Origin: Syntrophomonadaceae bacterium
GTDB taxonomy: Bacteria; Bacillota; Dethiobacteria; DTU022
DNA length: 37,596 nt
Direction: 5' to 3'
Assembly (NCBI GenBank): GCA_003552365.1
Contig: PUKR01000172.1
Span: 1-37,596, forward strand
In this document: positions 1-37,596 of the stretch, in pieces
Position numbering within the stretch: position 1 is the stretch's first letter
How the letters are laid out: every line of letters starts with the position of its first letter
Notes under the pieces: model-generated
Told to the model about the DNA's origin: nothing
The model's database searches: none
Seen by the model: only the letters and a program-made list of their open reading frames with translations
Made by a program: the position numbers and the translations under genes

Positions 1-842
1 ATAAGCACCATGATTCCATACAGGAACAAGCGGTAACGGCGCATAAAAATATTGGCCAGGAAAACCAGGGCAATTACACCGGCCAAAACCATCAGGATCA
101 TTAAAACCGTGTAATTAGCGTTGATATCGGTATACCCGGCCCCAAACACCACCCCTCGATCGGAAAGAAGCAGTTCCAGCTGGCCAAGGCGATAATCCCA
201 GGCTTTAAGACCTAAAACCATGGCTAAAAGCACTGCCAGGTGGCTGACCCCACGGTTCGGAGGGAGCATCCAACCCTGCTTTCCCTGGGAAGGGGGGTTT
301 AAGAGCAGATAAATAGCCCCGATGATCACCAGGGTAATAACCACAGTCATCATTAAAAAGTTGTAAAGAAACCGGTAAAAGGGCAAACCAAAAACATACT
401 GTGAAACATCGGCCCCGAAAATTGGATCGCTAATCCCAAACGGAACCTGGTTAAAAAAGCGCAGCGCTTCCATCCAACCTTCTCCGACATAAGCAGAAAA
501 TATATAGGCCAGCACTGCGGATGCGATAAGAAAATAATGGGTTAGGCGCCTCGGCGTAAAATAACGCATCGCCCCGCTGGCCATTAATCTTTCCCGTAAA
601 GCCAGGTTGGGAAAACTAAGGATATAGCGTCTCGTAAGTAATAAATTAACGAATAAAAACACAAATATAAAAATAAAACCGCCAATCCTCATACCCCACT
701 GGGTCAGGTATTGAGTCCAAAAAACTTGTTCTGCATCAAGATCAATAAACCAGAGTAAATCAAGGTAAAAATTAGTCCCGGTTATGAGTAAAGAAACCAG
801 GATAATTACACCCACTAAAATCAAAAAGAAACGACTGCGCAA
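1..842 (-). CDS. UPF0182 (COG1615-like) polytopic membrane protein, N-terminal ~280 aa; the gene continues past the left edge
   Basis: The minus-strand frame is open from position 1 up to an in-frame TAA at 891-893. Hand translation gives LRSRFFLILVGVIILVSLLITG...WFIDLDAEQVFWTQ...FGISDPIFGADVSQYVFGLPFYRFLYNF, i.e. a hydrophobic N-terminus plus an FG-x-x-DP-x-FG...LPF motif that I associate with UPF0182. A TTG at 842 lies 6 nt after GGGGGG. The ORF is absent from the track because it is truncated. Confidence 0.65.
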   Translation of the reverse strand, partial: MRSRFFLILVGVIILVSLLITGTNFYLDLLWFIDLDAEQVFWTQYLTQWGMRIGGFIFIFVFLFVNLLLTRRYILSFPNLALRERLMASGAMRYFTPRRLTHYFLIASAVLAYIFSAYVGEGWMEALRFFNQVPFGISDPIFGADVSQYVFGLPFYRFLYNFLMMTVVITLVIIGAIYLLLNPPSQGKQGWMLPPNRGVSHLAVLLAMVLGLKAWDYRLGQLELLLSDRGVVFGAGYTDINANYTVLMILMVLAGVIALVFLANIFMRRYRLFLYGIMVL

Positions 843-904
843 TACTAGCCCCCCAATATCAATAAATACCGGTTTAGCACCGGCCTTATTTTATCTTCAT
901 ATGT

Positions 905-933
905 ATTTTAGACTAGCCCGGGCCCGGTGTCAA
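905..933 (-). promoter_or_regulatory. sigma-A type promoter for the UPF0182 gene (TTGACA, 17 nt spacer, TAAAAT)
   Basis: The minus strand reads TTGACA(933-928) ccgggcccgggctagtc TAAAAT(910-905). The -35 is perfect, the spacer is 17 nt and the -10 matches 5/6. Confidence 0.5.
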
Positions 934-953
934 AAAGATGCAAAGCTTAAATG

Positions 954-1538
954 CTAATAGATTGTGATCATTTCGGCAATATTATTAAAGGTTGCTTCCC
1001 CGATCCCGCTTACTTCCATTAGCTGTTCTATATCTGTAAAATACCCGTGTTTTTCGCGGTAATCTACAATTTGCCCCGCACGGACCTCTCCTATACCCGG
1101 CAAACCGGTAAGCTCAGCTACTGAGGCCCGGTTTATGTTGATAACCTCGTCAGTTCCACCTTGTGAATGTTTGGGAGCTTCTCCGATGGAATGGACGTAT
1201 ATTTGCTCGCCGTCAAAAATCGGGCGGGCCTGGTTTAAGCTTTCGCGGTCTGCCTCTTCGCTAAAACCTCCGCCGAGTTCCAGTAATTCATAAACCCTTG
1301 CACCTTCGGGCAGCTTGTAAACACCGGGATTTTCTACGGCACCAACCAGGTGAACTGAGATCTTTTCCGGTTCGAGCGCTTCTTGATCATGTTCGCCAGA
1401 TTGATTATTTTCTTCGGGCATTAACTCCGGTCTCTCCGTTGCTCTTAATTCTACCGCCCTCCATATTCCACCTGCGATCAACAACAAAACCAGCACCCCC
1501 AGGATCGCCTTCTCCCTTGCACCCGTTTTTCCTCCCAA
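954..1538 (-). CDS. comEA: competence protein ComEA (SLBB domain plus C-terminal helix-hairpin-helix DNA-binding domain)
   Basis: The protein has an N-terminal TM segment (AILGVLVLLLIAGGIW) and the motif HLVGAVENPGVYKLPEGARV. The C-terminus reads ININRASVAELTGLPGIGEVRAGQIVDYREKHGYF...GIGEATF, a tandem HhH. The start is TTG, 8 nt after GGGGAG. Confidence 0.85.
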   Translation of the reverse strand: MGGKTGAREKAILGVLVLLLIAGGIWRAVELRATERPELMPEENNQSGEHDQEALEPEKISVHLVGAVENPGVYKLPEGARVYELLELGGGFSEEADRESLNQARPIFDGEQIYVHSIGEAPKHSQGGTDEVININRASVAELTGLPGIGEVRAGQIVDYREKHGYFTDIEQLMEVSGIGEATFNNIAEMITIY

Positions 1539-1628
1539 TACCCCATCTCCCCTCTTTTTTGTGGAAAATAAATACTTATTTTATTCGCTGCATTTGCTGC
1601 AAGCCCTTTTTCCCCTGCTAATAAATAT

Positions 1629-1669
1629 AAAAAACCCGGACCGAAGAAAACTCGGCACCGGGTTTTTTT
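1629..1669 (-). terminator. intrinsic terminator after the Asp23-family gene (bidirectional hairpin flanked by A and T runs)
   Basis: CCCGG(1635-1639) pairs with CCGGG(1658-1662) and CCGA(1641-1644) pairs with TCGG(1652-1655). The minus strand has TTTTTT directly after the stem. Confidence 0.6.
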
Positions 1670-1696
1670 GTCCTAACCAATCCAGCAATAAAGGAT

Positions 1697-2161
1697 TTAG
1701 CTTTCTTGCTTTTCTTCCTCTTGCCCTTCTTCTTCGGGAACATTGATGCCCTCAACATTAATATTGATTGCTTGCACCTTCAAGCCGGTTGTCTTTTCAA
1801 CATTGTTGCGGATTTCTTTTTTAAGCTTATCCGTGGATTCAACAATTGATTTCCCATATTCAACGATAACACTTAACTCTATGGTTACCCTGTCTTCATC
1901 AACATCAACCTTGATACCCTTGGTCATGTCTTTGCGGCCCAGCCTTTCGGCGATTCCACCGACAACACCGCCGCTCATACCGGCAATACCAGGTATATCG
2001 CTGGAAATTATACTGGTAATTACCGCAATCACATCAGAAGATATTCTAATGCTGTCTTCTTCCTTTGATGGATCGGGCTTTAAAACTGCCTCGTCGGCAC
2101 CACCTGTTTTACCTGATTTTCCTGCTTTGCCTTCGTTTGCTTTTTTTTCTTCTTCAGTCAT
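1697..2161 (-). CDS. Asp23/Gls24 family envelope/alkaline-shock stress protein
   Basis: The core reads ISSDVIAVITSIISSDIPGIAGMSGG...GIKVDVDEDRVTIELSVIVEYGKSIVESTDKLKKEIRNNVEKTTGLKVQAININVEGI, typical of Asp23. I place the start at the ATG of MTEEEKK (2161) because AAAGGAGG lies 7 nt upstream. The track ORF starts 18 nt earlier, inside that RBS. Confidence 0.85.
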   Translation of the reverse strand: MTEEEKKANEGKAGKSGKTGGADEAVLKPDPSKEEDSIRISSDVIAVITSIISSDIPGIAGMSGGVVGGIAERLGRKDMTKGIKVDVDEDRVTIELSVIVEYGKSIVESTDKLKKEIRNNVEKTTGLKVQAININVEGINVPEEEGQEEEKQES

Positions 2162-2308
2162 GTATTTTCCTCCTTTCAAATAATACTTGCCGGGAATATA
2201 AAACCAGCTAACAAGCTGGATTTAAACTGAAACTACTTTCGAATAACTGACCGGTAGCTTTCATTAAAATACAATAGCAAAGAATTTTTTCACTTTTTCT
2301 TAATGGTA

Positions 2309-2337
2309 ATTGTATGATCTGTGAGGTTTATTGTCAA
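2309..2337 (-). promoter_or_regulatory. sigma-A type promoter for the Asp23-family gene (TTGACA, 17 nt spacer, TACAAT)
   Basis: The minus strand reads TTGACA(2337-2332) ataaacctcacagatca TACAAT(2314-2309). Confidence 0.55.
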
Positions 2338-2408
2338 GTGAAAGAGCCCTGATTTAACACAAATTCAAATTTCCTTTATAATTGTTACTGCTCTTAATTT
2401 AACTAAAT

Positions 2409-4895
2409 TCAACGGGCAACAATATTTACCAGCCTGCCGGGGACGGCAATAGTCTTAACAATTTCTTTACCTTCCAGCAGGTCGCCAATCCTCTCGTTAT
2501 TATGGGCCGCCTCGATAAGTTGTTCCCGGGAACATTCAGAAGGAACATTGATTCTACCCCGCACTTTCCCATTAATCTGGACCACCACTTCCACCTGGTC
2601 TACCTGGAGCAGTTCAGGATCGTAACCGGGCCAGTGCTGACGGTGTACACTTTCAGATTGCCCCAGCAGGCTCCAGGTTTCTTCGGCGATATGGGGCGCA
2701 AAGGGGGCCAGCAAGATAACCATTTTTTCCAGGGTATCGCTTAAAACCTGGTGATTATACTGCCGCTGATCGTTTGCCTGCCTGTAAGCATAAACCGCGT
2801 TCACCAGTTCCATTATCGAGCTGATAGCCGTATTAAAGTTGAATCTTTCTTCAATATCGTGGGTTACCTTTTTTATCGTATTATGAAGGCTGCGCTGCAG
2901 TTCACTTTCGGCTTCTCCGATGTCAGTATGCCCGGAACCGGTAGAAAGTTCCTCGCGGCACTCAACGACCAGGCGCCAAACCCGGCGTAGAAAACGGTAA
3001 CACCCCTCTACGCCTTGATCATTCCAATCCAGGTCTTTTTCCGGGGGAGAGGCGAAAAGAATAAACAGCCGTCCTGTATCGGCACCGTAACTGGCTACAA
3101 TCTCATCAGGTGTAACCACGTTACCTTTTGATTTGGACATTTTGGCCCCATCCTTGTAAACCATCCCCTGGGCCAACAACCGGCTGAAGGGTTCGTCACA
3201 CTGAATTAGATCAGCATCATAGAGCACCTTGGTAAAAAAGCGGGCATACAGCAGGTGGAGCACAGCATGTTCAATACCGCCGATATATTGGTCCACCGGC
3301 ATCCAGTAATCAACAGACTCTTTGTCAAAGGGAGCAGTAGTAGTGTTTGGACTGGTATAGCGAAGGAAGTACCATGAAGAGCAGATAAAAGTATCCATGG
3401 TATCTGTTTCCCGCTGAGCAGGCCCACCGCACAGGTTGCAGGATGTATGCACAAAATTTTCGTAATGAGCCAGGCTGGGCACCCGGTTACCGGATAATGC
3501 AACATCCATTGGCAATTCCACCGGTAGTTCTTCTTCCGGAACCGGGACGGTGCCGCATTTTTCGCAGTATTTTATTGGTATCGGCGCTCCCCAGTATCGC
3601 TGCCTTGAGATCAACCAGTCCCTTAGCCTGTAGGTAACCCTAAAATCACCCTGGCCATGCTTTTCCAGGTACTCGGTGACTTTTCTGATCCCTTCACTGT
3701 CACTTAACCCGTTAAAGACACCGGAGTTAACCATCTTTCCTTCCCCATCATAGGCTGCTTCCATGGTCTCCCCGGAAAATTCCTCTCCTTCCGGTTGAAT
3801 AACTACCCGAACCGGCAAATCATACTTGCGGGCAAACTCAAAGTCTCTCTGGTCATGTGCCGGCACCCCCATAACTGCACCGGTTCCGTAAGCCATGAGG
3901 ACATAATTTCCCACCAGGATCGGCACTTCTTCTCCATTAATCGGGTTGACTGCGTAACGACCGGTAAAAAGCCCGATTTTTGGAGTTTCCTCTGAAGTCC
4001 GATCGATTTCACTTTCCTGCCGGACATCGGAAACAAAGTGCATCACTTCTTCTTCCCGGTCCGTTCCCTCCACCAGGGGCTTAACCAAAGGGTGTTCAGG
4101 AGCCAAGACCATGTAGGTTACCCCAAAAAGCGTATCCGGCCTGGTTGTAAAGGTGCGTATTTCTTTTCCGGCAAAACCCTTAACTTTAAAAGCAATCTCC
4201 GCCCCTTCACTGCGACCGATCCAATTTTTTTGCATTAACTTTACCCGTTCCGGCCACTCTTCCAGTTGATCCAAATCATTTAATAACCTTTCGGCGTAAT
4301 CGGTTATTTTTAAAAACCACTGTTCTAGTTCCCTGGTTTCAACTACCGATGAGCAGCGCCAGCACAGGCCTTTTTCCACCTGTTCATTGGCCAAAACCGT
4401 TTGACAGGTTAAGCACCAGTTTACATTTGACTTCTCCTTGTAAGCAAGCCCCCGCTTATACATGAGCAGAAATAACCACTGAGACCACTTGTAATAATCG
4501 GGAGAAGAAGTATTCACCTCCCGGTGCCAATCATAGCTTACTCCCAGCCGGTTCTGCTGTTCTTTCATATGTTCTATGTTTTCTGCAGTCCATTGTGCCG
4601 GATTTACATTATTCTCTATAGCGGCATTCTCAGCAGGCAAACCGAAAGCATCCCAACCCATGGGGTGCATGACATTATAATCGCGCATACGCAGGAAACG
4701 GGCCAGGACATCTCCGATCGAATAAACCCTCATATGCCCCATATGCAATTTACCCGAGGGATAGGGAAACATTTCCAGGACATAGTACTTGGTTTTGGAC
4801 GGATCAACTTTGGATCTAAATGAATCCTGTTCCTTCCAAAGCTTTTGCCATTTTTCTTCAATTTGAATTGGATCGTAGTTTGTCACTGGCATCAT
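2409..4895 (-). CDS. leuS: leucine--tRNA ligase
   Basis: This is an 828 aa class I aaRS with HMGH (PYPSGKLHMGHMRVY) and KMSKS (GAKMSKSKGN) motifs, and the N-terminus YDPIQIEEKWQKLW is typical of LeuS. A Leu-specifier T-box leader lies directly upstream. Confidence 0.97.
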   Translation of the reverse strand: MMPVTNYDPIQIEEKWQKLWKEQDSFRSKVDPSKTKYYVLEMFPYPSGKLHMGHMRVYSIGDVLARFLRMRDYNVMHPMGWDAFGLPAENAAIENNVNPAQWTAENIEHMKEQQNRLGVSYDWHREVNTSSPDYYKWSQWLFLLMYKRGLAYKEKSNVNWCLTCQTVLANEQVEKGLCWRCSSVVETRELEQWFLKITDYAERLLNDLDQLEEWPERVKLMQKNWIGRSEGAEIAFKVKGFAGKEIRTFTTRPDTLFGVTYMVLAPEHPLVKPLVEGTDREEEVMHFVSDVRQESEIDRTSEETPKIGLFTGRYAVNPINGEEVPILVGNYVLMAYGTGAVMGVPAHDQRDFEFARKYDLPVRVVIQPEGEEFSGETMEAAYDGEGKMVNSGVFNGLSDSEGIRKVTEYLEKHGQGDFRVTYRLRDWLISRQRYWGAPIPIKYCEKCGTVPVPEEELPVELPMDVALSGNRVPSLAHYENFVHTSCNLCGGPAQRETDTMDTFICSSWYFLRYTSPNTTTAPFDKESVDYWMPVDQYIGGIEHAVLHLLYARFFTKVLYDADLIQCDEPFSRLLAQGMVYKDGAKMSKSKGNVVTPDEIVASYGADTGRLFILFASPPEKDLDWNDQGVEGCYRFLRRVWRLVVECREELSTGSGHTDIGEAESELQRSLHNTIKKVTHDIEERFNFNTAISSIMELVNAVYAYRQANDQRQYNHQVLSDTLEKMVILLAPFAPHIAEETWSLLGQSESVHRQHWPGYDPELLQVDQVEVVVQINGKVRGRINVPSECSREQLIEAAHNNERIGDLLEGKEIVKTIAVPGRLVNIVAR

Positions 4896-4905
4896 CCCCT
4901 TTTGA

Positions 4906-5212
4906 AAAATAAAAATCCGCCCCCTTTATGTTAAGGGACGGAGCATACCCGCGGTACCACCCTTATTGGTAATCATCTGGTGGAGCTGGCGGGAGTCGAA
5001 CCCGCGACCTCTTCCATGCCAAGGAAGCGCGCTCCCACTGCGCCACAGCCCCTCGTTGTGTTACCCTCTTGCATGCCGTTATCGCCGGCTTACGGCAGCA
5101 ATTACTTCTTCTTTCACCGCTGCTTCTCCGGGACGAGTTCAGCATTGATGCCTGCCGGTTTTCAGCTACCCCGGCTCTCTTTTTAGGCTTTCATGCTTAC
5201 TGCTTCCCTTCA
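4906..5212 (-). promoter_or_regulatory. T-box riboswitch leader (Leu, specifier CUC) controlling leuS; it contains an embedded tRNA gene
   Basis: All readings are on the minus strand. Stem I is GGGA-agc-AGUA-a-GCAU-gaaa-GCCU-aaaa-AGAGAG-CCGG-gguagcugaaaa-CCGG-c-AGGC-auca-AUGC-u-GAA-CUC-g-UCCC. It shows the AGUA/GAA S-turn, the AGAGAG distal bulge, and the specifier CUC at 5137-5135 followed by a purine. A Stem II hairpin GCAGC...GCUGC lies at 5123-5095. The T-box motif AAGGGUGGUACCGCG is at 4964-4950. The terminator UCCGUCCCUU-aacau-AAAGGGGGCGGA plus a U run is at 4942-4906. Confidence 0.85.
4978..5052 (-). tRNA. tRNA-Ala (anticodon GGC), 75 nt, CCA encoded
   Basis: The minus strand reads GGGGCUG-UG-GCGC-AGUGGGA-GCGC-G-CUUCC-UUGGCAU-GGAAG-AGGUC-GCGGG-UUCGACU-CCCGC-CAGCUCC-A-CCA. 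This folds as a full cloverleaf with U8, A14, G18G19, U33, the T-loop UUCGA, the G3:U70 Ala identity pair and discriminator A73. Confidence 0.93.
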
Positions 5213-5248
5213 TTGAGTTAACATTCTGGTACCCCGAGTACATTTTAC

Positions 5249-5277
5249 ATTATATGCACGCGCGTAAGCCTTGTCAA
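5249..5277 (-). promoter_or_regulatory. sigma-A type promoter of the leuS T-box leader (TTGACA, 17 nt spacer, TATAAT)
   Basis: The minus strand reads TTGACA(5277-5272) aggcttacgcgcgtgca TATAAT(5254-5249). Both hexamers match consensus exactly. Confidence 0.65.
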
Positions 5278-5342
5278 TAGAGAAATTTTATTTATATGTT
5301 AACTGGCCCCTGCCGCGAAAGACTGCCGGCCCCGGCTCCAGT

Positions 5343-6212
5343 TTAGAGTTCCACCCGGTATGATTCTCCGCTTTGCATATCAATAATAAGCAGTGTAGCT
5401 TCAGGCAACACTCCTTCCAAACCGGCCAAAATTTTCAAAGCCTCCCCGACCTGCCATGAGGCCAGCATGGCCGGAGTTACTGCCGGGTTACCAAGCTGAG
5501 TTTCCACCCCGTGCCGGGTTTGACTGTTCTCTTGTCCATAAAGTTTTGTCAATACCGGCCTTCCCGGTTTGATCACAGCCACCTGTCCAAGAAAACCGGC
5601 AATTGCACCGTGAACCATCGGCACTCCCAGCTCAGTGCAGGCTTTTTCCAGGGCAAAACGGGATGGCAGGTTGTCTAAACAGTCCAGGATTATATCGCAG
5701 CTTGAAAATAACTGAACCAGGTTATCCTTTTCAGCCAAACAATTAAAAGCCTCTACTTCCACACCGCTGTTTATTTGTATTATTCTTTTTTTAGCCGCCT
5801 CTGCCTTAGCTTCTCCCAGGTTTTCTTCCGTAGCTACCAGCTGACGGTTCAAATTGCTTTCACTGAAATTATCGCCGTCTACCACCACCAGCCGCCCCAA
5901 ACCCATACGCGCCAGCAGCTCAAGCGCAAAACCACCCAGCCCGCCGGCTCCCAGCACGCCGGCTGTTGATTTAAGCAAACTAATTTGCCCGTTTACGCCG
6001 ACCGTGCCTAAACTACGCTGGTAACGTTCGGGAATGATTCCTGCTTCGAGAGCAGCTATTTCAATGATTCTTCCTGTTAGGTTAAAACTTCGCGCCAGGC
6101 GTTTGGTAGCGGATAAATCAAGGCAGCGGTAACTATCGCCTGCAGGGTTGGTTTCTTCTGAGGCTGTTTCGATTATTGCCTTTTTAAGGTTTATATTCTC
6201 GCCATTAACCAT
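5343..6212 (-). CDS. ThiF/MoeB/HesA-family E1-like adenylyltransferase
   Basis: A Rossmann nucleotide loop and downstream motif are present: VLGAGGLGGFALELLARMGLGRLVVVDGDNFSESNLNRQ. I saw no C-terminal CxxC zinc motifs. The start is set at the ATG of MVNGEN (6212), 5 nt after AGGTGA. The track ORF begins at a GTG 9 nt upstream, inside that RBS. Confidence 0.75.
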   Translation of the reverse strand: MVNGENINLKKAIIETASEETNPAGDSYRCLDLSATKRLARSFNLTGRIIEIAALEAGIIPERYQRSLGTVGVNGQISLLKSTAGVLGAGGLGGFALELLARMGLGRLVVVDGDNFSESNLNRQLVATEENLGEAKAEAAKKRIIQINSGVEVEAFNCLAEKDNLVQLFSSCDIILDCLDNLPSRFALEKACTELGVPMVHGAIAGFLGQVAVIKPGRPVLTKLYGQENSQTRHGVETQLGNPAVTPAMLASWQVGEALKILAGLEGVLPEATLLIIDMQSGESYRVEL

Positions 6213-6240
6213 ACAACTCACCTGAATTATACTATCTTAA

Positions 6241-6636
6241 CTATTCCGAAGATGCAGAATGCTTATTTTGGATTTCACCTAACTCAACCAGCGGCGATTC
6301 TGACCAAAGCCTGTCCAGGTCATAAAAATCTCTAGCCTCGGGCTGAAAAATATGGATAACCAGGGAACCATAATCTAAAATCACCCACCAGCCTTCCCGG
6401 TATCCTTCAATTCTCGAAGCATAATAACCTTTTTTCTTAAGGCTTTCGGTCAGGTGATCGCAGATTGCATGGACCTGCACTGCTGTAGCCCCTGTGCCGA
6501 TTAAAAAATAATCGGCAATTATCGAGATCCGGCCAACTTCCAAAAGGCGCATATCCCTGGTTTTCTTTTCCGCAGCCAGCTCGACTGCATAATTGGCCAG
6601 TTCCCGGGCACTAACATCATCCGGTCCCTTTGTCAA
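6241..6636 (-). CDS. rsfS: ribosome silencing factor RsfS (iojap family)
   Basis: The sequence ADYFLIGTGATAVQVHAICDHL...EGYREGWWVILDYGSLVIHIFQPEARDFYDLDRLW is typical of RsfS. The start is TTG, 6 nt after GGAGGTGA. The gene sits in the conserved nadD-yqeK-rsfS neighbourhood. Confidence 0.9.
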   Translation of the reverse strand: MTKGPDDVSARELANYAVELAAEKKTRDMRLLEVGRISIIADYFLIGTGATAVQVHAICDHLTESLKKKGYYASRIEGYREGWWVILDYGSLVIHIFQPEARDFYDLDRLWSESPLVELGEIQNKHSASSE

Positions 6637-6697
6637 ATAAAATCACCTCCGCTTATCAGAGATTACCCGGTCAAATAAACCTTGCTGAACTTCTATA

Positions 6698-7255
6698 TTA
6701 AAGGTTGCTACCTTCACGTTTTTTTTCAAGCAGGCTGTTGCGAAAAGCCACCGAGCGCGGGTGTAACAACAAGCCCCTTCGCAGCACTGACTTTATGGCA
6801 AACTCAACTGCCTCAAGCATGGCTTGTTCCGGATCGGATCTTGCCAGTTCCCTTATTTTTCCCGCTTCAGGAAAATCGCGGCCATCTTCAATATAATCGG
6901 CCAGGTAAATCGCCTTTTCCAGGCCGTTCATGCCTTTGCGGCCGGTGGTATGGTAATAGACCGCCCGAATGATCCGGGGGTCCTCCAACTTAACTTCAGT
7001 TTTTAACAGGGCAGCGCCCACTGGAGCATGAAGCAGGCGGCTTTCCTGCCTGGTTACCCGGTCCAGGCACAAACCCGTCTTTTCAGCTTTTTCGATCAAC
7101 TCCCGAGGAGTATAGCGCTTCCCATAATCATGAACAATTCCCGTCAAATATGCCTTTTCTTTGCTCTCACCGAAATATTCAGCTAAAGAAGCAGCCGCTT
7201 TTGCCACGCCCAGGGAATGCCGGTACAATTCTTCGCTCAGCATTCTTTTCATCAA
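6698..7255 (-). CDS. yqeK: HD-domain bis(5'-nucleosyl)-tetraphosphatase YqeK
   Basis: The HD-domain signature is YRHSLGVAKAAASLAEYFG...LTGIVHDYGK...LHAPVGA...YYHTTG. The start is uncertain between TTG 7255 and ATG 7252. Confidence 0.85.
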   Translation of the reverse strand: MMKRMLSEELYRHSLGVAKAAASLAEYFGESKEKAYLTGIVHDYGKRYTPRELIEKAEKTGLCLDRVTRQESRLLHAPVGAALLKTEVKLEDPRIIRAVYYHTTGRKGMNGLEKAIYLADYIEDGRDFPEAGKIRELARSDPEQAMLEAVEFAIKSVLRRGLLLHPRSVAFRNSLLEKKREGSNL

Positions 7256-7373
7256 ATCCTGATACAGCCCAACATCATAAGCGGGCTTAGGATTATCAGA
7301 TTTACTTTCAGTAAAATCGATAATTATAAATCTATCCCTTCAAACCAATGATAGTATAAGTCAAACAACCTGG

Positions 7374-7625
7374 TTACTGTTCCCGTGGCTTAGCCACATT
7401 AACTACAAGCTTACGTCCGTCCAGTTCAGCTCCGTTGGTTTTTTCGAGTATTTCTTCCATTTGATCCTCGTTAACTTCAACAAATCCATACCCGCGGGAA
7501 CGCCCTGTCGCCCTTTCCGTAATTATTCGACATTCCACCACTTCTCCATACTCAGAAAAAAACTTTTCCAATTCGTTTTCCTTGGTGCTCCAGGGAATAT
7601 TTCCCACATACAACGTTTTTACCAT
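7374..7625 (-). CDS. small RRM (RNP-1/RNP-2) RNA-binding protein
   Basis: This 83 aa protein has RNP-2 LYVGNI and RNP-1 RGYGFVEV. A strong RBS (GGAGGTGGAG) lies 5 nt before the ATG. Confidence 0.85.
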   Translation of the reverse strand: MVKTLYVGNIPWSTKENELEKFFSEYGEVVECRIITERATGRSRGYGFVEVNEDQMEEILEKTNGAELDGRKLVVNVAKPREQ

Positions 7626-7646
7626 TTAATCTCCACCTCCAAGTAT

Positions 7647-7652
7647 ATTATA
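7647..7652 (-). promoter_or_regulatory. possible -10 box (TATAAT) for the RRM gene; no convincing -35
   Basis: The minus strand reads aaggTATAATatacttGGAGGTGGAGattaaATG. Only the -10 is clear. Confidence 0.3.
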
Positions 7653-7682
7653 CCTTATTTTCAGGCAGCTAAAACCATATTA

Positions 7683-8342
7683 TTATCCCGTGGGAACATA
7701 AAGGCCATGTTTCTTAATATATTGTTCCACCGGTTCAGGGGTTAAGTATTTAATTGTTTTGCCCAGCGCAACCCGTTCCCGGATAAAGGTTGAAGATACC
7801 GCCAGGGCAGGAATTTCCAGCAGGTGGACTTTATGCTTCATCCCCGGGCAGTGTTTATCCAGGGTTTCGCGAAATTTTTCCAGTGAATACCCGGGTCTGG
7901 AAACAGCTATAAAAGTACACAGCCGGAGCAGCTCCTCGTAATCCTTCCAGGTAAAAATATCCAATATAGCGTCTGCACCTGTAATAAAAAAAAGTTCCGG
8001 GATTTCCTTTTCGCCAAAGGAAAAATGCCTGACCGTATCAATTGTATAAGCGGGCCCCTCACTGTCCATCTCCACCGAAGAAACGTAAAAAGAAGGGTTC
8101 GACATAACCGCCAGAGTAGTCATCAGGTAACGGTGTTCAGGCAGAGTAACCTGCTCACCGTCTTTATGGGGTGGCATACCGGTAGGCACAAAAACAACGT
8201 AATTAAGATCAAACTGCTGCCTGGCCTCTTCAGCGGTCACTAAATGCCCCATATGAATCGGATCAAACGTTCCACCCATTAACCCAACACTCATACCGGC
8301 AGCATTATTATTGTTTCGATTAATAAAAAACACCTGTGACAA
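7683..8342 (-). CDS. nadD: nicotinate-nucleotide adenylyltransferase
   Basis: The sequence shows GLMGGTFDPIHMGHL (the HxGH nucleotidyltransferase motif) and a C-terminal SSTFIRERV. The track start is TTG 8342. GTG 8333 (9 nt after AAGGAG) or the ATG of MSVGLMGG are equally plausible. Confidence 0.9.
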   Translation of the reverse strand: MSQVFFINRNNNNAAGMSVGLMGGTFDPIHMGHLVTAEEARQQFDLNYVVFVPTGMPPHKDGEQVTLPEHRYLMTTLAVMSNPSFYVSSVEMDSEGPAYTIDTVRHFSFGEKEIPELFFITGADAILDIFTWKDYEELLRLCTFIAVSRPGYSLEKFRETLDKHCPGMKHKVHLLEIPALAVSSTFIRERVALGKTIKYLTPEPVEQYIKKHGLYVPTG

Positions 8343-8354
8343 CTCCTTTGAGAG

Positions 8355-9632
8355 TTACTCGTAGTAATCAAATTCTTCATCACCAATACGGACAGTATCG
8401 CCTTCCTTGATGCCCTTATTTTTTAGTTCCCGCTCCAGGCCAATTCGCCTGATAAAATTTTGAAACCTGTGCAGGGCCTCCTCACTTTCAAAATCTGTCC
8501 GGGCCGCCATCCTTTCTATTTCATCGCCTCTTACATAAAAAACATTATCATATTTTTCAACACTCAACGGTATTGTAGTTTCTCTTTCGCCGGTAACTTC
8601 GACTTCTTTTTCAAGCTCTTCTTTCTGCGATAATTCAGTAACCTGCGCATATATATTATGGATTAAATCTTGCACACCCTTACCGGTATAAGCAGAAATT
8701 CCAAACACGGGAATAAGGTCTCCTTCAGCTTCCTTTAGATGCTCTTTAAGTTGCGAAAATCTTTTTTCTGCCCCGGTTAAGTCAAGCTTATTGCCCACAA
8801 CAACCCGCGGATACTGGGCCAACCTTGAACTGTACATTGAAATTTCGTGTTTCAGCATATGGTAAGCTTCAACCGGGTCAGTTTCAGCATTCGGGTCCAG
8901 GTCTACCAGCAATAATAACACTAAAGTTCTCTCCACGTGCCGTAAAAACCGGTGGCCGAGCCCCACCCCCTGGTGAGCCCCTTCTATTAAACCCGGTAAA
9001 TCTGCAACAATAAAACTACCCTCATCTCCAACTTTGACCATACCCAAGTTGGGGGTAAGGGTAGTGAAAGGATATGACGCCACTTTAGGCTTTGCTGCCG
9101 TTATTCTACTTAACAGCGTCGATTTGCCGGCATTGGGGAAACCAACCAGGCCTACCTGGGCCATTAACTTCAATTCCAGTTTAATTTTCCGTTCTTCCCC
9201 GGGCAGCCCCTTTTCAGCCAACCGCGGAACCCGTCTCCTGGAGCTGGCAAAGCGAGCATTGCCTTTACCGCCCTGCCCACCGCCGGCAACCAGGGCTTTC
9301 TGGCCCGCTTCAGCAAGATCAGCTCGAACATTTCCTTCCTGGTCTCTAACTACTGTCCCTACCGGAACCGGTACCAGGAGATCACTACCATCTGCTCCAT
9401 GTTGATTCTTTCCTTTACCATGAGCACCGTTAGAGGCTTTCAAAGTATGGCGGTACCTGAGATCCAGGAAACTTTGTTTCGAAGGGTCCGCCCAGAGATA
9501 TACATCGCCGCCCTTGCCACCATCTCCACCATCGGGACCGCCCTTGGGCACATATTTTTCCCGGCGAAATGAAACAACACCATCGCCACCCCGGCCTCCG
9601 CGAACTAAAAGCTCTAACTCGTCTACGAACAT
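8355..9632 (-). CDS. obg: GTPase Obg/CgtA with C-terminal OCT domain
   Basis: The canonical N-terminus MFVDELELLVRGGRGGDG begins at the ATG at 9632, after GAGG. G1 is GFPNAGKST, G3 is DLPGLIEGA and G4 is NKLD. The 42-codon upstream extension in the track ORF overlaps a terminator hairpin and is not credited. Confidence 0.95.
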   Translation of the reverse strand: MFVDELELLVRGGRGGDGVVSFRREKYVPKGGPDGGDGGKGGDVYLWADPSKQSFLDLRYRHTLKASNGAHGKGKNQHGADGSDLLVPVPVGTVVRDQEGNVRADLAEAGQKALVAGGGQGGKGNARFASSRRRVPRLAEKGLPGEERKIKLELKLMAQVGLVGFPNAGKSTLLSRITAAKPKVASYPFTTLTPNLGMVKVGDEGSFIVADLPGLIEGAHQGVGLGHRFLRHVERTLVLLLLVDLDPNAETDPVEAYHMLKHEISMYSSRLAQYPRVVVGNKLDLTGAEKRFSQLKEHLKEAEGDLIPVFGISAYTGKGVQDLIHNIYAQVTELSQKEELEKEVEVTGERETTIPLSVEKYDNVFYVRGDEIERMAARTDFESEEALHRFQNFIRRIGLERELKNKGIKEGDTVRIGDEEFDYYE

Positions 9633-9681
9633 TAAACCTCGATCACCTACAGCGCTGCTGAATAAAAAAGGAGATTTTAAT

Positions 9682-9707
9682 AAATAAAACCCGGGCTTGG
9701 ACCCGGG
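9682..9707 (-). terminator. GC hairpin plus U run between rpmA and obg (terminator or attenuator)
   Basis: The minus strand reads CCCGGG(9707-9702) uccaag CCCGGG(9695-9690) followed by UUUUAUUUAUU. Confidence 0.5.
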
Positions 9708-9723
9708 CCTTACATACATACCT

Positions 9724-9996
9724 TTAGTTTGCTGCCGCGCCTTCGACGGGCAATACACTTACCTGCTTTTTAGCGCGATTTGTATGTTCAAATACTACCC
9801 GGCCATCGGCTTTAGCGAACAAGGTATCATCGCCGCCTTTGCCAACGTTAATGCCTGGATGAAAACGGGTTCCTCTCTGCCGGACTATGATGCTGCCTGC
9901 TTTAACTATTTGTCCACCATAACTTTTTACGCCCAGTCTTTTCGCATTACTGTCTCTTCCGTTGCGTGAACTACCTACACCCTTTTTATGGGCCAT
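9724..9996 (-). CDS. rpmA: 50S ribosomal protein L27
   Basis: The protein begins [24 protein letters not shown], which is the mature-type N-terminus with no propeptide. Confidence 0.97.
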
Positions 9997-10042
9997 TTAT
10001 GACACCTCTCTTTCATGCCCTTCGTTTATTAAGAATAAGCTA

Positions 10043-10354
10043 TTAAACACTGATATTTTCAATCAAAACTTCTGTATAGGGCTGCCTGTGCCCCTGCTTG
10101 CGGCTGTAATTTTTTTTCGGTTTGTACTTGTAAACCGTAATTTTACGACCGCGGCCATTAGCGACGACTTTTCCTTCTACACGGCAATTATCCAGGTACG
10201 GTTTTCCCACCCGGGCTTCATTGCCGTCGTTCAACATTAAAACTCTGTCAAAGTTAATCTTTTCTCCCTTTTCCGCAGGCAATTTTTCCACGCGGATCGT
10301 CCTGCCTTCTTCTGCGCGGTACTGCTTACCGCCGGTTTCAATAATTGCGTACAT
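10043..10354 (-). CDS. rplU: 50S ribosomal protein L21
   Basis: The canonical start [13 protein letters not shown] is at the ATG at 10354, 7 nt after AGGGGG. The 24-codon extension in the track ORF is not credited. Confidence 0.95.
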
Positions 10355-10447
10355 AAACAAACCCCCTGTAAAGGACTCGCCGAATATGGTAGCCCGACAA
10401 GAACTTTGTGAGGCTTTTAAAACCATCTTCGTGCGGTTGTCAGTCTA
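10355..10447 (-). promoter_or_regulatory. structured 5' UTR of rplU, possibly an L21-leader-type element
   Basis: About 90 nt separate the predicted promoter from rplU, with GACAA...UUGUC pairing potential. Firmicutes are known to carry an L21 leader here, but I cannot verify the fold by eye. Confidence 0.3.
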
Positions 10448-10453
10448 TTGCTG

Positions 10454-10482
10454 AGTTTAACACGCCTATCTGCCTTTGTCAA
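10454..10482 (-). promoter_or_regulatory. sigma-A type promoter for rplU-rpmA (TTGACA, 17 nt spacer, TAAACT)
   Basis: The minus strand reads TTGACA(10482-10477) aaggcagataggcgtgt TAAACT(10459-10454). Confidence 0.5.
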
Positions 10483-10595
10483 TTGAAACAACCGGACATT
10501 TGACGGCATCATAAAGGCCGGTTAATGATAGTAATCGCTGGGAAAAAGTTATTATATTTTGTCTGCCCGCCCATGCTGCCTTTCATTTCTTATTT

Positions 10596-12272
10596 TTACT
10601 TGACAACCGCCCGCGCGTATGTGCGGTTAACGTCTTTTATTTCCACCTTCACTTTTTGCCCCACTTTATCTCCCGCATCTTCAACGTTGATTACAAAGCC
10701 ATGTATCCGGGCGATGCCGTGGTTCGGATTTGTGGAATGCGGTTCTTCAATTTCAAGGTCGATAACCTCTCCCGCTTTAACCGGAAGGGCTAACTCCTGG
10801 ATTTCTTTTTTGCTGCCCCGGGCAACAATACGGTATTTTTCAATATGGACATCCTCAGCGCCGCGGATAAAAATTTTCCGGTTCAATTCATCTTCCAGCT
10901 TTTTAAGATTTCCTCCACCACTTCCGATAATGATTGAGGCAACTTCATGGTGCATTTCAACAAGTACCGCCTTACTGTTTTCATCCTGCAGCTGTTGCTT
11001 TAATTCACTTTCAATACGGGTGCTCACCACCAGGGGTGTAAGAACCCTTCCCGATCCGCTGCAATAAGGACAGGCCTGCTGCAGGTATTCGGATAAATCC
11101 TGGCGCACTTTCTTCCTGGTCATTTCCACCAGTCCCAGGTTGGTAAGGCCCAGGACATAGGTTTTAGTTCGATCATTCTTGATCGAATTGCTTAATTTAT
11201 CAATTACCATGCGACGGTGATCCTCAAGGCTCATATCAATGAAATCGACGATAATAATCCCGCCGATATCGCGCAGGCGAACCTGGCGGGCAATTTCCTC
11301 AGCGGCTTCCAGGTTGGTTTTTAAGATTGTATCCGCCAAATTTCGCCGCCCGATATAACGGCCGGTATTGACATCAACTACTGTCAAAGCCTCTGTTTCA
11401 TCAAAAACCAGGTAGCCCCCGCTTTTTAACCAAACCTGGCGGGAGAGGGCTTTTTCCAGCTCTTTTTCAACGCCGTAACGTTCAAATATGGGTTCGTCTT
11501 CCTTGTAATATTTAACCTTGGTTTTAAGATGGGGAGAGATATAATCGACTATTTCTTTTACTTTTTCGTATTCATGCTTATCATCGATTAAAAAACTGCT
11601 GAACTCTTCGACAAATAAATCCCGGGCTATGCGGCAGGTCAAGGAAAGATCCTGGTAGAGGATTGCCGGCGCTGTTCTTTGTTCAAAGCGAGTTAAAATC
11701 CGGTTCCACAGTTGAATTAAAAACTGCAAATCCTGTTCCATAACCCCGGCATCCACTCCTTCGGCTACAGTCCGGACGATTAAACCCAGGTTGTCGGGTT
11801 TTAGCCTTTCAACTTCCCGGCGCAACCTTTCTCTTTCGGTTTGACTTTCAATCCTCCTGGAAACACCGATATAATTTGCTCCGGGCACTAAAACCAGGTA
11901 TCGCCCGGGAATAGTGATTTGTCCTGTAACCCGTGCTCCTTTGCTGCCAAAAGGTTCTTTAATTACCTGGACCATTATTTCTTCGCCGGCTTTAAGCAGC
12001 TTATCAATCGAACCGGAAGCCTGTGGGGAATTCTCATCGTCCCAGTCAATATAAACGTCATCAACATATAAAAAAGCATTCTTATCCAGGCCAATATCGA
12101 TAAAAGCAGCCTGCATGCCCGGTAAAACATTGGCCACAACCCCCTTGTAGAGGTTGCCCACCACCCGGTGCTGCAGGGGCCTCTCTATGTCCATTTCCAC
12201 CAATTTTCCGCTCTCGAGCAGGGCTACCCGGGTAGCACGGTTATCGCAGTTAACTACTATCTTTTTATCCAT
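10596..12272 (-). CDS. rng: Rne/Rng-family ribonuclease (RNase G-like) with C-terminal TRAM-like domain
   Basis: The N-terminus has an S1-like domain (GNLYKGVVANVLPGMQAAFIDIG). The catalytic core shows GLIVRT, VVDVNTG and IIIVDFIDM. The C-terminus reads GIARIHGFVINVEDAGDKVGQKVKVEIKDVNRTYARA. The ATG at 12272 overlaps the upstream stop as TAATG. Confidence 0.9.
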   Translation of the reverse strand: MDKKIVVNCDNRATRVALLESGKLVEMDIERPLQHRVVGNLYKGVVANVLPGMQAAFIDIGLDKNAFLYVDDVYIDWDDENSPQASGSIDKLLKAGEEIMVQVIKEPFGSKGARVTGQITIPGRYLVLVPGANYIGVSRRIESQTERERLRREVERLKPDNLGLIVRTVAEGVDAGVMEQDLQFLIQLWNRILTRFEQRTAPAILYQDLSLTCRIARDLFVEEFSSFLIDDKHEYEKVKEIVDYISPHLKTKVKYYKEDEPIFERYGVEKELEKALSRQVWLKSGGYLVFDETEALTVVDVNTGRYIGRRNLADTILKTNLEAAEEIARQVRLRDIGGIIIVDFIDMSLEDHRRMVIDKLSNSIKNDRTKTYVLGLTNLGLVEMTRKKVRQDLSEYLQQACPYCSGSGRVLTPLVVSTRIESELKQQLQDENSKAVLVEMHHEVASIIIGSGGGNLKKLEDELNRKIFIRGAEDVHIEKYRIVARGSKKEIQELALPVKAGEVIDLEIEEPHSTNPNHGIARIHGFVINVEDAGDKVGQKVKVEIKDVNRTYARAVVK

Positions 12273-13000
12273 TAAATGCACATCCCTTCCGACAAAGGCT
12301 TCAGGGAGCCGTTGCAGTCCCGGTAAAGTCTTACCCGGTGTAAATTCCAGTTTACATGCGATGGACGTTTCTCGCCCAATTCAAAATCAAGCTGTTCAAG
12401 AACAAAAACCGGCGAGACTCCTCCCCGGCTGCCGGTCTGTAATAGTAACTTCAATACCACCTGATCTTCATGCTCATCACCATTAAAGTATGCTTCGTTT
12501 ATATAGGGGCGCACGTTTACATTTGTTTTCCTTTTGCCCTTCCTGGAAGAACGCGGCGCCAAAATTTCTTCTTTGTCAAGCAGGCGTTCCAGTGCAGACC
12601 GGTAAGCTTCAATATTTACTTCTAATTGTGGACTTACTGTTACCAGGCGGGCTTGATATAAAGCAGCGGAAACCAGTGAGGGTAATGCCGGTGCTTGCTT
12701 GTCCACGGCTTGCGCCCTTTTTATTTCCAACCCTTCCGGCAACTGCTTTTTTAACTTTAGAATAAACTCTTCAGGAGCTATCTCCTCTTTAAAAAAAACT
12801 TCACCCAGCTCATCATCGGCTGTTACATCAACCGGCAGGGGGGCGGCAAGGTTAAACCGCGGGTGAGGGGAGAACCCCTCACTATATGCCAGCGGCAGGC
12901 CACTTCGCCGCAGGGCCCGCTGGAATAGGCGCATCATATCCAGGTGAGATATATATTTTATCTGTTCCTTTCGGGCATAATTAAAGCAGATCCGGGTCAT
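12272..13000 (-). CDS. TIGR03936/DUF2344-type radical-SAM-associated protein
   Basis: The sequence reads KYISHLDMMRLFQRALRRSGLPLAYSEGFSPHPRFNLAAPLPV. The gene is the usual partner, or in other genomes the fused C-terminal domain, of the upstream radical SAM enzyme. It overlaps both neighbours. Confidence 0.8.
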   Translation of the reverse strand: MTRICFNYARKEQIKYISHLDMMRLFQRALRRSGLPLAYSEGFSPHPRFNLAAPLPVDVTADDELGEVFFKEEIAPEEFILKLKKQLPEGLEIKRAQAVDKQAPALPSLVSAALYQARLVTVSPQLEVNIEAYRSALERLLDKEEILAPRSSRKGKRKTNVNVRPYINEAYFNGDEHEDQVVLKLLLQTGSRGGVSPVFVLEQLDFELGEKRPSHVNWNLHRVRLYRDCNGSLKPLSEGMCI

Positions 13001-14780
13001 GGGTTACTCCTTCCGGCTTTTCACCGGCAAGCGATTTCTGGTGTTCAGCAATAAGCATATTTTTATCTACACCGCAGCTCAGGTGATCCCATGGCAAACA
13101 TTGATCGTAGGAAAAACGGCGATAGGCATAGTCTTCCCCTCTCACTGCAGTTTTTTGAAAAGCCCTCTGCCACAAGCTAAAGTCGAAATATTCCGACCAG
13201 CCATCAAAACGGCACCCCATCTGCCAGGCATGTTCAAGCGCCGGGGCCAGTTTACGATCGCCCCGGGCAAAAACCGCCTCTAAAAAGCTGGCCCTGGCAT
13301 CATGCCAGCTAAAATCAACCCCGCGTAATTTTTTAAACCCGGTGCGCAAAATATCCTGGCGCCTGTTGACTTCATCCATTGACAACTGCGGCTCCCATTG
13401 AAACGGGGTATGTGACTTGGGCACAAAAGTGGCCACACTTACATTTATACTGATCTTTCTTTTTGCCCTGCCCTTAAAGTATTCTCTTAATCTTCGGCAC
13501 AGGTTAACTATTTCCACTACATCTTCATCGTGCTCTGCAGGCAAGCCAATCATAAAATATAGTTTAAAACCCTGCCAGCCAGCATCAATTGCATCCCCTA
13601 AAGAAGTAAAGATTTCTTCTTCGGTAATATTCTTTTTAATTACTTTCCTTAACCTTTCGGTCGCAGCTTCCGGGGCAAAGGTCAAACTGCTTTTTCGGCC
13701 CTGGTGCAACTTATCGGCAAGCTTAATTGAATAAGAATCAAGGCGCAGGGATGGCAGGCTGCATTTAACCTTTCTAGCAGATAAATCAGAGTCCAAGTTG
13801 TTGATCAACTCTTCAAGGTGCGGGTAATCTGTGCTGCTCAAAGATACCAGTGATAGTTCTTCGTAACCGGTATTATCTATAATTTCTTTAGCGGTTTGCT
13901 GAAGTTTATCCCGGCTGCGACGCCTGACGGGCTTGAAAATATAACCGGCCTGGCAGAAGCGGCACCCCCTGCCGCAGCCACGAAACAGCTCGATAACCGC
14001 CCGATCATGTATGGTTTGGAGATAGGGAACCGGCGGGGCCTTGGGAAAGGGAGCCGTATCAAGGTTTTCAACCGTAACCTTCCTGATCATTTCCGGTGCC
14101 CGGTCATCCTTCCGCTCCATTCCAATAAATTCTTCTCCGGAATAGGCCGGGTTGTATAAAGAAGGCACATAGACCCCCTCAAAAGTTGACAACCGGGCAA
14201 TAATTTCATTGCGCTCATAACCATGTCTCTTTAAATCCATGTATCCGGTAAGGATTGCGGGGAGACATTCTTCTGCCTCACCAAGCACAAACAAGTCAAA
14301 AAAAGGAGCCAGGGGTTCAGGGTTAAAAGCACAGGGCCCTCCCCCCACAATCAAAGGGTGATCACCTTTGCGATCTTCGGTTCGCAGCGGGATATCAGCC
14401 AGGTCAAGCATGTTGAGCACATTAGTATAGCTTAGCTCATACTGGAGCGAAAACCCGATTATATCAAACTCTTTCAGCGGTTTATGGCTTTCCAGGCTAA
14501 AAAGGGGGAGATTGTATTTGCGCAGCAATTCTTCCATATCGGTTGCTGGGGAAAAAACCCGCTCCATTAACATTCCCGGGTTGCGGTTTATGCTTTCATA
14601 CAAAATTTTCAAGCCATGGTTCGACATGCCAACTTCGTAAAGATCGGGAAAAGCAAAAGCCATCCGCAAATCAACACTTGAGTGCTCTTTTTTAACAGCA
14701 TTCCACTCGTTGCCCGTGTAACGGGCCGGTTTCCATACTTGTCCCAGGAGATATTTTAATATATCTTTCTGTGTTTGCAT
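12981..14780 (-). CDS. TIGR03960-type B12-binding-domain radical SAM protein
   Basis: The CxxxCxxC motif is present in FRGCGRGCRFCQAGYIF, and the N-terminus VWKPARYTGNEWN is typical of the family. The protein is 599 aa. Confidence 0.85.
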   Translation of the reverse strand: MQTQKDILKYLLGQVWKPARYTGNEWNAVKKEHSSVDLRMAFAFPDLYEVGMSNHGLKILYESINRNPGMLMERVFSPATDMEELLRKYNLPLFSLESHKPLKEFDIIGFSLQYELSYTNVLNMLDLADIPLRTEDRKGDHPLIVGGGPCAFNPEPLAPFFDLFVLGEAEECLPAILTGYMDLKRHGYERNEIIARLSTFEGVYVPSLYNPAYSGEEFIGMERKDDRAPEMIRKVTVENLDTAPFPKAPPVPYLQTIHDRAVIELFRGCGRGCRFCQAGYIFKPVRRRSRDKLQQTAKEIIDNTGYEELSLVSLSSTDYPHLEELINNLDSDLSARKVKCSLPSLRLDSYSIKLADKLHQGRKSSLTFAPEAATERLRKVIKKNITEEEIFTSLGDAIDAGWQGFKLYFMIGLPAEHDEDVVEIVNLCRRLREYFKGRAKRKISINVSVATFVPKSHTPFQWEPQLSMDEVNRRQDILRTGFKKLRGVDFSWHDARASFLEAVFARGDRKLAPALEHAWQMGCRFDGWSEYFDFSLWQRAFQKTAVRGEDYAYRRFSYDQCLPWDHLSCGVDKNMLIAEHQKSLAGEKPEGVTHDPDLL

Positions 14781-14975
14781 TTTAACACATCACATTTCAA
14801 AGCTGGCCAGAAACAAAAACACGGCTTAATTATTTCCGGTCACCCGCTTAATTTCCACTCCATGGAATAAGGGACAAGGAACCTGTCCCCTTGCCCCAAT
14901 CAATCCTTATCCCTTTTCCTGTTCCTGCATTCAAAACCTATAATACCATATCATTCCTATTTTGATAAGAGCTAG

Positions 14976-15674
14976 CTAAAGCAGCCCTTTTTCCCTGAAG
15001 CTAAAGAAACAGCCATCGCCAATGATTATGTGATCACGCACTGCGATGCCCAGGATGTTCCCGGCATCTACCAGGCGCCTGGTTACCTCCAGGTCTTCCT
15101 GGCTGGGAGCCGGATCACCGCTGGGGTGATTATGGAACAAAATGATGGAAGCGGCACTTTTACGTAGCGGCAGGGTAAATATTTCTCTGGGATGCACGAT
15201 AGAAGCGCTTAAACTGCCGACAGATATCTCTTCCCTGGAAATTACATGGTTCTTGGTGTTGAGTAAAAGAATCTTAAAATATTCCTTCTTCTTATAGCGC
15301 AGTTCTTCCATGAACAGGTCCGCTGCCTGCCGGGGAGTGGTAATGCTGCTGTTTTCTTCCCGCGGGGTTGTCGCCAGGCGGCTGCCCATCTCTAAAGCCG
15401 CTTTAATCATTACAGCTTTATCCGGGCCAATCCCTTTGTTTTCCTGCAAATCTTCAAGCGACAGCTGGGGCAGATTCCGCAGACCGCCACCCCTGGAAAT
15501 AATTTTTGTAGCCAGCTGCACCGCGGATTCGTTTTTGTTGCCCGATCTAAGCAGAATAGCCAGTAGTTCTGCATTTGAAAGAGCATCCGCACCGAGCGCT
15601 TTTAATTTTTCCCGGGGCCGCTCCTCTAAAGGCAAATCCTTGATCATAATCGATTTATTATCCATATCCCTCAT
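14976..15674 (-). CDS. radC: RadC-family JAB/MPN domain protein (UPF0758)
   Basis: An N-terminal HhH region reads ERPREKL...LSNAELLAILLRSG. The JAMM motif is ILFHNHPSGDPAPSQEDLEVTRRL. The start forms an ATGA overlap with the maf stop. Confidence 0.9.
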   Translation of the reverse strand: MRDMDNKSIMIKDLPLEERPREKLKALGADALSNAELLAILLRSGNKNESAVQLATKIISRGGGLRNLPQLSLEDLQENKGIGPDKAVMIKAALEMGSRLATTPREENSSITTPRQAADLFMEELRYKKKEYFKILLLNTKNHVISREEISVGSLSASIVHPREIFTLPLRKSAASIILFHNHPSGDPAPSQEDLEVTRRLVDAGNILGIAVRDHIIIGDGCFFSFREKGLL

Positions 15675-16258
15675 CCTCTCTTGTTAAACCAGGCTGGAAT
15701 TTGCATCCGTGTAAAAAAATCAAAAAGCAGTCCCAGTGGAAGCCCGACCACGTTGAAGTAACATCCGTCAATTTTTTCCACGAATAAGGCAGCCCGGTCT
15801 TGAATCCCGTAGGCCCCGGCCTTGTCCATTGGTTCACCGGTGGCAATGTAGCTGTTTATCTGATCTTCTCTTAAGTGCTTCAGCCAGACATAAGTTTCAG
15901 AAAAACCATTTTCATAAAAGCCGGTTGCCGCATCAACAAGAGCCAATCCTGAAATTACCAGGTGCTTTGTACCGCTTAGCTGTCTTAACATCCGGCGGGC
16001 ATCCTTCTCATCAGCAGGTTTCCCCATTACCTCGGTACCGGAAAATACTGCCGTATCGGCTGAAAGAACATAGCCGCCTTCTACTTTTTCAGAAACTGAT
16101 AGCGCTTTATTTAAGGCCAGCCTGGCCACCATTTCGCTGGCAGGCACTCCTTTTTCCATACTCTCCTGGATAGTGGGTTCAATTATGGTAAAAGGAATCC
16201 CCACCTGGCAAAGCAGGTTGGCCCGTCGGGGTGAAGAAGAAGCCAAAATCAGCATCAT
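15671..16258 (-). CDS. maf: Maf-like nucleoside triphosphate pyrophosphatase (septum formation protein)
   Basis: Typical Maf motifs are present: LILASSSPRR...LL, SADTAV, and GKP...A...L...SG..H.V.SG. The C-terminus reads KAGAYGIQ. Confidence 0.9.
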   Translation of the reverse strand: MMLILASSSPRRANLLCQVGIPFTIIEPTIQESMEKGVPASEMVARLALNKALSVSEKVEGGYVLSADTAVFSGTEVMGKPADEKDARRMLRQLSGTKHLVISGLALVDAATGFYENGFSETYVWLKHLREDQINSYIATGEPMDKAGAYGIQDRAALFVEKIDGCYFNVVGLPLGLLFDFFTRMQIPAWFNKRG

Positions 16259-16818
16259 TGCACCCCCCCTGCATTTGTTTGTTTTATCATCCTGGAAGTA
16301 ACCCCTTCCAGGTAATTAGCGGCGAGGCCTGTGAAAATTCCGGTTGGGACAGAAAGGAGGATCAAAAAAGGAAAATAACCCATAAGCAGGTCAAAACTTG
16401 CTATAATCACACTGGCCATAGAAAGTTGGACCAGGTTGTGCACTGCGGCACCGACCACGCTCACTGAAAGCAGGCTGACCATGCCTTTATTGCGAAGCAC
16501 AAGAACCAGGGACATGGCCAGGGCACTGGCCGCCCCGGCGGTAATACTCAACCAGAACCCAAAACCGAAGAGGCCGCCAATAAAAATACTGCCCAGGATT
16601 GACCTGAGGACGGCCAGTAACAAACCGCTTCGCAACCCAAACAAAACCAGGGTCAGCAAGGTAATAATATTGGCCAGCCCAATCCTTACCCCCGGCACAG
16701 GCATCGGAAGAGGCATGGCCGCTTCCACGGTGTGGATTACCACCGCAAAAGTAACCAGCAGGGCCATGTAAATTAAATATCTTAAACGGCTTTGCATTTG
16801 CAAACCCGGTTTATCCAT
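16255..16818 (-). CDS. Gx transporter / heptaprenyl diphosphate synthase component I family membrane protein
   Basis: This 187 aa polytopic protein contains VEAAMPLPMPVPGVRIGLANIITL, characteristic of the Hpre_diP_synt_I family that often accompanies ApbE and Rnf genes. Its stop overlaps the maf start. Confidence 0.65.
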   Translation of the reverse strand: MDKPGLQMQSRLRYLIYMALLVTFAVVIHTVEAAMPLPMPVPGVRIGLANIITLLTLVLFGLRSGLLLAVLRSILGSIFIGGLFGFGFWLSITAGAASALAMSLVLVLRNKGMVSLLSVSVVGAAVHNLVQLSMASVIIASFDLLMGYFPFLILLSVPTGIFTGLAANYLEGVTSRMIKQTNAGGVQ

Positions 16819-16861
16819 CTTATTACCCCTCTACAATGCTCGAGCAAAAAGACCTTTAGAG

Positions 16862-17947
16862 TTACTGCAATTCGACAACGTCTGCAATCCCGCTCGAGAC
16901 CTCAATTTCCAGATCCGGGGTGACCAGGATCCCCTCCACTCCTGCTTTTTGCTCTATCAAATCCATCCCCTGTACCGGGCCAAGAATAAACAAAGTTGTA
17001 GAAAGCACATCGGCTTCCAAAACAGATTCAGCTAAAATAGTAATGCTGGCCAGATCTTCGGTCGGCATCCCGGTATCGGGATCAAGAATATGGTGGTAGC
17101 GAGTTTCGTTTTCTGTGAAGGAACGTTCATAGTCACCGGAAGTAGCTACCATCTGATCAGATACAGGAATAACTGCAATCATCTCCTGTTCCTGCCGGGG
17201 ATTGCGCACCCCGATTCGCCATGGTTCTCCATCAGGCCTGCTACCGATAACCCCAATATCCCCCCCGGCATTTACAAATGCATGCTCCACCTCTTTTTGT
17301 AGAAGCATTTCGATAGCCTGGTCAACAATGAAACCCTTGGCAATACCGCCCAGCTCAAGGGCCATACCTTCTTCGGACAAATAGATTGTTGACGCTTCAT
17401 GATCAAGTTCTATTTTTTCATAATCAACCAGGGGCAGCTTTTCTTCAAGCTGCCCGGCAGAAGGAACCCGGTAATCATGTTCCAAAAACCCCCATAAGTC
17501 AGTTATTGGAGCAATAGTGGGATCGAACGCGCCGTCACTGAGTTCGGCATACTCCAGGGCCTTCTCGGTCACATAAAAAACTTCTTTGCTTACTTCAACC
17601 GGTTTTTTCCCTGCCTGTTCATTTACCCTGTAAACGTCGCTGTCTTCAAGAGTCCGGCTAAAGAGAGCTTCCAGGCGCTCCATTTCATCAAAAACCTGGT
17701 CCTTAATTTGGGCGGCATATCTTTCACCGATGGTTTGAAAACGTAAATCCACCACCGTATCCATGGTAATTTGAGTATATTCATAGCTATCAAGGGCATA
17801 ATAAGCGTTGTAATAAAAATATCCGCCCAGGATAATTACTACAACCAGAGGAATAATATAAATAGGCTTGATATATTTCTTCCGGAGAGATTTATCTTGA
17901 TTATTGCCTTGCTCCGAGCTTTGCATATACATACCTAAAGGGCCCAC
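16862..17947 (-). CDS. apbE: FAD:protein FMN transferase ApbE with N-terminal membrane anchor
   Basis: ApbE motifs seen are MDTVV, GAFDPTIAP, GGIAKGF, NAGGDI and ATSGDYER. The start is uncertain among GTG 17947, ATG 17932 and ATG 17926. Confidence 0.9.
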   Translation of the reverse strand: MGPLGMYMQSSEQGNNQDKSLRKKYIKPIYIIPLVVVIILGGYFYYNAYYALDSYEYTQITMDTVVDLRFQTIGERYAAQIKDQVFDEMERLEALFSRTLEDSDVYRVNEQAGKKPVEVSKEVFYVTEKALEYAELSDGAFDPTIAPITDLWGFLEHDYRVPSAGQLEEKLPLVDYEKIELDHEASTIYLSEEGMALELGGIAKGFIVDQAIEMLLQKEVEHAFVNAGGDIGVIGSRPDGEPWRIGVRNPRQEQEMIAVIPVSDQMVATSGDYERSFTENETRYHHILDPDTGMPTEDLASITILAESVLEADVLSTTLFILGPVQGMDLIEQKAGVEGILVTPDLEIEVSSGIADVVELQ

Positions 17948-17971
17948 CTCAAATTTAAGCCATCCACATCC

Positions 17972-19960
17972 TTAGCGACCAAAATAAAAGATAACCAGCA
18001 TTACACCGCCAAGCAGTAAAGCCAGGATCAACTGGTCAAAATTCAGGTTTTTTGAAGTCCACTCAACCGGATTAAACCGGAGCCATTTTGCCAGACCGCT
18101 CCTTTCAACCTCAGCTTCTTCATCTTGTCCGGACCTGTCAGCCATTCGCCGCATCGCACTTCCGGTTTTCATGTAACCTTCATCTATACTTTCATCCAAA
18201 CTCCTGGAGCGATAAGCAATTTTTTTCGCTGCTTCACCGGTCTTAGCATAGCTTTGATCTATGCTTTCATCCAGGCTCTTGGTACGGTAAGCAATTCTTT
18301 TCGCCGCATCACCGGTTTTAGCATAGCTTTCATCTATGGTTTCGTCAAGAATTCGCGTCCGCTCGGCCAAACCGCGACCGATTTCAGCGGAACGTTCAAA
18401 AGCGGTATCAATGCCTTTATCCATGGCAGTAATATACTGGCAGAATTCATAAAGTTTCCGGCCCGATCTCATGTAGAAATTATCTACAGAAGAATCAATC
18501 GAGGTTCCATAATGACAAAACCGATTATAGACGCCCTGGCCAAGGGGTTTAAAAATTAAGTACTCCACGCTAACCCACGGAGGCAGGTGAATGCCTTTCT
18601 TCAGTAATGAAGATAAATTTAAGAAAAGCAGTAACCCGGCAATGCCAAGTTGAAGGGCTCCCCAGATCCCGCTGGTGGTATAAATATTATGAACCTCAGA
18701 AGCATAAGGGATTAAAGGCGATACCAGTTGAGGATAAACACCCAGGATAATACAGAAAGCAGCAGTCCCTACAATGGCTACCTGGCTGGCCAGCGAAGTT
18801 TTATTTTTAACTTCAGCCCGCCCCTTGATAAAACCAAAACCGATCAGCTTGCAAAATGAGGCAGCGGTCCCGATGCTGGCGATCATTAACATGATTTCTG
18901 CTGGTCCCAGATCATAAAAAGCATACTTTAAGAGGTACTTGCTGACATATCCGTTAAACAGCGGAATACCGGCAATAGCAAGGGCCCCAACCACTCCGCC
19001 AAATGTAACCAGCGGCATCGCCTGCCAGATACTTTGTTTTTTAGCTTCTTCTTCCTCGGAATCCTCGTGGATTAAATCGTGCAGGTCTTCAGTTCCGGTA
19101 GCATGCAAAACTGCTCCCACACTCATAAATAAAAGCGCTTTATACAACATGTGGTTAACCACATGCAAAAGCGCACCGTCTGTGGCAAGTTCGGTTGCCA
19201 AACCCACACCTGCGACCATGTAACCAACCTGGCTGATAATATGATAAGAAAGCAAGCGGCGCATATTGTGCTGCAGCATAGCCATGGTAACCCCGGCAAC
19301 AGCCATAGAAGCTCCCATGTACATAATCACTTCGTTGGGAGGCAAGATCCTGGCAATGGCAAATACCCCAATTTTTGTAGTTAATCCGGCCAAAATAACA
19401 CTGGAAGGGAAATTAGCGGAGGGGTACCCCCGGGCTACCCATATATGCAGGGGCAAGAAAGCAGCTTTAAAACCAAAGCCAACTATAAAGAAGGTTAACC
19501 CACCCTGCGGGGCCTGCAAAATAAAATTGCCTGCTTCCTGGTAGTGCAGAAGAATGCCAAGCAAAACTATCAGTCCACCTGCCAGGTGAAACGAAAGGAA
19601 ATATAACCCGGCATAGATAGCATCAGGGGTTTTTCGCAGCAAGATCAGCCCGGCTGTTGACAAAGTAAGCATTTCCCAGAAAATAAAAAGAGTAATAAAA
19701 TTATCGGAAAAAACAATACCTATAGCGCTGGCCAAAGCAGCAAGGGCCACCGCCTGTTCGCTTGGCTTTGAATGCTGCAACCCGTAAAGCAAGGACAATG
19801 AACCGACCAGGGTAAAACCAAGGACGGCAATTCTGCTGTAGGGGTGTTCATCAAAAGAAATTGGTGCTAAAACAGCATCCCCGACAACATAACTGCCCAG
19901 CTCAATTCCGGTCCAACCGTAATAAGCAAGGTAGATTAAAGTCCCAATTACCCCGATCAT
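17972..19960 (-). CDS. NuoL/MrpA-like antiporter-type membrane subunit (fourth of four) with long repeat-containing C-terminal arm and terminal TM anchor; probably starts upstream at a non-canonical codon (up to 20050)
   Basis: Conserved antiporter features are the TM5 Glu (FIFWEML), the TM7 Lys (GLTTKIGVFA), and HVVNHMLYKALLF. The motif WVARGYPSANFPSS replaces the usual WLPxAHxxAPxPxS. The C-terminal ~200 aa are hydrophilic repeats followed by KNLNFDQLILALLLGGVMLVIFYF. The 30 in-frame codons upstream encode a missing TM1 (IFVIAGIGIPLLLIPGVLF). Confidence 0.85.
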   Translation of the reverse strand: MIGVIGTLIYLAYYGWTGIELGSYVVGDAVLAPISFDEHPYSRIAVLGFTLVGSLSLLYGLQHSKPSEQAVALAALASAIGIVFSDNFITLFIFWEMLTLSTAGLILLRKTPDAIYAGLYFLSFHLAGGLIVLLGILLHYQEAGNFILQAPQGGLTFFIVGFGFKAAFLPLHIWVARGYPSANFPSSVILAGLTTKIGVFAIARILPPNEVIMYMGASMAVAGVTMAMLQHNMRRLLSYHIISQVGYMVAGVGLATELATDGALLHVVNHMLYKALLFMSVGAVLHATGTEDLHDLIHEDSEEEEAKKQSIWQAMPLVTFGGVVGALAIAGIPLFNGYVSKYLLKYAFYDLGPAEIMLMIASIGTAASFCKLIGFGFIKGRAEVKNKTSLASQVAIVGTAAFCIILGVYPQLVSPLIPYASEVHNIYTTSGIWGALQLGIAGLLLFLNLSSLLKKGIHLPPWVSVEYLIFKPLGQGVYNRFCHYGTSIDSSVDNFYMRSGRKLYEFCQYITAMDKGIDTAFERSAEIGRGLAERTRILDETIDESYAKTGDAAKRIAYRTKSLDESIDQSYAKTGEAAKKIAYRSRSLDESIDEGYMKTGSAMRRMADRSGQDEEAEVERSGLAKWLRFNPVEWTSKNLNFDQLILALLLGGVMLVIFYFGR
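18125..18349 (-). repeat. three in-frame tandem 75 bp repeats encoding 25 aa units (LDESIDxSYAKTGxAAKxIAYRxxS) within the arm of the fourth antiporter-like subunit
   Basis: The units span 18349-18275, 18274-18200 and 18199-18125. I translated them by hand as LDETIDESYAKTGDAAKRIAYRTKS, LDESIDQSYAKTGEAAKKIAYRSRS and LDESIDEGYMKTGSAMRRMADRSGQ. More degenerate copies extend upstream to about 18470. Confidence 0.9.
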
Positions 19961-20081
19961 AAATATATATCTTAAAACTTTCGGACCGAATAGAACTCCG
20001 GGTATTAATAATAAAGGTATTCCTATGCCTGCTATAACAAAAATATCGATTTGAGATCACTCCATTACACAGCTATTCTTT

Positions 20082-20107
20082 TACCTTTGTTGTATACCTT
20101 TGTTGTA
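20082..20107. repeat. perfect 13 bp tandem duplication (TACCTTTGTTGTA x2) in the intergenic gap between antiporter-like subunits 3 and 4
   Basis: Positions 20082-20094 and 20095-20107 are identical. On the minus strand the unit is TACAACAAAGGTA. Confidence 0.9.
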
Positions 20108-20130
20108 GATTAAAATCTTTTTAAAGTCAA
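20102..20130 (-). promoter_or_regulatory. possible internal promoter (TTGACT, 17 nt spacer, TACAAC) ahead of the fourth antiporter-like gene
   Basis: The minus strand reads TTGACT(20130-20125) ttaaaaagattttaatc TACAAC(20107-20102). The -10-like hexamer lies inside the duplicated 13-mer. Confidence 0.3.
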
Positions 20131-20181
20131 GCACCAGATAAAAGGGCCAATAGTTAAACATTTGCAAATCCAAACCAGTCA

Positions 20182-22221
20182 TCAATTGCCGTACGAAAAA
20201 ACTATAAATAATATCACTCCAAGAACAAAAGCCAGGAGCAGGTTGTCAAAATTAAGGTTTTTGATATTCCATTGATCCTGGTCCCACCAAAAAATACTGC
20301 TGCGAAACTGTTCCTTTAACCTGCGCTCCCGTTCCAGTCCTTTTCCTGTAAAGTAATAAGCCGACTGTCCGGCTTCATCCAGCGATGGTTCAGCTTCCTG
20401 CCCAGGATTATCCAGGTAAATCAAGGATTGCTCGTTGCTGCTGCTGCTATGTTCATAAAACTGCCCCAGGGCCATATCATTGATGCTGACCTCACGGAAA
20501 AAAAAAGACAGGACCGCTCGAGGCAGCGGTTCAAACACGAGTTTTTGAATGCTTAACCAGGCTGGCGGCTGCCATTCAAACCAGCCCCTGGAAACTGCCG
20601 GCAGGTAAATAAACAGGGCTAACAGGACAACAACCAGCACTGCCTCTAGGGGTTGCCAGGCGAAAAACTGGAAACCATGCAGGTATTCGATGCTTGAAGC
20701 GGCAAAATCATAGAGATGAGCTGCCGGCAATATAAAAACGTCAAGGAGCAAGTTTGGAGAAATGCCAATTCCTATCACCAAAAGAGCAAAAATAACAATC
20801 ACGAAATTAACCGATGGCGCAATCCGGTATTCCTGATCTAAATCTTCAGGGACAGGACCCAAAAAGACACCCTTAAAAAGCTTTAAAAAATAGCATATTG
20901 TTAATGCACTGGTAACTACGAAAAACCGCTCTGCCACAAAAATCCCGTAAACTTCGTGATGCTGGTATGCATATAAAAGAGCATCGTGCACCAAAGTTTT
21001 ACTGGCAAACCCGTTAAAACCGGGAATTCCTGCAATGCCAAGGGCAGCTATAGCAAAAGTAATTGCCACCAGGGGCATCTTCCGGGCCATCCCCCCGAGG
21101 CGGGATAAGTCCAGCTCGTGGGTATACATATATACTACACCAATCATAATAAAAAGCCCGGCTTTAAAAATAGCATGGTTGGCAATGTGGTAGAGCGAGC
21201 CGGAAAAACCCATTGCCCCGTCCGCTCCCATCAGCATGGCAACTCCTATCCCGGTTACAATATAACCCATTTGACTTATACTGCTGTAGGCTAATATCCG
21301 TTTAGTGTTACTTTGCAGCAAGGCCATAATCGCTCCGGCCAGCATGGTCACAATGCCAATCCACATTAAAATATTTCCACTGTTAAATACGTAAACCCAT
21401 TCCACTTCATTACCGGCTCCGGCGGGCTGAAATAGAATCAAGCTGACTCTTAAAACACCATAAGCACCGGCCTTTATCATAATCCCTGACAACAGGGCAC
21501 TGGCCGGAGAAGGGGCTACCGGGTGGGCCAGGGGAAGCCAGATGTGCAGCGGAACTATTCCGGCTTTAATACCAAAACCGATCATAAATAAAACAAAAAT
21601 AGCCGTGCGCTGGTTTCCCAATTCTTCCAACACCGGGACCATGTTAAGGTGACCGGCACTGCCAAAAAACAAGAGGATGGCAAACAGCAAAGAAAGACCG
21701 CCAATAATAGCCATGTAAAGATATAGCGATCCCGCTTTTAAAGCTTCCTGGTTTTGCTTGTGGATTACCAGGACAAAAGAGCTGAAAGTCATGATCTCGA
21801 AAAAAATAAACAAAGAAAACAGGTCGCCGGCAAAAATTACCCCCAGTATTGCACCGAGCGTAAAAATGAAAAAACTATAATAACGGCACAAATGGTGCTC
21901 GTGCTCCATGTAGGAAAAAGAAAAAATAGTTGCAAGGACCCAGATCAGGGTAATTAATAATGCAAATATCCAACCGAACAAATCAACCCTGAAATTTAAG
22001 TTGAACTGCATTAGCTCAATTAAATCGCAGCCTACTTCACCGACAAGCACCAGCGGTAAAAGCCAGATCACTCCGCCCAGTGAAAACAGCGCTGAGCATA
22101 ATACAGCAGCCTTGCGAGTGACCATCCGCTCAACAGGAACAAAATAAAGCACTATCCCGGTTAGCATAGGGACTAAAACCAGGTACAATGGTACAGAAGT
22201 ACTGTATGCTAAAGCTTCCAC
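20182..22221 (-). CDS. NuoL/MrpA-like antiporter-type membrane subunit (third of four) with C-terminal arm and terminal TM anchor
   Basis: The 679 aa protein shows FIFFEIMTF, WLPLAHPVAPSPASALLSGIMIKAGAYG and HIANHAIFKAGLF. The C-terminal ~130 aa are hydrophilic and end in KNLNFDNLLLAFVLGVILFIVFSY. The start is GTG, 8 nt after GGGGG. Confidence 0.85.
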   Translation of the reverse strand: MEALAYSTSVPLYLVLVPMLTGIVLYFVPVERMVTRKAAVLCSALFSLGGVIWLLPLVLVGEVGCDLIELMQFNLNFRVDLFGWIFALLITLIWVLATIFSFSYMEHEHHLCRYYSFFIFTLGAILGVIFAGDLFSLFIFFEIMTFSSFVLVIHKQNQEALKAGSLYLYMAIIGGLSLLFAILLFFGSAGHLNMVPVLEELGNQRTAIFVLFMIGFGIKAGIVPLHIWLPLAHPVAPSPASALLSGIMIKAGAYGVLRVSLILFQPAGAGNEVEWVYVFNSGNILMWIGIVTMLAGAIMALLQSNTKRILAYSSISQMGYIVTGIGVAMLMGADGAMGFSGSLYHIANHAIFKAGLFIMIGVVYMYTHELDLSRLGGMARKMPLVAITFAIAALGIAGIPGFNGFASKTLVHDALLYAYQHHEVYGIFVAERFFVVTSALTICYFLKLFKGVFLGPVPEDLDQEYRIAPSVNFVIVIFALLVIGIGISPNLLLDVFILPAAHLYDFAASSIEYLHGFQFFAWQPLEAVLVVVLLALFIYLPAVSRGWFEWQPPAWLSIQKLVFEPLPRAVLSFFFREVSINDMALGQFYEHSSSSNEQSLIYLDNPGQEAEPSLDEAGQSAYYFTGKGLERERRLKEQFRSSIFWWDQDQWNIKNLNFDNLLLAFVLGVILFIVFSYGN

Positions 22222-22242
22222 ACATTTTGCCCCCTTAAAAGG

Positions 22243-23784
22243 TTAAAAAATGCCACCTTCCAGGAAAAACCATGAAGTTATTTGCGACAACTCGAACTGC
22301 ACGTTTATCGGTGAAAGTCCAAACAGCAGTGTGCTTATCGCCAAAATAACCATTGGTGCCAGCATTCTCGGGGCCACATCCTGAACATTGAAATTTAAAG
22401 CATGTCCATGGCCGTGCGCATGAGCATTTGCGCCTTTATCTTCCCCAATAATTTCAAAAAAGGCGGGCACAATGATAGGCAGGTAATAAAGGGCATTTAA
22501 AAGACTGCTGATTAATAAAACTATAGCATATACAGTTATATTGGCATCAAGAGCCCCGAGGCCAAGCGTCCACTTGCTCAAAAATCCATTCAGGGGAGGA
22601 ATACCGATCATCGCGAGCGCCGCGACAGAAAAGCAGCCAAGCGTGTAGGGCATTTCCCTGCCCACTCCCCCCATATCAGAAATGAGCCTTTTACCGGTCT
22701 TCCAGATTATTGCCCCGGCAGCAAGGAAGAGGCAGCTTTTCATAATCGCATGGCAAAAAATATGGAACATAGCCCCGGTAATCGCATTTTCATTGAGGAT
22801 ACTCAAACCCAAAAGCACATAGCCCATTTGCCCCACGCTGGAATAAGCCAGGCGGCGCTTTATATCATTCTGGGTTAAAGCTACAGCAGAGCCCAGCATT
22901 ATGGTAATCACCGCTAAAACTCCCAGAACAATATCCCAGTTATTTGCCTGCATTACCTCGACCGAAAAGGCATGGAAAATAACCCTGAAAAGGCCGTATG
23001 CTCCGGTTTTCAGCATAACCCCGGACAAAAGGGCGCTGGCCGGTGATGGAGCAACAGGGTGAGCATCGGGAAGCCAGACATGGAGAGGAAACATCCCGGC
23101 CTTCATGCCAAAACCTATGATAAAGCAAATAAAAGCTAAAAATGAAAGGAAGGTAACTTCATCGATAATCGTCCCAACGCCCAGCGATACTGTTCCGCCA
23201 AGCTCGAAAGTAATAATTATCCCTAAGAATAAGGCTAAACCACCAATTATAGTCATAACCAGGTATTTATACCCTGCTTTGAGTGCCTGTTCAGTTTCTT
23301 CGTGGACAACCAAAATGTAAGAAATCAGGGACATCAGCTCAAAAAACACAAAGAGGGTAAAAAAGTCGCCGGCTAAAAATATTCCCAGGCAGCTGCCAAG
23401 GGTAAAAACAAGGACCGGGTAGTAACGGCTTCCTCCGTGCTCTTCCGCCATATAGTCAAGGGAATAGATTGTACAAAGCAACCAGATAAAGGAAGCAATT
23501 GCTGCCAGGTTAAAACTCAGGATATCCAGCCGCAATGATATTTCCAGGTCGGGGAGAATTTCAAACAGGGTTAACTGTATAATTTCCCCGTTCATAACCA
23601 CAGGGTAGAGTGAAATAGTTAATATAAATGTAACCGTACTCGTTCCCAGGGTCAGGGCATTTCTCAATTTATCCGATCGACCCCCGGCCGACATGATAAC
23701 CGGGGTCATTACTATTGGAAATAAAATTACAAATAGTATAACCGCGATTGCTGTTGCTTCATCCACCGAAGCCACCTCCATCAT
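22243..23784 (-). CDS. mnhD: MrpD/NuoM/N-like antiporter-type membrane subunit (second of four)
   Basis: The 513 aa protein shows FVFFELMSL, WLPDAHPVAPSPASALLSGVMLKTGAYG and HIFCHAIMKSCLF. An alternative GTG start at 23766 lies 6 nt after an internal GGAGGTG. Confidence 0.9.
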   Translation of the reverse strand: MMEVASVDEATAIAVILFVILFPIVMTPVIMSAGGRSDKLRNALTLGTSTVTFILTISLYPVVMNGEIIQLTLFEILPDLEISLRLDILSFNLAAIASFIWLLCTIYSLDYMAEEHGGSRYYPVLVFTLGSCLGIFLAGDFFTLFVFFELMSLISYILVVHEETEQALKAGYKYLVMTIIGGLALFLGIIITFELGGTVSLGVGTIIDEVTFLSFLAFICFIIGFGMKAGMFPLHVWLPDAHPVAPSPASALLSGVMLKTGAYGLFRVIFHAFSVEVMQANNWDIVLGVLAVITIMLGSAVALTQNDIKRRLAYSSVGQMGYVLLGLSILNENAITGAMFHIFCHAIMKSCLFLAAGAIIWKTGKRLISDMGGVGREMPYTLGCFSVAALAMIGIPPLNGFLSKWTLGLGALDANITVYAIVLLISSLLNALYYLPIIVPAFFEIIGEDKGANAHAHGHGHALNFNVQDVAPRMLAPMVILAISTLLFGLSPINVQFELSQITSWFFLEGGIF

Positions 23785-23845
23785 TCATTAATGTCCTTTT
23801 TATTATATATTGCAACTTTATATCAATCTAAATACATTGCTTAAA

Positions 23846-25348
23846 TTAAAATAAAAGAGCTATGGCATTTTCCAGCAAGGTTAATGTAGGGCCGGGGGCA
23901 ACTCCGAAAAAGATAACTGCGAGAACCCCAATTACCAGAGTAACCAACATTTGCCGCGGCACCGGTTTAGCTTCATGTTCGAAAGTTTCCTGGTGCATAA
24001 AAGCATTAACAATAATCGGCATATAATAAACTGCATTTAACAAACTGCTGGCCAGGATAATAACCACAAAAAAGGGTCTCCCAACTTCAAGAGCGCCGAG
24101 AGCCAGGTACCATTTACTGATTAAACCGCCGGTTCCCGGTATACCAATCATCGAAGCGGCCCCTACAGTAAAAGCAATCATAGTTAAAGGCAAAACCTGC
24201 CCGACCCCGGCAAGCTGCTTAATTTGACGGATACCGGTCGAATAAATAATCACTCCGGCTACCATAAATAACATAGATTTCATGAGAGCGTGTACGAGTA
24301 AATGGTAAAAACCGCCGGTCAAGGCAATTGTATCATCCAGCCCAATTCCTAGAAACACATAACCAATCTGGCCGATGCTGGAATATGCGAGCATCTTCTT
24401 CAAATCTACCTGCACCATGGCAAATATCGAGCCAAACATGATTCCGGCAGTAGACAACCAGAGCACAATTTCATTTAGCGGTATCGAGTCAAGTAACGGT
24501 CGCGGGAAAAGCTGGTAGAACATAATAAACAGCGCAAATGCATATATTTTAATTACCACACCGGAAAGCATTGCGCTCGATGGCGATGGCGCCGAAGCAT
24601 GGGCATCGGGGAGCCATACATGCAGTGGGAAAAGAGCGGCTTTCGTCCCAAAAGCAACAATGAACAGCGACGAGGCGGCGAACATGTTGTTCGGATACTG
24701 TTCCACGGCAGCCGGAAGGGCTTCATTTACCAGGTCATAATTAAATTGCCCGGTGACCATGTAAAGCATGGCCACTCCGAGCAAGAAACACCCTGTACCC
24801 ATGGCGCTTAAAATTAAGTACTTAAAACTGGCTTCCAGGCAAGCGCGATCTTCTTTGATCGAAATAATTGCACAGGCTGAAATAGCGCATATCTCCATGA
24901 GCACAAACAGGTTGAACAGGTCGTTGGTGAGGGCTATCCCGGCCATAGAGCCGACCAGGAGGGCGTAAAGGGAATAATACCAGCCCAGCATCTCTGTTTT
25001 CAGCTCATGTTCCAAATCTTTTAAAGCATAAACCATGATCCACAAGCTTACCGCAAGCACGACAAGGAGCATGTAGACCCTGAGGAAGTCTACCTTGAAT
25101 TCAACGCCAAATGGCGGCGGCCACCCCCCCATGTGGTAATAAAAAGTCCCTCCCTGGTGAACCTGGATCAATAAAACAATTCCCATCACCAGCGAAAGAG
25201 ATAAGGCAGTGATTAAAGCCGGAGCGCTTGTTTTCCTGGCCCAACGATACAAAATGGGTGATAAAAAGGCTATGCCTAATAGAATTGCTATGATTAATGC
25301 TGGAAAATGCTGTGCTAGACCCACTACTCCTGGCTCCTTATCAGGCAA
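23846..25348 (-). CDS. mnhD: MrpD/NuoM/N-like antiporter-type membrane subunit (first of four)
   Basis: The sequence shows FVLMEICAIS, WLPDAHASAPSPSSAMLSGVVIKIYAFA and HLLVHALMKSMLF. The track start is TTG 25348. GTG 25324 (TAGTG overlap with the mnhC stop, 9 nt after AAGGAG) is more likely. Confidence 0.9.
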   Translation of the reverse strand: MPDKEPGVVGLAQHFPALIIAILLGIAFLSPILYRWARKTSAPALITALSLSLVMGIVLLIQVHQGGTFYYHMGGWPPPFGVEFKVDFLRVYMLLVVLAVSLWIMVYALKDLEHELKTEMLGWYYSLYALLVGSMAGIALTNDLFNLFVLMEICAISACAIISIKEDRACLEASFKYLILSAMGTGCFLLGVAMLYMVTGQFNYDLVNEALPAAVEQYPNNMFAASSLFIVAFGTKAALFPLHVWLPDAHASAPSPSSAMLSGVVIKIYAFALFIMFYQLFPRPLLDSIPLNEIVLWLSTAGIMFGSIFAMVQVDLKKMLAYSSIGQIGYVFLGIGLDDTIALTGGFYHLLVHALMKSMLFMVAGVIIYSTGIRQIKQLAGVGQVLPLTMIAFTVGAASMIGIPGTGGLISKWYLALGALEVGRPFFVVIILASSLLNAVYYMPIIVNAFMHQETFEHEAKPVPRQMLVTLVIGVLAVIFFGVAPGPTLTLLENAIALLF

Positions 25349-25692
25349 ATTTCGTCGTAATCCACTGTGCCATAATAACGGTATATTTTAACGATTAAAC
25401 TAAGCGCATAAGCGGTAATACTGATGGCCACAACAATCCCGGTGAGCATAAGCGAACTCGGAAGGGGGTTTATATAAATGACTTCTTTCCCCTGCTGAAC
25501 AATCGGCGCTTGCCCTCCGTAGGTGTAACCGACGGCAACAAAGAGCAAAAATACCGAGGTATCCATTATATTCATGGCAATTACCTTCTTGATCAGGTTC
25601 GAATGGGTAAGCATGGTATGCATCCCGATAACAAAAAGGAGAATCGCCGCCATATAGTAATAGTTATGCAGCACCTTGATTAACATTTCCAT
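25324..25692 (-). CDS. mnhC: Mrp subunit C (NuoK-like)
   Basis: This 122 aa, three-TM protein reads KKVIAMNIMDTSVFLLFVAVGY...LTGIVVAISITAYALSL, typical of MnhC/MbhG. Confidence 0.9.
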   Translation of the reverse strand: MEMLIKVLHNYYYMAAILLFVIGMHTMLTHSNLIKKVIAMNIMDTSVFLLFVAVGYTYGGQAPIVQQGKEVIYINPLPSSLMLTGIVVAISITAYALSLIVKIYRYYGTVDYDEICLIRSQE

Positions 25693-25693
25693 A

Positions 25694-26083
25694 TTACTCT
25701 TCCCCCTCGATAATGTTAAAGAAAAAACTCACAATAGTGCTAGCTACTTTAAATCCGAGAAAAACAGTAATGATCATGATCGCACCAGAACTAAAGAGTT
25801 CTCCAGCTTCCCCCATGGGGAATCCGGCAGCCCGGTTGGCTAAAAAATTTCCTCCTACAGCTACTCCCACCAGTCCGGTGAGTACAAATCCAAGAGCGCC
25901 GCCACTTTCCAGGATGGAAGAAACATCTTCTGAAATCTGTCTTGCCCCCACTTCAAGGTTGAAAGACACGGCTAAAAGAACAAGGCTCGCACCAAAAATA
26001 GCTCCGCCGGAAAACCCACCGCCAGGGGAAAGATGGCCGTGCAGCACAATATAGATACCATAAACCTGGATAAATGGGACCAC
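25694..26083 (-). CDS. mnhB: Mrp subunit B domain protein (MbhF-like); true start probably upstream (CTG 26119 or ATT 26125)
   Basis: HGHLSPGGGFSGGAIFGASLVL is the MnhB signature. Family-typical N-terminal residues (EDQIVRITSRLVVPFIQVYG) are encoded in frame upstream of the only canonical start, GTG 26083, and there is no ATG, GTG or TTG before the in-frame TAG at 26126-26128. Confidence 0.85.
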   Translation of the reverse strand: MVPFIQVYGIYIVLHGHLSPGGGFSGGAIFGASLVLLAVSFNLEVGARQISEDVSSILESGGALGFVLTGLVGVAVGGNFLANRAAGFPMGEAGELFSSGAIMIITVFLGFKVASTIVSFFFNIIEGEE

Positions 26084-26135
26084 AAGCCTGCTGGTTATAC
26101 GAACAATTTGGTCTTCCAGTACAATCTACCCCCAG

Positions 26136-26474
26136 TTACGAGTGAGATTTCAAGGTGGCAACCACCGCGGCAATTGCTACAAAAAGCACAGTAGCTTCAC
26201 CCAGGGTATCAAAAGCACGGTAATCAATGATCACGCTGCTGACTATATTCACCGCCCCGGTATCGACAACCCCCTGTTCCATGTAGCGGACAGGGATCTC
26301 GTTAAATACCGGGTTGTTGGGATCGCCAAAAGGCGGCATCTCGGCAACAGTAAAGCTAAAGAAAAAGCCAATCAAGCCGACAAGCAATATTGTAAACACA
26401 CCCCTTGCCTGGAGGCGCAGAAGGTAGCGCATCGCAAAAACAGCCGCGATAATAATAAACAGAATATCTTCCAC
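26136..26474 (-). CDS. MbhE-like small membrane protein (corresponds to the MrpA C-terminal segment)
   Basis: The sequence AVNIVSSVIIDYRAFDTLGEATVLFVAIAAV matches the N-V-V-x-x-I-L-x-D-[FY]-R-G-x-D-T-L-G-E segment of MrpA C-terminal and MbhE proteins. The start is GTG, 8 nt after GAGGGGGG. Confidence 0.7.
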   Translation of the reverse strand: MEDILFIIIAAVFAMRYLLRLQARGVFTILLVGLIGFFFSFTVAEMPPFGDPNNPVFNEIPVRYMEQGVVDTGAVNIVSSVIIDYRAFDTLGEATVLFVAIAAVVATLKSHS

Positions 26475-26499
26475 TTAAACATCCCCCCTCACAGGCTCC

Positions 26500-26751
26500 C
26501 TATTCAGCCCGCCTGGTTTTGCTGATTGTCGCGATCAGCAGCAAGGTAGTAACCCCGGTACCAAGGGCAGCTTCCACCATGGCCACATCGGGTGCGCTCA
26601 GCTGCTGCCAGATAATGGCCATGATCAAACCAAAGGAAGCAAAAACAATTACCGCGCTGAGCATATCACGAATCTGGGCCACGGCGATAGCACATACCAC
26701 TAAAAATAACAGTAATAAAGCATTCAACACTTCTGTTAAAATGTCAGTCAT
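26500..26751 (-). CDS. DUF4040 / MbhD-like membrane protein
   Basis: IRDMLSAVIVFASFGLIMAIIWQQLSAPDVAMVEAALGTGVTTLL carries the APDVA-x-x-EA-x-x-G signature. I prefer the ATG at 26751 (8 nt after AGGAG, ATGACTGA overlap with the mnhG stop) over the track's GTG at 26760. Confidence 0.75.
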   Translation of the reverse strand: MTDILTEVLNALLLLFLVVCAIAVAQIRDMLSAVIVFASFGLIMAIIWQQLSAPDVAMVEAALGTGVTTLLLIATISKTRRAE

Positions 26752-27064
26752 TTGAATCACTCCTGCCTATCTGCGGCTTGATCCCCGTTGTATAAGCGAC
26801 CCGGGCAATAACATGGGCTGCCGTCGGGTTAGTGATCAATACAAATAAAATCAGTAGAGCAAGCCTGATCGCCACCGCCATTTCACTTTGCAGCGCAAGG
26901 GAAAGCAGCACCAAACCGGCTCCGAGTGTATCACACTTTGATGTGGCATGCAGGCGGTTGTATACATCAGGCAGGCGCAGCAAACCAACTATAGCTACAA
27001 CCAGGAAAAAAAGACCGATGATCATTGAAACGATTGACAAGATGTACAAAATAGTCTCGAGCAT
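26744..27064 (-). CDS. mnhG: Mrp subunit G
   Basis: GLLRLPDVYNRLHATSKCDTLGAGLVLL is the MnhG/PhaG signature. The protein is 106 aa with three TM segments. Confidence 0.85.
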   Translation of the reverse strand: MLETILYILSIVSMIIGLFFLVVAIVGLLRLPDVYNRLHATSKCDTLGAGLVLLSLALQSEMAVAIRLALLILFVLITNPTAAHVIARVAYTTGIKPQIGRSDSND

Positions 27065-27072
27065 CGTATTAG

Positions 27073-27354
27073 TTAATCCAGCGCCCCTTTCTCCAGGTAC
27101 TTGGCAACACCGATGGTAAAAATAAAACCCATTAAAGCATAAATCATGGCAATATCAAGGAAGTAAACCTGTTCATAGATCCTGGCTATCAGGGTAATAA
27201 TGATCAGCGTATTTGTCGTAATAATATTAATAGCGACAACCCGGTCGGGCGCGGTGGGCCCGGCAAGCGCCCTGATCATGGCAACAAATATTGTCAGCAT
27301 AACCAGGATTGCCCCTACCGGAAATAAAATATCAAGGATTTGCTCATAAATCAC
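27073..27354 (-). CDS. mnhF: Mrp subunit F
   Basis: IRALAGPTAPDRVVAINIITTN is the MnhF signature. The GTG start overlaps the mnhE stop as TAGTG. Confidence 0.85.
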   Translation of the reverse strand: MIYEQILDILFPVGAILVMLTIFVAMIRALAGPTAPDRVVAINIITTNTLIIITLIARIYEQVYFLDIAMIYALMGFIFTIGVAKYLEKGALD

Positions 27355-27857
27355 TACTTATCGCCCTCCATTTCTTTAAGCCTGGTCATCAGGTGCCAGT
27401 CCTGGATGGCAATACCACTTTCTTTGGTGAGGGCATGGACCAGGTAGTCTTTTTCGTCGGCAAGGACTGTCAATGTCCCCGGGCACATAGTAATAGAGTT
27501 GCCGAAAAGAGTGCGACTGCCAGTGGTCTCCAGATCCACCTCAACCGAAACGAGGTTGGGGTAAATCGGCATTTTCGGGTGCAGCACAAGCCAGGCTATC
27601 TGGAAATTGGCAATAAATATTTCTTTAACCAGCACCAGTATATAGCCGGTTAGCCAGAGCACATTTTTCAAGGTAACCGCCGGCCTTTCCTGGGAAGTGA
27701 TCAACAGGGTCCGATTAAAGTAGACTACAAAGGCCGCCGACACCAGGCCAACAACCAGCTGTGGCAAATCGAAGGTCCCGCTTACAGCAATCCAAAACCC
27801 TAATAACAAGAGGGTAAAACCGATATAATTAAGCCAATTGCTTTTCAATTTATCCAT
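27354..27857 (-). CDS. mnhE: Mrp subunit E
   Basis: The sequence reads WLNYIGFTLLLLGFWIAVSGTFDLPQLVVGLVSAAFV...ITMCPGTLTV, where ITLTPGT-like is the MnhE signature. I prefer the ATG at 27857; the track ORF begins at TTG 27923 with no RBS. Confidence 0.8.
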   Translation of the reverse strand: MDKLKSNWLNYIGFTLLLLGFWIAVSGTFDLPQLVVGLVSAAFVVYFNRTLLITSQERPAVTLKNVLWLTGYILVLVKEIFIANFQIAWLVLHPKMPIYPNLVSVEVDLETTGSRTLFGNSITMCPGTLTVLADEKDYLVHALTKESGIAIQDWHLMTRLKEMEGDK

Positions 27858-27935
27858 CACCAGGTTTCGAATTAGATTTTTTTTAAAATAAAATATAATA
27901 AATATTTCACATGCCAGGCTCAAAAATGAAAACTT

Positions 27936-28808
27936 CTAAGTGCCCTTTTCAGACGATACAGCTTCTGCTTTCTCTTTATTTTGTTCGATCGCACCGGGCA
28001 TTATCGGCAGCGCAGTCCGCGGGTAAATTGTCCCTGGCGGACATACCGGGACACACCTGCCGCAATCATCACATTTATCGATATCGATAACTGCAAGCTT
28101 ATCATCCATCTCTATAGCTTCCTGCGGACACTCTTTTACACAAGCCCTGCAGCCTATGCATCCAACCGAACAGGCCTTTGAAACTGTCTTACCCCGATCC
28201 TGCGAACTGCACAAAACCAGGTGACCTTGCCCTGAACGCCTGGGGAGAGTCTGGATCAGATCTCGCGGGCAGGCTTCTACGCATAATCCGCAGCCGGTGC
28301 ACGCATCAGGATCAACAATTGGCAAACCATGAGATCCGATTTCTATCGCTTCAAACGGGCAGACCCTAACACAATTACCCAGCCCGAGGCAGCCGTAACC
28401 ACAAGCTTTAAATCCTCCGTTAAACCTCCCCGCTACCTCGCAATCCTCTACTCCGTCATATATAAACAAGTCAGCAGCATGTTCGTTATCACCGATACAA
28501 AATACGGTCGCTATTAGCGGTTCCGAGTCGGTTACTTCGAGTCCCAGTTCTTCAGCGATAGCCCGGGTGGTTTCTTCTCCACCGGGAATACATGCGTTAG
28601 CTGCCACTTCTCCTTTGACTACCGCCGCCGCAAAATTAACACAACCGGCATAACCGCAAGCTCCGCAATTAGCTCCTGGTAAGATATCTTTAACTGCATC
28701 CACTCTCGGATCAGTTTTTACCGCAAAAACACGTGCTGCAATAGACAATAGCAGTCCAAAAAGAAGGCCGATCAAGCCTAAAGCAATAATTGCATATGCT
28801 ATCTGCAC
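27936..28808 (-). CDS. rnfB: Rnf complex subunit B (membrane-anchored polyferredoxin)
   Basis: An N-terminal TM is followed by LPGANCGACGYAGC and several CxxCxxCxxxCP clusters (CTGCGLCVEACP, CIGCRACVKECP, CDDCGRCVPVCP). Confidence 0.93.
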   Translation of the reverse strand: MQIAYAIIALGLIGLLFGLLLSIAARVFAVKTDPRVDAVKDILPGANCGACGYAGCVNFAAAVVKGEVAANACIPGGEETTRAIAEELGLEVTDSEPLIATVFCIGDNEHAADLFIYDGVEDCEVAGRFNGGFKACGYGCLGLGNCVRVCPFEAIEIGSHGLPIVDPDACTGCGLCVEACPRDLIQTLPRRSGQGHLVLCSSQDRGKTVSKACSVGCIGCRACVKECPQEAIEMDDKLAVIDIDKCDDCGRCVPVCPPGTIYPRTALPIMPGAIEQNKEKAEAVSSEKGT

Positions 28809-28853
28809 GTTTTAAATCACCTCGCACCAATGTTTAACATTAAAGATATTCGC

Positions 28854-29435
28854 CTACAGCGTTAACATACCACTAAAGCCAAGGAAGGCCAACGACAATA
28901 TTCCGGCAGTGATTAAAGTAATTGCGGACCCCTGCAGGGCTTCCGGAATTTTTGCCATCTCTAATCTTTCCCGAATTCCGGCCATGATAACAAGGGCCAG
29001 TGAAAACCCGATCGAAGCGGCAATGCCAAAAACAACCGCTTCAACAAAAGTAAATTCTTCCCTGACGGCAAGCAAAGCAACCCCCATAATCGCGCAATTT
29101 GTGGTAATTAACGGTAAAAAGATCCCCAAACCCTGGTACAGGGTGGGACTTATTTTTCGCAGCGCCGTTTCTACCAGTTGAACCAGTGAAGCAATAACCA
29201 AAATAAACGTGACAATCTGCAGATATTCCAACTCATATGGCACCAAGACAAAAGTATTAAGAATCCAGGTTACAAGCGTAGCCATGGTCATTACGAATAT
29301 CACGGCCATACTCATACCGATTGCGGTTTCCATTTTACGAGAAACTCCGATAAATGGGCAAATCCCCAAAAACCGTTGCAAAACAAAATTGTCGACCAAA
29401 ATATAGATAAAAATTATTGCCAGCAGTCTTTCCAT
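28854..29435 (-). CDS. rnfA: Rnf complex subunit A
   Basis: The 193 aa protein shows NFVLQRFLGICPFIGVS and LGIFLPLITTNCAIMG, the RnfA/NqrE signature. Confidence 0.95.
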   Translation of the reverse strand: MERLLAIIFIYILVDNFVLQRFLGICPFIGVSRKMETAIGMSMAVIFVMTMATLVTWILNTFVLVPYELEYLQIVTFILVIASLVQLVETALRKISPTLYQGLGIFLPLITTNCAIMGVALLAVREEFTFVEAVVFGIAASIGFSLALVIMAGIRERLEMAKIPEALQGSAITLITAGILSLAFLGFSGMLTL

Positions 29436-29499
29436 AATAACCTCCTGATACCGGTTATTTTATTTAAACTAAAAATTTACGTTTTCAAGGATATCCCGG

Positions 29500-30129
29500 T
29501 TATTTAATATTAAGCTTCTTAAAAATTACGTTAAAGATGCCCAACAGCAATCCCAGGGCAATAAAAGCTCCGGGGGGTTGTGCAAACAGGCCCATTGGCT
29601 CAAATCCCGGCCCAAAAAGGTAGACTGCGCTTTCCGGGTCGGGCCCCATCAGGGTGCCGTGTCCGGCAACTTCACGAACAAAAGCCAATATCCCCAGGGC
29701 CAGGGTAAAACCAATGCCAACCCCGATGCCGTCAATCAAAGATCGAATTACCGGCTGCTTGCCTGCAAAAGCTTCAGCCCTGCCCAGTATAACACAGTTA
29801 ACTACAATTAAGGGGACAAAAATGCCCAACGCTTCGTGAAGTGCCGGTTGAAAAGCCTCTAAAACCATATCAATTACAGTTACAAATGTTGCGATCACTA
29901 CAATAAAGCATGGTATCCGCACCTGGGGCGGAATAAATTTTTTGAGACTGGAGATCACCACATTTGAAGCAACCAGTACTGCGGTTGCAGCAATTCCCAT
30001 CCCCACTCCATTTATAAAAAAGGCAGTAACACCCAGCACCGGGCACAATCCAAGCAGCAATTTGAAAACCGGGTTTTCGCGAACGATACCCCTGGTCAAG
30101 TCTTGAACATAAACACTTTTATCACTCAA
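29500..30129 (-). CDS. rnfE: Rnf complex subunit E
   Basis: ENPVFKLLLGLCPVLGVT and LGIFVPLIVVNCVILGRAE are RnfE/NqrD signatures. I prefer the TTG at 30129 (8 nt after GGAGGTGA, overlapping the rnfG stop as TTGAGTGA); the track ORF starts at GTG 30147. Confidence 0.93.
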   Translation of the reverse strand: MSDKSVYVQDLTRGIVRENPVFKLLLGLCPVLGVTAFFINGVGMGIAATAVLVASNVVISSLKKFIPPQVRIPCFIVVIATFVTVIDMVLEAFQPALHEALGIFVPLIVVNCVILGRAEAFAGKQPVIRSLIDGIGVGIGFTLALGILAFVREVAGHGTLMGPDPESAVYLFGPGFEPMGLFAQPPGAFIALGLLLGIFNVIFKKLNIK

Positions 30130-30976
30130 CTGTTCCGTCACCTCCACTGCCTTCTTCTACAGGTGTGCTCTTTAGGGCATTCTCCACGGCAAAAATAATT
30201 CGCTCCGCACTCAAAGTAGCCCCGGTCTGTGTATCGACATTCAAACTTTGTTCCTCAACAATTTTTTCCGGGATTAATGGATAAGATTCTACAAAGTACG
30301 CATCAGTTTCGTTTTGTTCAATAACCTCAATACGTTCCAGCCTTCCCTCCGAGATTTCAACTTCAACCGTCAAAGTTCCCCTGGTTCCTTCCGCACTTCC
30401 ATGGTATACACCGTCTTCAACTGAAGGGATATCAGAAGAGGCTACTTCCTTACCCAGAAAATGTTCACCGATATTAACCACTGTCCTGCGTATCGAACCA
30501 ATCATTGCTGCGGTGCTCTCAGTAGCGCCACTAACTGCATCAACATCCTCACCATCCTGGATTTGATCATCATAGCCTTTACCGATAAATTGTTCCTGGA
30601 AGTCACTGGTTGTAATCACATCACCGATACCAGGGGTTTCAGAGTGGCTCGTAACTATAATGCCTTTAATAATTCCTTCATCATCCACCGCAAGATTATA
30701 TCTTATTGTTCCGTCATAACCCTGCGTCGATACTGTAGCCATTATTCCCAGCAATTCGCCTTCCTGATCGTAAACCAGATCAAAGCTTTCTCCGTCTACT
30801 GTTTCGCTCTCAAAATTATCAAGGTCGGGGAAAAATTTTTCCAGGGCTTCGATATATTCTCTTTCTTCTCTTTCCCGGATCACCGGTTCCGTTAAATTAT
30901 GTAACCCGGTAAGCAGGGCAGCGGATAACATAGCCACCAATACCAGCACTGAAGAAAGGCGGATAATGTTATGCAC
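30122..30976 (-). CDS. rnfG: Rnf complex subunit G with an additional C-terminal FMN-binding domain
   Basis: The protein has an N-terminal TM, a first FMN_bind domain ending in DAVSGATESTAAM, and a second FMN_bind-like domain (GTLTVEVEISEGRLERIEVIEQNET...VDTQTGATLSAERIIFAVENAL). It is 284 aa against roughly 200 aa for typical RnfG. The GTG start overlaps the rnfD stop. Confidence 0.9.
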   Translation of the reverse strand: MHNIIRLSSVLVLVAMLSAALLTGLHNLTEPVIREREEREYIEALEKFFPDLDNFESETVDGESFDLVYDQEGELLGIMATVSTQGYDGTIRYNLAVDDEGIIKGIIVTSHSETPGIGDVITTSDFQEQFIGKGYDDQIQDGEDVDAVSGATESTAAMIGSIRRTVVNIGEHFLGKEVASSDIPSVEDGVYHGSAEGTRGTLTVEVEISEGRLERIEVIEQNETDAYFVESYPLIPEKIVEEQSLNVDTQTGATLSAERIIFAVENALKSTPVEEGSGGDGTVE

Positions 30977-31949
30977 TTTTTCTCACCTCCCCACCAAACT
31001 GTCGGGGTGTTGTAAAATTATCAATAATGGGGGTTACTGCGTTCATCAGCAGGATTGCAAAAGAAACCCCTTCCGGATATGTGCCCCACAACCTGATCAG
31101 CATGGTGATCAAGCCACAACCAATTCCAAAAATAATACGCCCCTGTGGAGTAACCGGAGTAGTAACCATATCGGTGGCCATAAAAATAGCCCCGATCATT
31201 ACTCCTCCTGCCAGGACATGGAATAACCCGGTAAGCAGGTAGTTTTCATAAAATCCTCCACCAAAAATCGTGCCCAGGACAAAGACCGTCCCAATAAATC
31301 CACCGGGAATCCTAAAATCAATGTGGCCCCTGTAAATTAACCATATACCCCCTATCAATAAAGCCAGGGCAGAGGTTTCTCCCAGGGATCCTCCTATATT
31401 TCCAATAAATATTTCCGGTAAGCTGTGGGCCAGCGCCTCCTGCGGGGCGGCCAAAACAGTGGCCCCTGTTACAGCGGAAACATCTGCGGTAAAAGCAAAA
31501 GGCTGCGGCAAGGCCCAGACATCCCCGGCCATATATCCACCCCAGGAAACAACCAGGATCGCCCGGCCAACCAGTGCCGGATTAAAAATGTTATAACCAA
31601 TTCCGCCAAAAACCTGTTTACCTATAATAATTGCCGAAACGGAACCCACAACTGCTGTCCACCAGGGAATAGTCGGGGGAAGGGTCAAAGCTAAAAGCAA
31701 ACCCGTGACAGCAGCGCTGCCGTCTCCCAAAAAGTTATCGCGTTTTCTTAGCCATATAGCTTCGACAACTATGGCAGCGGTAACCGATAGAACCATAATC
31801 AACAAAGCCCTGTATCCGAATAACAACACCGCCATTAAAGCTGCCGGAAAAAGGGCTACCATAACATCGAACATAATGCTCTGCACACTATCACTTGAAC
31901 GTATATGAGGTGAAGAAGATACTACTAATTTTTCGCTAATTTCAAACAC
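30969..31949 (-). CDS. rnfD: Rnf complex subunit D
   Basis: The sequence shows SSSPHIRS, a flavinylation-type motif VSAVTGATVLA, and FMATDMVTTP. The protein is 326 aa and starts with GTG. Confidence 0.95.
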   Translation of the reverse strand: MFEISEKLVVSSSPHIRSSDSVQSIMFDVMVALFPAALMAVLLFGYRALLIMVLSVTAAIVVEAIWLRKRDNFLGDGSAAVTGLLLALTLPPTIPWWTAVVGSVSAIIIGKQVFGGIGYNIFNPALVGRAILVVSWGGYMAGDVWALPQPFAFTADVSAVTGATVLAAPQEALAHSLPEIFIGNIGGSLGETSALALLIGGIWLIYRGHIDFRIPGGFIGTVFVLGTIFGGGFYENYLLTGLFHVLAGGVMIGAIFMATDMVTTPVTPQGRIIFGIGCGLITMLIRLWGTYPEGVSFAILLMNAVTPIIDNFTTPRQFGGEVRKSA

Positions 31950-31969
31950 ATCCTTCCCCGATCAAAGGC

Positions 31970-33313
31970 CTACTTGTTCTGTTTCTTCCTGTTCATTATT
32001 TCAGCCTTGGCAATTCTAATCCACTGGGTTAAAGGTATTTTAGACGGGCAAACATACGAACAACACCCGCACTCAAAACAGTCAAGTGCGTTTAATTGTT
32101 CAGCTTTTTTGTAATCGCCAAATTCTGTTACCTGGGCTATAGTAGTAGGCAGAAGCTGCACCGGGCAGGAATCGACACATTTGGCACAGCGAATACATGG
32201 GCTGCTTTCCACCAAATGCACATCTTCATCAGTCAAAGCAAGAATGCCGGAAGTCCCTTTTATAACCGGAATATCAGGCGTTGGCTGGGCTAAACCCATC
32301 ATCGGCCCGCCAACAACCAGCTTTACCGTGGACTCACTCATTCCCCCGCAATATTCAATAACATCGGAAACTAGAGTCCCTATCCTGACCTGGAGGTTTT
32401 TGGGCTCTTTTATCCCCGAACCGGTAACAGTAAGCGTTCTTTCCACCAGAGGTTTTCCCTGCCGGATCGCTTGAGTAATAGCCACTGCAGTACCAACATT
32501 ATGATTCACCACTCCGACTTCCAGGGGCAGGGCTCCTTCTGCCGGAACTACCCTGCCCGTAGTAGCATAAATTAACATTTTTTCCGCACCCTGCGGGTAT
32601 TTTGTATGCAGGGAAATTACCTGGATATTCTGCTCGCCGGCAACAGCATCTTCCATAACCTTAATTGCATCCGGTTTGTTATCTTCAATTCCGATGATGC
32701 CTCTATCTGCGCCAAGCGCTTTTATCATTGCCTTCAAACCAAAAACAATTTCTTCCGTCTTCTCAAGCATGACCCGGTGATCGGCAGTTAGATAAGGTTC
32801 ACACTCTGAACCGTTTATAATTACCAGATCAATTGGCTTGTCTTCCGGTGGAGACAACTTAACGTGGGCAGGAAAAGTAGCTCCCCCCAGGCCAACAATA
32901 CCGGCTTCTCTAACAATTTTTCTGATATCTTCCGGTGAAAGCTTATCTAAATCAGGATTTGGTTTTATATTATCATCCCACTGATCCATACCATCCGATT
33001 CAATGGTTACCGCGTTAATTTTCACTCCGAGCGGATGGCTGTGCTGTCCAATATCAACCACCGTTCCCGATATCGAAGAATGAACCGGGGCAGAAACAAA
33101 CCCTTTGTTATCGCCCAGTTTTTGACCGGTTCTTATCTCAGCTCCCTTTTCAATTTTTTCAACATCGGCAAGTAACTCGCAGGGGGCTCCGATGTGCTGC
33201 TGCATGGGTATAACCACTTTTTCTGGAAGCGGCATCTTTTCAATGGCCAGCGATGATGTAAATTGTTTTTGATCTTCAGGGTGGACTCCACCCATAAAAA
33301 GTTCCTTGGCCAT
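31970..33313 (-). CDS. rnfC: Rnf complex subunit C (NADH-binding, 2x[4Fe-4S])
   Basis: The sequence shows GIVGLGGATFPAHVKL, INGSECEPYLTADHR, CIRCAKCVDSCP and CFECGCCSYVCP. The protein is 447 aa. Confidence 0.95.
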   Translation of the reverse strand: MAKELFMGGVHPEDQKQFTSSLAIEKMPLPEKVVIPMQQHIGAPCELLADVEKIEKGAEIRTGQKLGDNKGFVSAPVHSSISGTVVDIGQHSHPLGVKINAVTIESDGMDQWDDNIKPNPDLDKLSPEDIRKIVREAGIVGLGGATFPAHVKLSPPEDKPIDLVIINGSECEPYLTADHRVMLEKTEEIVFGLKAMIKALGADRGIIGIEDNKPDAIKVMEDAVAGEQNIQVISLHTKYPQGAEKMLIYATTGRVVPAEGALPLEVGVVNHNVGTAVAITQAIRQGKPLVERTLTVTGSGIKEPKNLQVRIGTLVSDVIEYCGGMSESTVKLVVGGPMMGLAQPTPDIPVIKGTSGILALTDEDVHLVESSPCIRCAKCVDSCPVQLLPTTIAQVTEFGDYKKAEQLNALDCFECGCCSYVCPSKIPLTQWIRIAKAEIMNRKKQNK

Positions 33314-33541
33314 TAGTTATTATCACCCTTTCGAACTGTTATCTTGCTTAAAAGCCCAATTAGTCTTATTCAGGATTCAGCATCTTTCATACGTAAAAAA
33401 AATAGAATTCCTATGAATTGACTTAACTACTTTTCGTTAAATAATCGCAAAGTCCTGCCAAAAAACGCTTATTTTAATGCAACAGCTTAAAAAAGAACAA
33501 ATCAATAATTTATTTACATTCAAATATTTTTCACTATTATT

Positions 33542-34930
33542 TTACTCACAAGACTTAATTTTTAAGTGCTCTTCCCAGTAAGCACGGATATCGCTTACCG
33601 TATAAAAAGAACCGCTTACCAGCACCAGGTCATCAATGCCTGCCAAATTAAAAGCTTTTTCCAGGGCCTTGCTGTAATCTTCAACTACTTCTATCCTATC
33701 CCGGTTGAACTGCAATTCATTTATTGCCACTTCTTCCAAAATATACGGATCGGCAGCCCGGGGGATGGAAGCCCTGGTAAAAATAATTTTATCGGCAAGC
33801 GGTAAAATATTTCCCATCATTGCTATTTTATCTTTATCGGCCATAATTCCGAACACAAGTATCACTTTGCGGTAATCAAAGTATTCCGGTAGAGCATTTG
33901 CAAGGCATTTTATTGCTGCAGGGTTGTGAGCTCCGTCCATAACCAGCTTTGGCTTTTCCTGTAAAAGCTCCATTCGGCCGGGCCAGTAAACAGCAGACAG
34001 ACCTTCCCGTATAGCTTTTTCATTAATTTTAAAATTATCTCCGTCAATTAATTCGGCAGCGGCGATAGCCGTTGCGGCATTGGTAACCTGGTAATCGCCT
34101 CGCAGGGGAATAAACAGGTTGTTTAATTCCCGGTTAAGTCCCCGGTAATAAAAACTTTGCCCATAATCGTTAATTGCCACCCGCTTGAAAATTGCGCCTT
34201 TTTTCTTCATTTGACAGGGATTCGCTCCGCTTTTATCATGCTGTTCCGGTGTGACATAATAAGTATCGCTAACCATTTCTTCAGCCCGGTGCCTGATCGC
34301 TTCCAGGACTTCATGGTTTTCAGCAGCAGTAAGTACAGGCACACCTTTCTTAATAATGCCGGCTTTTTCTTTGGCCACCTGCCCTACTGTATCGCCAAGC
34401 ACATCAGTATGCTCCAGGCTGACATTGGTGATCACACTTAACAGGGGAATGACCACATTTGTGGCATCCAGCCTTCCCCCCAACCCCACTTCCAAAACCA
34501 CCAGGTCAACCTCTTTTCTTGCAAAATAAATAAGCGCAAGAACTGTGACAACCTCAAATTCTGTGGGATGGCCGAACCGATTGTCGGCACTGATTTGTTC
34601 CACCAGGGGACGAATTTCGTCTACCAGGTCAGCAAGCTCTCCGGGGCTGATATCATCGCCATTTACAGCCATGCGGTTGCTAAAAGAAAGCAGGTAGGGA
34701 GAAGTATAAAGGCCTGTTCGGTAACCGGCTGCCCGCATAATTGAAGCAAGTATGGCAGCAGTAGAACCCTTCCCGTTAGTTCCGGCTATATGGACAAAAT
34801 TAACCCTGCGGTGCGGATTGCCAAGTTTCTTTAGTAAAGCAGTAATTCTTTCCAGGCCGGGCCTGGTCCCAAAACGGCTTAATCCGTGAATCCAATCCAG
34901 GGATTCCCGGTATCTTTTTTCATCGTTCAT
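33542..34930 (-). CDS. folC: bifunctional folylpolyglutamate synthase / dihydrofolate synthase
   Basis: A Mur-ligase P-loop (HIAGTNGKGST), EVGLGGRLDATNV and DGAHNP are present. The gene follows valS as in other Firmicutes. Confidence 0.92.
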   Translation of the reverse strand: MNDEKRYRESLDWIHGLSRFGTRPGLERITALLKKLGNPHRRVNFVHIAGTNGKGSTAAILASIMRAAGYRTGLYTSPYLLSFSNRMAVNGDDISPGELADLVDEIRPLVEQISADNRFGHPTEFEVVTVLALIYFARKEVDLVVLEVGLGGRLDATNVVIPLLSVITNVSLEHTDVLGDTVGQVAKEKAGIIKKGVPVLTAAENHEVLEAIRHRAEEMVSDTYYVTPEQHDKSGANPCQMKKKGAIFKRVAINDYGQSFYYRGLNRELNNLFIPLRGDYQVTNAATAIAAAELIDGDNFKINEKAIREGLSAVYWPGRMELLQEKPKLVMDGAHNPAAIKCLANALPEYFDYRKVILVFGIMADKDKIAMMGNILPLADKIIFTRASIPRAADPYILEEVAINELQFNRDRIEVVEDYSKALEKAFNLAGIDDLVLVSGSFYTVSDIRAYWEEHLKIKSCE

Positions 34931-34933
34931 TAT

Positions 34934-37596
34934 TTAACTTAGCTCCTGCAATCTTTGCTGTAATTTTTGCATTTTTGCTTCCTGCTCCTCACGGCGTGCT
35001 TTTTCTTTATCAACCACGTCTGCCGGAGCTTTTTCTCTAAAATTCTTATTGTTTAATTTTCCTTCGGTTTTTTTTATCTCCTCTTCCAGCTGGCCGACTT
35101 CTTTCTTCAACCGGGCTATTTCAGCTTCCAGGTCTATAACTCCTTCAAGAGGGAGGTATACTTCTACGTCTTCACCGATAATCGCAGTAAGGGCTTGTTT
35201 CGGCTTCTCAAGATCCGGATCAACTGTAACCGGTTCTGCAAAAGCAAGATCATTGATATGATGTGCTTCTTCTTCCAGGCAAACTTTATTGTTACCCCCG
35301 GCACGGATAATTACCGGTGTTTTCTTACCCGGGGGCAATTGAACCTGGCTGCGCAGGTTTCTGATTGACCTGATAACCTCCTGCACCATGGCAAATTCTT
35401 CGGCTTCTTTTGGAAAATGAAGTGCTCCTTCAGCTTCAGGCCAGGCAGCTACCACAAGCGCTTCTTCTTCTTTATGGGGAAGCTGTTGCCATATTTCTTC
35501 AGTTATGAAAGGCATTACCGGGTGAAGCAAGCGCATAACCCCGTCCAGGAGATATACCAGCAAACTACGGGTCCGCTGGCTGTCTAGTTCAGCTTTCTGC
35601 TCTTCGCCATCCCGGTATAAGTAATGCTTGCTTACTTCAACATACCAGTCACAGTAATCATTCCACAGGTACTCATAGATAGTTTTAGCCGCCTCACCCA
35701 ATTCATATTGATCAAGCAGCTGATTGGTTTTTCGCACAGTTTGGTTAAAGCGATGCAGGATCCAGCAATCAACCCGGTTCAGCCCTTCCGGCAGCCGGTT
35801 TGGATCAAAGCGTTCCGGTAGATTACCTCTATGTCCATCCTGGTTTAAGTTCATCAAAACAAAACGGGAAGCATTCCATACCTTATTGGCGAAATTACGT
35901 CCCGCCTCCACGGTTTCCTGCCTGAACCGTTGATCATTTCCCGGGGTTTGAGCGGTTACCAGGGTAAAACGCAGGGTATCGGCTCCGTAGTTTTCGATCA
36001 CCTCTAAAGGATCCACTCCGTTGCCAAGAGACTTGCTCATTTTTCGACCCAGGGCATCCCGAACCAGCCCGGTGATATAAACGGTATAAAAAGGCACATC
36101 GTTCATAAAAGCCAGGCCCATGAACATCATCCGTGCAACCCAGAAGAAAATAATATCATAAGCGGTAACCAGGACCGTGGTGGGGTAAAAATGTTTTAAA
36201 TCATGGGTTTCTTCCGGCCAGCCAAGAGTTGAAAAAGGCCACAGGGCTGAACTGAACCAGGTGTCCAAAACATCGGGATCCTGTCTCAGCTCGCCTCCAC
36301 CGCATGAGGGACAGCTTTCGGGTTCTTCATAATCGACAATAACTTCCCCGCAGGGACAATACCAGGCCGGGATCCGGTGCCCCCACCAAATCTGGCGTGA
36401 AATACACCAGTCACGGATATTTTCCAGCCAATCTTTATAAATCCTGGCAAAGCGAGGTGGAACAAAACTTGTCTGCCCCCGGTCTACTGCTTCAATAGCA
36501 GGTTCAGCCAGGGGTTTCATTTTCACAAACCACTGCCGGGAAATAAGCGGTTCGACAACGGTATCACAACGCTGACAGTGACCGACGGAGTGCTCATAAT
36601 CCTCTATTTTTTCAATCAACCCCAGGGCTTTGAGATCTTCTACAACCTGTTTGCGGCAAGCAAACCGGTCCATTCCTTGATATTGACCGGCTACCGCAGT
36701 CATTTTTGCATCTTCGCCGATAACCTTAAGGATTTCCAAATCATGACGCCATCCTATCGCAAGGTCATTGGGATCATGTCCCGGCGTAACTTTAACCGCT
36801 CCGCTGCCAAATTCCGGGTCTACATATTCATCGGCTACAACCGGTATTTCACGATTAAGCAACGGCAGGACCACTTTTTCCCCTACAAGGTCGCGGTACC
36901 TTTCATCATCGGGATGAACCGCTACCCCTGTATCACCAAGCATCGACTCTGGCCGGGTGGTAGCCACAGTTATATAACCATCCCCCCTGACCAGGGGATA
37001 TTTTATATGAGTAATCGTAGCCGCTTCCCCTTCATGTTCTACTTCGATATCAGAGAGGGCGGTGGCACACCTGGCGCACCAATTAATCATGTAATCGCCC
37101 CGGTAAATCAGTCCGCGATGGTAAAGGTCCACAAAGACCTTACGCACAGCGTTGGAACATCCTTCGTCCATGGTAAAGCGTTCCCGGGACCAGTCGCAAG
37201 AAACACCCAGGCGATACAGCTGCCGGGTAATCCTCTCATGATAAGTATCTTTCCAGGCCCAAACTCTTTCCAAAAAAGCCTCCCGGCCCAGCTCCCGGCT
37301 GTTGATTCCTTCCTCAGCGAGATGCTTCTCCACCACGTTCTGGGTGGCAATACCGGCATGGTCGCAACCCGGAAGCCAGAGAGTATCGTACCCCTGCATC
37401 CGGCTCCTGCGAATTAAAACATCCTGCACAGTATTGTTCAGGGCATGGCCCATATGCAGTGAACCGGTCACATTGGGCGGTGGTATCACGATAGTATAAG
37501 GTTCCTGATCCGGATCACCTGAAGCACGGAAGTAATCTCCATCCAGCCAAAACTGATACCTCTTGATCTCAACTGCATGGGGATCATATACAGGGG
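34934..37596 (-). CDS. valS: valine--tRNA ligase, 5' end beyond the right edge of the window
   Basis: The sequence shows PPPNVTGSLHMGHA (HIGH), KMSKSLGN (KMSKS) and a C-terminal coiled coil. The frame stays open upstream of the track start to the window edge, and hand translation gives PVYDPHAVEIKRYQFWLDGDYFRASGDPDQEPYTIVIPPPNVTG. Confidence 0.97.
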   Translation of the reverse strand, partial: PVYDPHAVEIKRYQFWLDGDYFRASGDPDQEPYTIVIPPPNVTGSLHMGHALNNTVQDVLIRRSRMQGYDTLWLPGCDHAGIATQNVVEKHLAEEGINSRELGREAFLERVWAWKDTYHERITRQLYRLGVSCDWSRERFTMDEGCSNAVRKVFVDLYHRGLIYRGDYMINWCARCATALSDIEVEHEGEAATITHIKYPLVRGDGYITVATTRPESMLGDTGVAVHPDDERYRDLVGEKVVLPLLNREIPVVADEYVDPEFGSGAVKVTPGHDPNDLAIGWRHDLEILKVIGEDAKMTAVAGQYQGMDRFACRKQVVEDLKALGLIEKIEDYEHSVGHCQRCDTVVEPLISRQWFVKMKPLAEPAIEAVDRGQTSFVPPRFARIYKDWLENIRDWCISRQIWWGHRIPAWYCPCGEVIVDYEEPESCPSCGGGELRQDPDVLDTWFSSALWPFSTLGWPEETHDLKHFYPTTVLVTAYDIIFFWVARMMFMGLAFMNDVPFYTVYITGLVRDALGRKMSKSLGNGVDPLEVIENYGADTLRFTLVTAQTPGNDQRFRQETVEAGRNFANKVWNASRFVLMNLNQDGHRGNLPERFDPNRLPEGLNRVDCWILHRFNQTVRKTNQLLDQYELGEAAKTIYEYLWNDYCDWYVEVSKHYLYRDGEEQKAELDSQRTRSLLVYLLDGVMRLLHPVMPFITEEIWQQLPHKEEEALVVAAWPEAEGALHFPKEAEEFAMVQEVIRSIRNLRSQVQLPPGKKTPVIIRAGGNNKVCLEEEAHHINDLAFAEPVTVDPDLEKPKQALTAIIGEDVEVYLPLEGVIDLEAEIARLKKEVGQLEEEIKKTEGKLNNKNFREKAPADVVDKEKARREEQEAKMQKLQQRLQELS

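Follow-up and report, generated by a model that had tools for sequence, protein, structure and literature searches.

In the window, by which we mean the whole 37,596-nt stretch of DNA that was analysed, a complete tRNA-Ala(GGC) gene lies on the minus strand inside the T-box leader of leuS, in the position of Stem III. We consider it probable that this is a bona fide tRNA gene housed in the permissive Stem III tip of a functional leuS T-box, and that the leader promoter drives its transcription, after which it is excised. The nesting had been described in an earlier note on this DNA, and it is upheld here by covariance models and by the same layout in related loci. That note treated the locus as a single case, which it is not: the same nesting is present in leuS leaders of at least 105 species, and the architecture is ancient and widespread. 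In the order of transcription, the locus consists of the following elements.

5249..5277, minus strand: sigma-70-type leader promoter, with -35 TTGACA at 5277-5272, a 17-nt spacer and -10 TATAAT at 5254-5249.
4931..5222, minus strand: T-box leader, Rfam RF00230, matched over the whole model (positions 1-219).
5124..5216, minus strand: Stem I with AGUA/GAA S-turn, AGAGAG bulge and distal loop (Rfam alignment and sequence).
5135..5137, minus strand: specifier codon CUC (Leu), in the context GAA-CUC-G at 5140-5134 (Rfam alignment and sequence).
5071..5122, minus strand: Stem II (5122-5096) and Stem IIA/B region (5095-5071) (Rfam alignment and sequence).
5061..5070, minus strand: Stem III purine string AAGAG (5070-5066) and Stem III 5' strand GGUAA (5065-5061) (sequence).
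4978..5052, minus strand: tRNA-Ala(GGC) gene, 75 nt including the encoded CCA (ARAGORN; Rfam tRNA).
4966..4972, minus strand: Stem III 3' strand UUACC (4972-4968), which pairs with 5065-5061, then the conserved AA (4967-4966).
4934..4967, minus strand: T-box sequence AAUAAGGGUGGUACCGCG (4967-4950) with the UGGU bulge (4959-4956), and antiterminator (4963-4934) (Rfam alignment and sequence).
4906..4942, minus strand: intrinsic terminator, a 10-bp hairpin (4942-4916) followed by the run UUUUUAUUUU (4915-4906) (terminator scan and sequence).
2409..4895, minus strand: leuS, leucyl-tRNA synthetase of 828 aa, the regulated gene (ORF).

The RF00230 model aligns to the window leader with 111.0 bits (gathering score 93, E = 6.7e-24), which exceeds the curated threshold, and the alignment requires an 88-nt insertion located in the Stem III loop, where the earlier note had looked for one of about 75 nt before the T-box motif. 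The promoter matches the consensus at 12/12 positions according to both a promoter scan and a check of the sequence, as had been claimed, and Stem I with its S-turn, bulge and Leu specifier, Stem II and the IIA/B-like region were all found where that note had placed them. The specifier loop contains the S-turn, CUC is followed by a purine, and the Leu codon agrees with leuS downstream. The arrangement AAGAG-GGUAA...UUACC-AA conforms to 5'-RRRxG-Stem III-AA-3', the discriminator motif of T-boxes (PMC7583486), and it is accompanied by UGGU as the UGGN bulge. Because the antiterminator and the terminator overlap at 4942-4934, they are mutually exclusive. The best reading of the window leader is that it would act as a Leu-specific (CUC) T-box transcription-attenuation riboswitch for leuS.

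The nested gene is equally well defined. ARAGORN, run on the window, returned tRNA-Ala(GGC) at exactly 5052-4978, the boundaries claimed for it, and the Rfam tRNA model (RF00005) gave 68.9 bits (gathering score 29, E = 3.6e-13); the E-values exclude chance for both the T-box and the tRNA call. By sequence check, the anticodon is at 5020-5018 and CCA is encoded, and the gene carries G3:U70 and A73, the identity elements of alanine. It is separated from Stem III by 8 nt on the 5' side (5060-5053) and 5 nt on the 3' side (4977-4973), and the distance from CCA to AAGGGUGGUACCGCG is exactly 13 nt (4977-4965), after which the antiterminator, the terminator and leuS follow as had been proposed. The T-box model spans the tRNA and the strands of Stem III flank it and covary, which places the tRNA within a second conserved RNA structure. 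Its sequence is identical in loci of three other species. No internal promoter for the tRNA was found in the window, where the minus strand has no promoter-like site ahead of the tRNA other than the 12/12 one upstream of Stem I. When the 317-nt leader was folded in full by minimum free energy, the cloverleaf was not recovered and the z-score was only -1.66, which does not count against the nesting.

A family scan, in which any tRNA T-arm positioned 17-47 nt ahead of a T-box sequence was accepted, yielded 120 species-representative loci, 105 of which contain a nested tRNA-Ala(GGC). By submitter labels these 105 comprise 55 loci from Chloroflexota and 32 from Bacillota, as well as loci from Armatimonadota and Coprothermobacterota. 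Among the organisms with the arrangement are Desulfitispora alkaliphila DSM 22410, Desulfofundulus thermosubterraneus DSM 16057, Desulfotruncus alcoholivorax DSM 16058, Thermosyntropha lipolytica DSM 11003, Tengunoibacter tsumagoiensis Uno3, Ktedonobacter racemifer, Sphaerobacter and Syntrophomonas. A full-length T-box match spans the tRNA in 7/7 Bacillota-type loci tested (108-133 bits), and a T-box spans it in 11/12 loci from Chloroflexota, Armatimonadota, Coprothermobacterota and other non-Bacillota (60-91 bits, E = 1e-10 to 1e-18), the twelfth locus being truncated. The composite leaders outside Bacillota score under the Rfam gathering threshold because of the tRNA insertion. The specifier is CUC in all 102 related leaders long enough to judge, in the context GAACUCR in 99 of them. 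Downstream on the same strand lies leuS in 98/105 loci, the remaining 7 being truncated, and the LeuS homologues encoded there have 44-80% identity. A hairpin with a T-run is present in 63/104 related loci, and the high-GC clades have a T-rich tail. A translational (sequestrator) mode was considered for the high-GC clades and rejected in view of the T-rich tails after their hairpins, and transcriptional attenuation was kept as the default.

The scan also returned matches without a tRNA or with a non-Ala tRNA, and Rfam found no T-box spanning a tRNA in those that were tested. The candidates with tRNA-Thr, tRNA-Phe, tRNA-Leu(CAG) or tmRNA, and several tRNA-free loci, proved to be chance matches with no T-box by Rfam. 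The sole T-box among the tested matches other than Ala(GGC) is an ordinary one without a tRNA, in Oribacterium (L037). One leuS T-box without a tRNA was present in the sample (L180, 189 nt, 91.6 bits). A full-text literature search turned up no account of such a nested tRNA gene, and TBDB, Wels 2008 and the 2020 T-box review contain none either, while Vitreschak 2008 or Gutierrez-Preciado 2009 may mention it; apparently there is no earlier published description.

Covariation across the family indicates that the sequences flanking the tRNA pair with each other as Stem III. The strict RRRxG-Stem III-AA motif is present in 70/103 loci, with 29 distinct 5-bp stems. When the anchors were set by sequence motifs only, 86.5% of cells were paired, compared to 63.7 +/- 1.4% for shuffled partners, and the flank duplexes had a mean of -12.5 kcal/mol for cognate versus -8.6 kcal/mol for non-cognate strands (Wilcoxon p = 1.6e-13). 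Pairing of the 5' leader with the 3' trailer of a tRNA can slow RNase P and 3' processing. Because leader and trailer are paired (as Stem III) in many loci, efficient excision of the tRNA is not guaranteed.

The tRNA itself is strongly constrained. The anticodon GGC, G3:U70 and A73 are invariant across the family (G3:U70 and A73 in 103/103 loci), and in the cloverleaf of 63 distinct homologues 99.8% of cells are paired. Changes on both sides of the pair, i.e. compensatory ones, have occurred in 15/21 tRNA stem pairs; 0/500 shuffles reached this level. Position -1 is U in 79/105 loci and the acceptor stems are canonical, which lends indirect support to cleavage at the 5' end of the tRNA and trimming at its 3' end. 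CCA is encoded in 84/103 loci and absent after A73 in the other 19, and where it is not encoded the adjoining free-standing tRNA-Ala(CGC) often does not have CCA either. Comparison of the sequences thus indicates purifying selection on the decoding and identity elements of the nested tRNA, and the gene is probably a genuine tRNA used in translation.

Could the tRNA fold instead serve mainly as a module of the riboswitch? It might extend Stem III, contact tRNA-Leu or RNA polymerase, or widen the window for ligand capture, and it would then stay in the leader and be no source of mature tRNA. Its constant position at the Stem III tip of the discriminator domain would agree with such a role, as would the use of one and the same tRNA species throughout; moreover, with 88 nt inserted, the discriminator would be synthesised later with respect to Stem I. 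Lineage-specific insertions in Stem III or helix A2, which are unexplained, may likewise add contacts (PMC7583486). However, a scaffold has no need of an invariant GGC, G3:U70 and A73, of U-1 or of an encoded CCA. Stem III and the tRNA are joined by spacers of variable length, 2-20 nt at the 5' end and 1-24 nt at the 3' end of the tRNA, which speaks against a fixed three-dimensional contact, and the tRNA is kept beside leuS even where Stem I and the T-box sequence are absent (see below). Taken as the main role of the fold, we regard a riboswitch module as unlikely. The related suggestion of the earlier note, that the tRNA is a tolerated structural spacer, holds in so far as the tRNA caps a covarying Stem III with the base and the purine string intact; this is compatible with the leader being an expression vehicle for tRNA-Ala, but it is no alternative to it. 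The expression vehicle, which that note had also offered, is favoured by the comparative evidence, namely the invariant elements, the compensated pairs and U-1 described above together with the promoter placement and the linkage outside T-boxes described below.

The discriminator base of tRNA-Leu is A73. Since tRNA-Ala also has A73, the UGGU bulge could pair with either tRNA, and no more than 18 nt separate the ACCA of the nested gene from the bulge downstream, so pairing in cis might modulate or replace the sensing of tRNA-Leu. We rejected this mimicry as extremely improbable: CCA does not follow A73 in the 19 loci mentioned above, the nucleotides between ACCA and the bulge are committed to Stem III, as the 3' strand that covaries with its 5' partner, and the specifier is always Leu and never Ala.

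From which promoter is the tRNA transcribed? In 41/91 related loci the DNA upstream of Stem I contains a promoter matching at least 10/12 consensus positions, 13 of these sites being perfect, while a promoter-like site of this quality between the specifier and the tRNA occurs in 1/91 loci only. In three reduced loci (L169, L183 and L122) neither Stem I nor the T-box sequence is present, and the order promoter, tRNA-Ala(GGC), hairpin, leuS is found; in L169 and L183 the hairpin has a T-run. The linkage between tRNA and leuS therefore appears to persist after loss of the T-box. In L039 an upstream tRNA-Ala(CGC) ends 18 nt from the start of the T-box, and some Chloroflexota have leuS at the end of a tRNA-Ala(CGC)/tRNA-Ala(GGC) unit.

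The promoter positions bear on the possibility that the locus consists of two independent units, that is, a tRNA with its own promoter next to a 3' half of the T-box that acts as a mere terminator, with Stem I and Stem II as a decaying relic, or that a recent insertion associated with a mobile element created the arrangement. L169 and L183, where the promoter stands directly before the tRNA and is followed by hairpin, T-run and leuS, look like such units. Against this, the window and 104 other loci have kept Stem I with its CUC specifier, the purine string and UGGN bulge, and the alternative hairpins, and the interval from specifier to tRNA contains a promoter-like site of at least 10/12 only in the single locus mentioned above. 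A recent insertion is ruled out because the arrangement is common to at least four phyla and stands in housekeeping contexts. Overall, we consider independent units or a recent insertion highly improbable.

We therefore return to a tRNA gene that shares its transcript with the riboswitch. We infer co-transcription, excision and an order in which the decision comes first and cleavage later. Transcription would start at the very strong promoter upstream of Stem I, or, in some Chloroflexota, the transcript would apparently be supplied by the upstream tRNA-Ala(CGC) gene. Stem I and Stem II would be made first and capture tRNA-Leu(GAG). RNA polymerase would then proceed through the 5' strand of Stem III, the entire tRNA-Ala and the 3' strand of Stem III before it reaches the T-box discriminator. 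Once the tRNA has folded, the Stem III base and its purine string would re-form around it, so that the discriminator would remain able to sense the tRNA-Leu 3' end and the choice between antiterminator and terminator would fall within about 60 nt. Because the tRNA lies upstream of the terminator, every transcript, terminated or read through, would carry one tRNA-Ala. RNase P would then cut at G1 and 3' processing would free the tRNA, and this release would leave the sensor (Stem I/II) detached from both the expression platform and the leuS mRNA. A model in which the tRNA is a passenger leaves unexplained that only tRNA-Ala(GGC) and only Leu(CUC)/leuS T-boxes were found in this arrangement.

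Excision might itself be regulatory, in that it releases tRNA-Leu, triggers decay of the leader or creates a protected 5' end by which read-through leuS mRNA is stabilised, and it may tie LeuRS to a growth-rate-controlled tRNA promoter. Promoters of near-consensus strength are typical of stable-RNA genes, and near-perfect consensus promoters occur here across phyla. The tail position of leuS in the Chloroflexota units fits this idea too, as does the order promoter, tRNA, terminator, leuS that is kept in loci without a T-box. Leader cleavage is also known to alter mRNA stability in other T-box systems, the B. subtilis thrS leader and the S. aureus met leader, where the cut comes after or alongside the regulatory decision and affects the stability of the downstream mRNA, as it may here. 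In contrast to these two, the nested leader would be cut because the enzymes of tRNA maturation recognise a tRNA in it, and a functional tRNA would be among the products. For the met leader, cleavage by RNase III with an effect on mRNA stability is reported (PMC7913692). However, the sequence features do not separate regulatory excision from a simple passenger, and the idea extends the explanation that we favour; as a separate reading we hold it to be quite improbable.

A stronger version, which we put forward tentatively as possible rather than likely, is a “self-punctuating” riboswitch. RNase P and 3' processing would be obligatory in its regulatory cycle, and the sensor would be cut off after each co-transcriptional decision. 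Each cut would free tRNA-Leu and determine both the 5' end of the leuS mRNA and its stability, and every initiation would deliver one tRNA-Ala(GGC). Expression of LeuRS would then be possible only as the gated tail of a stable-RNA (tRNA-Ala) unit under growth-rate control, and the exclusive pairing of tRNA-Ala(GGC) with the Leu(CUC)/leuS T-box across phyla would be a functional coupling and no frozen accident.

Compared to the canonical leuS T-box (RF00230, Bacillus-type), the composite leader has the same Stem I with CUC/Leu, Stem II, IIA/B, purine string, UGGN bulge, antiterminator/terminator and leuS. The difference lies in the Stem III loop, which has a few nucleotides in the canonical form, whereas here it has 88 nt and encodes a tRNA of another amino-acid specificity. 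Transcripts shared with tRNAs are well known from the E. coli thrU-tyrU-glyT-thrT-tufB operon, the spacer tRNAs between 16S and 23S rRNA, mitochondrial polycistrons and MALAT1/mascRNA. In such tRNA punctuation, RNase P and a 3' endonuclease free a tRNA or tRNA-like fold from the shared precursor and thereby set the ends of its neighbours. There the tRNA lies between functional units, whereas here it lies inside one, within a regulatory-domain helix that folds around it.

Two further comparisons concern structured RNAs with inserts. Staphylococcal glyS T-boxes contain stem Sa as a lineage-specific insertion (PMC9177973), and translational T-boxes carry insertions in Stem III or helix A2 (PMC7583486). 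As here, these are extra structures in the discriminator domain that the core mechanism tolerates and that are kept within lineages; they are, however, simple hairpins, while the insert described here is a gene for another RNA, is a predicted substrate of RNase P and is found across phyla, not in one genus. GOLLD RNA can have embedded tRNA genes, e.g. a tRNA-Phe within J13/15 of Mycolicibacterium GOLLD (PMC12990946). It resembles our case in that a complete tRNA resides within a large structured non-coding RNA, and the question if and when the tRNA is excised is the same. GOLLD, however, has no known function and is not cis-regulatory, whereas the host here is a well-understood tRNA-binding riboswitch in which excision of the guest would part the sensor from the platform. 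Rfam found no match to the GOLLD family in the window.

The T-box is the textbook example of an RNA that reads a tRNA, and here a different, apparently functional tRNA gene sits in its discriminator domain, where the tip of Stem III accommodates an L-shaped guest of 75 nt. Overlapping “T-box” and “tRNA” annotations elsewhere should thus not be written off as errors. Because the insertion lowers the leaders below the Rfam threshold, T-box regulation of leuS is probably under-called outside Bacillota. The arrangement sets up a natural race between the decision of the riboswitch and cleavage by RNase P, and in many Chloroflexota, Clostridia-type Bacillota, Armatimonadota and Coprothermobacterota the gene of an aminoacyl-tRNA synthetase is seemingly run from a tRNA promoter or operon.

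The earlier note had placed a complete tRNA-Ala(GGC) gene inside the leader of the leuS T-box, and every element it listed was found when the minus strand of 4700-5450 was read base by base and scans for tRNAs, Rfam families, promoters and terminators were added. The elements are as follows.

5277-5249, minus strand: promoter TTGACA-17-TATAAT, 12/12 match to the consensus
5222-4931, minus strand: T-box leader (Rfam, entire model 1-219, 111 bits against a gathering score of 93, E = 6.7e-24)
5137-5135, minus strand: specifier CUC, checked at base level
5070-5066, minus strand: purine string AAGAG, checked at base level
5065-5061 and 4972-4968, minus strand: Stem III, GGUAA paired with UUACC, then AA, checked at base level
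5052-4978, minus strand: tRNA-Ala(GGC), called by ARAGORN, the sole tRNA call in the whole 37.6-kb window
5020-5018, minus strand: anticodon of the nested tRNA-Ala(GGC), checked at base level
4959-4956, minus strand: UGGU bulge, checked at base level
4942-4906, minus strand: terminator hairpin of 10 bp with U-run
4895-2409, minus strand: leuS ORF

The full-length Rfam match requires an 88-nt insertion in the Stem III loop, which normally has about 9 nt; this is the only large deviation from the T-box consensus, and within it the Rfam tRNA model scores 68.9 bits. Because AAGAG, GGUAA/UUACC and AA surround the insertion, its flanks match the discriminator motif 5'-RRRxG-Stem III-AA-3' known from T-boxes (PMC7583486). 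Every sequence criterion identifies the host as a true T-box and its guest as a true tRNA-Ala, and the nested architecture itself is near certain. The composite leader is located in a housekeeping region with the gene order L21 leader, obg, nadD-like, HD/yqeK-like, rsfS, ThiF-family, composite leader, leuS, Asp23 and comEA-like. The ribosomal protein L21 leader (RF00559; 10366-10448, minus strand) scores 38.1 bits, barely over the gathering score of 36; a 127-aa ORF (10426-10043) lies downstream of it, and the genes from obg to the ThiF-family gene separate it from the leuS leader.

How general is this arrangement? One genome per GTDB species was scanned with a deliberately generic pattern, the T-arm GGTTCRANTCC of any tRNA followed after 17-47 nt by the T-box sequence GGTGGNACCRCG. 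At least 120 loci match, all counts derived from them being lower bounds, and in at least 105 of these ARAGORN calls tRNA-Ala(GGC), so that the same nesting recurs in the leuS leaders of related genomes and is far more general than the earlier note could know. Of the other matches listed, three have a different tRNA (Thr, Phe and Leu(CAG), once each), and in 12 ARAGORN calls no tRNA, several of these 12 being truncated at the locus end. Rfam found no T-box spanning a tRNA in the tested loci of this kind, one of which (L037) is a plain T-box without tRNA, and therefore the genuine cases of a tRNA within a T-box among the matches listed are all tRNA-Ala(GGC).

By submitter label, the 105 listed loci belong to Chloroflexota (55), Bacillota (32), Armatimonadota (2), Ca. 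Fervidifonticultor (2) and Coprothermobacterota (1), with 7 unclassified and 6 MAGs otherwise labelled. The Chloroflexota carriers include Limnocylindria, Thermomicrobiales/Sphaerobacter, Ktedonobacteria, Anaerolineae, Caldilineae and Thermoflexales, and the Bacillota carriers Syntrophomonadaceae, Peptococcaceae, Desulfotomaculum-type genera, Thermoanaerobacteraceae, Thermacetogeniaceae and Gelria. In each of the seven Bacillota-type loci tested, the T-box match runs full-length across the tRNA (108-133 bits). In Chloroflexota, Armatimonadota, Coprothermobacterota and other non-Bacillota it spans the tRNA, at a permissive Rfam threshold, in 11 of 12 tested loci (60-91 bits, E = 1e-10 to 1e-18; L001, L006, L008, L012, L039, L054, L059, L063, L073, L085 and L098), the twelfth being truncated. 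Since these 11 scores are below the gathering score of 93, routine annotation would overlook them; the tRNA insertion lowers the T-box score, and leuS T-boxes are thus probably under-called by standard annotation in non-Bacillota phyla.

The association of the composite leader with a Leu specifier and leuS is constant. On the same strand, leuS lies downstream in 98 of the 105 listed loci, and the remaining seven break off less than 1.7 kb downstream of the T-box. It follows the leader directly in 61 listed loci, and elsewhere one or two genes intervene (as in L022, L054, L083 and L090): Limnocylindria-type loci (L013, L050 and others) have a GNAT acetyltransferase plus a methyltransferase there, Armatimonadota-type loci an ilvE-like aminotransferase of class IV, and the Desulfotomaculum-type genera (L016, L045, L102) an AMP-binding (acyl-CoA-synthetase-like) enzyme. 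Of the 102 leaders long enough to judge among the matches listed, 99 contain GAACUCR at a distance of 69-196 nt upstream of the tRNA, and the remaining three also carry CUC; a stricter structural search returned CUC in nearly all leaders yielding a candidate.

The Stem III sequences flanking the tRNA pair with each other. The mean energy of the flank duplex is -12.5 kcal/mol for cognate vs. -8.6 kcal/mol for non-cognate partners, the cognate being better in 85 of 103 loci (p = 1.6e-13). When only sequence motifs define the strands (RRRNG for the 5' strand; for the 3' strand, an AA located 4-5 nt ahead of GGTGG), 86.5% of cells are paired vs. 63.7 +/- 1.4% for shuffled partners (maximum 67.9%, 1000 shuffles), and positions 2-5 feature several Watson-Crick types. 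The strict motif of RRRNG, five pairs and AA occurs in 70 of 103 listed loci, which together show 29 different stems; the spacer that separates stem from tRNA measures 2-20 nt on the 5' side and 1-24 nt on the 3' side. Downstream of the antiterminator, 63 of 104 listed loci have a hairpin and T-run, and in high-GC clades the hairpin is GC-rich and its tail T-rich. In nearly all loci the T-box bulge reads UGGU, its variable base U matching discriminator A73; L063 and L118 have C at this position, and L099 has A.

The guest is equally conserved. Across the listed loci the nested tRNA has 63 distinct sequences, with an invariant GGC anticodon and, in 103/103, A73 and G3:U70. Aligned, the 63 sequences are 99.8% paired in the cloverleaf, with both-side changes in 15 of 21 pairs; none of 500 shuffles and no slid register gave comparable pairing and covariation. 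Judged from this alignment, the decoding and identity elements are under purifying selection. A U at position -1, the preferred bacterial RNase P context, precedes G1 in 79 of 105 listed loci. CCA is encoded in 84 of 103; the nested tRNAs lacking it are mostly of Anaerolineae type, where the adjacent free-standing tRNA-Ala(CGC) often lacks it as well.

Across phyla the leader promoters are unusually near consensus, a strength commoner for stable-RNA than for aminoacyl-tRNA synthetase genes. Just upstream of Stem I, 41 of 91 loci have at least a 10/12 match to TTGACA-16/18-TATAAT (13 perfect, 19 at 11/12), and only 1 of 91 has one between specifier and tRNA; in the window, no second promoter-like site was found on the same strand between leader promoter and tRNA. 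In 14 Chloroflexota loci among the matches listed (L039 (5288-5666, minus strand), L006, L025, L038, L042, L059, L062, L063, L071, L075, L084, L086, L093 and L105), a tRNA-Ala(CGC) is found on the same strand 183-317 nt upstream of the nested tRNA. The T-box match of L039 begins 18 nt past this gene, so that its 5' half is sandwiched between two tRNA genes with no room for a separate promoter, and this T-box probably has none of its own. The simplest reading is a single transcription unit of strong promoter, optional tRNA-Ala(CGC), Stem I/II, tRNA-Ala(GGC), discriminator/terminator and leuS; that tRNA and T-box are independent units, or a relic, appears very improbable.

Is the tRNA mainly a structural part of the leader? 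With the LeuS of the window as query, 80 metagenome loci were retrieved, including the window's own contig (L121, Ga0207421_10000240). The composite T-box is present in L124, L125, L128 and the cut locus L126, L180 has a leuS T-box without tRNA, and most of the distant homologues have neither. In L169 and L183 (1300-1500 each), the order is promoter, tRNA-Ala(GGC), a GC hairpin with T-run and, about 20-30 nt or less beyond it, leuS, and Stem I and the T-box sequence are absent. Because the CUCGYCC in their hairpins is similar to the conserved antiterminator 3' strand of T-boxes, these loci look like decayed T-boxes retaining tRNA and terminator, which would imply leuS expression by read-through from the tRNA promoter. 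L122 (1075-1500), from the same metagenome as the window, has an identical tRNA-Ala(GGC), a 67% identical LeuS and a perfect TTGACA-17-TATAAT promoter. The 230-nt leader after this promoter contains an F-box-like CCGTTA; neither an Rfam T-box match nor a UGGN bulge was found in this leader, which may be a diverged or degenerate regulator. As these three loci keep the tRNA without a recognisable T-box, the tRNA-Ala(GGC)-leuS linkage outlives the riboswitch, which is hard to reconcile with a purely structural role, and we regard a mainly structural one as unlikely.

The nesting, the discriminator that surrounds the tRNA intact and with covariation, and the placement of the promoter are matters of observation. 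We hypothesize that transcription starts at the leader promoter and that tRNA-Ala adopts its fold at the Stem III tip of the resulting RNA; the Stem III base and the purine string would nonetheless be able to join helices A1/A2 and the tRNA-Leu(GAG) 3' end. The termination decision would fall about 60 nt after emergence of the tRNA, and RNase P and 3' processing would yield one tRNA-Ala per transcript, terminated or not, its release splitting sensor from message. We consider this five-step scheme likely as a whole, and in it we infer excision and timing. Cleavage of the thrS T-box leader affects mRNA stability. Such an effect of leader cleavage in another T-box is also described (PMC7913692). 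That excision is a regulatory step in its own right would extend rather than contradict our scheme and seems rather doubtful; mimicry of the acceptor end in cis is the least credible alternative. Neither the preferred scheme nor its rivals account for the exclusive combination of tRNA-Ala(GGC) with a Leu(CUC)/leuS T-box. The economical answer is that the two were combined once, long ago, and that both genes being essential fixed the arrangement; functional coupling may be the reason instead.

Functional analogies for ends defined by RNase P are provided by tRNA-mRNA co-transcripts, tRNAs in rRNA spacers, mitochondrial punctuation and MALAT1/mascRNA. The nearest conceptual precedent found is GOLLD, in which a tRNA is nested in another structured RNA (PMC12990946). 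Known T-box insertions, such as stem Sa of staphylococcal glyS T-boxes (PMC9177973) and insertions of unexplained role in Stem III or A2 (PMC7583486), are plain hairpins, in contrast to the complete tRNA here. In the literature searched, no account of a tRNA gene lying within a T-box was found, and an earlier mention in older comparative work is possible; to that extent, a T-box riboswitch whose discriminator domain carries a conserved and apparently functional tRNA gene appears to be new. The composite leader would surprise specialists of both T-boxes and RNase P, and its cultured carriers, together with a clean in vitro system, would allow one to ask how a co-transcriptional riboswitch coexists with RNA processing.

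What the first reader, a model, noticed from the sequence alone, without database searches (positions are those of the whole stretch)
16255..33313. Rnf complex operon continuous with an Mbh-ordered Mrp module: a candidate Rnf-Mrp ion-translocating supercluster
What the sequence shows:
- Nineteen same-strand genes are packed with overlaps or gaps mostly under 65 nt.
- rnfC-D-G-E-A-B ends at 27936, and the next gene, mnhE, starts 12-78 nt later.
- After mnhE come mnhF, mnhG, a DUF4040/MbhD-like gene, an MbhE-like gene, mnhB, mnhC and four NuoL/M/N-type antiporter-like subunits, then apbE and a Gx-family membrane protein.
- Several junctions are stop/start overlaps: GTGCATAA, TTGAGTGA, TAGTG twice, and ATGACTGA.

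Established knowledge:
- Mrp modules occur either as stand-alone Na+/H+ antiporters or bolted onto NiFe-hydrogenase-derived redox modules (Mbh, Mbx/Mbs, complex I, Fpo).
- The E-F-G-D-E-B-C-D gene order seen here is the Mbh-type order.
- rnfCDGEAB is the clostridial Rnf order.

No NuoB/D/H/I or MbhJ/L/M-like connector subunits are present, so Rnf is the only redox module in the operon.

Inference: this is either a physical Rnf-Mrp assembly or an obligately co-expressed pair that interconverts the Na+ and H+ gradients generated by ferredoxin:NAD+ oxidoreduction. I am not aware of a characterised system of this architecture.
Basis: partly seen in the sequence, partly recalled or inferred. Interest (0 to 1): 0.88.

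Follow-up and report, generated by a model that had tools for sequence, protein, structure and literature searches.

The report
Rnf operon beside a stand-alone Mrp antiporter
This region holds an ordinary ferredoxin-driven sodium pump (Rnf), an ordinary multi-subunit sodium/proton antiporter (Mrp) and the Rnf maturation genes; they are neighbours in one lineage of soda-lake anaerobes, and relatives show two separable units, not one new machine.

Summary

The supercluster reading is only partly supported.
- **Conservation:** rnfCDGEAB-mrp-apbE-Gx sits in a conserved valS-folC...maf-radC neighbourhood in the Dethiobacteria-type soda-lake and serpentinite MAGs examined.
- **Separable units:**
  - moaC lies between rnfB and mnhE in one outgroup.
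  - A Na+/solute symporter gene plus moaC lies there in another.
  - A third outgroup keeps moaC-mrp-apbE-Gx-maf with no rnf.
  - One closer relative has a strong hairpin followed by a short U-run straight after rnfB.
  - The window and its three nearest relatives share a promoter- or operator-like 17-nt element in the gap.
- **Mrp type:** the same E-F-G-MbhD-MbhE-B-C-D-D-D cluster stands alone, with no redox genes found nearby, in about 70 genomes from many phyla. The Mbh-like order is therefore not evidence of a redox-coupled module.
- **No adaptor:** no Rnf-specific adaptor subunit was found.

Most likely there are two separate complexes, probably co-expressed here, that share the Na+ cycle. 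Rnf pumps Na+ and Mrp captures H+ at high pH. This Rnf/Mrp pairing has already been proposed for Methanosarcina acetivorans. Interest is about 0.3.

The parts
31970..33313 (-). rnfC (447 aa), the NADH/FMN and 2x[4Fe-4S] subunit
   Evidence: Pfam RnfC_N, Complex1_51K, SLBB and Fer4. TIGR01945 scores 565 bits against a cut-off of 246. A 228-nt intergenic region lies upstream, after folC.
30969..31949 (-). rnfD (326 aa)
   Evidence: Pfam NQR2_RnfD_RnfE, E=2.5e-112. TIGR01946 scores 336 against a cut-off of 207. Flavinylation-type TGAT motif at residue 161.
30122..30976 (-). rnfG (284 aa), with two FMN_bind domains
   Evidence: Pfam FMN_bind, two stretches. SGAT at residue 149 and TGAT at 251. TIGR01947 scores 87.5, below its cut-off of 102. 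Overlaps rnfD by 8 nt.
29500..30147 (-). rnfE (start at GTG 30147, or at TTG 30129 overlapping the rnfG stop)
   Evidence: Pfam Rnf-Nqr. TIGR01948 scores 238.5 against a cut-off of 213.4. TTGAGTGA junction.
28854..29435 (-). rnfA (193 aa)
   Evidence: Pfam Rnf-Nqr. TIGR01943 scores 268 against a cut-off of 229.
27936..28808 (-). rnfB (290 aa), an N-terminal FeS domain plus polyferredoxin
   Evidence: Pfam FeS plus four Fer4 stretches. NF005503 scores 266.7 against a cut-off of 252.
27858..27935 (-). rnfB-mnhE intergenic region. It is AT-rich, has no terminator, and holds the conserved element CATGTGAAATATTTATT at 27897-27913.
   Evidence: No terminator-like site lies in the gap. The fold has z=0.06. 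The element is invariant at 17 of 18 positions in the window, L008, L009 and L010, while the flanks diverge. It occurs only here in the window and only in those three of the 87 loci held at that point. The reading as an extended -10 (TGTGnAATAAT) or an operator is my inference.
27354..27857 (-). mnhE/mrpE (167 aa from ATG 27857)
   Evidence: Pfam MNHE, E=2e-29. Homologues are 163-165 aa.
27073..27354 (-). mrpF
   Evidence: Pfam MrpF_PhaF. TAGTG overlap with mnhE.
26744..27064 (-). mnhG/mrpG
   Evidence: Pfam PhaG_MnhG_YufB. TIGR01300 scores 95.4 against a cut-off of 63.1.
26500..26760 (-). MbhD/DUF4040-like gene, a piece of the MrpA C-terminal domain
   Evidence: Pfam MbhD. NCBIfam aligns it to positions ~600-690 of MrpA models.
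26136..26474 (-). MbhE-like gene, a piece of the MrpA C-terminal domain
   Evidence: Pfam MbhE. NCBIfam aligns it to positions ~700-790 of MrpA models.
25694..26083 (-). mnhB/mrpB
   Evidence: Pfam MnhB.
25324..25692 (-). mnhC/mrpC (NuoK-like)
   Evidence: Pfam Oxidored_q2. The best NCBIfam hits are MrpC models.
23846..25348 (-). D1, an antiporter-like subunit (MrpD type, 500 aa)
   Evidence: Pfam Proton_antipo_M. Conserved channel residues are kept. Orthologues sit in the first position in nearly all related clusters.
22243..23784 (-). D2, an antiporter-like subunit (MrpD/NuoM type, 513 aa)
   Evidence: Pfam Proton_antipo_M and Proton_antipo_N.
20182..22221 (-). D3, a long antiporter-like subunit (679 aa) with a C-terminal arm and a terminal TM helix (MrpA-N/NuoL-like)
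   Evidence: Pfam. The best solved match is MbhH (6cfw_H), then MrpA (7qru_A). Hydropathy shows a ~130-aa non-TM stretch before the last TM helix. Present in L002, L003, L004 and L009; reduced to a 40-aa remnant in L001.
17972..19960 (-). D4, a second long antiporter-like subunit (662 aa from ATG 19960, probably extending to about 20053)
   Evidence: Pfam Proton_antipo_M. PDB best match is MbhH. Conserved residues are kept and the C-terminal arm is homologous to that of D3. The in-frame upstream TM helix is conserved in L001 and L009. D4-type subunits are the usual third subunit in stand-alone clusters of many phyla.
16862..17947 (-). apbE (FAD:protein FMN transferase), 24 nt after D4
   Evidence: Pfam ApbE, E=8e-92. 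Gap. Its targets are the [ST]GA[TS] motifs in RnfG and RnfD.
16255..16818 (-). Gx-family membrane protein (Hpre_diP_synt_I). Its stop overlaps the maf start.
   Evidence: Pfam PF07456, with a weak ECF_trnsprt hit. apbE-Gx-maf is conserved in L001, L002, L004 and L022.

Best explanation
The region encodes three ordinary things side by side.
1. A canonical clostridial-order Rnf complex (rnfCDGEAB), a ferredoxin:NAD+ oxidoreductase and primary ion pump.
2. A complete stand-alone Mrp (CPA3) cation/proton antiporter of the anaerobe type. MrpA is split into separate MbhD-like, MbhE-like and long antiporter-like pieces. This genome carries four intact antiporter-like subunits.
3. The Rnf maturation pair apbE-Gx.

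They lie in a gene neighbourhood (valS-folC-rnf-mrp-apbE-Gx-maf-radC) inherited within a Dethiobacteria-type lineage of soda-lake and serpentinite anaerobes.

Rnf and Mrp are separate membrane complexes and separable transcription units. In this genome they are probably also read through as one long transcript.

**Shown**
- The gene content.
- Conservation of the neighbourhood.
- Separability of rnf and mrp in relatives.
- Intact channel residues in all four antiporter-like subunits.
- Flavinylation motifs in RnfG and RnfD.

**Inferred from established knowledge of the families**
- Rnf oxidises reduced ferredoxin and exports Na+. This builds the membrane potential and Na+ gradient for a Na+-dependent ATP synthase. 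In a syntrophic acetate oxidiser it may run in reverse.
- Mrp uses that membrane potential to exchange cytoplasmic Na+ for external H+. This keeps the cytoplasm below the external pH of about 10.
- ApbE attaches FMN to RnfG and RnfD.

The linkage is therefore functional, through a shared Na+ cycle, and not structural.
For: **Family calls:**

**Neighbourhood conserved**
- The full neighbourhood is seen in L001, L002 and L022. The parts that their contigs cover agree in L003 and L008-L011, which all show rnfB-mnhE.
- The closest genome hits are soda-lake sediment MAGs labelled Syntrophomonadaceae. One protein hit is labelled Dethiobacteria.

**Separable units**
- L022: rnfB-moaC-mnhE.
- L089: rnfB-SSF-moaC-mnhE.
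- L004: moaC-mrp-apbE-Gx-maf with no rnf.
- L003: a 10-bp GC hairpin followed by UUUU after rnfB; the MFE of the folded 71-nt stretch is -24 kcal/mol, z=-2.8.
- A conserved 17-nt element lies in the gap of the window, L008, L009 and L010.

**The Mrp type stands alone elsewhere**
- L005, L006, L007 and L088 have full precomputed Pfam contexts with no redox partner.
- About 70 genome loci from Proteobacteria, Acidobacteria, Chloroflexi, Nitrospirae, haloarchaea and others have E...C-D1-D2-(D3 or D4) and no Rnf gene within 10 kb.

**Functional subunits**
- All four antiporter-like subunits keep the invariant TM5 Glu, TM7 Lys, TM8 Lys, TM11 His/His/Lys and TM12 Lys.
- RnfG and RnfD carry [ST]GA[TS] motifs.

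**Literature**
- 'Ca. Contubernalis alkaliaceticus' (Dethiobacteria) has Rnf HUE98_01685-01710 beside multisubunit antiporter genes HUE98_01720-01765, and a Na+-type ATP synthase c subunit (PMC10608574).
- A role for Mrp in balancing the Na+/H+ output of Rnf is proposed in M. acetivorans (PMC7399021).
- Anaerobe Mrp clusters with three 'mrpB' genes are described for Natranaerobius (PMC5703873).
Against: - In this window there is no terminator between rnfB and mnhE, and the gap is only 78 nt. In L002 it is only 22 nt. Co-transcription is therefore likely in these genomes, and a tighter coupling than mere neighbours cannot be excluded.
- apbE, which serves Rnf, lies downstream of all the mrp genes, so the Mrp genes sit inside an Rnf-related bracket.
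- No expression, ion-specificity or biochemical data exist for this organism.
- The promoter reading of the conserved element is my inference.
- The ion specificity of this Rnf (Na+ or H+) was not tested.
Confidence: 0.72

Rival explanations
1. Rnf and Mrp form one physical respiratory supercomplex. Ferredoxin:NAD+ redox chemistry in Rnf would drive the four antiporter-like modules of Mrp, as the hydrogenase module drives them in Mbh or the Q-module does in complex I.
For: - Same-strand adjacency with no terminator in the window, and a 22-nt gap in L002.
- Adjacency conserved in eight related loci.
- apbE lies downstream of mrp, so Mrp sits inside the Rnf gene set.
- An unusually large number (four) of intact antiporter-like subunits.
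Against: - No connector or adaptor subunit. No NuoH/MbhM-like, NuoB/D-like or novel conserved protein lies in the cluster.
- Unrelated genes (moaC; SSF + moaC) sit between rnfB and mnhE in outgroups.
- The same Mrp-apbE-Gx block exists without rnf.
- There is a terminator-like hairpin in L003.
- Every Mrp subunit type here, including D4, occurs in stand-alone clusters across many phyla.
- From established structures, Rnf couples ion transfer within its own RnfA/D/E core and has no known docking surface for an Mrp arm.
Confidence: 0.04
2. The adjacency is inherited synteny with no specific functional link. Two abundant membrane systems simply sit next to each other in a long co-directional block of housekeeping genes.
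For: - All 35 genes tabulated across the window are co-directional and tightly packed, housekeeping genes included.
- The cluster is embedded in a conserved valS-folC ... maf-radC backbone.
- Intervening genes vary among lineages.
- Only one unrelated lineage (L069, Ca. Fimenecus) shows rnf near this Mrp type, and there it is divergently oriented. One case among about 70 loci is close to chance expectation.
Against: - The neighbourhood persists across considerable divergence (ValS 62%, MnhE 38% identity in L022).
- Both systems handle the same ions in organisms from high-pH, high-Na+ habitats.
- A functional Rnf/Mrp relationship is supported physiologically in M. acetivorans (PMC7399021, PMC2838876).
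Confidence: 0.24

Closest known systems
Clostridial-type Rnf complex (rnfCDGEAB; e.g. Acetobacterium woodii, Thermotoga maritima)
   Same: It has the same six subunits in the same order with the same domains. Flavinylation motifs are present in RnfG and RnfD, and apbE lies in the neighbourhood.
   Different: - RnfG carries two FMN_bind domains, each with a flavinylation motif, and falls just under the TIGR01947 cut-off.
- apbE-Gx is displaced about 10 kb downstream by the mrp genes. In L069 rnfB-Gx-apbE are contiguous.
Anaerobe-type ('group 3'-like) Mrp/CPA3 antiporter with a split MrpA, as annotated MrpEFGBBBCD+DD in NPL-UPA2 (PMC6305446) and with three mrpB genes in Natranaerobius thermophilus (PMC5703873)
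   Same: The order is E-F-G, then three small MrpA-C/MrpB-like genes, then C, then several MrpD-like genes. No redox module is present. Identical clusters stand alone in many phyla.
   Different: This genome and L009 carry four antiporter-like subunits, with both the D3 and the D4 long types. Most relatives carry three, with either D3 or D4.
Mrp module of membrane-bound hydrogenase Mbh (P. furiosus MbhA-H; PDB 6cfw)
   Same: The gene order corresponds to MbhA-H. D3 and D4 have MbhH as their best solved match. The MbhD and MbhE Pfam families hit.
   Different: No MbhI-N equivalents are present: no membrane anchor MbhM and no NiFe or FeS subunits. There are four antiporter-like subunits where Mbh has one.
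Functional Rnf + Mrp pairing in Methanosarcina acetivorans
   Same: A Na+-pumping Rnf and a multisubunit Na+/H+ antiporter are used together. Mrp is proposed to adjust the Na+/H+ ratio for ATP synthesis, and both are co-expressed on acetate (PMC7399021, PMC2838876).
   Different: - There the two are named as separate gene clusters (rnfXCDGEABY and mrpABCDEFG, a group 1 order) and the papers read report no adjacency.
- That Rnf has a cytochrome c subunit.
- Here the two are adjacent in a bacterial alkaliphile lineage.

Membership tests
Rnf complex (ferredoxin:NAD+ oxidoreductase) | Six subunits RnfC, D, G, E, A and B with their characteristic domains | tested here: met
   Pfam. NCBIfam curated cut-offs are passed by C, D, E, A and B. 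G scores 87.5 against 102 but has FMN_bind domains.
Rnf complex (ferredoxin:NAD+ oxidoreductase) | Covalent-FMN attachment motifs in RnfG and RnfD, and an ApbE flavin transferase available | tested here: met
   SGAT149 and TGAT251 in RnfG, and TGAT161 in RnfD. ApbE at 16862-17947.
Rnf complex (ferredoxin:NAD+ oxidoreductase) | Ferredoxin:NAD+ oxidoreductase activity coupled to Na+ or H+ transport | not testable with these tools
   This needs vesicle or proteoliposome assays.
Mrp / CPA3 multisubunit cation:proton antiporter | All of MrpA (N-terminal antiporter-like part and C-terminal part), B, C, D, E, F and G are present | tested here: met
   E, F, G, MbhD-like and MbhE-like (the MrpA C-terminal pieces by NCBIfam alignment), B, C, two MrpD-type subunits and two long MrpA-N-type subunits.
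Mrp / CPA3 multisubunit cation:proton antiporter | Conserved charged channel residues in the antiporter-like subunits (TM5 Glu, TM7 Lys, TM8 Lys, TM12 Lys) | tested here: met
   Invariant E152, K236, K267, H349, H353, K357 and K412 (D1 numbering) in all four subunits. The assignment of these residues to particular helices is from my knowledge of complex I and Mrp.
Mrp / CPA3 multisubunit cation:proton antiporter | Occurs without a redox module (stand-alone) | tested here: met
   The same cluster type has no redox genes in L005, L006, L007 and L088. It has no Rnf gene within 10 kb in about 70 genome loci.
Redox-coupled Mrp-type complexes (Mbh, Mbs/Mbx, complex I, Fpo, FHL) | A NuoH/MbhM-type membrane connector plus NuoB/D-type (MbhJ/L) and NuoI-type (MbhN) subunits in the cluster | tested here: not met
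   No such Pfam family was found among the window's long minus-strand ORFs scanned.
   Immediate adjacency holds in the window, L001-L003 and L008-L011. It is interrupted by moaC in L022 and by SSF + moaC in L089. rnf is absent in L004.
   The window has no terminator but has a conserved promoter- or operator-like element. L003 has a terminator-like hairpin. RNA-level data are not available.
   Every Mrp subunit type, including D3 and D4, is also found in clusters without Rnf. No extra ORF is conserved in the cluster.
   This needs co-purification, blue-native PAGE or cryo-EM.

The most novel reading that the evidence does not exclude
In this Dethiobacteria lineage, Rnf and the four-module Mrp might assemble into one membrane supercomplex, or an obligate functional unit. 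Ferredoxin:NAD+ redox energy would then drive, or be driven by, Mrp-type ion modules. That would be a new class of Mrp-coupled respiratory enzyme without a hydrogenase or complex-I-type connector.
Probability: 0.04. Interest if true: 0.9.

Novelty: new member of a known kind. Interest (0 to 1): 0.3.

Why it matters
If the modest reading is right, the locus is a tidy genomic signature of how strictly anaerobic haloalkaliphiles organise their Na+ economy. These organisms include syntrophic acetate oxidisers and acetogens of soda lakes and serpentinising springs. A primary Na+ pump (Rnf), its flavinylation factors and a large Na+/H+ antiporter are kept together.

That is useful for metabolic reconstructions. 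For example, the 'Ca. Contubernalis' paper lists the same genes twice, as an antiporter and as a putative complex-I membrane arm. It also gives a concrete, testable candidate for co-regulation by pH, Na+ or redox state.

It does not open a new class of respiratory enzyme. Only the low-probability supercomplex reading would do that.

Tried and rejected
- **Riboswitch or leader in the gaps.** An Rfam gathering scan of the window found nothing in 16-34 kb; the only hits were a T-box, a tRNA and the L21 leader elsewhere.
- **D4 as an Rnf-specific adaptor.** Rejected. D4-type subunits are the usual third subunit in stand-alone clusters of many phyla.
- **The RnfG-like gene upstream of mnhE in the NPL-UPA2 MAG (L025) as a second Rnf/Mrp link.** Rejected. 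It sits with a DsbD_TM protein and is better read as a separate flavinylated DsbD-type system. No other Rnf genes are there.
- **The ApbE-like gene upstream of mnhE in L028.** It lies between another run of antiporter-like genes (probably a nuo-type arm) and the mrp cluster. This was not informative.
- **The shared motif as a common regulator site for rnf and mrp.** The 17-nt element does not occur upstream of rnfC or anywhere else in the window.
- **moaC remnants in the longer rnfB-mnhE gaps of L001, L003 and L011.** None were found.
- **Literature.** Searches for 'Rnf-Mrp', 'Mrp-Rnf' and 'Rnf-Mnh' found no paper describing such a complex. The supplements of PMC10608574 did not resolve what HUE98_01715 is.

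Full report
**1. Observation**

The 37.6-kb window is entirely co-directional, with every long ORF on the minus strand.
- The Rnf set: RnfC, RnfD, RnfG, RnfE, RnfA and RnfB.
- The Mrp small subunits: MnhE, MrpF, MnhG, an MbhD/DUF4040 protein, an MbhE-family protein, MnhB and MnhC (NuoK-like).
- Four Proton_antipo_M subunits, here called D1-D4.
- ApbE and a Gx/Hpre_diP_synt_I membrane protein.

RnfC, D, E, A and B pass NCBIfam's curated Rnf cut-offs. RnfG falls just short at 87.5 against 102. The quoted stop/start overlaps sit exactly at rnfD/rnfG, rnfG/rnfE, mnhE/mrpF, mnhC/D1 and mnhG/mbhD. None of the window proteins scanned against Pfam belongs to a NuoB/D/H/I or MbhJ/L/M family.

One qualification applies. 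Tight same-strand packing is a property of the whole window. Gx/maf and maf/radC overlap by 4 nt, and valS/folC are 3 nt apart. Packing alone says little about a functional unit.

**2. Anatomy of the Mrp part**

- The MbhD-like and MbhE-like proteins align to the C-terminal part of MrpA models, at positions ~600-790.
- D3 (679 aa) and D4 (662 aa) are long antiporter-like proteins. Their best solved relatives are MbhH, MrpA, MrpD and MbsH.
- D3 and D4 share a homologous C-terminal extension. It is a long charged, non-TM stretch that ends in a conserved W..KNLNFD motif and a final TM helix. I read this as a NuoL/MrpA-type lateral arm.
- Together with MnhB, C, E, F and G, and the MrpD-type D1 and D2, this is a complete Mrp antiporter with a split MrpA.
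- All four antiporter-like subunits keep the invariant Glu, Lys and His residues of the family, so none looks degenerate.

**3. Relatives**

MnhE homologues of 54-76% identity come from Bacillota or Dethiobacteria MAGs. The closest species-level genomes are soda-lake sediment MAGs labelled Syntrophomonadaceae.

*Where the neighbourhood holds.* L001, L002 and L022 show the full valS-folC-rnfCDGEAB-mrp-apbE-Gx-maf-radC neighbourhood. L003 and L010 show its upstream part, from valS to mrp. The short contigs L008, L009 and L011 show rnfA-rnfB-mnhE onward. The neighbourhood is therefore conserved in this lineage.

*Where rnf and mrp separate.*
- L022 has moaC between rnfB and mnhE.
- L089 has a sodium:solute symporter gene and moaC there.
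- L004 has purL(-)-moaC-mrp-apbE-Gx-maf-radC with no rnf.
- L003, with 54% MnhE identity, has a 321-nt gap. It begins with a 10-bp GC-rich hairpin followed by UUUU; the folded 71-nt stretch has an MFE of -24 kcal/mol and z=-2.8.
- The window, L008, L009 and L010 have 72-88-nt gaps. Their only conserved feature is CATGTGAAATA(A/T)TTATT, invariant at 17 of 18 positions. It occurs nowhere else in the window or in the other loci held at that point. It fits TRTG-N-(T)ATAAT, an extended -10, and contains the palindrome AATAATTATT. Promoter or operator is my inference.

*What the window itself shows.* The window's gap has no terminator and no significant structure. In L002 the gap is only 22 nt. Read-through transcription from rnf into mrp is therefore likely in these genomes.

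**4. The Mrp type is not special to Rnf**

Clusters with the same order stand alone in several loci with full Pfam context: a Spirochaeta MAG (L005), L006, L007 and L088. None has redox genes nearby.

Among the 80 best genome loci found with the MnhE profile, the common architecture is E...C-D1-D2-(D4 or D3). These loci come from Proteobacteria, Acidobacteria, Chloroflexi, Nitrospirae, Desulfobacteria, Lachnospiraceae, haloarchaea and others. No Rnf gene lies within 10 kb of them.

Three apparent exceptions were examined:
- **L069 (Ca. Fimenecus).** An rnf-Gx-apbE operon lies divergent to mrp. One such case among about 70 loci is close to chance expectation.
- **L025.** The RnfG-like gene belongs with a DsbD_TM protein.
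- **L028.** The ApbE-like gene lies between two runs of antiporter genes.

The number of long subunits varies even among close relatives:
- The window and L009 have both D3 and D4.
- L001 has D4 plus a 40-aa D3 remnant.
- L002, L003 and L004 have D3 only.
- L022 has D4 only.

No subunit type is specific to Rnf-linked clusters, so nothing qualifies as an adaptor.

**5. Literature**

- 'Ca. Contubernalis alkaliaceticus' (class Dethiobacteria) has Rnf at HUE98_01685-01710 and multisubunit antiporter genes at HUE98_01720-01765. They are neighbours, but the paper treats them as separate systems. It also lists the same genes as a possible complex-I membrane part, and it infers a Na+-dependent ATP synthase (PMC10608574).
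- 'Ca. Syntrophonatronum acetioxidans' is likewise described with Rnf and Mnh listed separately (PMC6295475).
- In Methanosarcina acetivorans, rnf and mrp are co-expressed. Mrp is proposed to adjust the Na+/H+ ratio generated by Rnf for ATP synthesis (PMC2838876, PMC7399021). The same pairing is invoked for marine sulfate reducers (PMC10553843).
- Anaerobe Mrp clusters with three 'mrpB' genes (Natranaerobius; MrpEFGBBBCD+DD in NPL-UPA2) are already described (PMC5703873, PMC6305446).
- No paper in the library uses 'Rnf-Mrp' for a complex.

**6. Mechanism**

*Shown.* The locus holds a full Rnf gene set with flavinylation motifs (SGAT149 and TGAT251 in RnfG, TGAT161 in RnfD). It also holds an ApbE and a full Mrp with four intact ion modules.

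*Inferred from the known biochemistry of these families and the habitat of the relatives.*
- Rnf acts as the primary Na+ pump. In a syntrophic acetate oxidiser it may instead act as a Na+-driven ferredoxin reducer.
- Mrp acts as the secondary, electrogenic Na+/H+ exchanger. It uses the Rnf-generated potential to capture protons at high external pH.
- ApbE and Gx mature Rnf.

*Evolutionary inference.* L069 has rnfB-Gx-apbE contiguous, and moaC is tightly joined to mnhE in the outgroups. I infer that a moaC-mrp unit came to lie between rnfB and apbE in an ancestor, and that moaC was later lost in the window's clade.

**7. Verdict**

- Two known systems in a lineage-specific, conserved neighbourhood, probably co-expressed and functionally complementary: confidence about 0.72.
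- Mere synteny with no specific functional link: about 0.24.
- A physical Rnf-Mrp machine: about 0.04.

I score it 0.3.

Noticed in passing
window 4931-5222 (-), tRNA at 4978-5052 (-): The T-box leader upstream of leuS scores 111 bits and has a CUC (Leu) specifier. It carries an 88-nt insertion in a stem loop. That insertion is a full tRNA-Ala(GGC) gene with the G3:U70 identity pair (Rfam tRNA 68.9 bits; also called by ARAGORN). A tRNA gene embedded inside a T-box riboswitch is unusual.
   Followed up: partly
window 30122-30976 (-): RnfG is 284 aa and has two FMN_bind domains, each with its own flavinylation motif (SGAT149, TGAT251). The L002 orthologue is 389 aa, and a second tblastn match there suggests a further repeat. 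Typical RnfG has one domain, which probably explains the score just under the TIGR01947 cut-off.
   Followed up: partly
window 19961-20053 (-), upstream of D4: About 31 in-frame codons upstream of the first canonical start of D4 encode a TM-like helix (QIDIFVIAGIGIPLLLIPGVLFGPKVLRYIF). It is conserved at protein level in L001 and L009. In the window and L001 it follows an in-frame ATG-GAG-TGA and has only ATC, ATT or ATA as possible starts. L009 has an in-frame GTG. D4 may therefore use a non-canonical start or recoding.
   Followed up: partly
window 17972-18700 (-), the D4 C-terminal arm: The D4 C-terminal extension contains three tandem ~25-aa repeats (LDE[ST]ID[EQ].Y.KTG.A...[IM]A.R) before the conserved W..KNLNFD motif and the terminal TM helix. 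D3 has a single copy.
   Followed up: no
L001 15593-15712: A 40-aa remnant of the D3 gene lies between D2 and D4 in the closest relative. D3 was therefore recently lost there, and the number of antiporter-like subunits is evolutionarily labile.
   Followed up: yes
window 20079-20182 (-): A possible 33-codon ORF (MTGLDLQMFNYWPFYLVLDFKKILIYNKGIQQR) starts at an ATGA overlap with the D3 stop, in the 221-nt D3-D4 gap. I did not test whether it is conserved.
   Followed up: no
window 10366-10448 (-): A ribosomal protein L21 leader (Rfam RF00559, 38.1 bits, just above the gathering score) lies upstream of rplU.
   Followed up: no
L069 900-10480: In a gut Clostridia MAG (Ca. Fimenecus), an rnfC...B-Gx-apbE operon lies head-to-head with an mrp cluster of the same type. 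It is the only Rnf/Mrp neighbourhood seen outside the Dethiobacteria-type lineage, and it could be chance.
   Followed up: partly

What the first reader, a model, noticed from the sequence alone, without database searches (positions are those of the whole stretch)
17972..25348. Four consecutive antiporter-like (NuoL/M/N/MrpD) subunits, two with C-terminal arms ending in a shared KNLNFD + TM anchor
What the sequence shows:
- Four paralogous genes lie in tandem (23846-25348, 22243-23784, 20182-22221, 17972-19960+).
- All four retain the TM5 Glu (FVLMEI, FVFFEL, FIFFEI, FIFWEM), the TM7 Lys (IKIYAFA, LKTGAYG, IKAGAYG, TKIGVFA) and the H-x-x-x-H-x-x-x-K-x-x-LF segment. All are therefore plausibly functional ion channels.
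- The last two each carry a hydrophilic extension of about 130-200 aa that ends in a nearly identical element: W-x-x-KNLNFD-x-L-x-LA followed by one TM helix (EWTSKNLNFDQLILALLLGGVMLVIFYF versus QWNIKNLNFDNLLLAFVLGVILFIVFSY).
- The fourth subunit has diverged in the usually invariant WLPxAHxxAPxPxS segment, which reads WVARGYPSANFPSS.

Established knowledge: canonical Mrp has two antiporter-like subunits, Mbh has one and complex I has three. Only NuoL/MrpA has a lateral amphipathic helix that ends in a TM anchor.

Inference: two separate lateral arms in a four-channel array would be an unusual membrane-arm architecture.
Basis: partly seen in the sequence, partly recalled or inferred. Interest (0 to 1): 0.72.

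Follow-up and report, generated by a model that had tools for sequence, protein, structure and literature searches.

The report
Four-channel, two-armed Mrp antiporter
A soda-lake bacterium's sodium/proton antiporter genes sit inside its Rnf operon and have grown from the usual two channel subunits to four, two of which carry their own clamp-like arm; this is a new variant of the complex-I/Mrp membrane arm, not a new kind of machine.

Summary
Four intact PF00361 genes lie in tandem on the minus strand. All four keep the charged residues of a working channel and evolve under strong purifying selection.

D1 and D2 are 14-helix MrpD-type subunits. D3 and D4 add the NuoL/MrpA-type TM15, amphipathic arm and TM16. 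Both end in W-x-x-KNLNFD plus a membrane anchor.

Context changes the reading. The genes belong to an Mbh-type ("split MrpA") Mrp module: mrpEFG-mbhD-mbhE-mnhB-mrpC-D1-D2-D3-D4. This module sits between rnfB and apbE, an arrangement conserved across haloalkaliphilic Bacillota.

Relatives form a series of two, three, four or five antiporter-like genes. One genome holds only a relic of D3. The last gene of the array carries the four-to-six-repeat arm wherever it was checked. That arm is built of exact 25-residue (seven-turn) repeats. D3 has lost these repeats wherever D4 is present.

The anchor motif is a hallmark of this long-subunit family. It is absent from solved MrpA and NuoL structures.

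AlphaFold could not place the arms, so the two-arm geometry remains an inference.

Arrays of four or five subunits are already known in complex I variants, which use one lengthened helix. Several arm-bearing subunits in one array appear undescribed.

Verdict: a new variant of a known kind, of moderate to high interest.

The parts
27936..33313 (-). rnfC (31970-33313), rnfD (30969-31949), rnfG (30122-30976), rnfE (29500-30147), rnfA (28854-29435) and rnfB (27936-28808): a complete Rnf gene set directly upstream of the mrp genes.
   Evidence: Pfam hits to RnfC_N/Complex1_51K, NQR2_RnfD_RnfE, FMN_bind, Rnf-Nqr (twice) and FeS/Fer4. The same order is found in relatives.
25324..27923 (-). Small-subunit module of an Mbh-type Mrp antiporter: mrpE (27354-27923), mrpF (27073-27354), mrpG (26744-27064), mbhD (26500-26760), mbhE (26136-26474), mnhB (25694-26083) and mrpC/nuoK-like (25324-25692).
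   Evidence: Pfam hits to MNHE, MrpF_PhaF, PhaG_MnhG_YufB, MbhD, MbhE, MnhB and Oxidored_q2. MbhD plus MbhE correspond to the C-terminal domain of MrpA (PMC7419157).
23846..25348 (-). D1: a short, 14-helix MrpD/MbhH-type antiporter-like subunit of 500 aa.
   Evidence: PF00361, E = 3e-61. Best PDB sequence hits are MbsH and MbhH. Key residues E152, K236, K267, H349/H353/K357 and K412 are present. dN/dS is 0.03-0.05. It is the orthologue of the single short subunit in Natranaerobiales.
22243..23784 (-). D2: a second short MrpD/MbhH-type subunit of 513 aa.
   Evidence: PF00361, E = 5e-67. Best PDB hit is MbhH. Key residues E149, K228, K259, H341/H345/K349 and K404 are present. dN/dS is about 0.05. 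It is present in three-gene sister lineages and absent from Natranaerobiales.
20182..22221 (-). D3: a long NuoL/MrpA(N)-type subunit of 679 aa. It has a 14-helix core, TM15 (about residues 522-545) and a shortened arm (about residues 553-650), followed by the KNLNFD motif and a TM anchor.
   Evidence: PF00361 plus Proton_antipo_N. Best Foldseek matches are MrpA 7qru_A, 9a6h_A and 6z16_A. AlphaFold models the core at high confidence and the tail below pLDDT 50. D3 is the orthologue of the 759-806 aa terminal subunit of relatives, which carries five repeats. It is duplicated in L008/L010 and reduced to a relic in L001.
20185..20262 (-). D3 anchor element: K654-N-L-N-F-D659 followed by a TM helix (residues 660-677).
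   Evidence: Read directly from the sequence. N655 is nearly invariant across 99 homologues.
20051..20181 (-). D3-D4 spacer. It contains a conserved TTGACT (20130-20125), a 17-nt gap, TACAAC (20107-20102) and an extended Shine-Dalgarno sequence GGAGTGAT (20063-20056).
   Evidence: Alignment of seven orthologous spacers shows these blocks are invariant while the rest varies. The generic promoter scan did not call this site. Its function is inferred only.
17972..20050 (-). D4: a long, divergent NuoL/MrpA(N)-type subunit. It is 692 aa from the ATC at 20050, or 662 aa from the ATG at 19960. The TM7 region reads WVARGYPSANFPSS.
   Evidence: PF00361, E = 9e-38. The upstream 30 codons are conserved, with dN/dS of 0.05-0.2, and are modelled at pLDDT 96-98. 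Best Foldseek matches are MrpA, NdhF and NuoL. D4 is absent from the three-gene sister lineages. Its subfamily signature is conserved in 102 homologues.
18125..18499 (-). D4 arm: five exact 25-residue tandem repeats, at residues 488-612 of the 662-aa ORF. The consensus is LDESIDxxYxKTGxAAKxIAYRxxS.
   Evidence: Repeat starts fall at residues 488, 513, 538, 563 and 588. Hydrophobicity periodicity peaks at 100-101 degrees coherently over 125-161 residues, so 25 residues make 7 turns. AlphaFold predicts long helices at 495-558, 566-612 and 616-640, at low confidence. Repeat number varies from 4 to 5 among orthologues.
17975..18052 (-). D4 anchor element: K637-N-L-N-F-D642 followed by a TM helix.
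   Evidence: The motif N-[LIM]-[ND]-F-D plus a TM helix recurs throughout the long-subunit family. No PDB chain matches it.
16862..17947 (-). apbE (flavin transferase), the last gene of the rnf-mrp-apbE unit.
   Evidence: Pfam ApbE, E = 8e-92. It follows the last antiporter-like gene in every relative examined.

Best explanation
**What it is (shown).** The locus encodes an Mbh-type, "split MrpA" Mrp (CPA3) cation/proton antiporter module. It is embedded in an rnfCDGEAB...apbE operon of an uncultured haloalkaliphilic Bacillota bacterium from soda-lake sediment. Its set of antiporter-like subunits has been enlarged stepwise: two in Natranaerobiales, three in sister lineages, four here and five in some relatives.
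- D1 and D2 are MrpD-type subunits.
- D3 is the former terminal MrpA(N)/NuoL-type subunit.
- D4 is a paralogue of a separate long-subunit subfamily, appended at the end of the array.

**How the parts assemble (inferred).** All four subunits assemble in gene order into one elongated membrane arm: small-subunit Na+ module, then D1, D2, D3 and D4. D4 is the distal, NuoL-like end. Its long amphipathic arm of 25-residue repeats runs back along the cytoplasmic face. D3 keeps a shortened arm as a local clamp. Both arms dock through the shared W-x-x-KNLNFD anchor helix on equivalent paralogous surfaces.

**What it does (inferred).**
- Four proton paths per Na+ site raise the H+/Na+ ratio. This makes the exchange more electrogenic.
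- That suits acidifying the cytoplasm and expelling Na+ at about pH 10 in molar Na+.
- The driving membrane potential would be built by the co-transcribed Na+-pumping Rnf complex.
For: Identity of the module:
- Pfam assigns every gene.
- The best PDB sequence hits for all four D subunits are MbhH, MbsH and MrpD/A.

Functional integrity:
- All channel residues are present.
- dN/dS is at most about 0.06, and the tails and the D4 N-terminus are also constrained.

NuoL/MrpA-type architecture of D3 and D4:
- They align with NuoL TM15 and the start of HL.
- Foldseek's top hits are MrpA, NdhF and NuoL.
- Helical arms and a terminal TM helix are predicted.
- The repeat arm has coherent 100-degree amphipathic periodicity.

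Evolutionary series with the same flanking genes:
- Two D genes in Natranaerofaba and Natranaerobius.
- Three D genes in L168-L170.
- Four D genes in the window and about nine relatives.
- Five D genes in L008, L010 and L095.

Support for one complex rather than alternative assemblies:
- Only the last gene carries the four-to-six-repeat arm.
- D3 lost its repeats exactly where D4 follows it: 759-783 aa with five repeats in sister lineages, against 676-679 aa with none here.

Published context:
- The 25-residue repeat equals the roughly 26-residue HL insertion reported to accommodate one extra pumping subunit in complex I variants (PMC9040806).
- Electrogenic exchange with H+ exceeding Na+ is required at high pH (PMC7419157).
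- An Rnf-Mnh joint locus was noted and interpreted in the same way for N. carboxydovora (PMC8359318).
Against: - No structural evidence shows that the four subunits form one complex. AlphaFold monomer models give low confidence for both arms.
- Arm length does not track subunit number. Terminal arms have four to six repeats whether the operon has two, three, four or five D genes. A five-repeat helix of about 190 A is far longer than needed to span one MrpD in Natranaerobiales.
- D3 can be lost, as the relic in L001 shows.
- D4 has a non-canonical ATC start and a conserved promoter-like box upstream. Its stoichiometry or timing may therefore differ from the rest.
- Long subunits also occur as orphan genes.
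- No transport or stoichiometry data exist for any member.
Confidence: 0.5

Rival explanations
1. Alternative terminal subunits. D3 and D4 are interchangeable MrpA-like end caps, so the operon yields two or more isoforms. Examples are core-D1-D2-D3 and core-D1-D2-D4, possibly with different ion specificity or pH optimum. D4 is tuned separately.
For: - A conserved promoter-like box and an invariant weak ATC start lie upstream of D4.
- D3 is dispensable in L001, where D1-D2-D4 remains.
- Sister lineages work with D1-D2-D3 alone.
- Both long subunits carry the same anchor motif, so they could dock at the same site.
Against: - D3 lost its repeat arm only in genomes that have D4. This is unexpected if D3 still served as a terminal subunit.
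- The genes are contiguous, and no terminator scored above background.
- The five-gene variants add yet another short-armed D3.
Confidence: 0.2
2. Stand-alone transporters. D4, and perhaps D3, act as single-subunit Na+(K+)/H+ antiporters that merely sit in the operon. The arm and anchor would serve self-association, not clamping of neighbours.
For: - Members of both long subfamilies occur as orphan genes with no mrp neighbours: P0119 in Natranaerofaba and P0221 in Dethiobacter.
- An orphan MrpA-like protein of N. thermophilus, Nt-Nha (Nther_0107), showed electrogenic antiport on its own in E. coli vesicles (PMC2764116).
Against: - Whether Nt-Nha belongs to this family could not be tested.
- D4 keeps its position between D3 and apbE in all close relatives.
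- The NuoL-type arm and TM16 are, in every solved homologue, a device for binding neighbouring subunits (PMC8165549).
Confidence: 0.12
3. Rnf-Mrp supercomplex. The Mrp-like arm is physically attached to Rnf, so that ferredoxin:NAD+ electron transfer drives, or is driven by, ion movement through four antiporter-like channels. The over-long repeat arms would bridge to Rnf.
For: - The mrp module is inserted between rnfB and apbE. This arrangement is kept across deeply separated lineages, including Natranaerobiia and the soda-lake MAGs labelled Syntrophomonadaceae.
- The arms are much longer than needed to span the antiporter-like subunits.
- MBH, MBS and complex I all arose by joining a redox module to an Mrp module (PMC8165549).
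Against: - No NuoH/MbhM-like or NuoB/D-like connecting subunit is present.
- Rnf has its own Na+ path.
- Long-armed subunits also occur away from rnf.
- Gene adjacency alone is explained by co-regulation, as proposed in PMC8359318.
Confidence: 0.08
4. Redundant or decaying duplicates. One or more of the four paralogues are non-functional copies on their way to loss.
For: - D3 is reduced to a 43-codon relic in L001.
- D4 has an altered TM7 segment and no canonical start codon.
Against: - All four ORFs are intact, and all channel residues are present.
- dN/dS is at most about 0.06 against three orthologue sets, with synonymous sites saturated.
- D4's TM7 variant is conserved in 102 homologues.
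- The four-gene array persists in about nine to ten genomes.
Confidence: 0.02

Closest known systems
Group 1 Mrp antiporter (Anoxybacillus flavithermus 6z16, Bacillus pseudofirmus 7qru)
   Same: - It has the same subunit families: E, F, G, B, C and D, plus an MrpA-like long subunit with TM15, a lateral helix and TM16.
- D3 and D4 models match MrpA best.
- The presumed reaction, electrogenic Na+/H+ exchange, is the same.
   Different: - Here MrpA is split into a long antiporter-like subunit plus MbhD and MbhE.
- There are four antiporter-like subunits instead of two.
- Two of them carry arms.
- The arm is made of 25-residue repeats and ends in an N-L-N-F-D anchor that solved MrpA chains lack.
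- The genes lie inside an rnf operon.
Mrp module of MBH and MBS from Pyrococcus furiosus (6cfw, 6u8y)
   Same: - All four D subunits are closest in sequence to MbhH or MbsH.
- MbhD, MbhE, MbhF and MbhG equivalents are present.
- MbsH' likewise carries TM15, HL and TM16 on an antiporter-like subunit (PMC8165549).
   Different: - No hydrogenase or sulfane-reductase module is present, and there is no MbhM/NuoH-like subunit.
- MBH has one antiporter-like subunit and MBS has two, each with a single lateral helix.
Complex I variants with extra pumping subunits: Nitrospira '2M' complex I, rhizobial 'green' complex I and Ca. Manganitrophaceae Complex_I_3 (PMC9040806)
   Same: - These have four or five antiporter-like subunits in one array.
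- Extra subunits are accommodated through the lateral helix.
- The reported insertion of about 26 residues per added subunit matches the 25-residue repeat found here.
   Different: - They are redox-driven complexes with a single lengthened helix on the terminal subunit.
- Here there is no Nuo redox module.
- Several subunits each carry their own arm.
- Arm length does not follow subunit number.
Group 3 and anaerobe-type mrp clusters with extra mrpD or mrpB genes: cyanobacteria, Ca. Nitrospira alkalitolerans, NPL-UPA2 'MrpEFGBBBCD, MrpDD', N. thermophilus (PMC5703873, PMC7784846, PMC6305446)
   Same: - Gene order is irregular.
- There are three 'mrpB-like' genes, which correspond to mbhD, mbhE and mnhB.
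- Additional mrpD or mrpA-like genes are present.
   Different: - These clusters are recorded only as annotations.
- The split into short and arm-bearing subunits, the repeat arms, the anchor motif and the variation from two to five genes have not been described in the papers I could search.
Rnf-Mnh joint locus of Natranaerofaba carboxydovora (PMC8359318)
   Same: - The synteny is the same: rnfCDGEAB, mrpEFG, mbhDE, mnhB, mrpC, D genes, apbE.
- It has the same proposed role of linking Na+ and H+ gradients.
   Different: That locus has only two antiporter-like genes: one short and one long with five repeats.

Membership tests
Antiporter-like subunit family (PF00361; NuoL/M/N, MrpA/D, MbhH) | Significant match to the Proton_antipo_M domain | tested here: met
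   All four match, with E-values from 9e-38 to 5e-67.
Antiporter-like subunit family (PF00361; NuoL/M/N, MrpA/D, MbhH) | Charged axis: TM5 Glu, TM7 Lys, TM8 Lys/His and TM12 Lys/Glu | tested here: met
   Alignment with E. coli NuoL/M/N shows all four positions occupied in D1-D4.
Antiporter-like subunit family (PF00361; NuoL/M/N, MrpA/D, MbhH) | 14-helix core with two inverted 5-helix repeats and broken helices TM7 and TM12 | tested here: inconclusive
   AlphaFold cores of D3 and D4 have high confidence and superpose on MrpD/MrpA at TM-scores of 0.8-0.9 relative to the target. D1 and D2 were not modelled.
NuoL/MrpA(N)-type long subunit | TM15, a cytoplasmic amphipathic lateral helix and a TM16 anchor after the 14-helix core | tested here: inconclusive
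   Sequence alignment with NuoL TM15 and the start of HL, predicted helices plus a terminal TM helix, amphipathic periodicity and best fold matches to MrpA/NuoL/NdhF all agree. However, arm pLDDT is low, and the lateral position along neighbouring subunits cannot be seen in a monomer model.
NuoL/MrpA(N)-type long subunit | TM11 H-x3-H-x3-K segment (NuoL H334/H338/K342) | tested here: met
   It is present in D3 and D4, and also in D1 and D2. It therefore does not discriminate between the types here.
Mrp (CPA3) antiporter complex | Genes for MrpE, F, G, B and C, plus MrpD-type and MrpA-type subunits, in one cluster | tested here: met
   Pfam hits to MNHE, MrpF_PhaF, PhaG_MnhG_YufB, MnhB, Oxidored_q2 and MbhD+MbhE (equivalent to the MrpA C-terminal domain), plus D1-D4.
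Mrp (CPA3) antiporter complex | Na+(K+)/H+ antiport activity that requires the assembled complex | not testable with these tools
   This needs expression in E. coli KNabc or proteoliposomes.
MBH/MBS/complex I type redox-driven complexes | NuoH/MbhM-like membrane connector and NuoB/D-like catalytic subunits encoded with the Mrp module | tested here: not met
   No such ORF lies in the operon or its flanks. The neighbours are Rnf subunits, ApbE, an Hpre_diP_synt_I-like protein, Maf and RadC.
Rnf complex | The six genes rnfC, D, G, E, A and B | tested here: met
   All six have strong Pfam matches. Physical association with the Mrp module was not testable.

The most novel reading that the evidence does not exclude
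The Mrp-like arm is not a free-standing antiporter. It is the ion-translocating arm of an Rnf-Mrp supercomplex, a third independent union of a redox module with an Mrp module after MBH/MBS and complex I. The over-long 25-residue-repeat arms, each repeat about one subunit wide, tie a freely extendable chain of two to five proton channels to Rnf. Ferredoxin/NAD+ chemistry would then be geared to a variable number of ions.
Probability: 0.08. Interest if true: 0.9.

Novelty: new variant of a known kind. Interest (0 to 1): 0.6.

Why it matters
[quoted passage not shown] So is the link between the number of antiporter-like subunits and ion stoichiometry.

This lineage offers a natural series with two, three, four or five channel subunits in the same operon and the same genomic context. 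It includes:
- a natural D3 deletion
- arms that differ by exact 25-residue units
- internal subunits that keep a trimmed arm

These features make three questions directly testable by heterologous expression and cryo-EM:
- Does each added subunit add one H+ per cycle?
- Can arm-bearing subunits be daisy-chained?
- What does arm length actually measure?

The finding also ties the Na+-pumping Rnf complex to pH homeostasis in extreme haloalkaliphilic anaerobes.

Tried and rejected
1. **Repeat number as a ruler for subunit number: rejected.**
   - Terminal arms have four or five repeats with two, three, four or five D genes.
   - The window and L003 have one more repeat than other four-gene relatives.
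   - Sources.

2. **D4 starting at an in-frame GTG, or needing a frameshift: rejected.**
   - The GTG is part of an extended Shine-Dalgarno sequence, GGAGTGAT.
   - A 1-nt indel lies in the spacer between it and the start.
   - The ATC is invariant in the orthologues.

3. **KNLNFD anchor as a common feature of ordinary MrpA or NuoL: rejected.**
   - A profile of 37 anchors finds nothing in PDB sequences at E below 1.
   - A search with the D4 tail finds only 40 clusters among 1.84 billion representatives. Those I compared with earlier hit lists or judged by length are long MrpD-like proteins or fragments; not all 40 were inspected individually.

4. **Pseudogene decay in the window: rejected** by dN/dS.

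5. **Promoter and terminator scan of the operon:** no signal above shuffled controls.

6. **AlphaFold monomer models:** they could not place either arm.

7. **Link to Nt-Nha (Nther_0107), the experimentally characterised protein:** could not be made. The last homologue search returned no N. thermophilus orthologue.

8. **Phylogeny against MrpA, MrpD, MbhH and Hyf reference clades:** not built, because only the E. coli NuoL/M/N sequences could be fetched. PDB bit scores were used instead.

Full report
**Observation**

The region holds four consecutive minus-strand ORFs:
- D1, 23846-25348, 500 aa
- D2, 22243-23784, 513 aa
- D3, 20182-22221, 679 aa
- D4, 17972-19960, 662 aa

All four match PF00361, with E-values from 9e-38 to 5e-67. 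They are 31-39% identical to each other. D3 and D4 align end to end, including their C-terminal extensions.

I aligned the four proteins with E. coli NuoL, NuoM and NuoN, fetched. All four carry the following residues:
- the TM5 Glu
- the TM7 Lys, in the G-x-K-A-A segment
- the TM8 Lys
- the TM11 H-x3-H-x3-K segment
- the TM12 Lys

The true TM7 Lys is also there.

NuoL reads WLADAMAGPTPVS and NuoN reads WTPDVYQGAPAPVS. D4's version is itself conserved across 102 D4-type homologues.

Against three sets of orthologues, dN is 0.06-0.21 with saturated dS. This gives dN/dS of at most about 0.06 for all four genes, and the tails are also constrained. None of the four is decaying in this genome.

**True start of D4**

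The 30 codons upstream of the annotated ATG are conserved at the protein level in all orthologues. One orthologue lacks the ATG altogether. In the window, L001 and L002, a stop codon lies just upstream, and no ATG, GTG or TTG is available.

An alignment of the D3-D4 spacers shows:
- an invariant GGAGTGAT, an extended Shine-Dalgarno sequence
- a spacer of 8-9 nt that contains a 1-nt indel
- an invariant ATCGA

The start is therefore most likely ATC at 20050. AlphaFold models this extra helix at pLDDT 96-98. Its dN/dS is 0.05-0.2.

The same spacer holds a conserved TTGACT-N17-TACAAC box. D4 may therefore be expressed at its own level. This is an inference.

**Context**

The four genes end an Mbh-type Mrp module: mrpE, mrpF, mrpG, mbhD, mbhE, mnhB and mrpC. 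MbhD plus MbhE correspond to the C-terminal domain of MrpA (PMC7419157). MrpA is therefore split here, and a "long" antiporter-like subunit is its N-terminal counterpart.

The module sits between rnfB and apbE in a complete rnfCDGEAB operon. No promoter or terminator signal stood out above shuffled controls.

The closest relatives are MAGs from soda-lake sediment labelled Syntrophomonadaceae. The window's own contig comes from such a metagenome.

**Variation among relatives**

With the same flanking genes (apbE, an Hpre_diP_synt_I-like gene, maf, radC), relatives form a series:

| Lineage | D genes | Notes |
|---|---|---|
| Natranaerofaba carboxydovora, Natranaerobius trueperi | 2 | One short D1-like gene and one long gene of 765-806 aa |
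| L168-L170 | 3 | D1, D2 and a 759-783 aa D3 orthologue; no D4 |
| Window and about nine relatives | 4 | D1-D2-D3-D4 |
| L008, L010, L095 | 5 | Two intact D3-type genes in tandem |
| L001 | 3 | D1-D2-D4, with a 43-codon D3 relic |

The relic in L001 matches two separate pieces of D3. It is followed by the normal D3-D4 spacer.

A different Bacillota cluster without rnf has three D4-type long subunits. Long subunits also occur as orphan genes.

**The arms**

D4's extension contains five exact 25-residue repeats, starting at residues 488, 513, 538, 563 and 588.
- Most orthologues have four repeats.
- Terminal long subunits of distant relatives have four to six.
- Twenty-five residues make seven helical turns.
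- The hydrophobicity spectrum peaks at 100-101 degrees coherently over 125-161 residues. This is what a long, straight amphipathic helix needs.

The repeat length matches the roughly 26-residue insertions reported in the lateral helices of complex I variants that accommodate an extra pumping subunit (PMC9040806).

Repeat number does not follow the number of D genes, so I rejected the simple ruler idea. What does hold is a different pattern. In every array I checked, the last gene carries the repeat arm, with four to six repeats in most terminal subunits. D3 has lost its repeats exactly in the genomes where D4 follows it (676-679 aa against 759-783 aa). This pattern favours one complex in which D4 took over the distal position.

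AlphaFold results for the two long subunits:

| Model | Confident part | Arm |
|---|---|---|
| D3 | Core, up to about residue 555 | pLDDT below 50 for residues 578-656; one 29-residue helix; a terminal TM helix |
| D4 | Core | Helices 495-558, 566-612 and 616-640; pLDDT falls from about 77 to about 40 |

Foldseek places both models nearest to MrpA, then NdhF and NuoL. The geometry of the arms along neighbouring subunits remains untested.

**The anchor motif**

W-x-x-K-N-L-N-F-D followed by a TM helix recurs, with gradual relaxation, through the long-subunit family.
- A profile of 37 anchors finds no PDB chain at E below 1.
- A search with the D4 tail finds only 40 clusters among 1.84 billion representatives. 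Those I compared with earlier hit lists or judged by length are long MrpD-like proteins or fragments; I did not inspect all 40 individually.

The motif is therefore a family hallmark, not a general MrpA feature.

**Mechanism**

I consider it most likely (confidence about 0.5) that the products form one elongated arm: the Na+ module, then D1, D2, D3 and D4. D4's arm would run back along the cytoplasmic face, and D3's trimmed arm would act as a local clamp.

Four proton paths per Na+ site would raise the H+/Na+ ratio and the electrogenicity of exchange. This is required at high pH (PMC7419157). The exchange would be driven by the potential built by the co-transcribed Rnf complex. A link between the two gradients was already proposed for the Natranaerofaba locus (PMC8359318).

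Rival readings:
- alternative terminal subunits (0.2)
- stand-alone long subunits, following the precedent of Nt-Nha (0.12; PMC2764116)
- an Rnf-Mrp supercomplex (0.08)
- decaying paralogues (0.02)

**Novelty**

Three things are already on record:
- extra mrpD-like genes in "group 3" and anaerobe-type clusters (PMC5703873, PMC7784846, PMC6305446)
- complex I variants with four or five pumping subunits
- a published review describing one lateral helix per complex, with length scaling with subunit number (PMC8165549)

I found no description of the following:
- several arm-bearing subunits in one array
- arms built of 25-residue repeats
- the N-L-N-F-D anchor
- the series of two to five genes in a fixed rnf-mrp-apbE frame

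I rate this a new variant of a known kind, with interest 0.6.

Noticed in passing
window 4931-5222 (-), tRNA at 4978-5052 (-): A complete tRNA-Ala(GGC) gene lies inside the T-box leader upstream of leuS (2409-4895). The leader's short loop after stem III is replaced by an 88-nt insert that holds the tRNA. Scores are 111 bits for the T-box model and 68.9 bits for the tRNA model, and ARAGORN agrees. I know of no description of a tRNA nested in a T-box leader.
   Followed up: partly
window 20048-20130 (-): D4 appears to start at an invariant non-canonical ATC (20050-20048), after an extended Shine-Dalgarno sequence GGAGTGAT (20063-20056). A conserved TTGACT-N17-TACAAC box (20130-20102) sits in the otherwise variable D3-D4 spacer. 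This suggests separately tuned expression of the last antiporter-like subunit.
   Followed up: partly
L001 9637-9790: One relative carries a 43-codon in-frame relic of D3 (MEAVVNNIGFGIKAGIVSLHIWLPLAYPTVPSVVLFIFFSYGN*). It is made of two separated D3 fragments, so it is a natural D3 deletion between intact D2 and D4. An assembly artefact cannot be fully excluded.
   Followed up: yes
window 30122-30976 (-); L168 1045-2205; L169 642-2114: RnfG is long (284 aa) and has two FMN_bind stretches. In sister lineages it reaches 386-490 aa, with further repeated FMN_bind segments.
   Followed up: no
L081 10001-11860; L084 10001-12349: Long arm-bearing antiporter-like subunits also occur as orphan genes far from any mrp cluster. 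Examples are a D4-type gene in Natranaerofaba carboxydovora and a D3-type gene with six repeats in Dethiobacter alkaliphilus. These may relate to the stand-alone antiporter Nt-Nha of N. thermophilus (PMC2764116).
   Followed up: partly
window 16255-16818 (-): A membrane protein of the Hpre_diP_synt_I family (PF07456) follows apbE in every rnf-mrp-apbE locus examined. The conserved linkage suggests a role connected with flavin handling for Rnf.
   Followed up: no
window 10366-10448 (-): An L21 leader (RF00559, 38.1 bits, just above the gathering score) lies upstream of rplU and rpmA. It looks ordinary.
   Followed up: no
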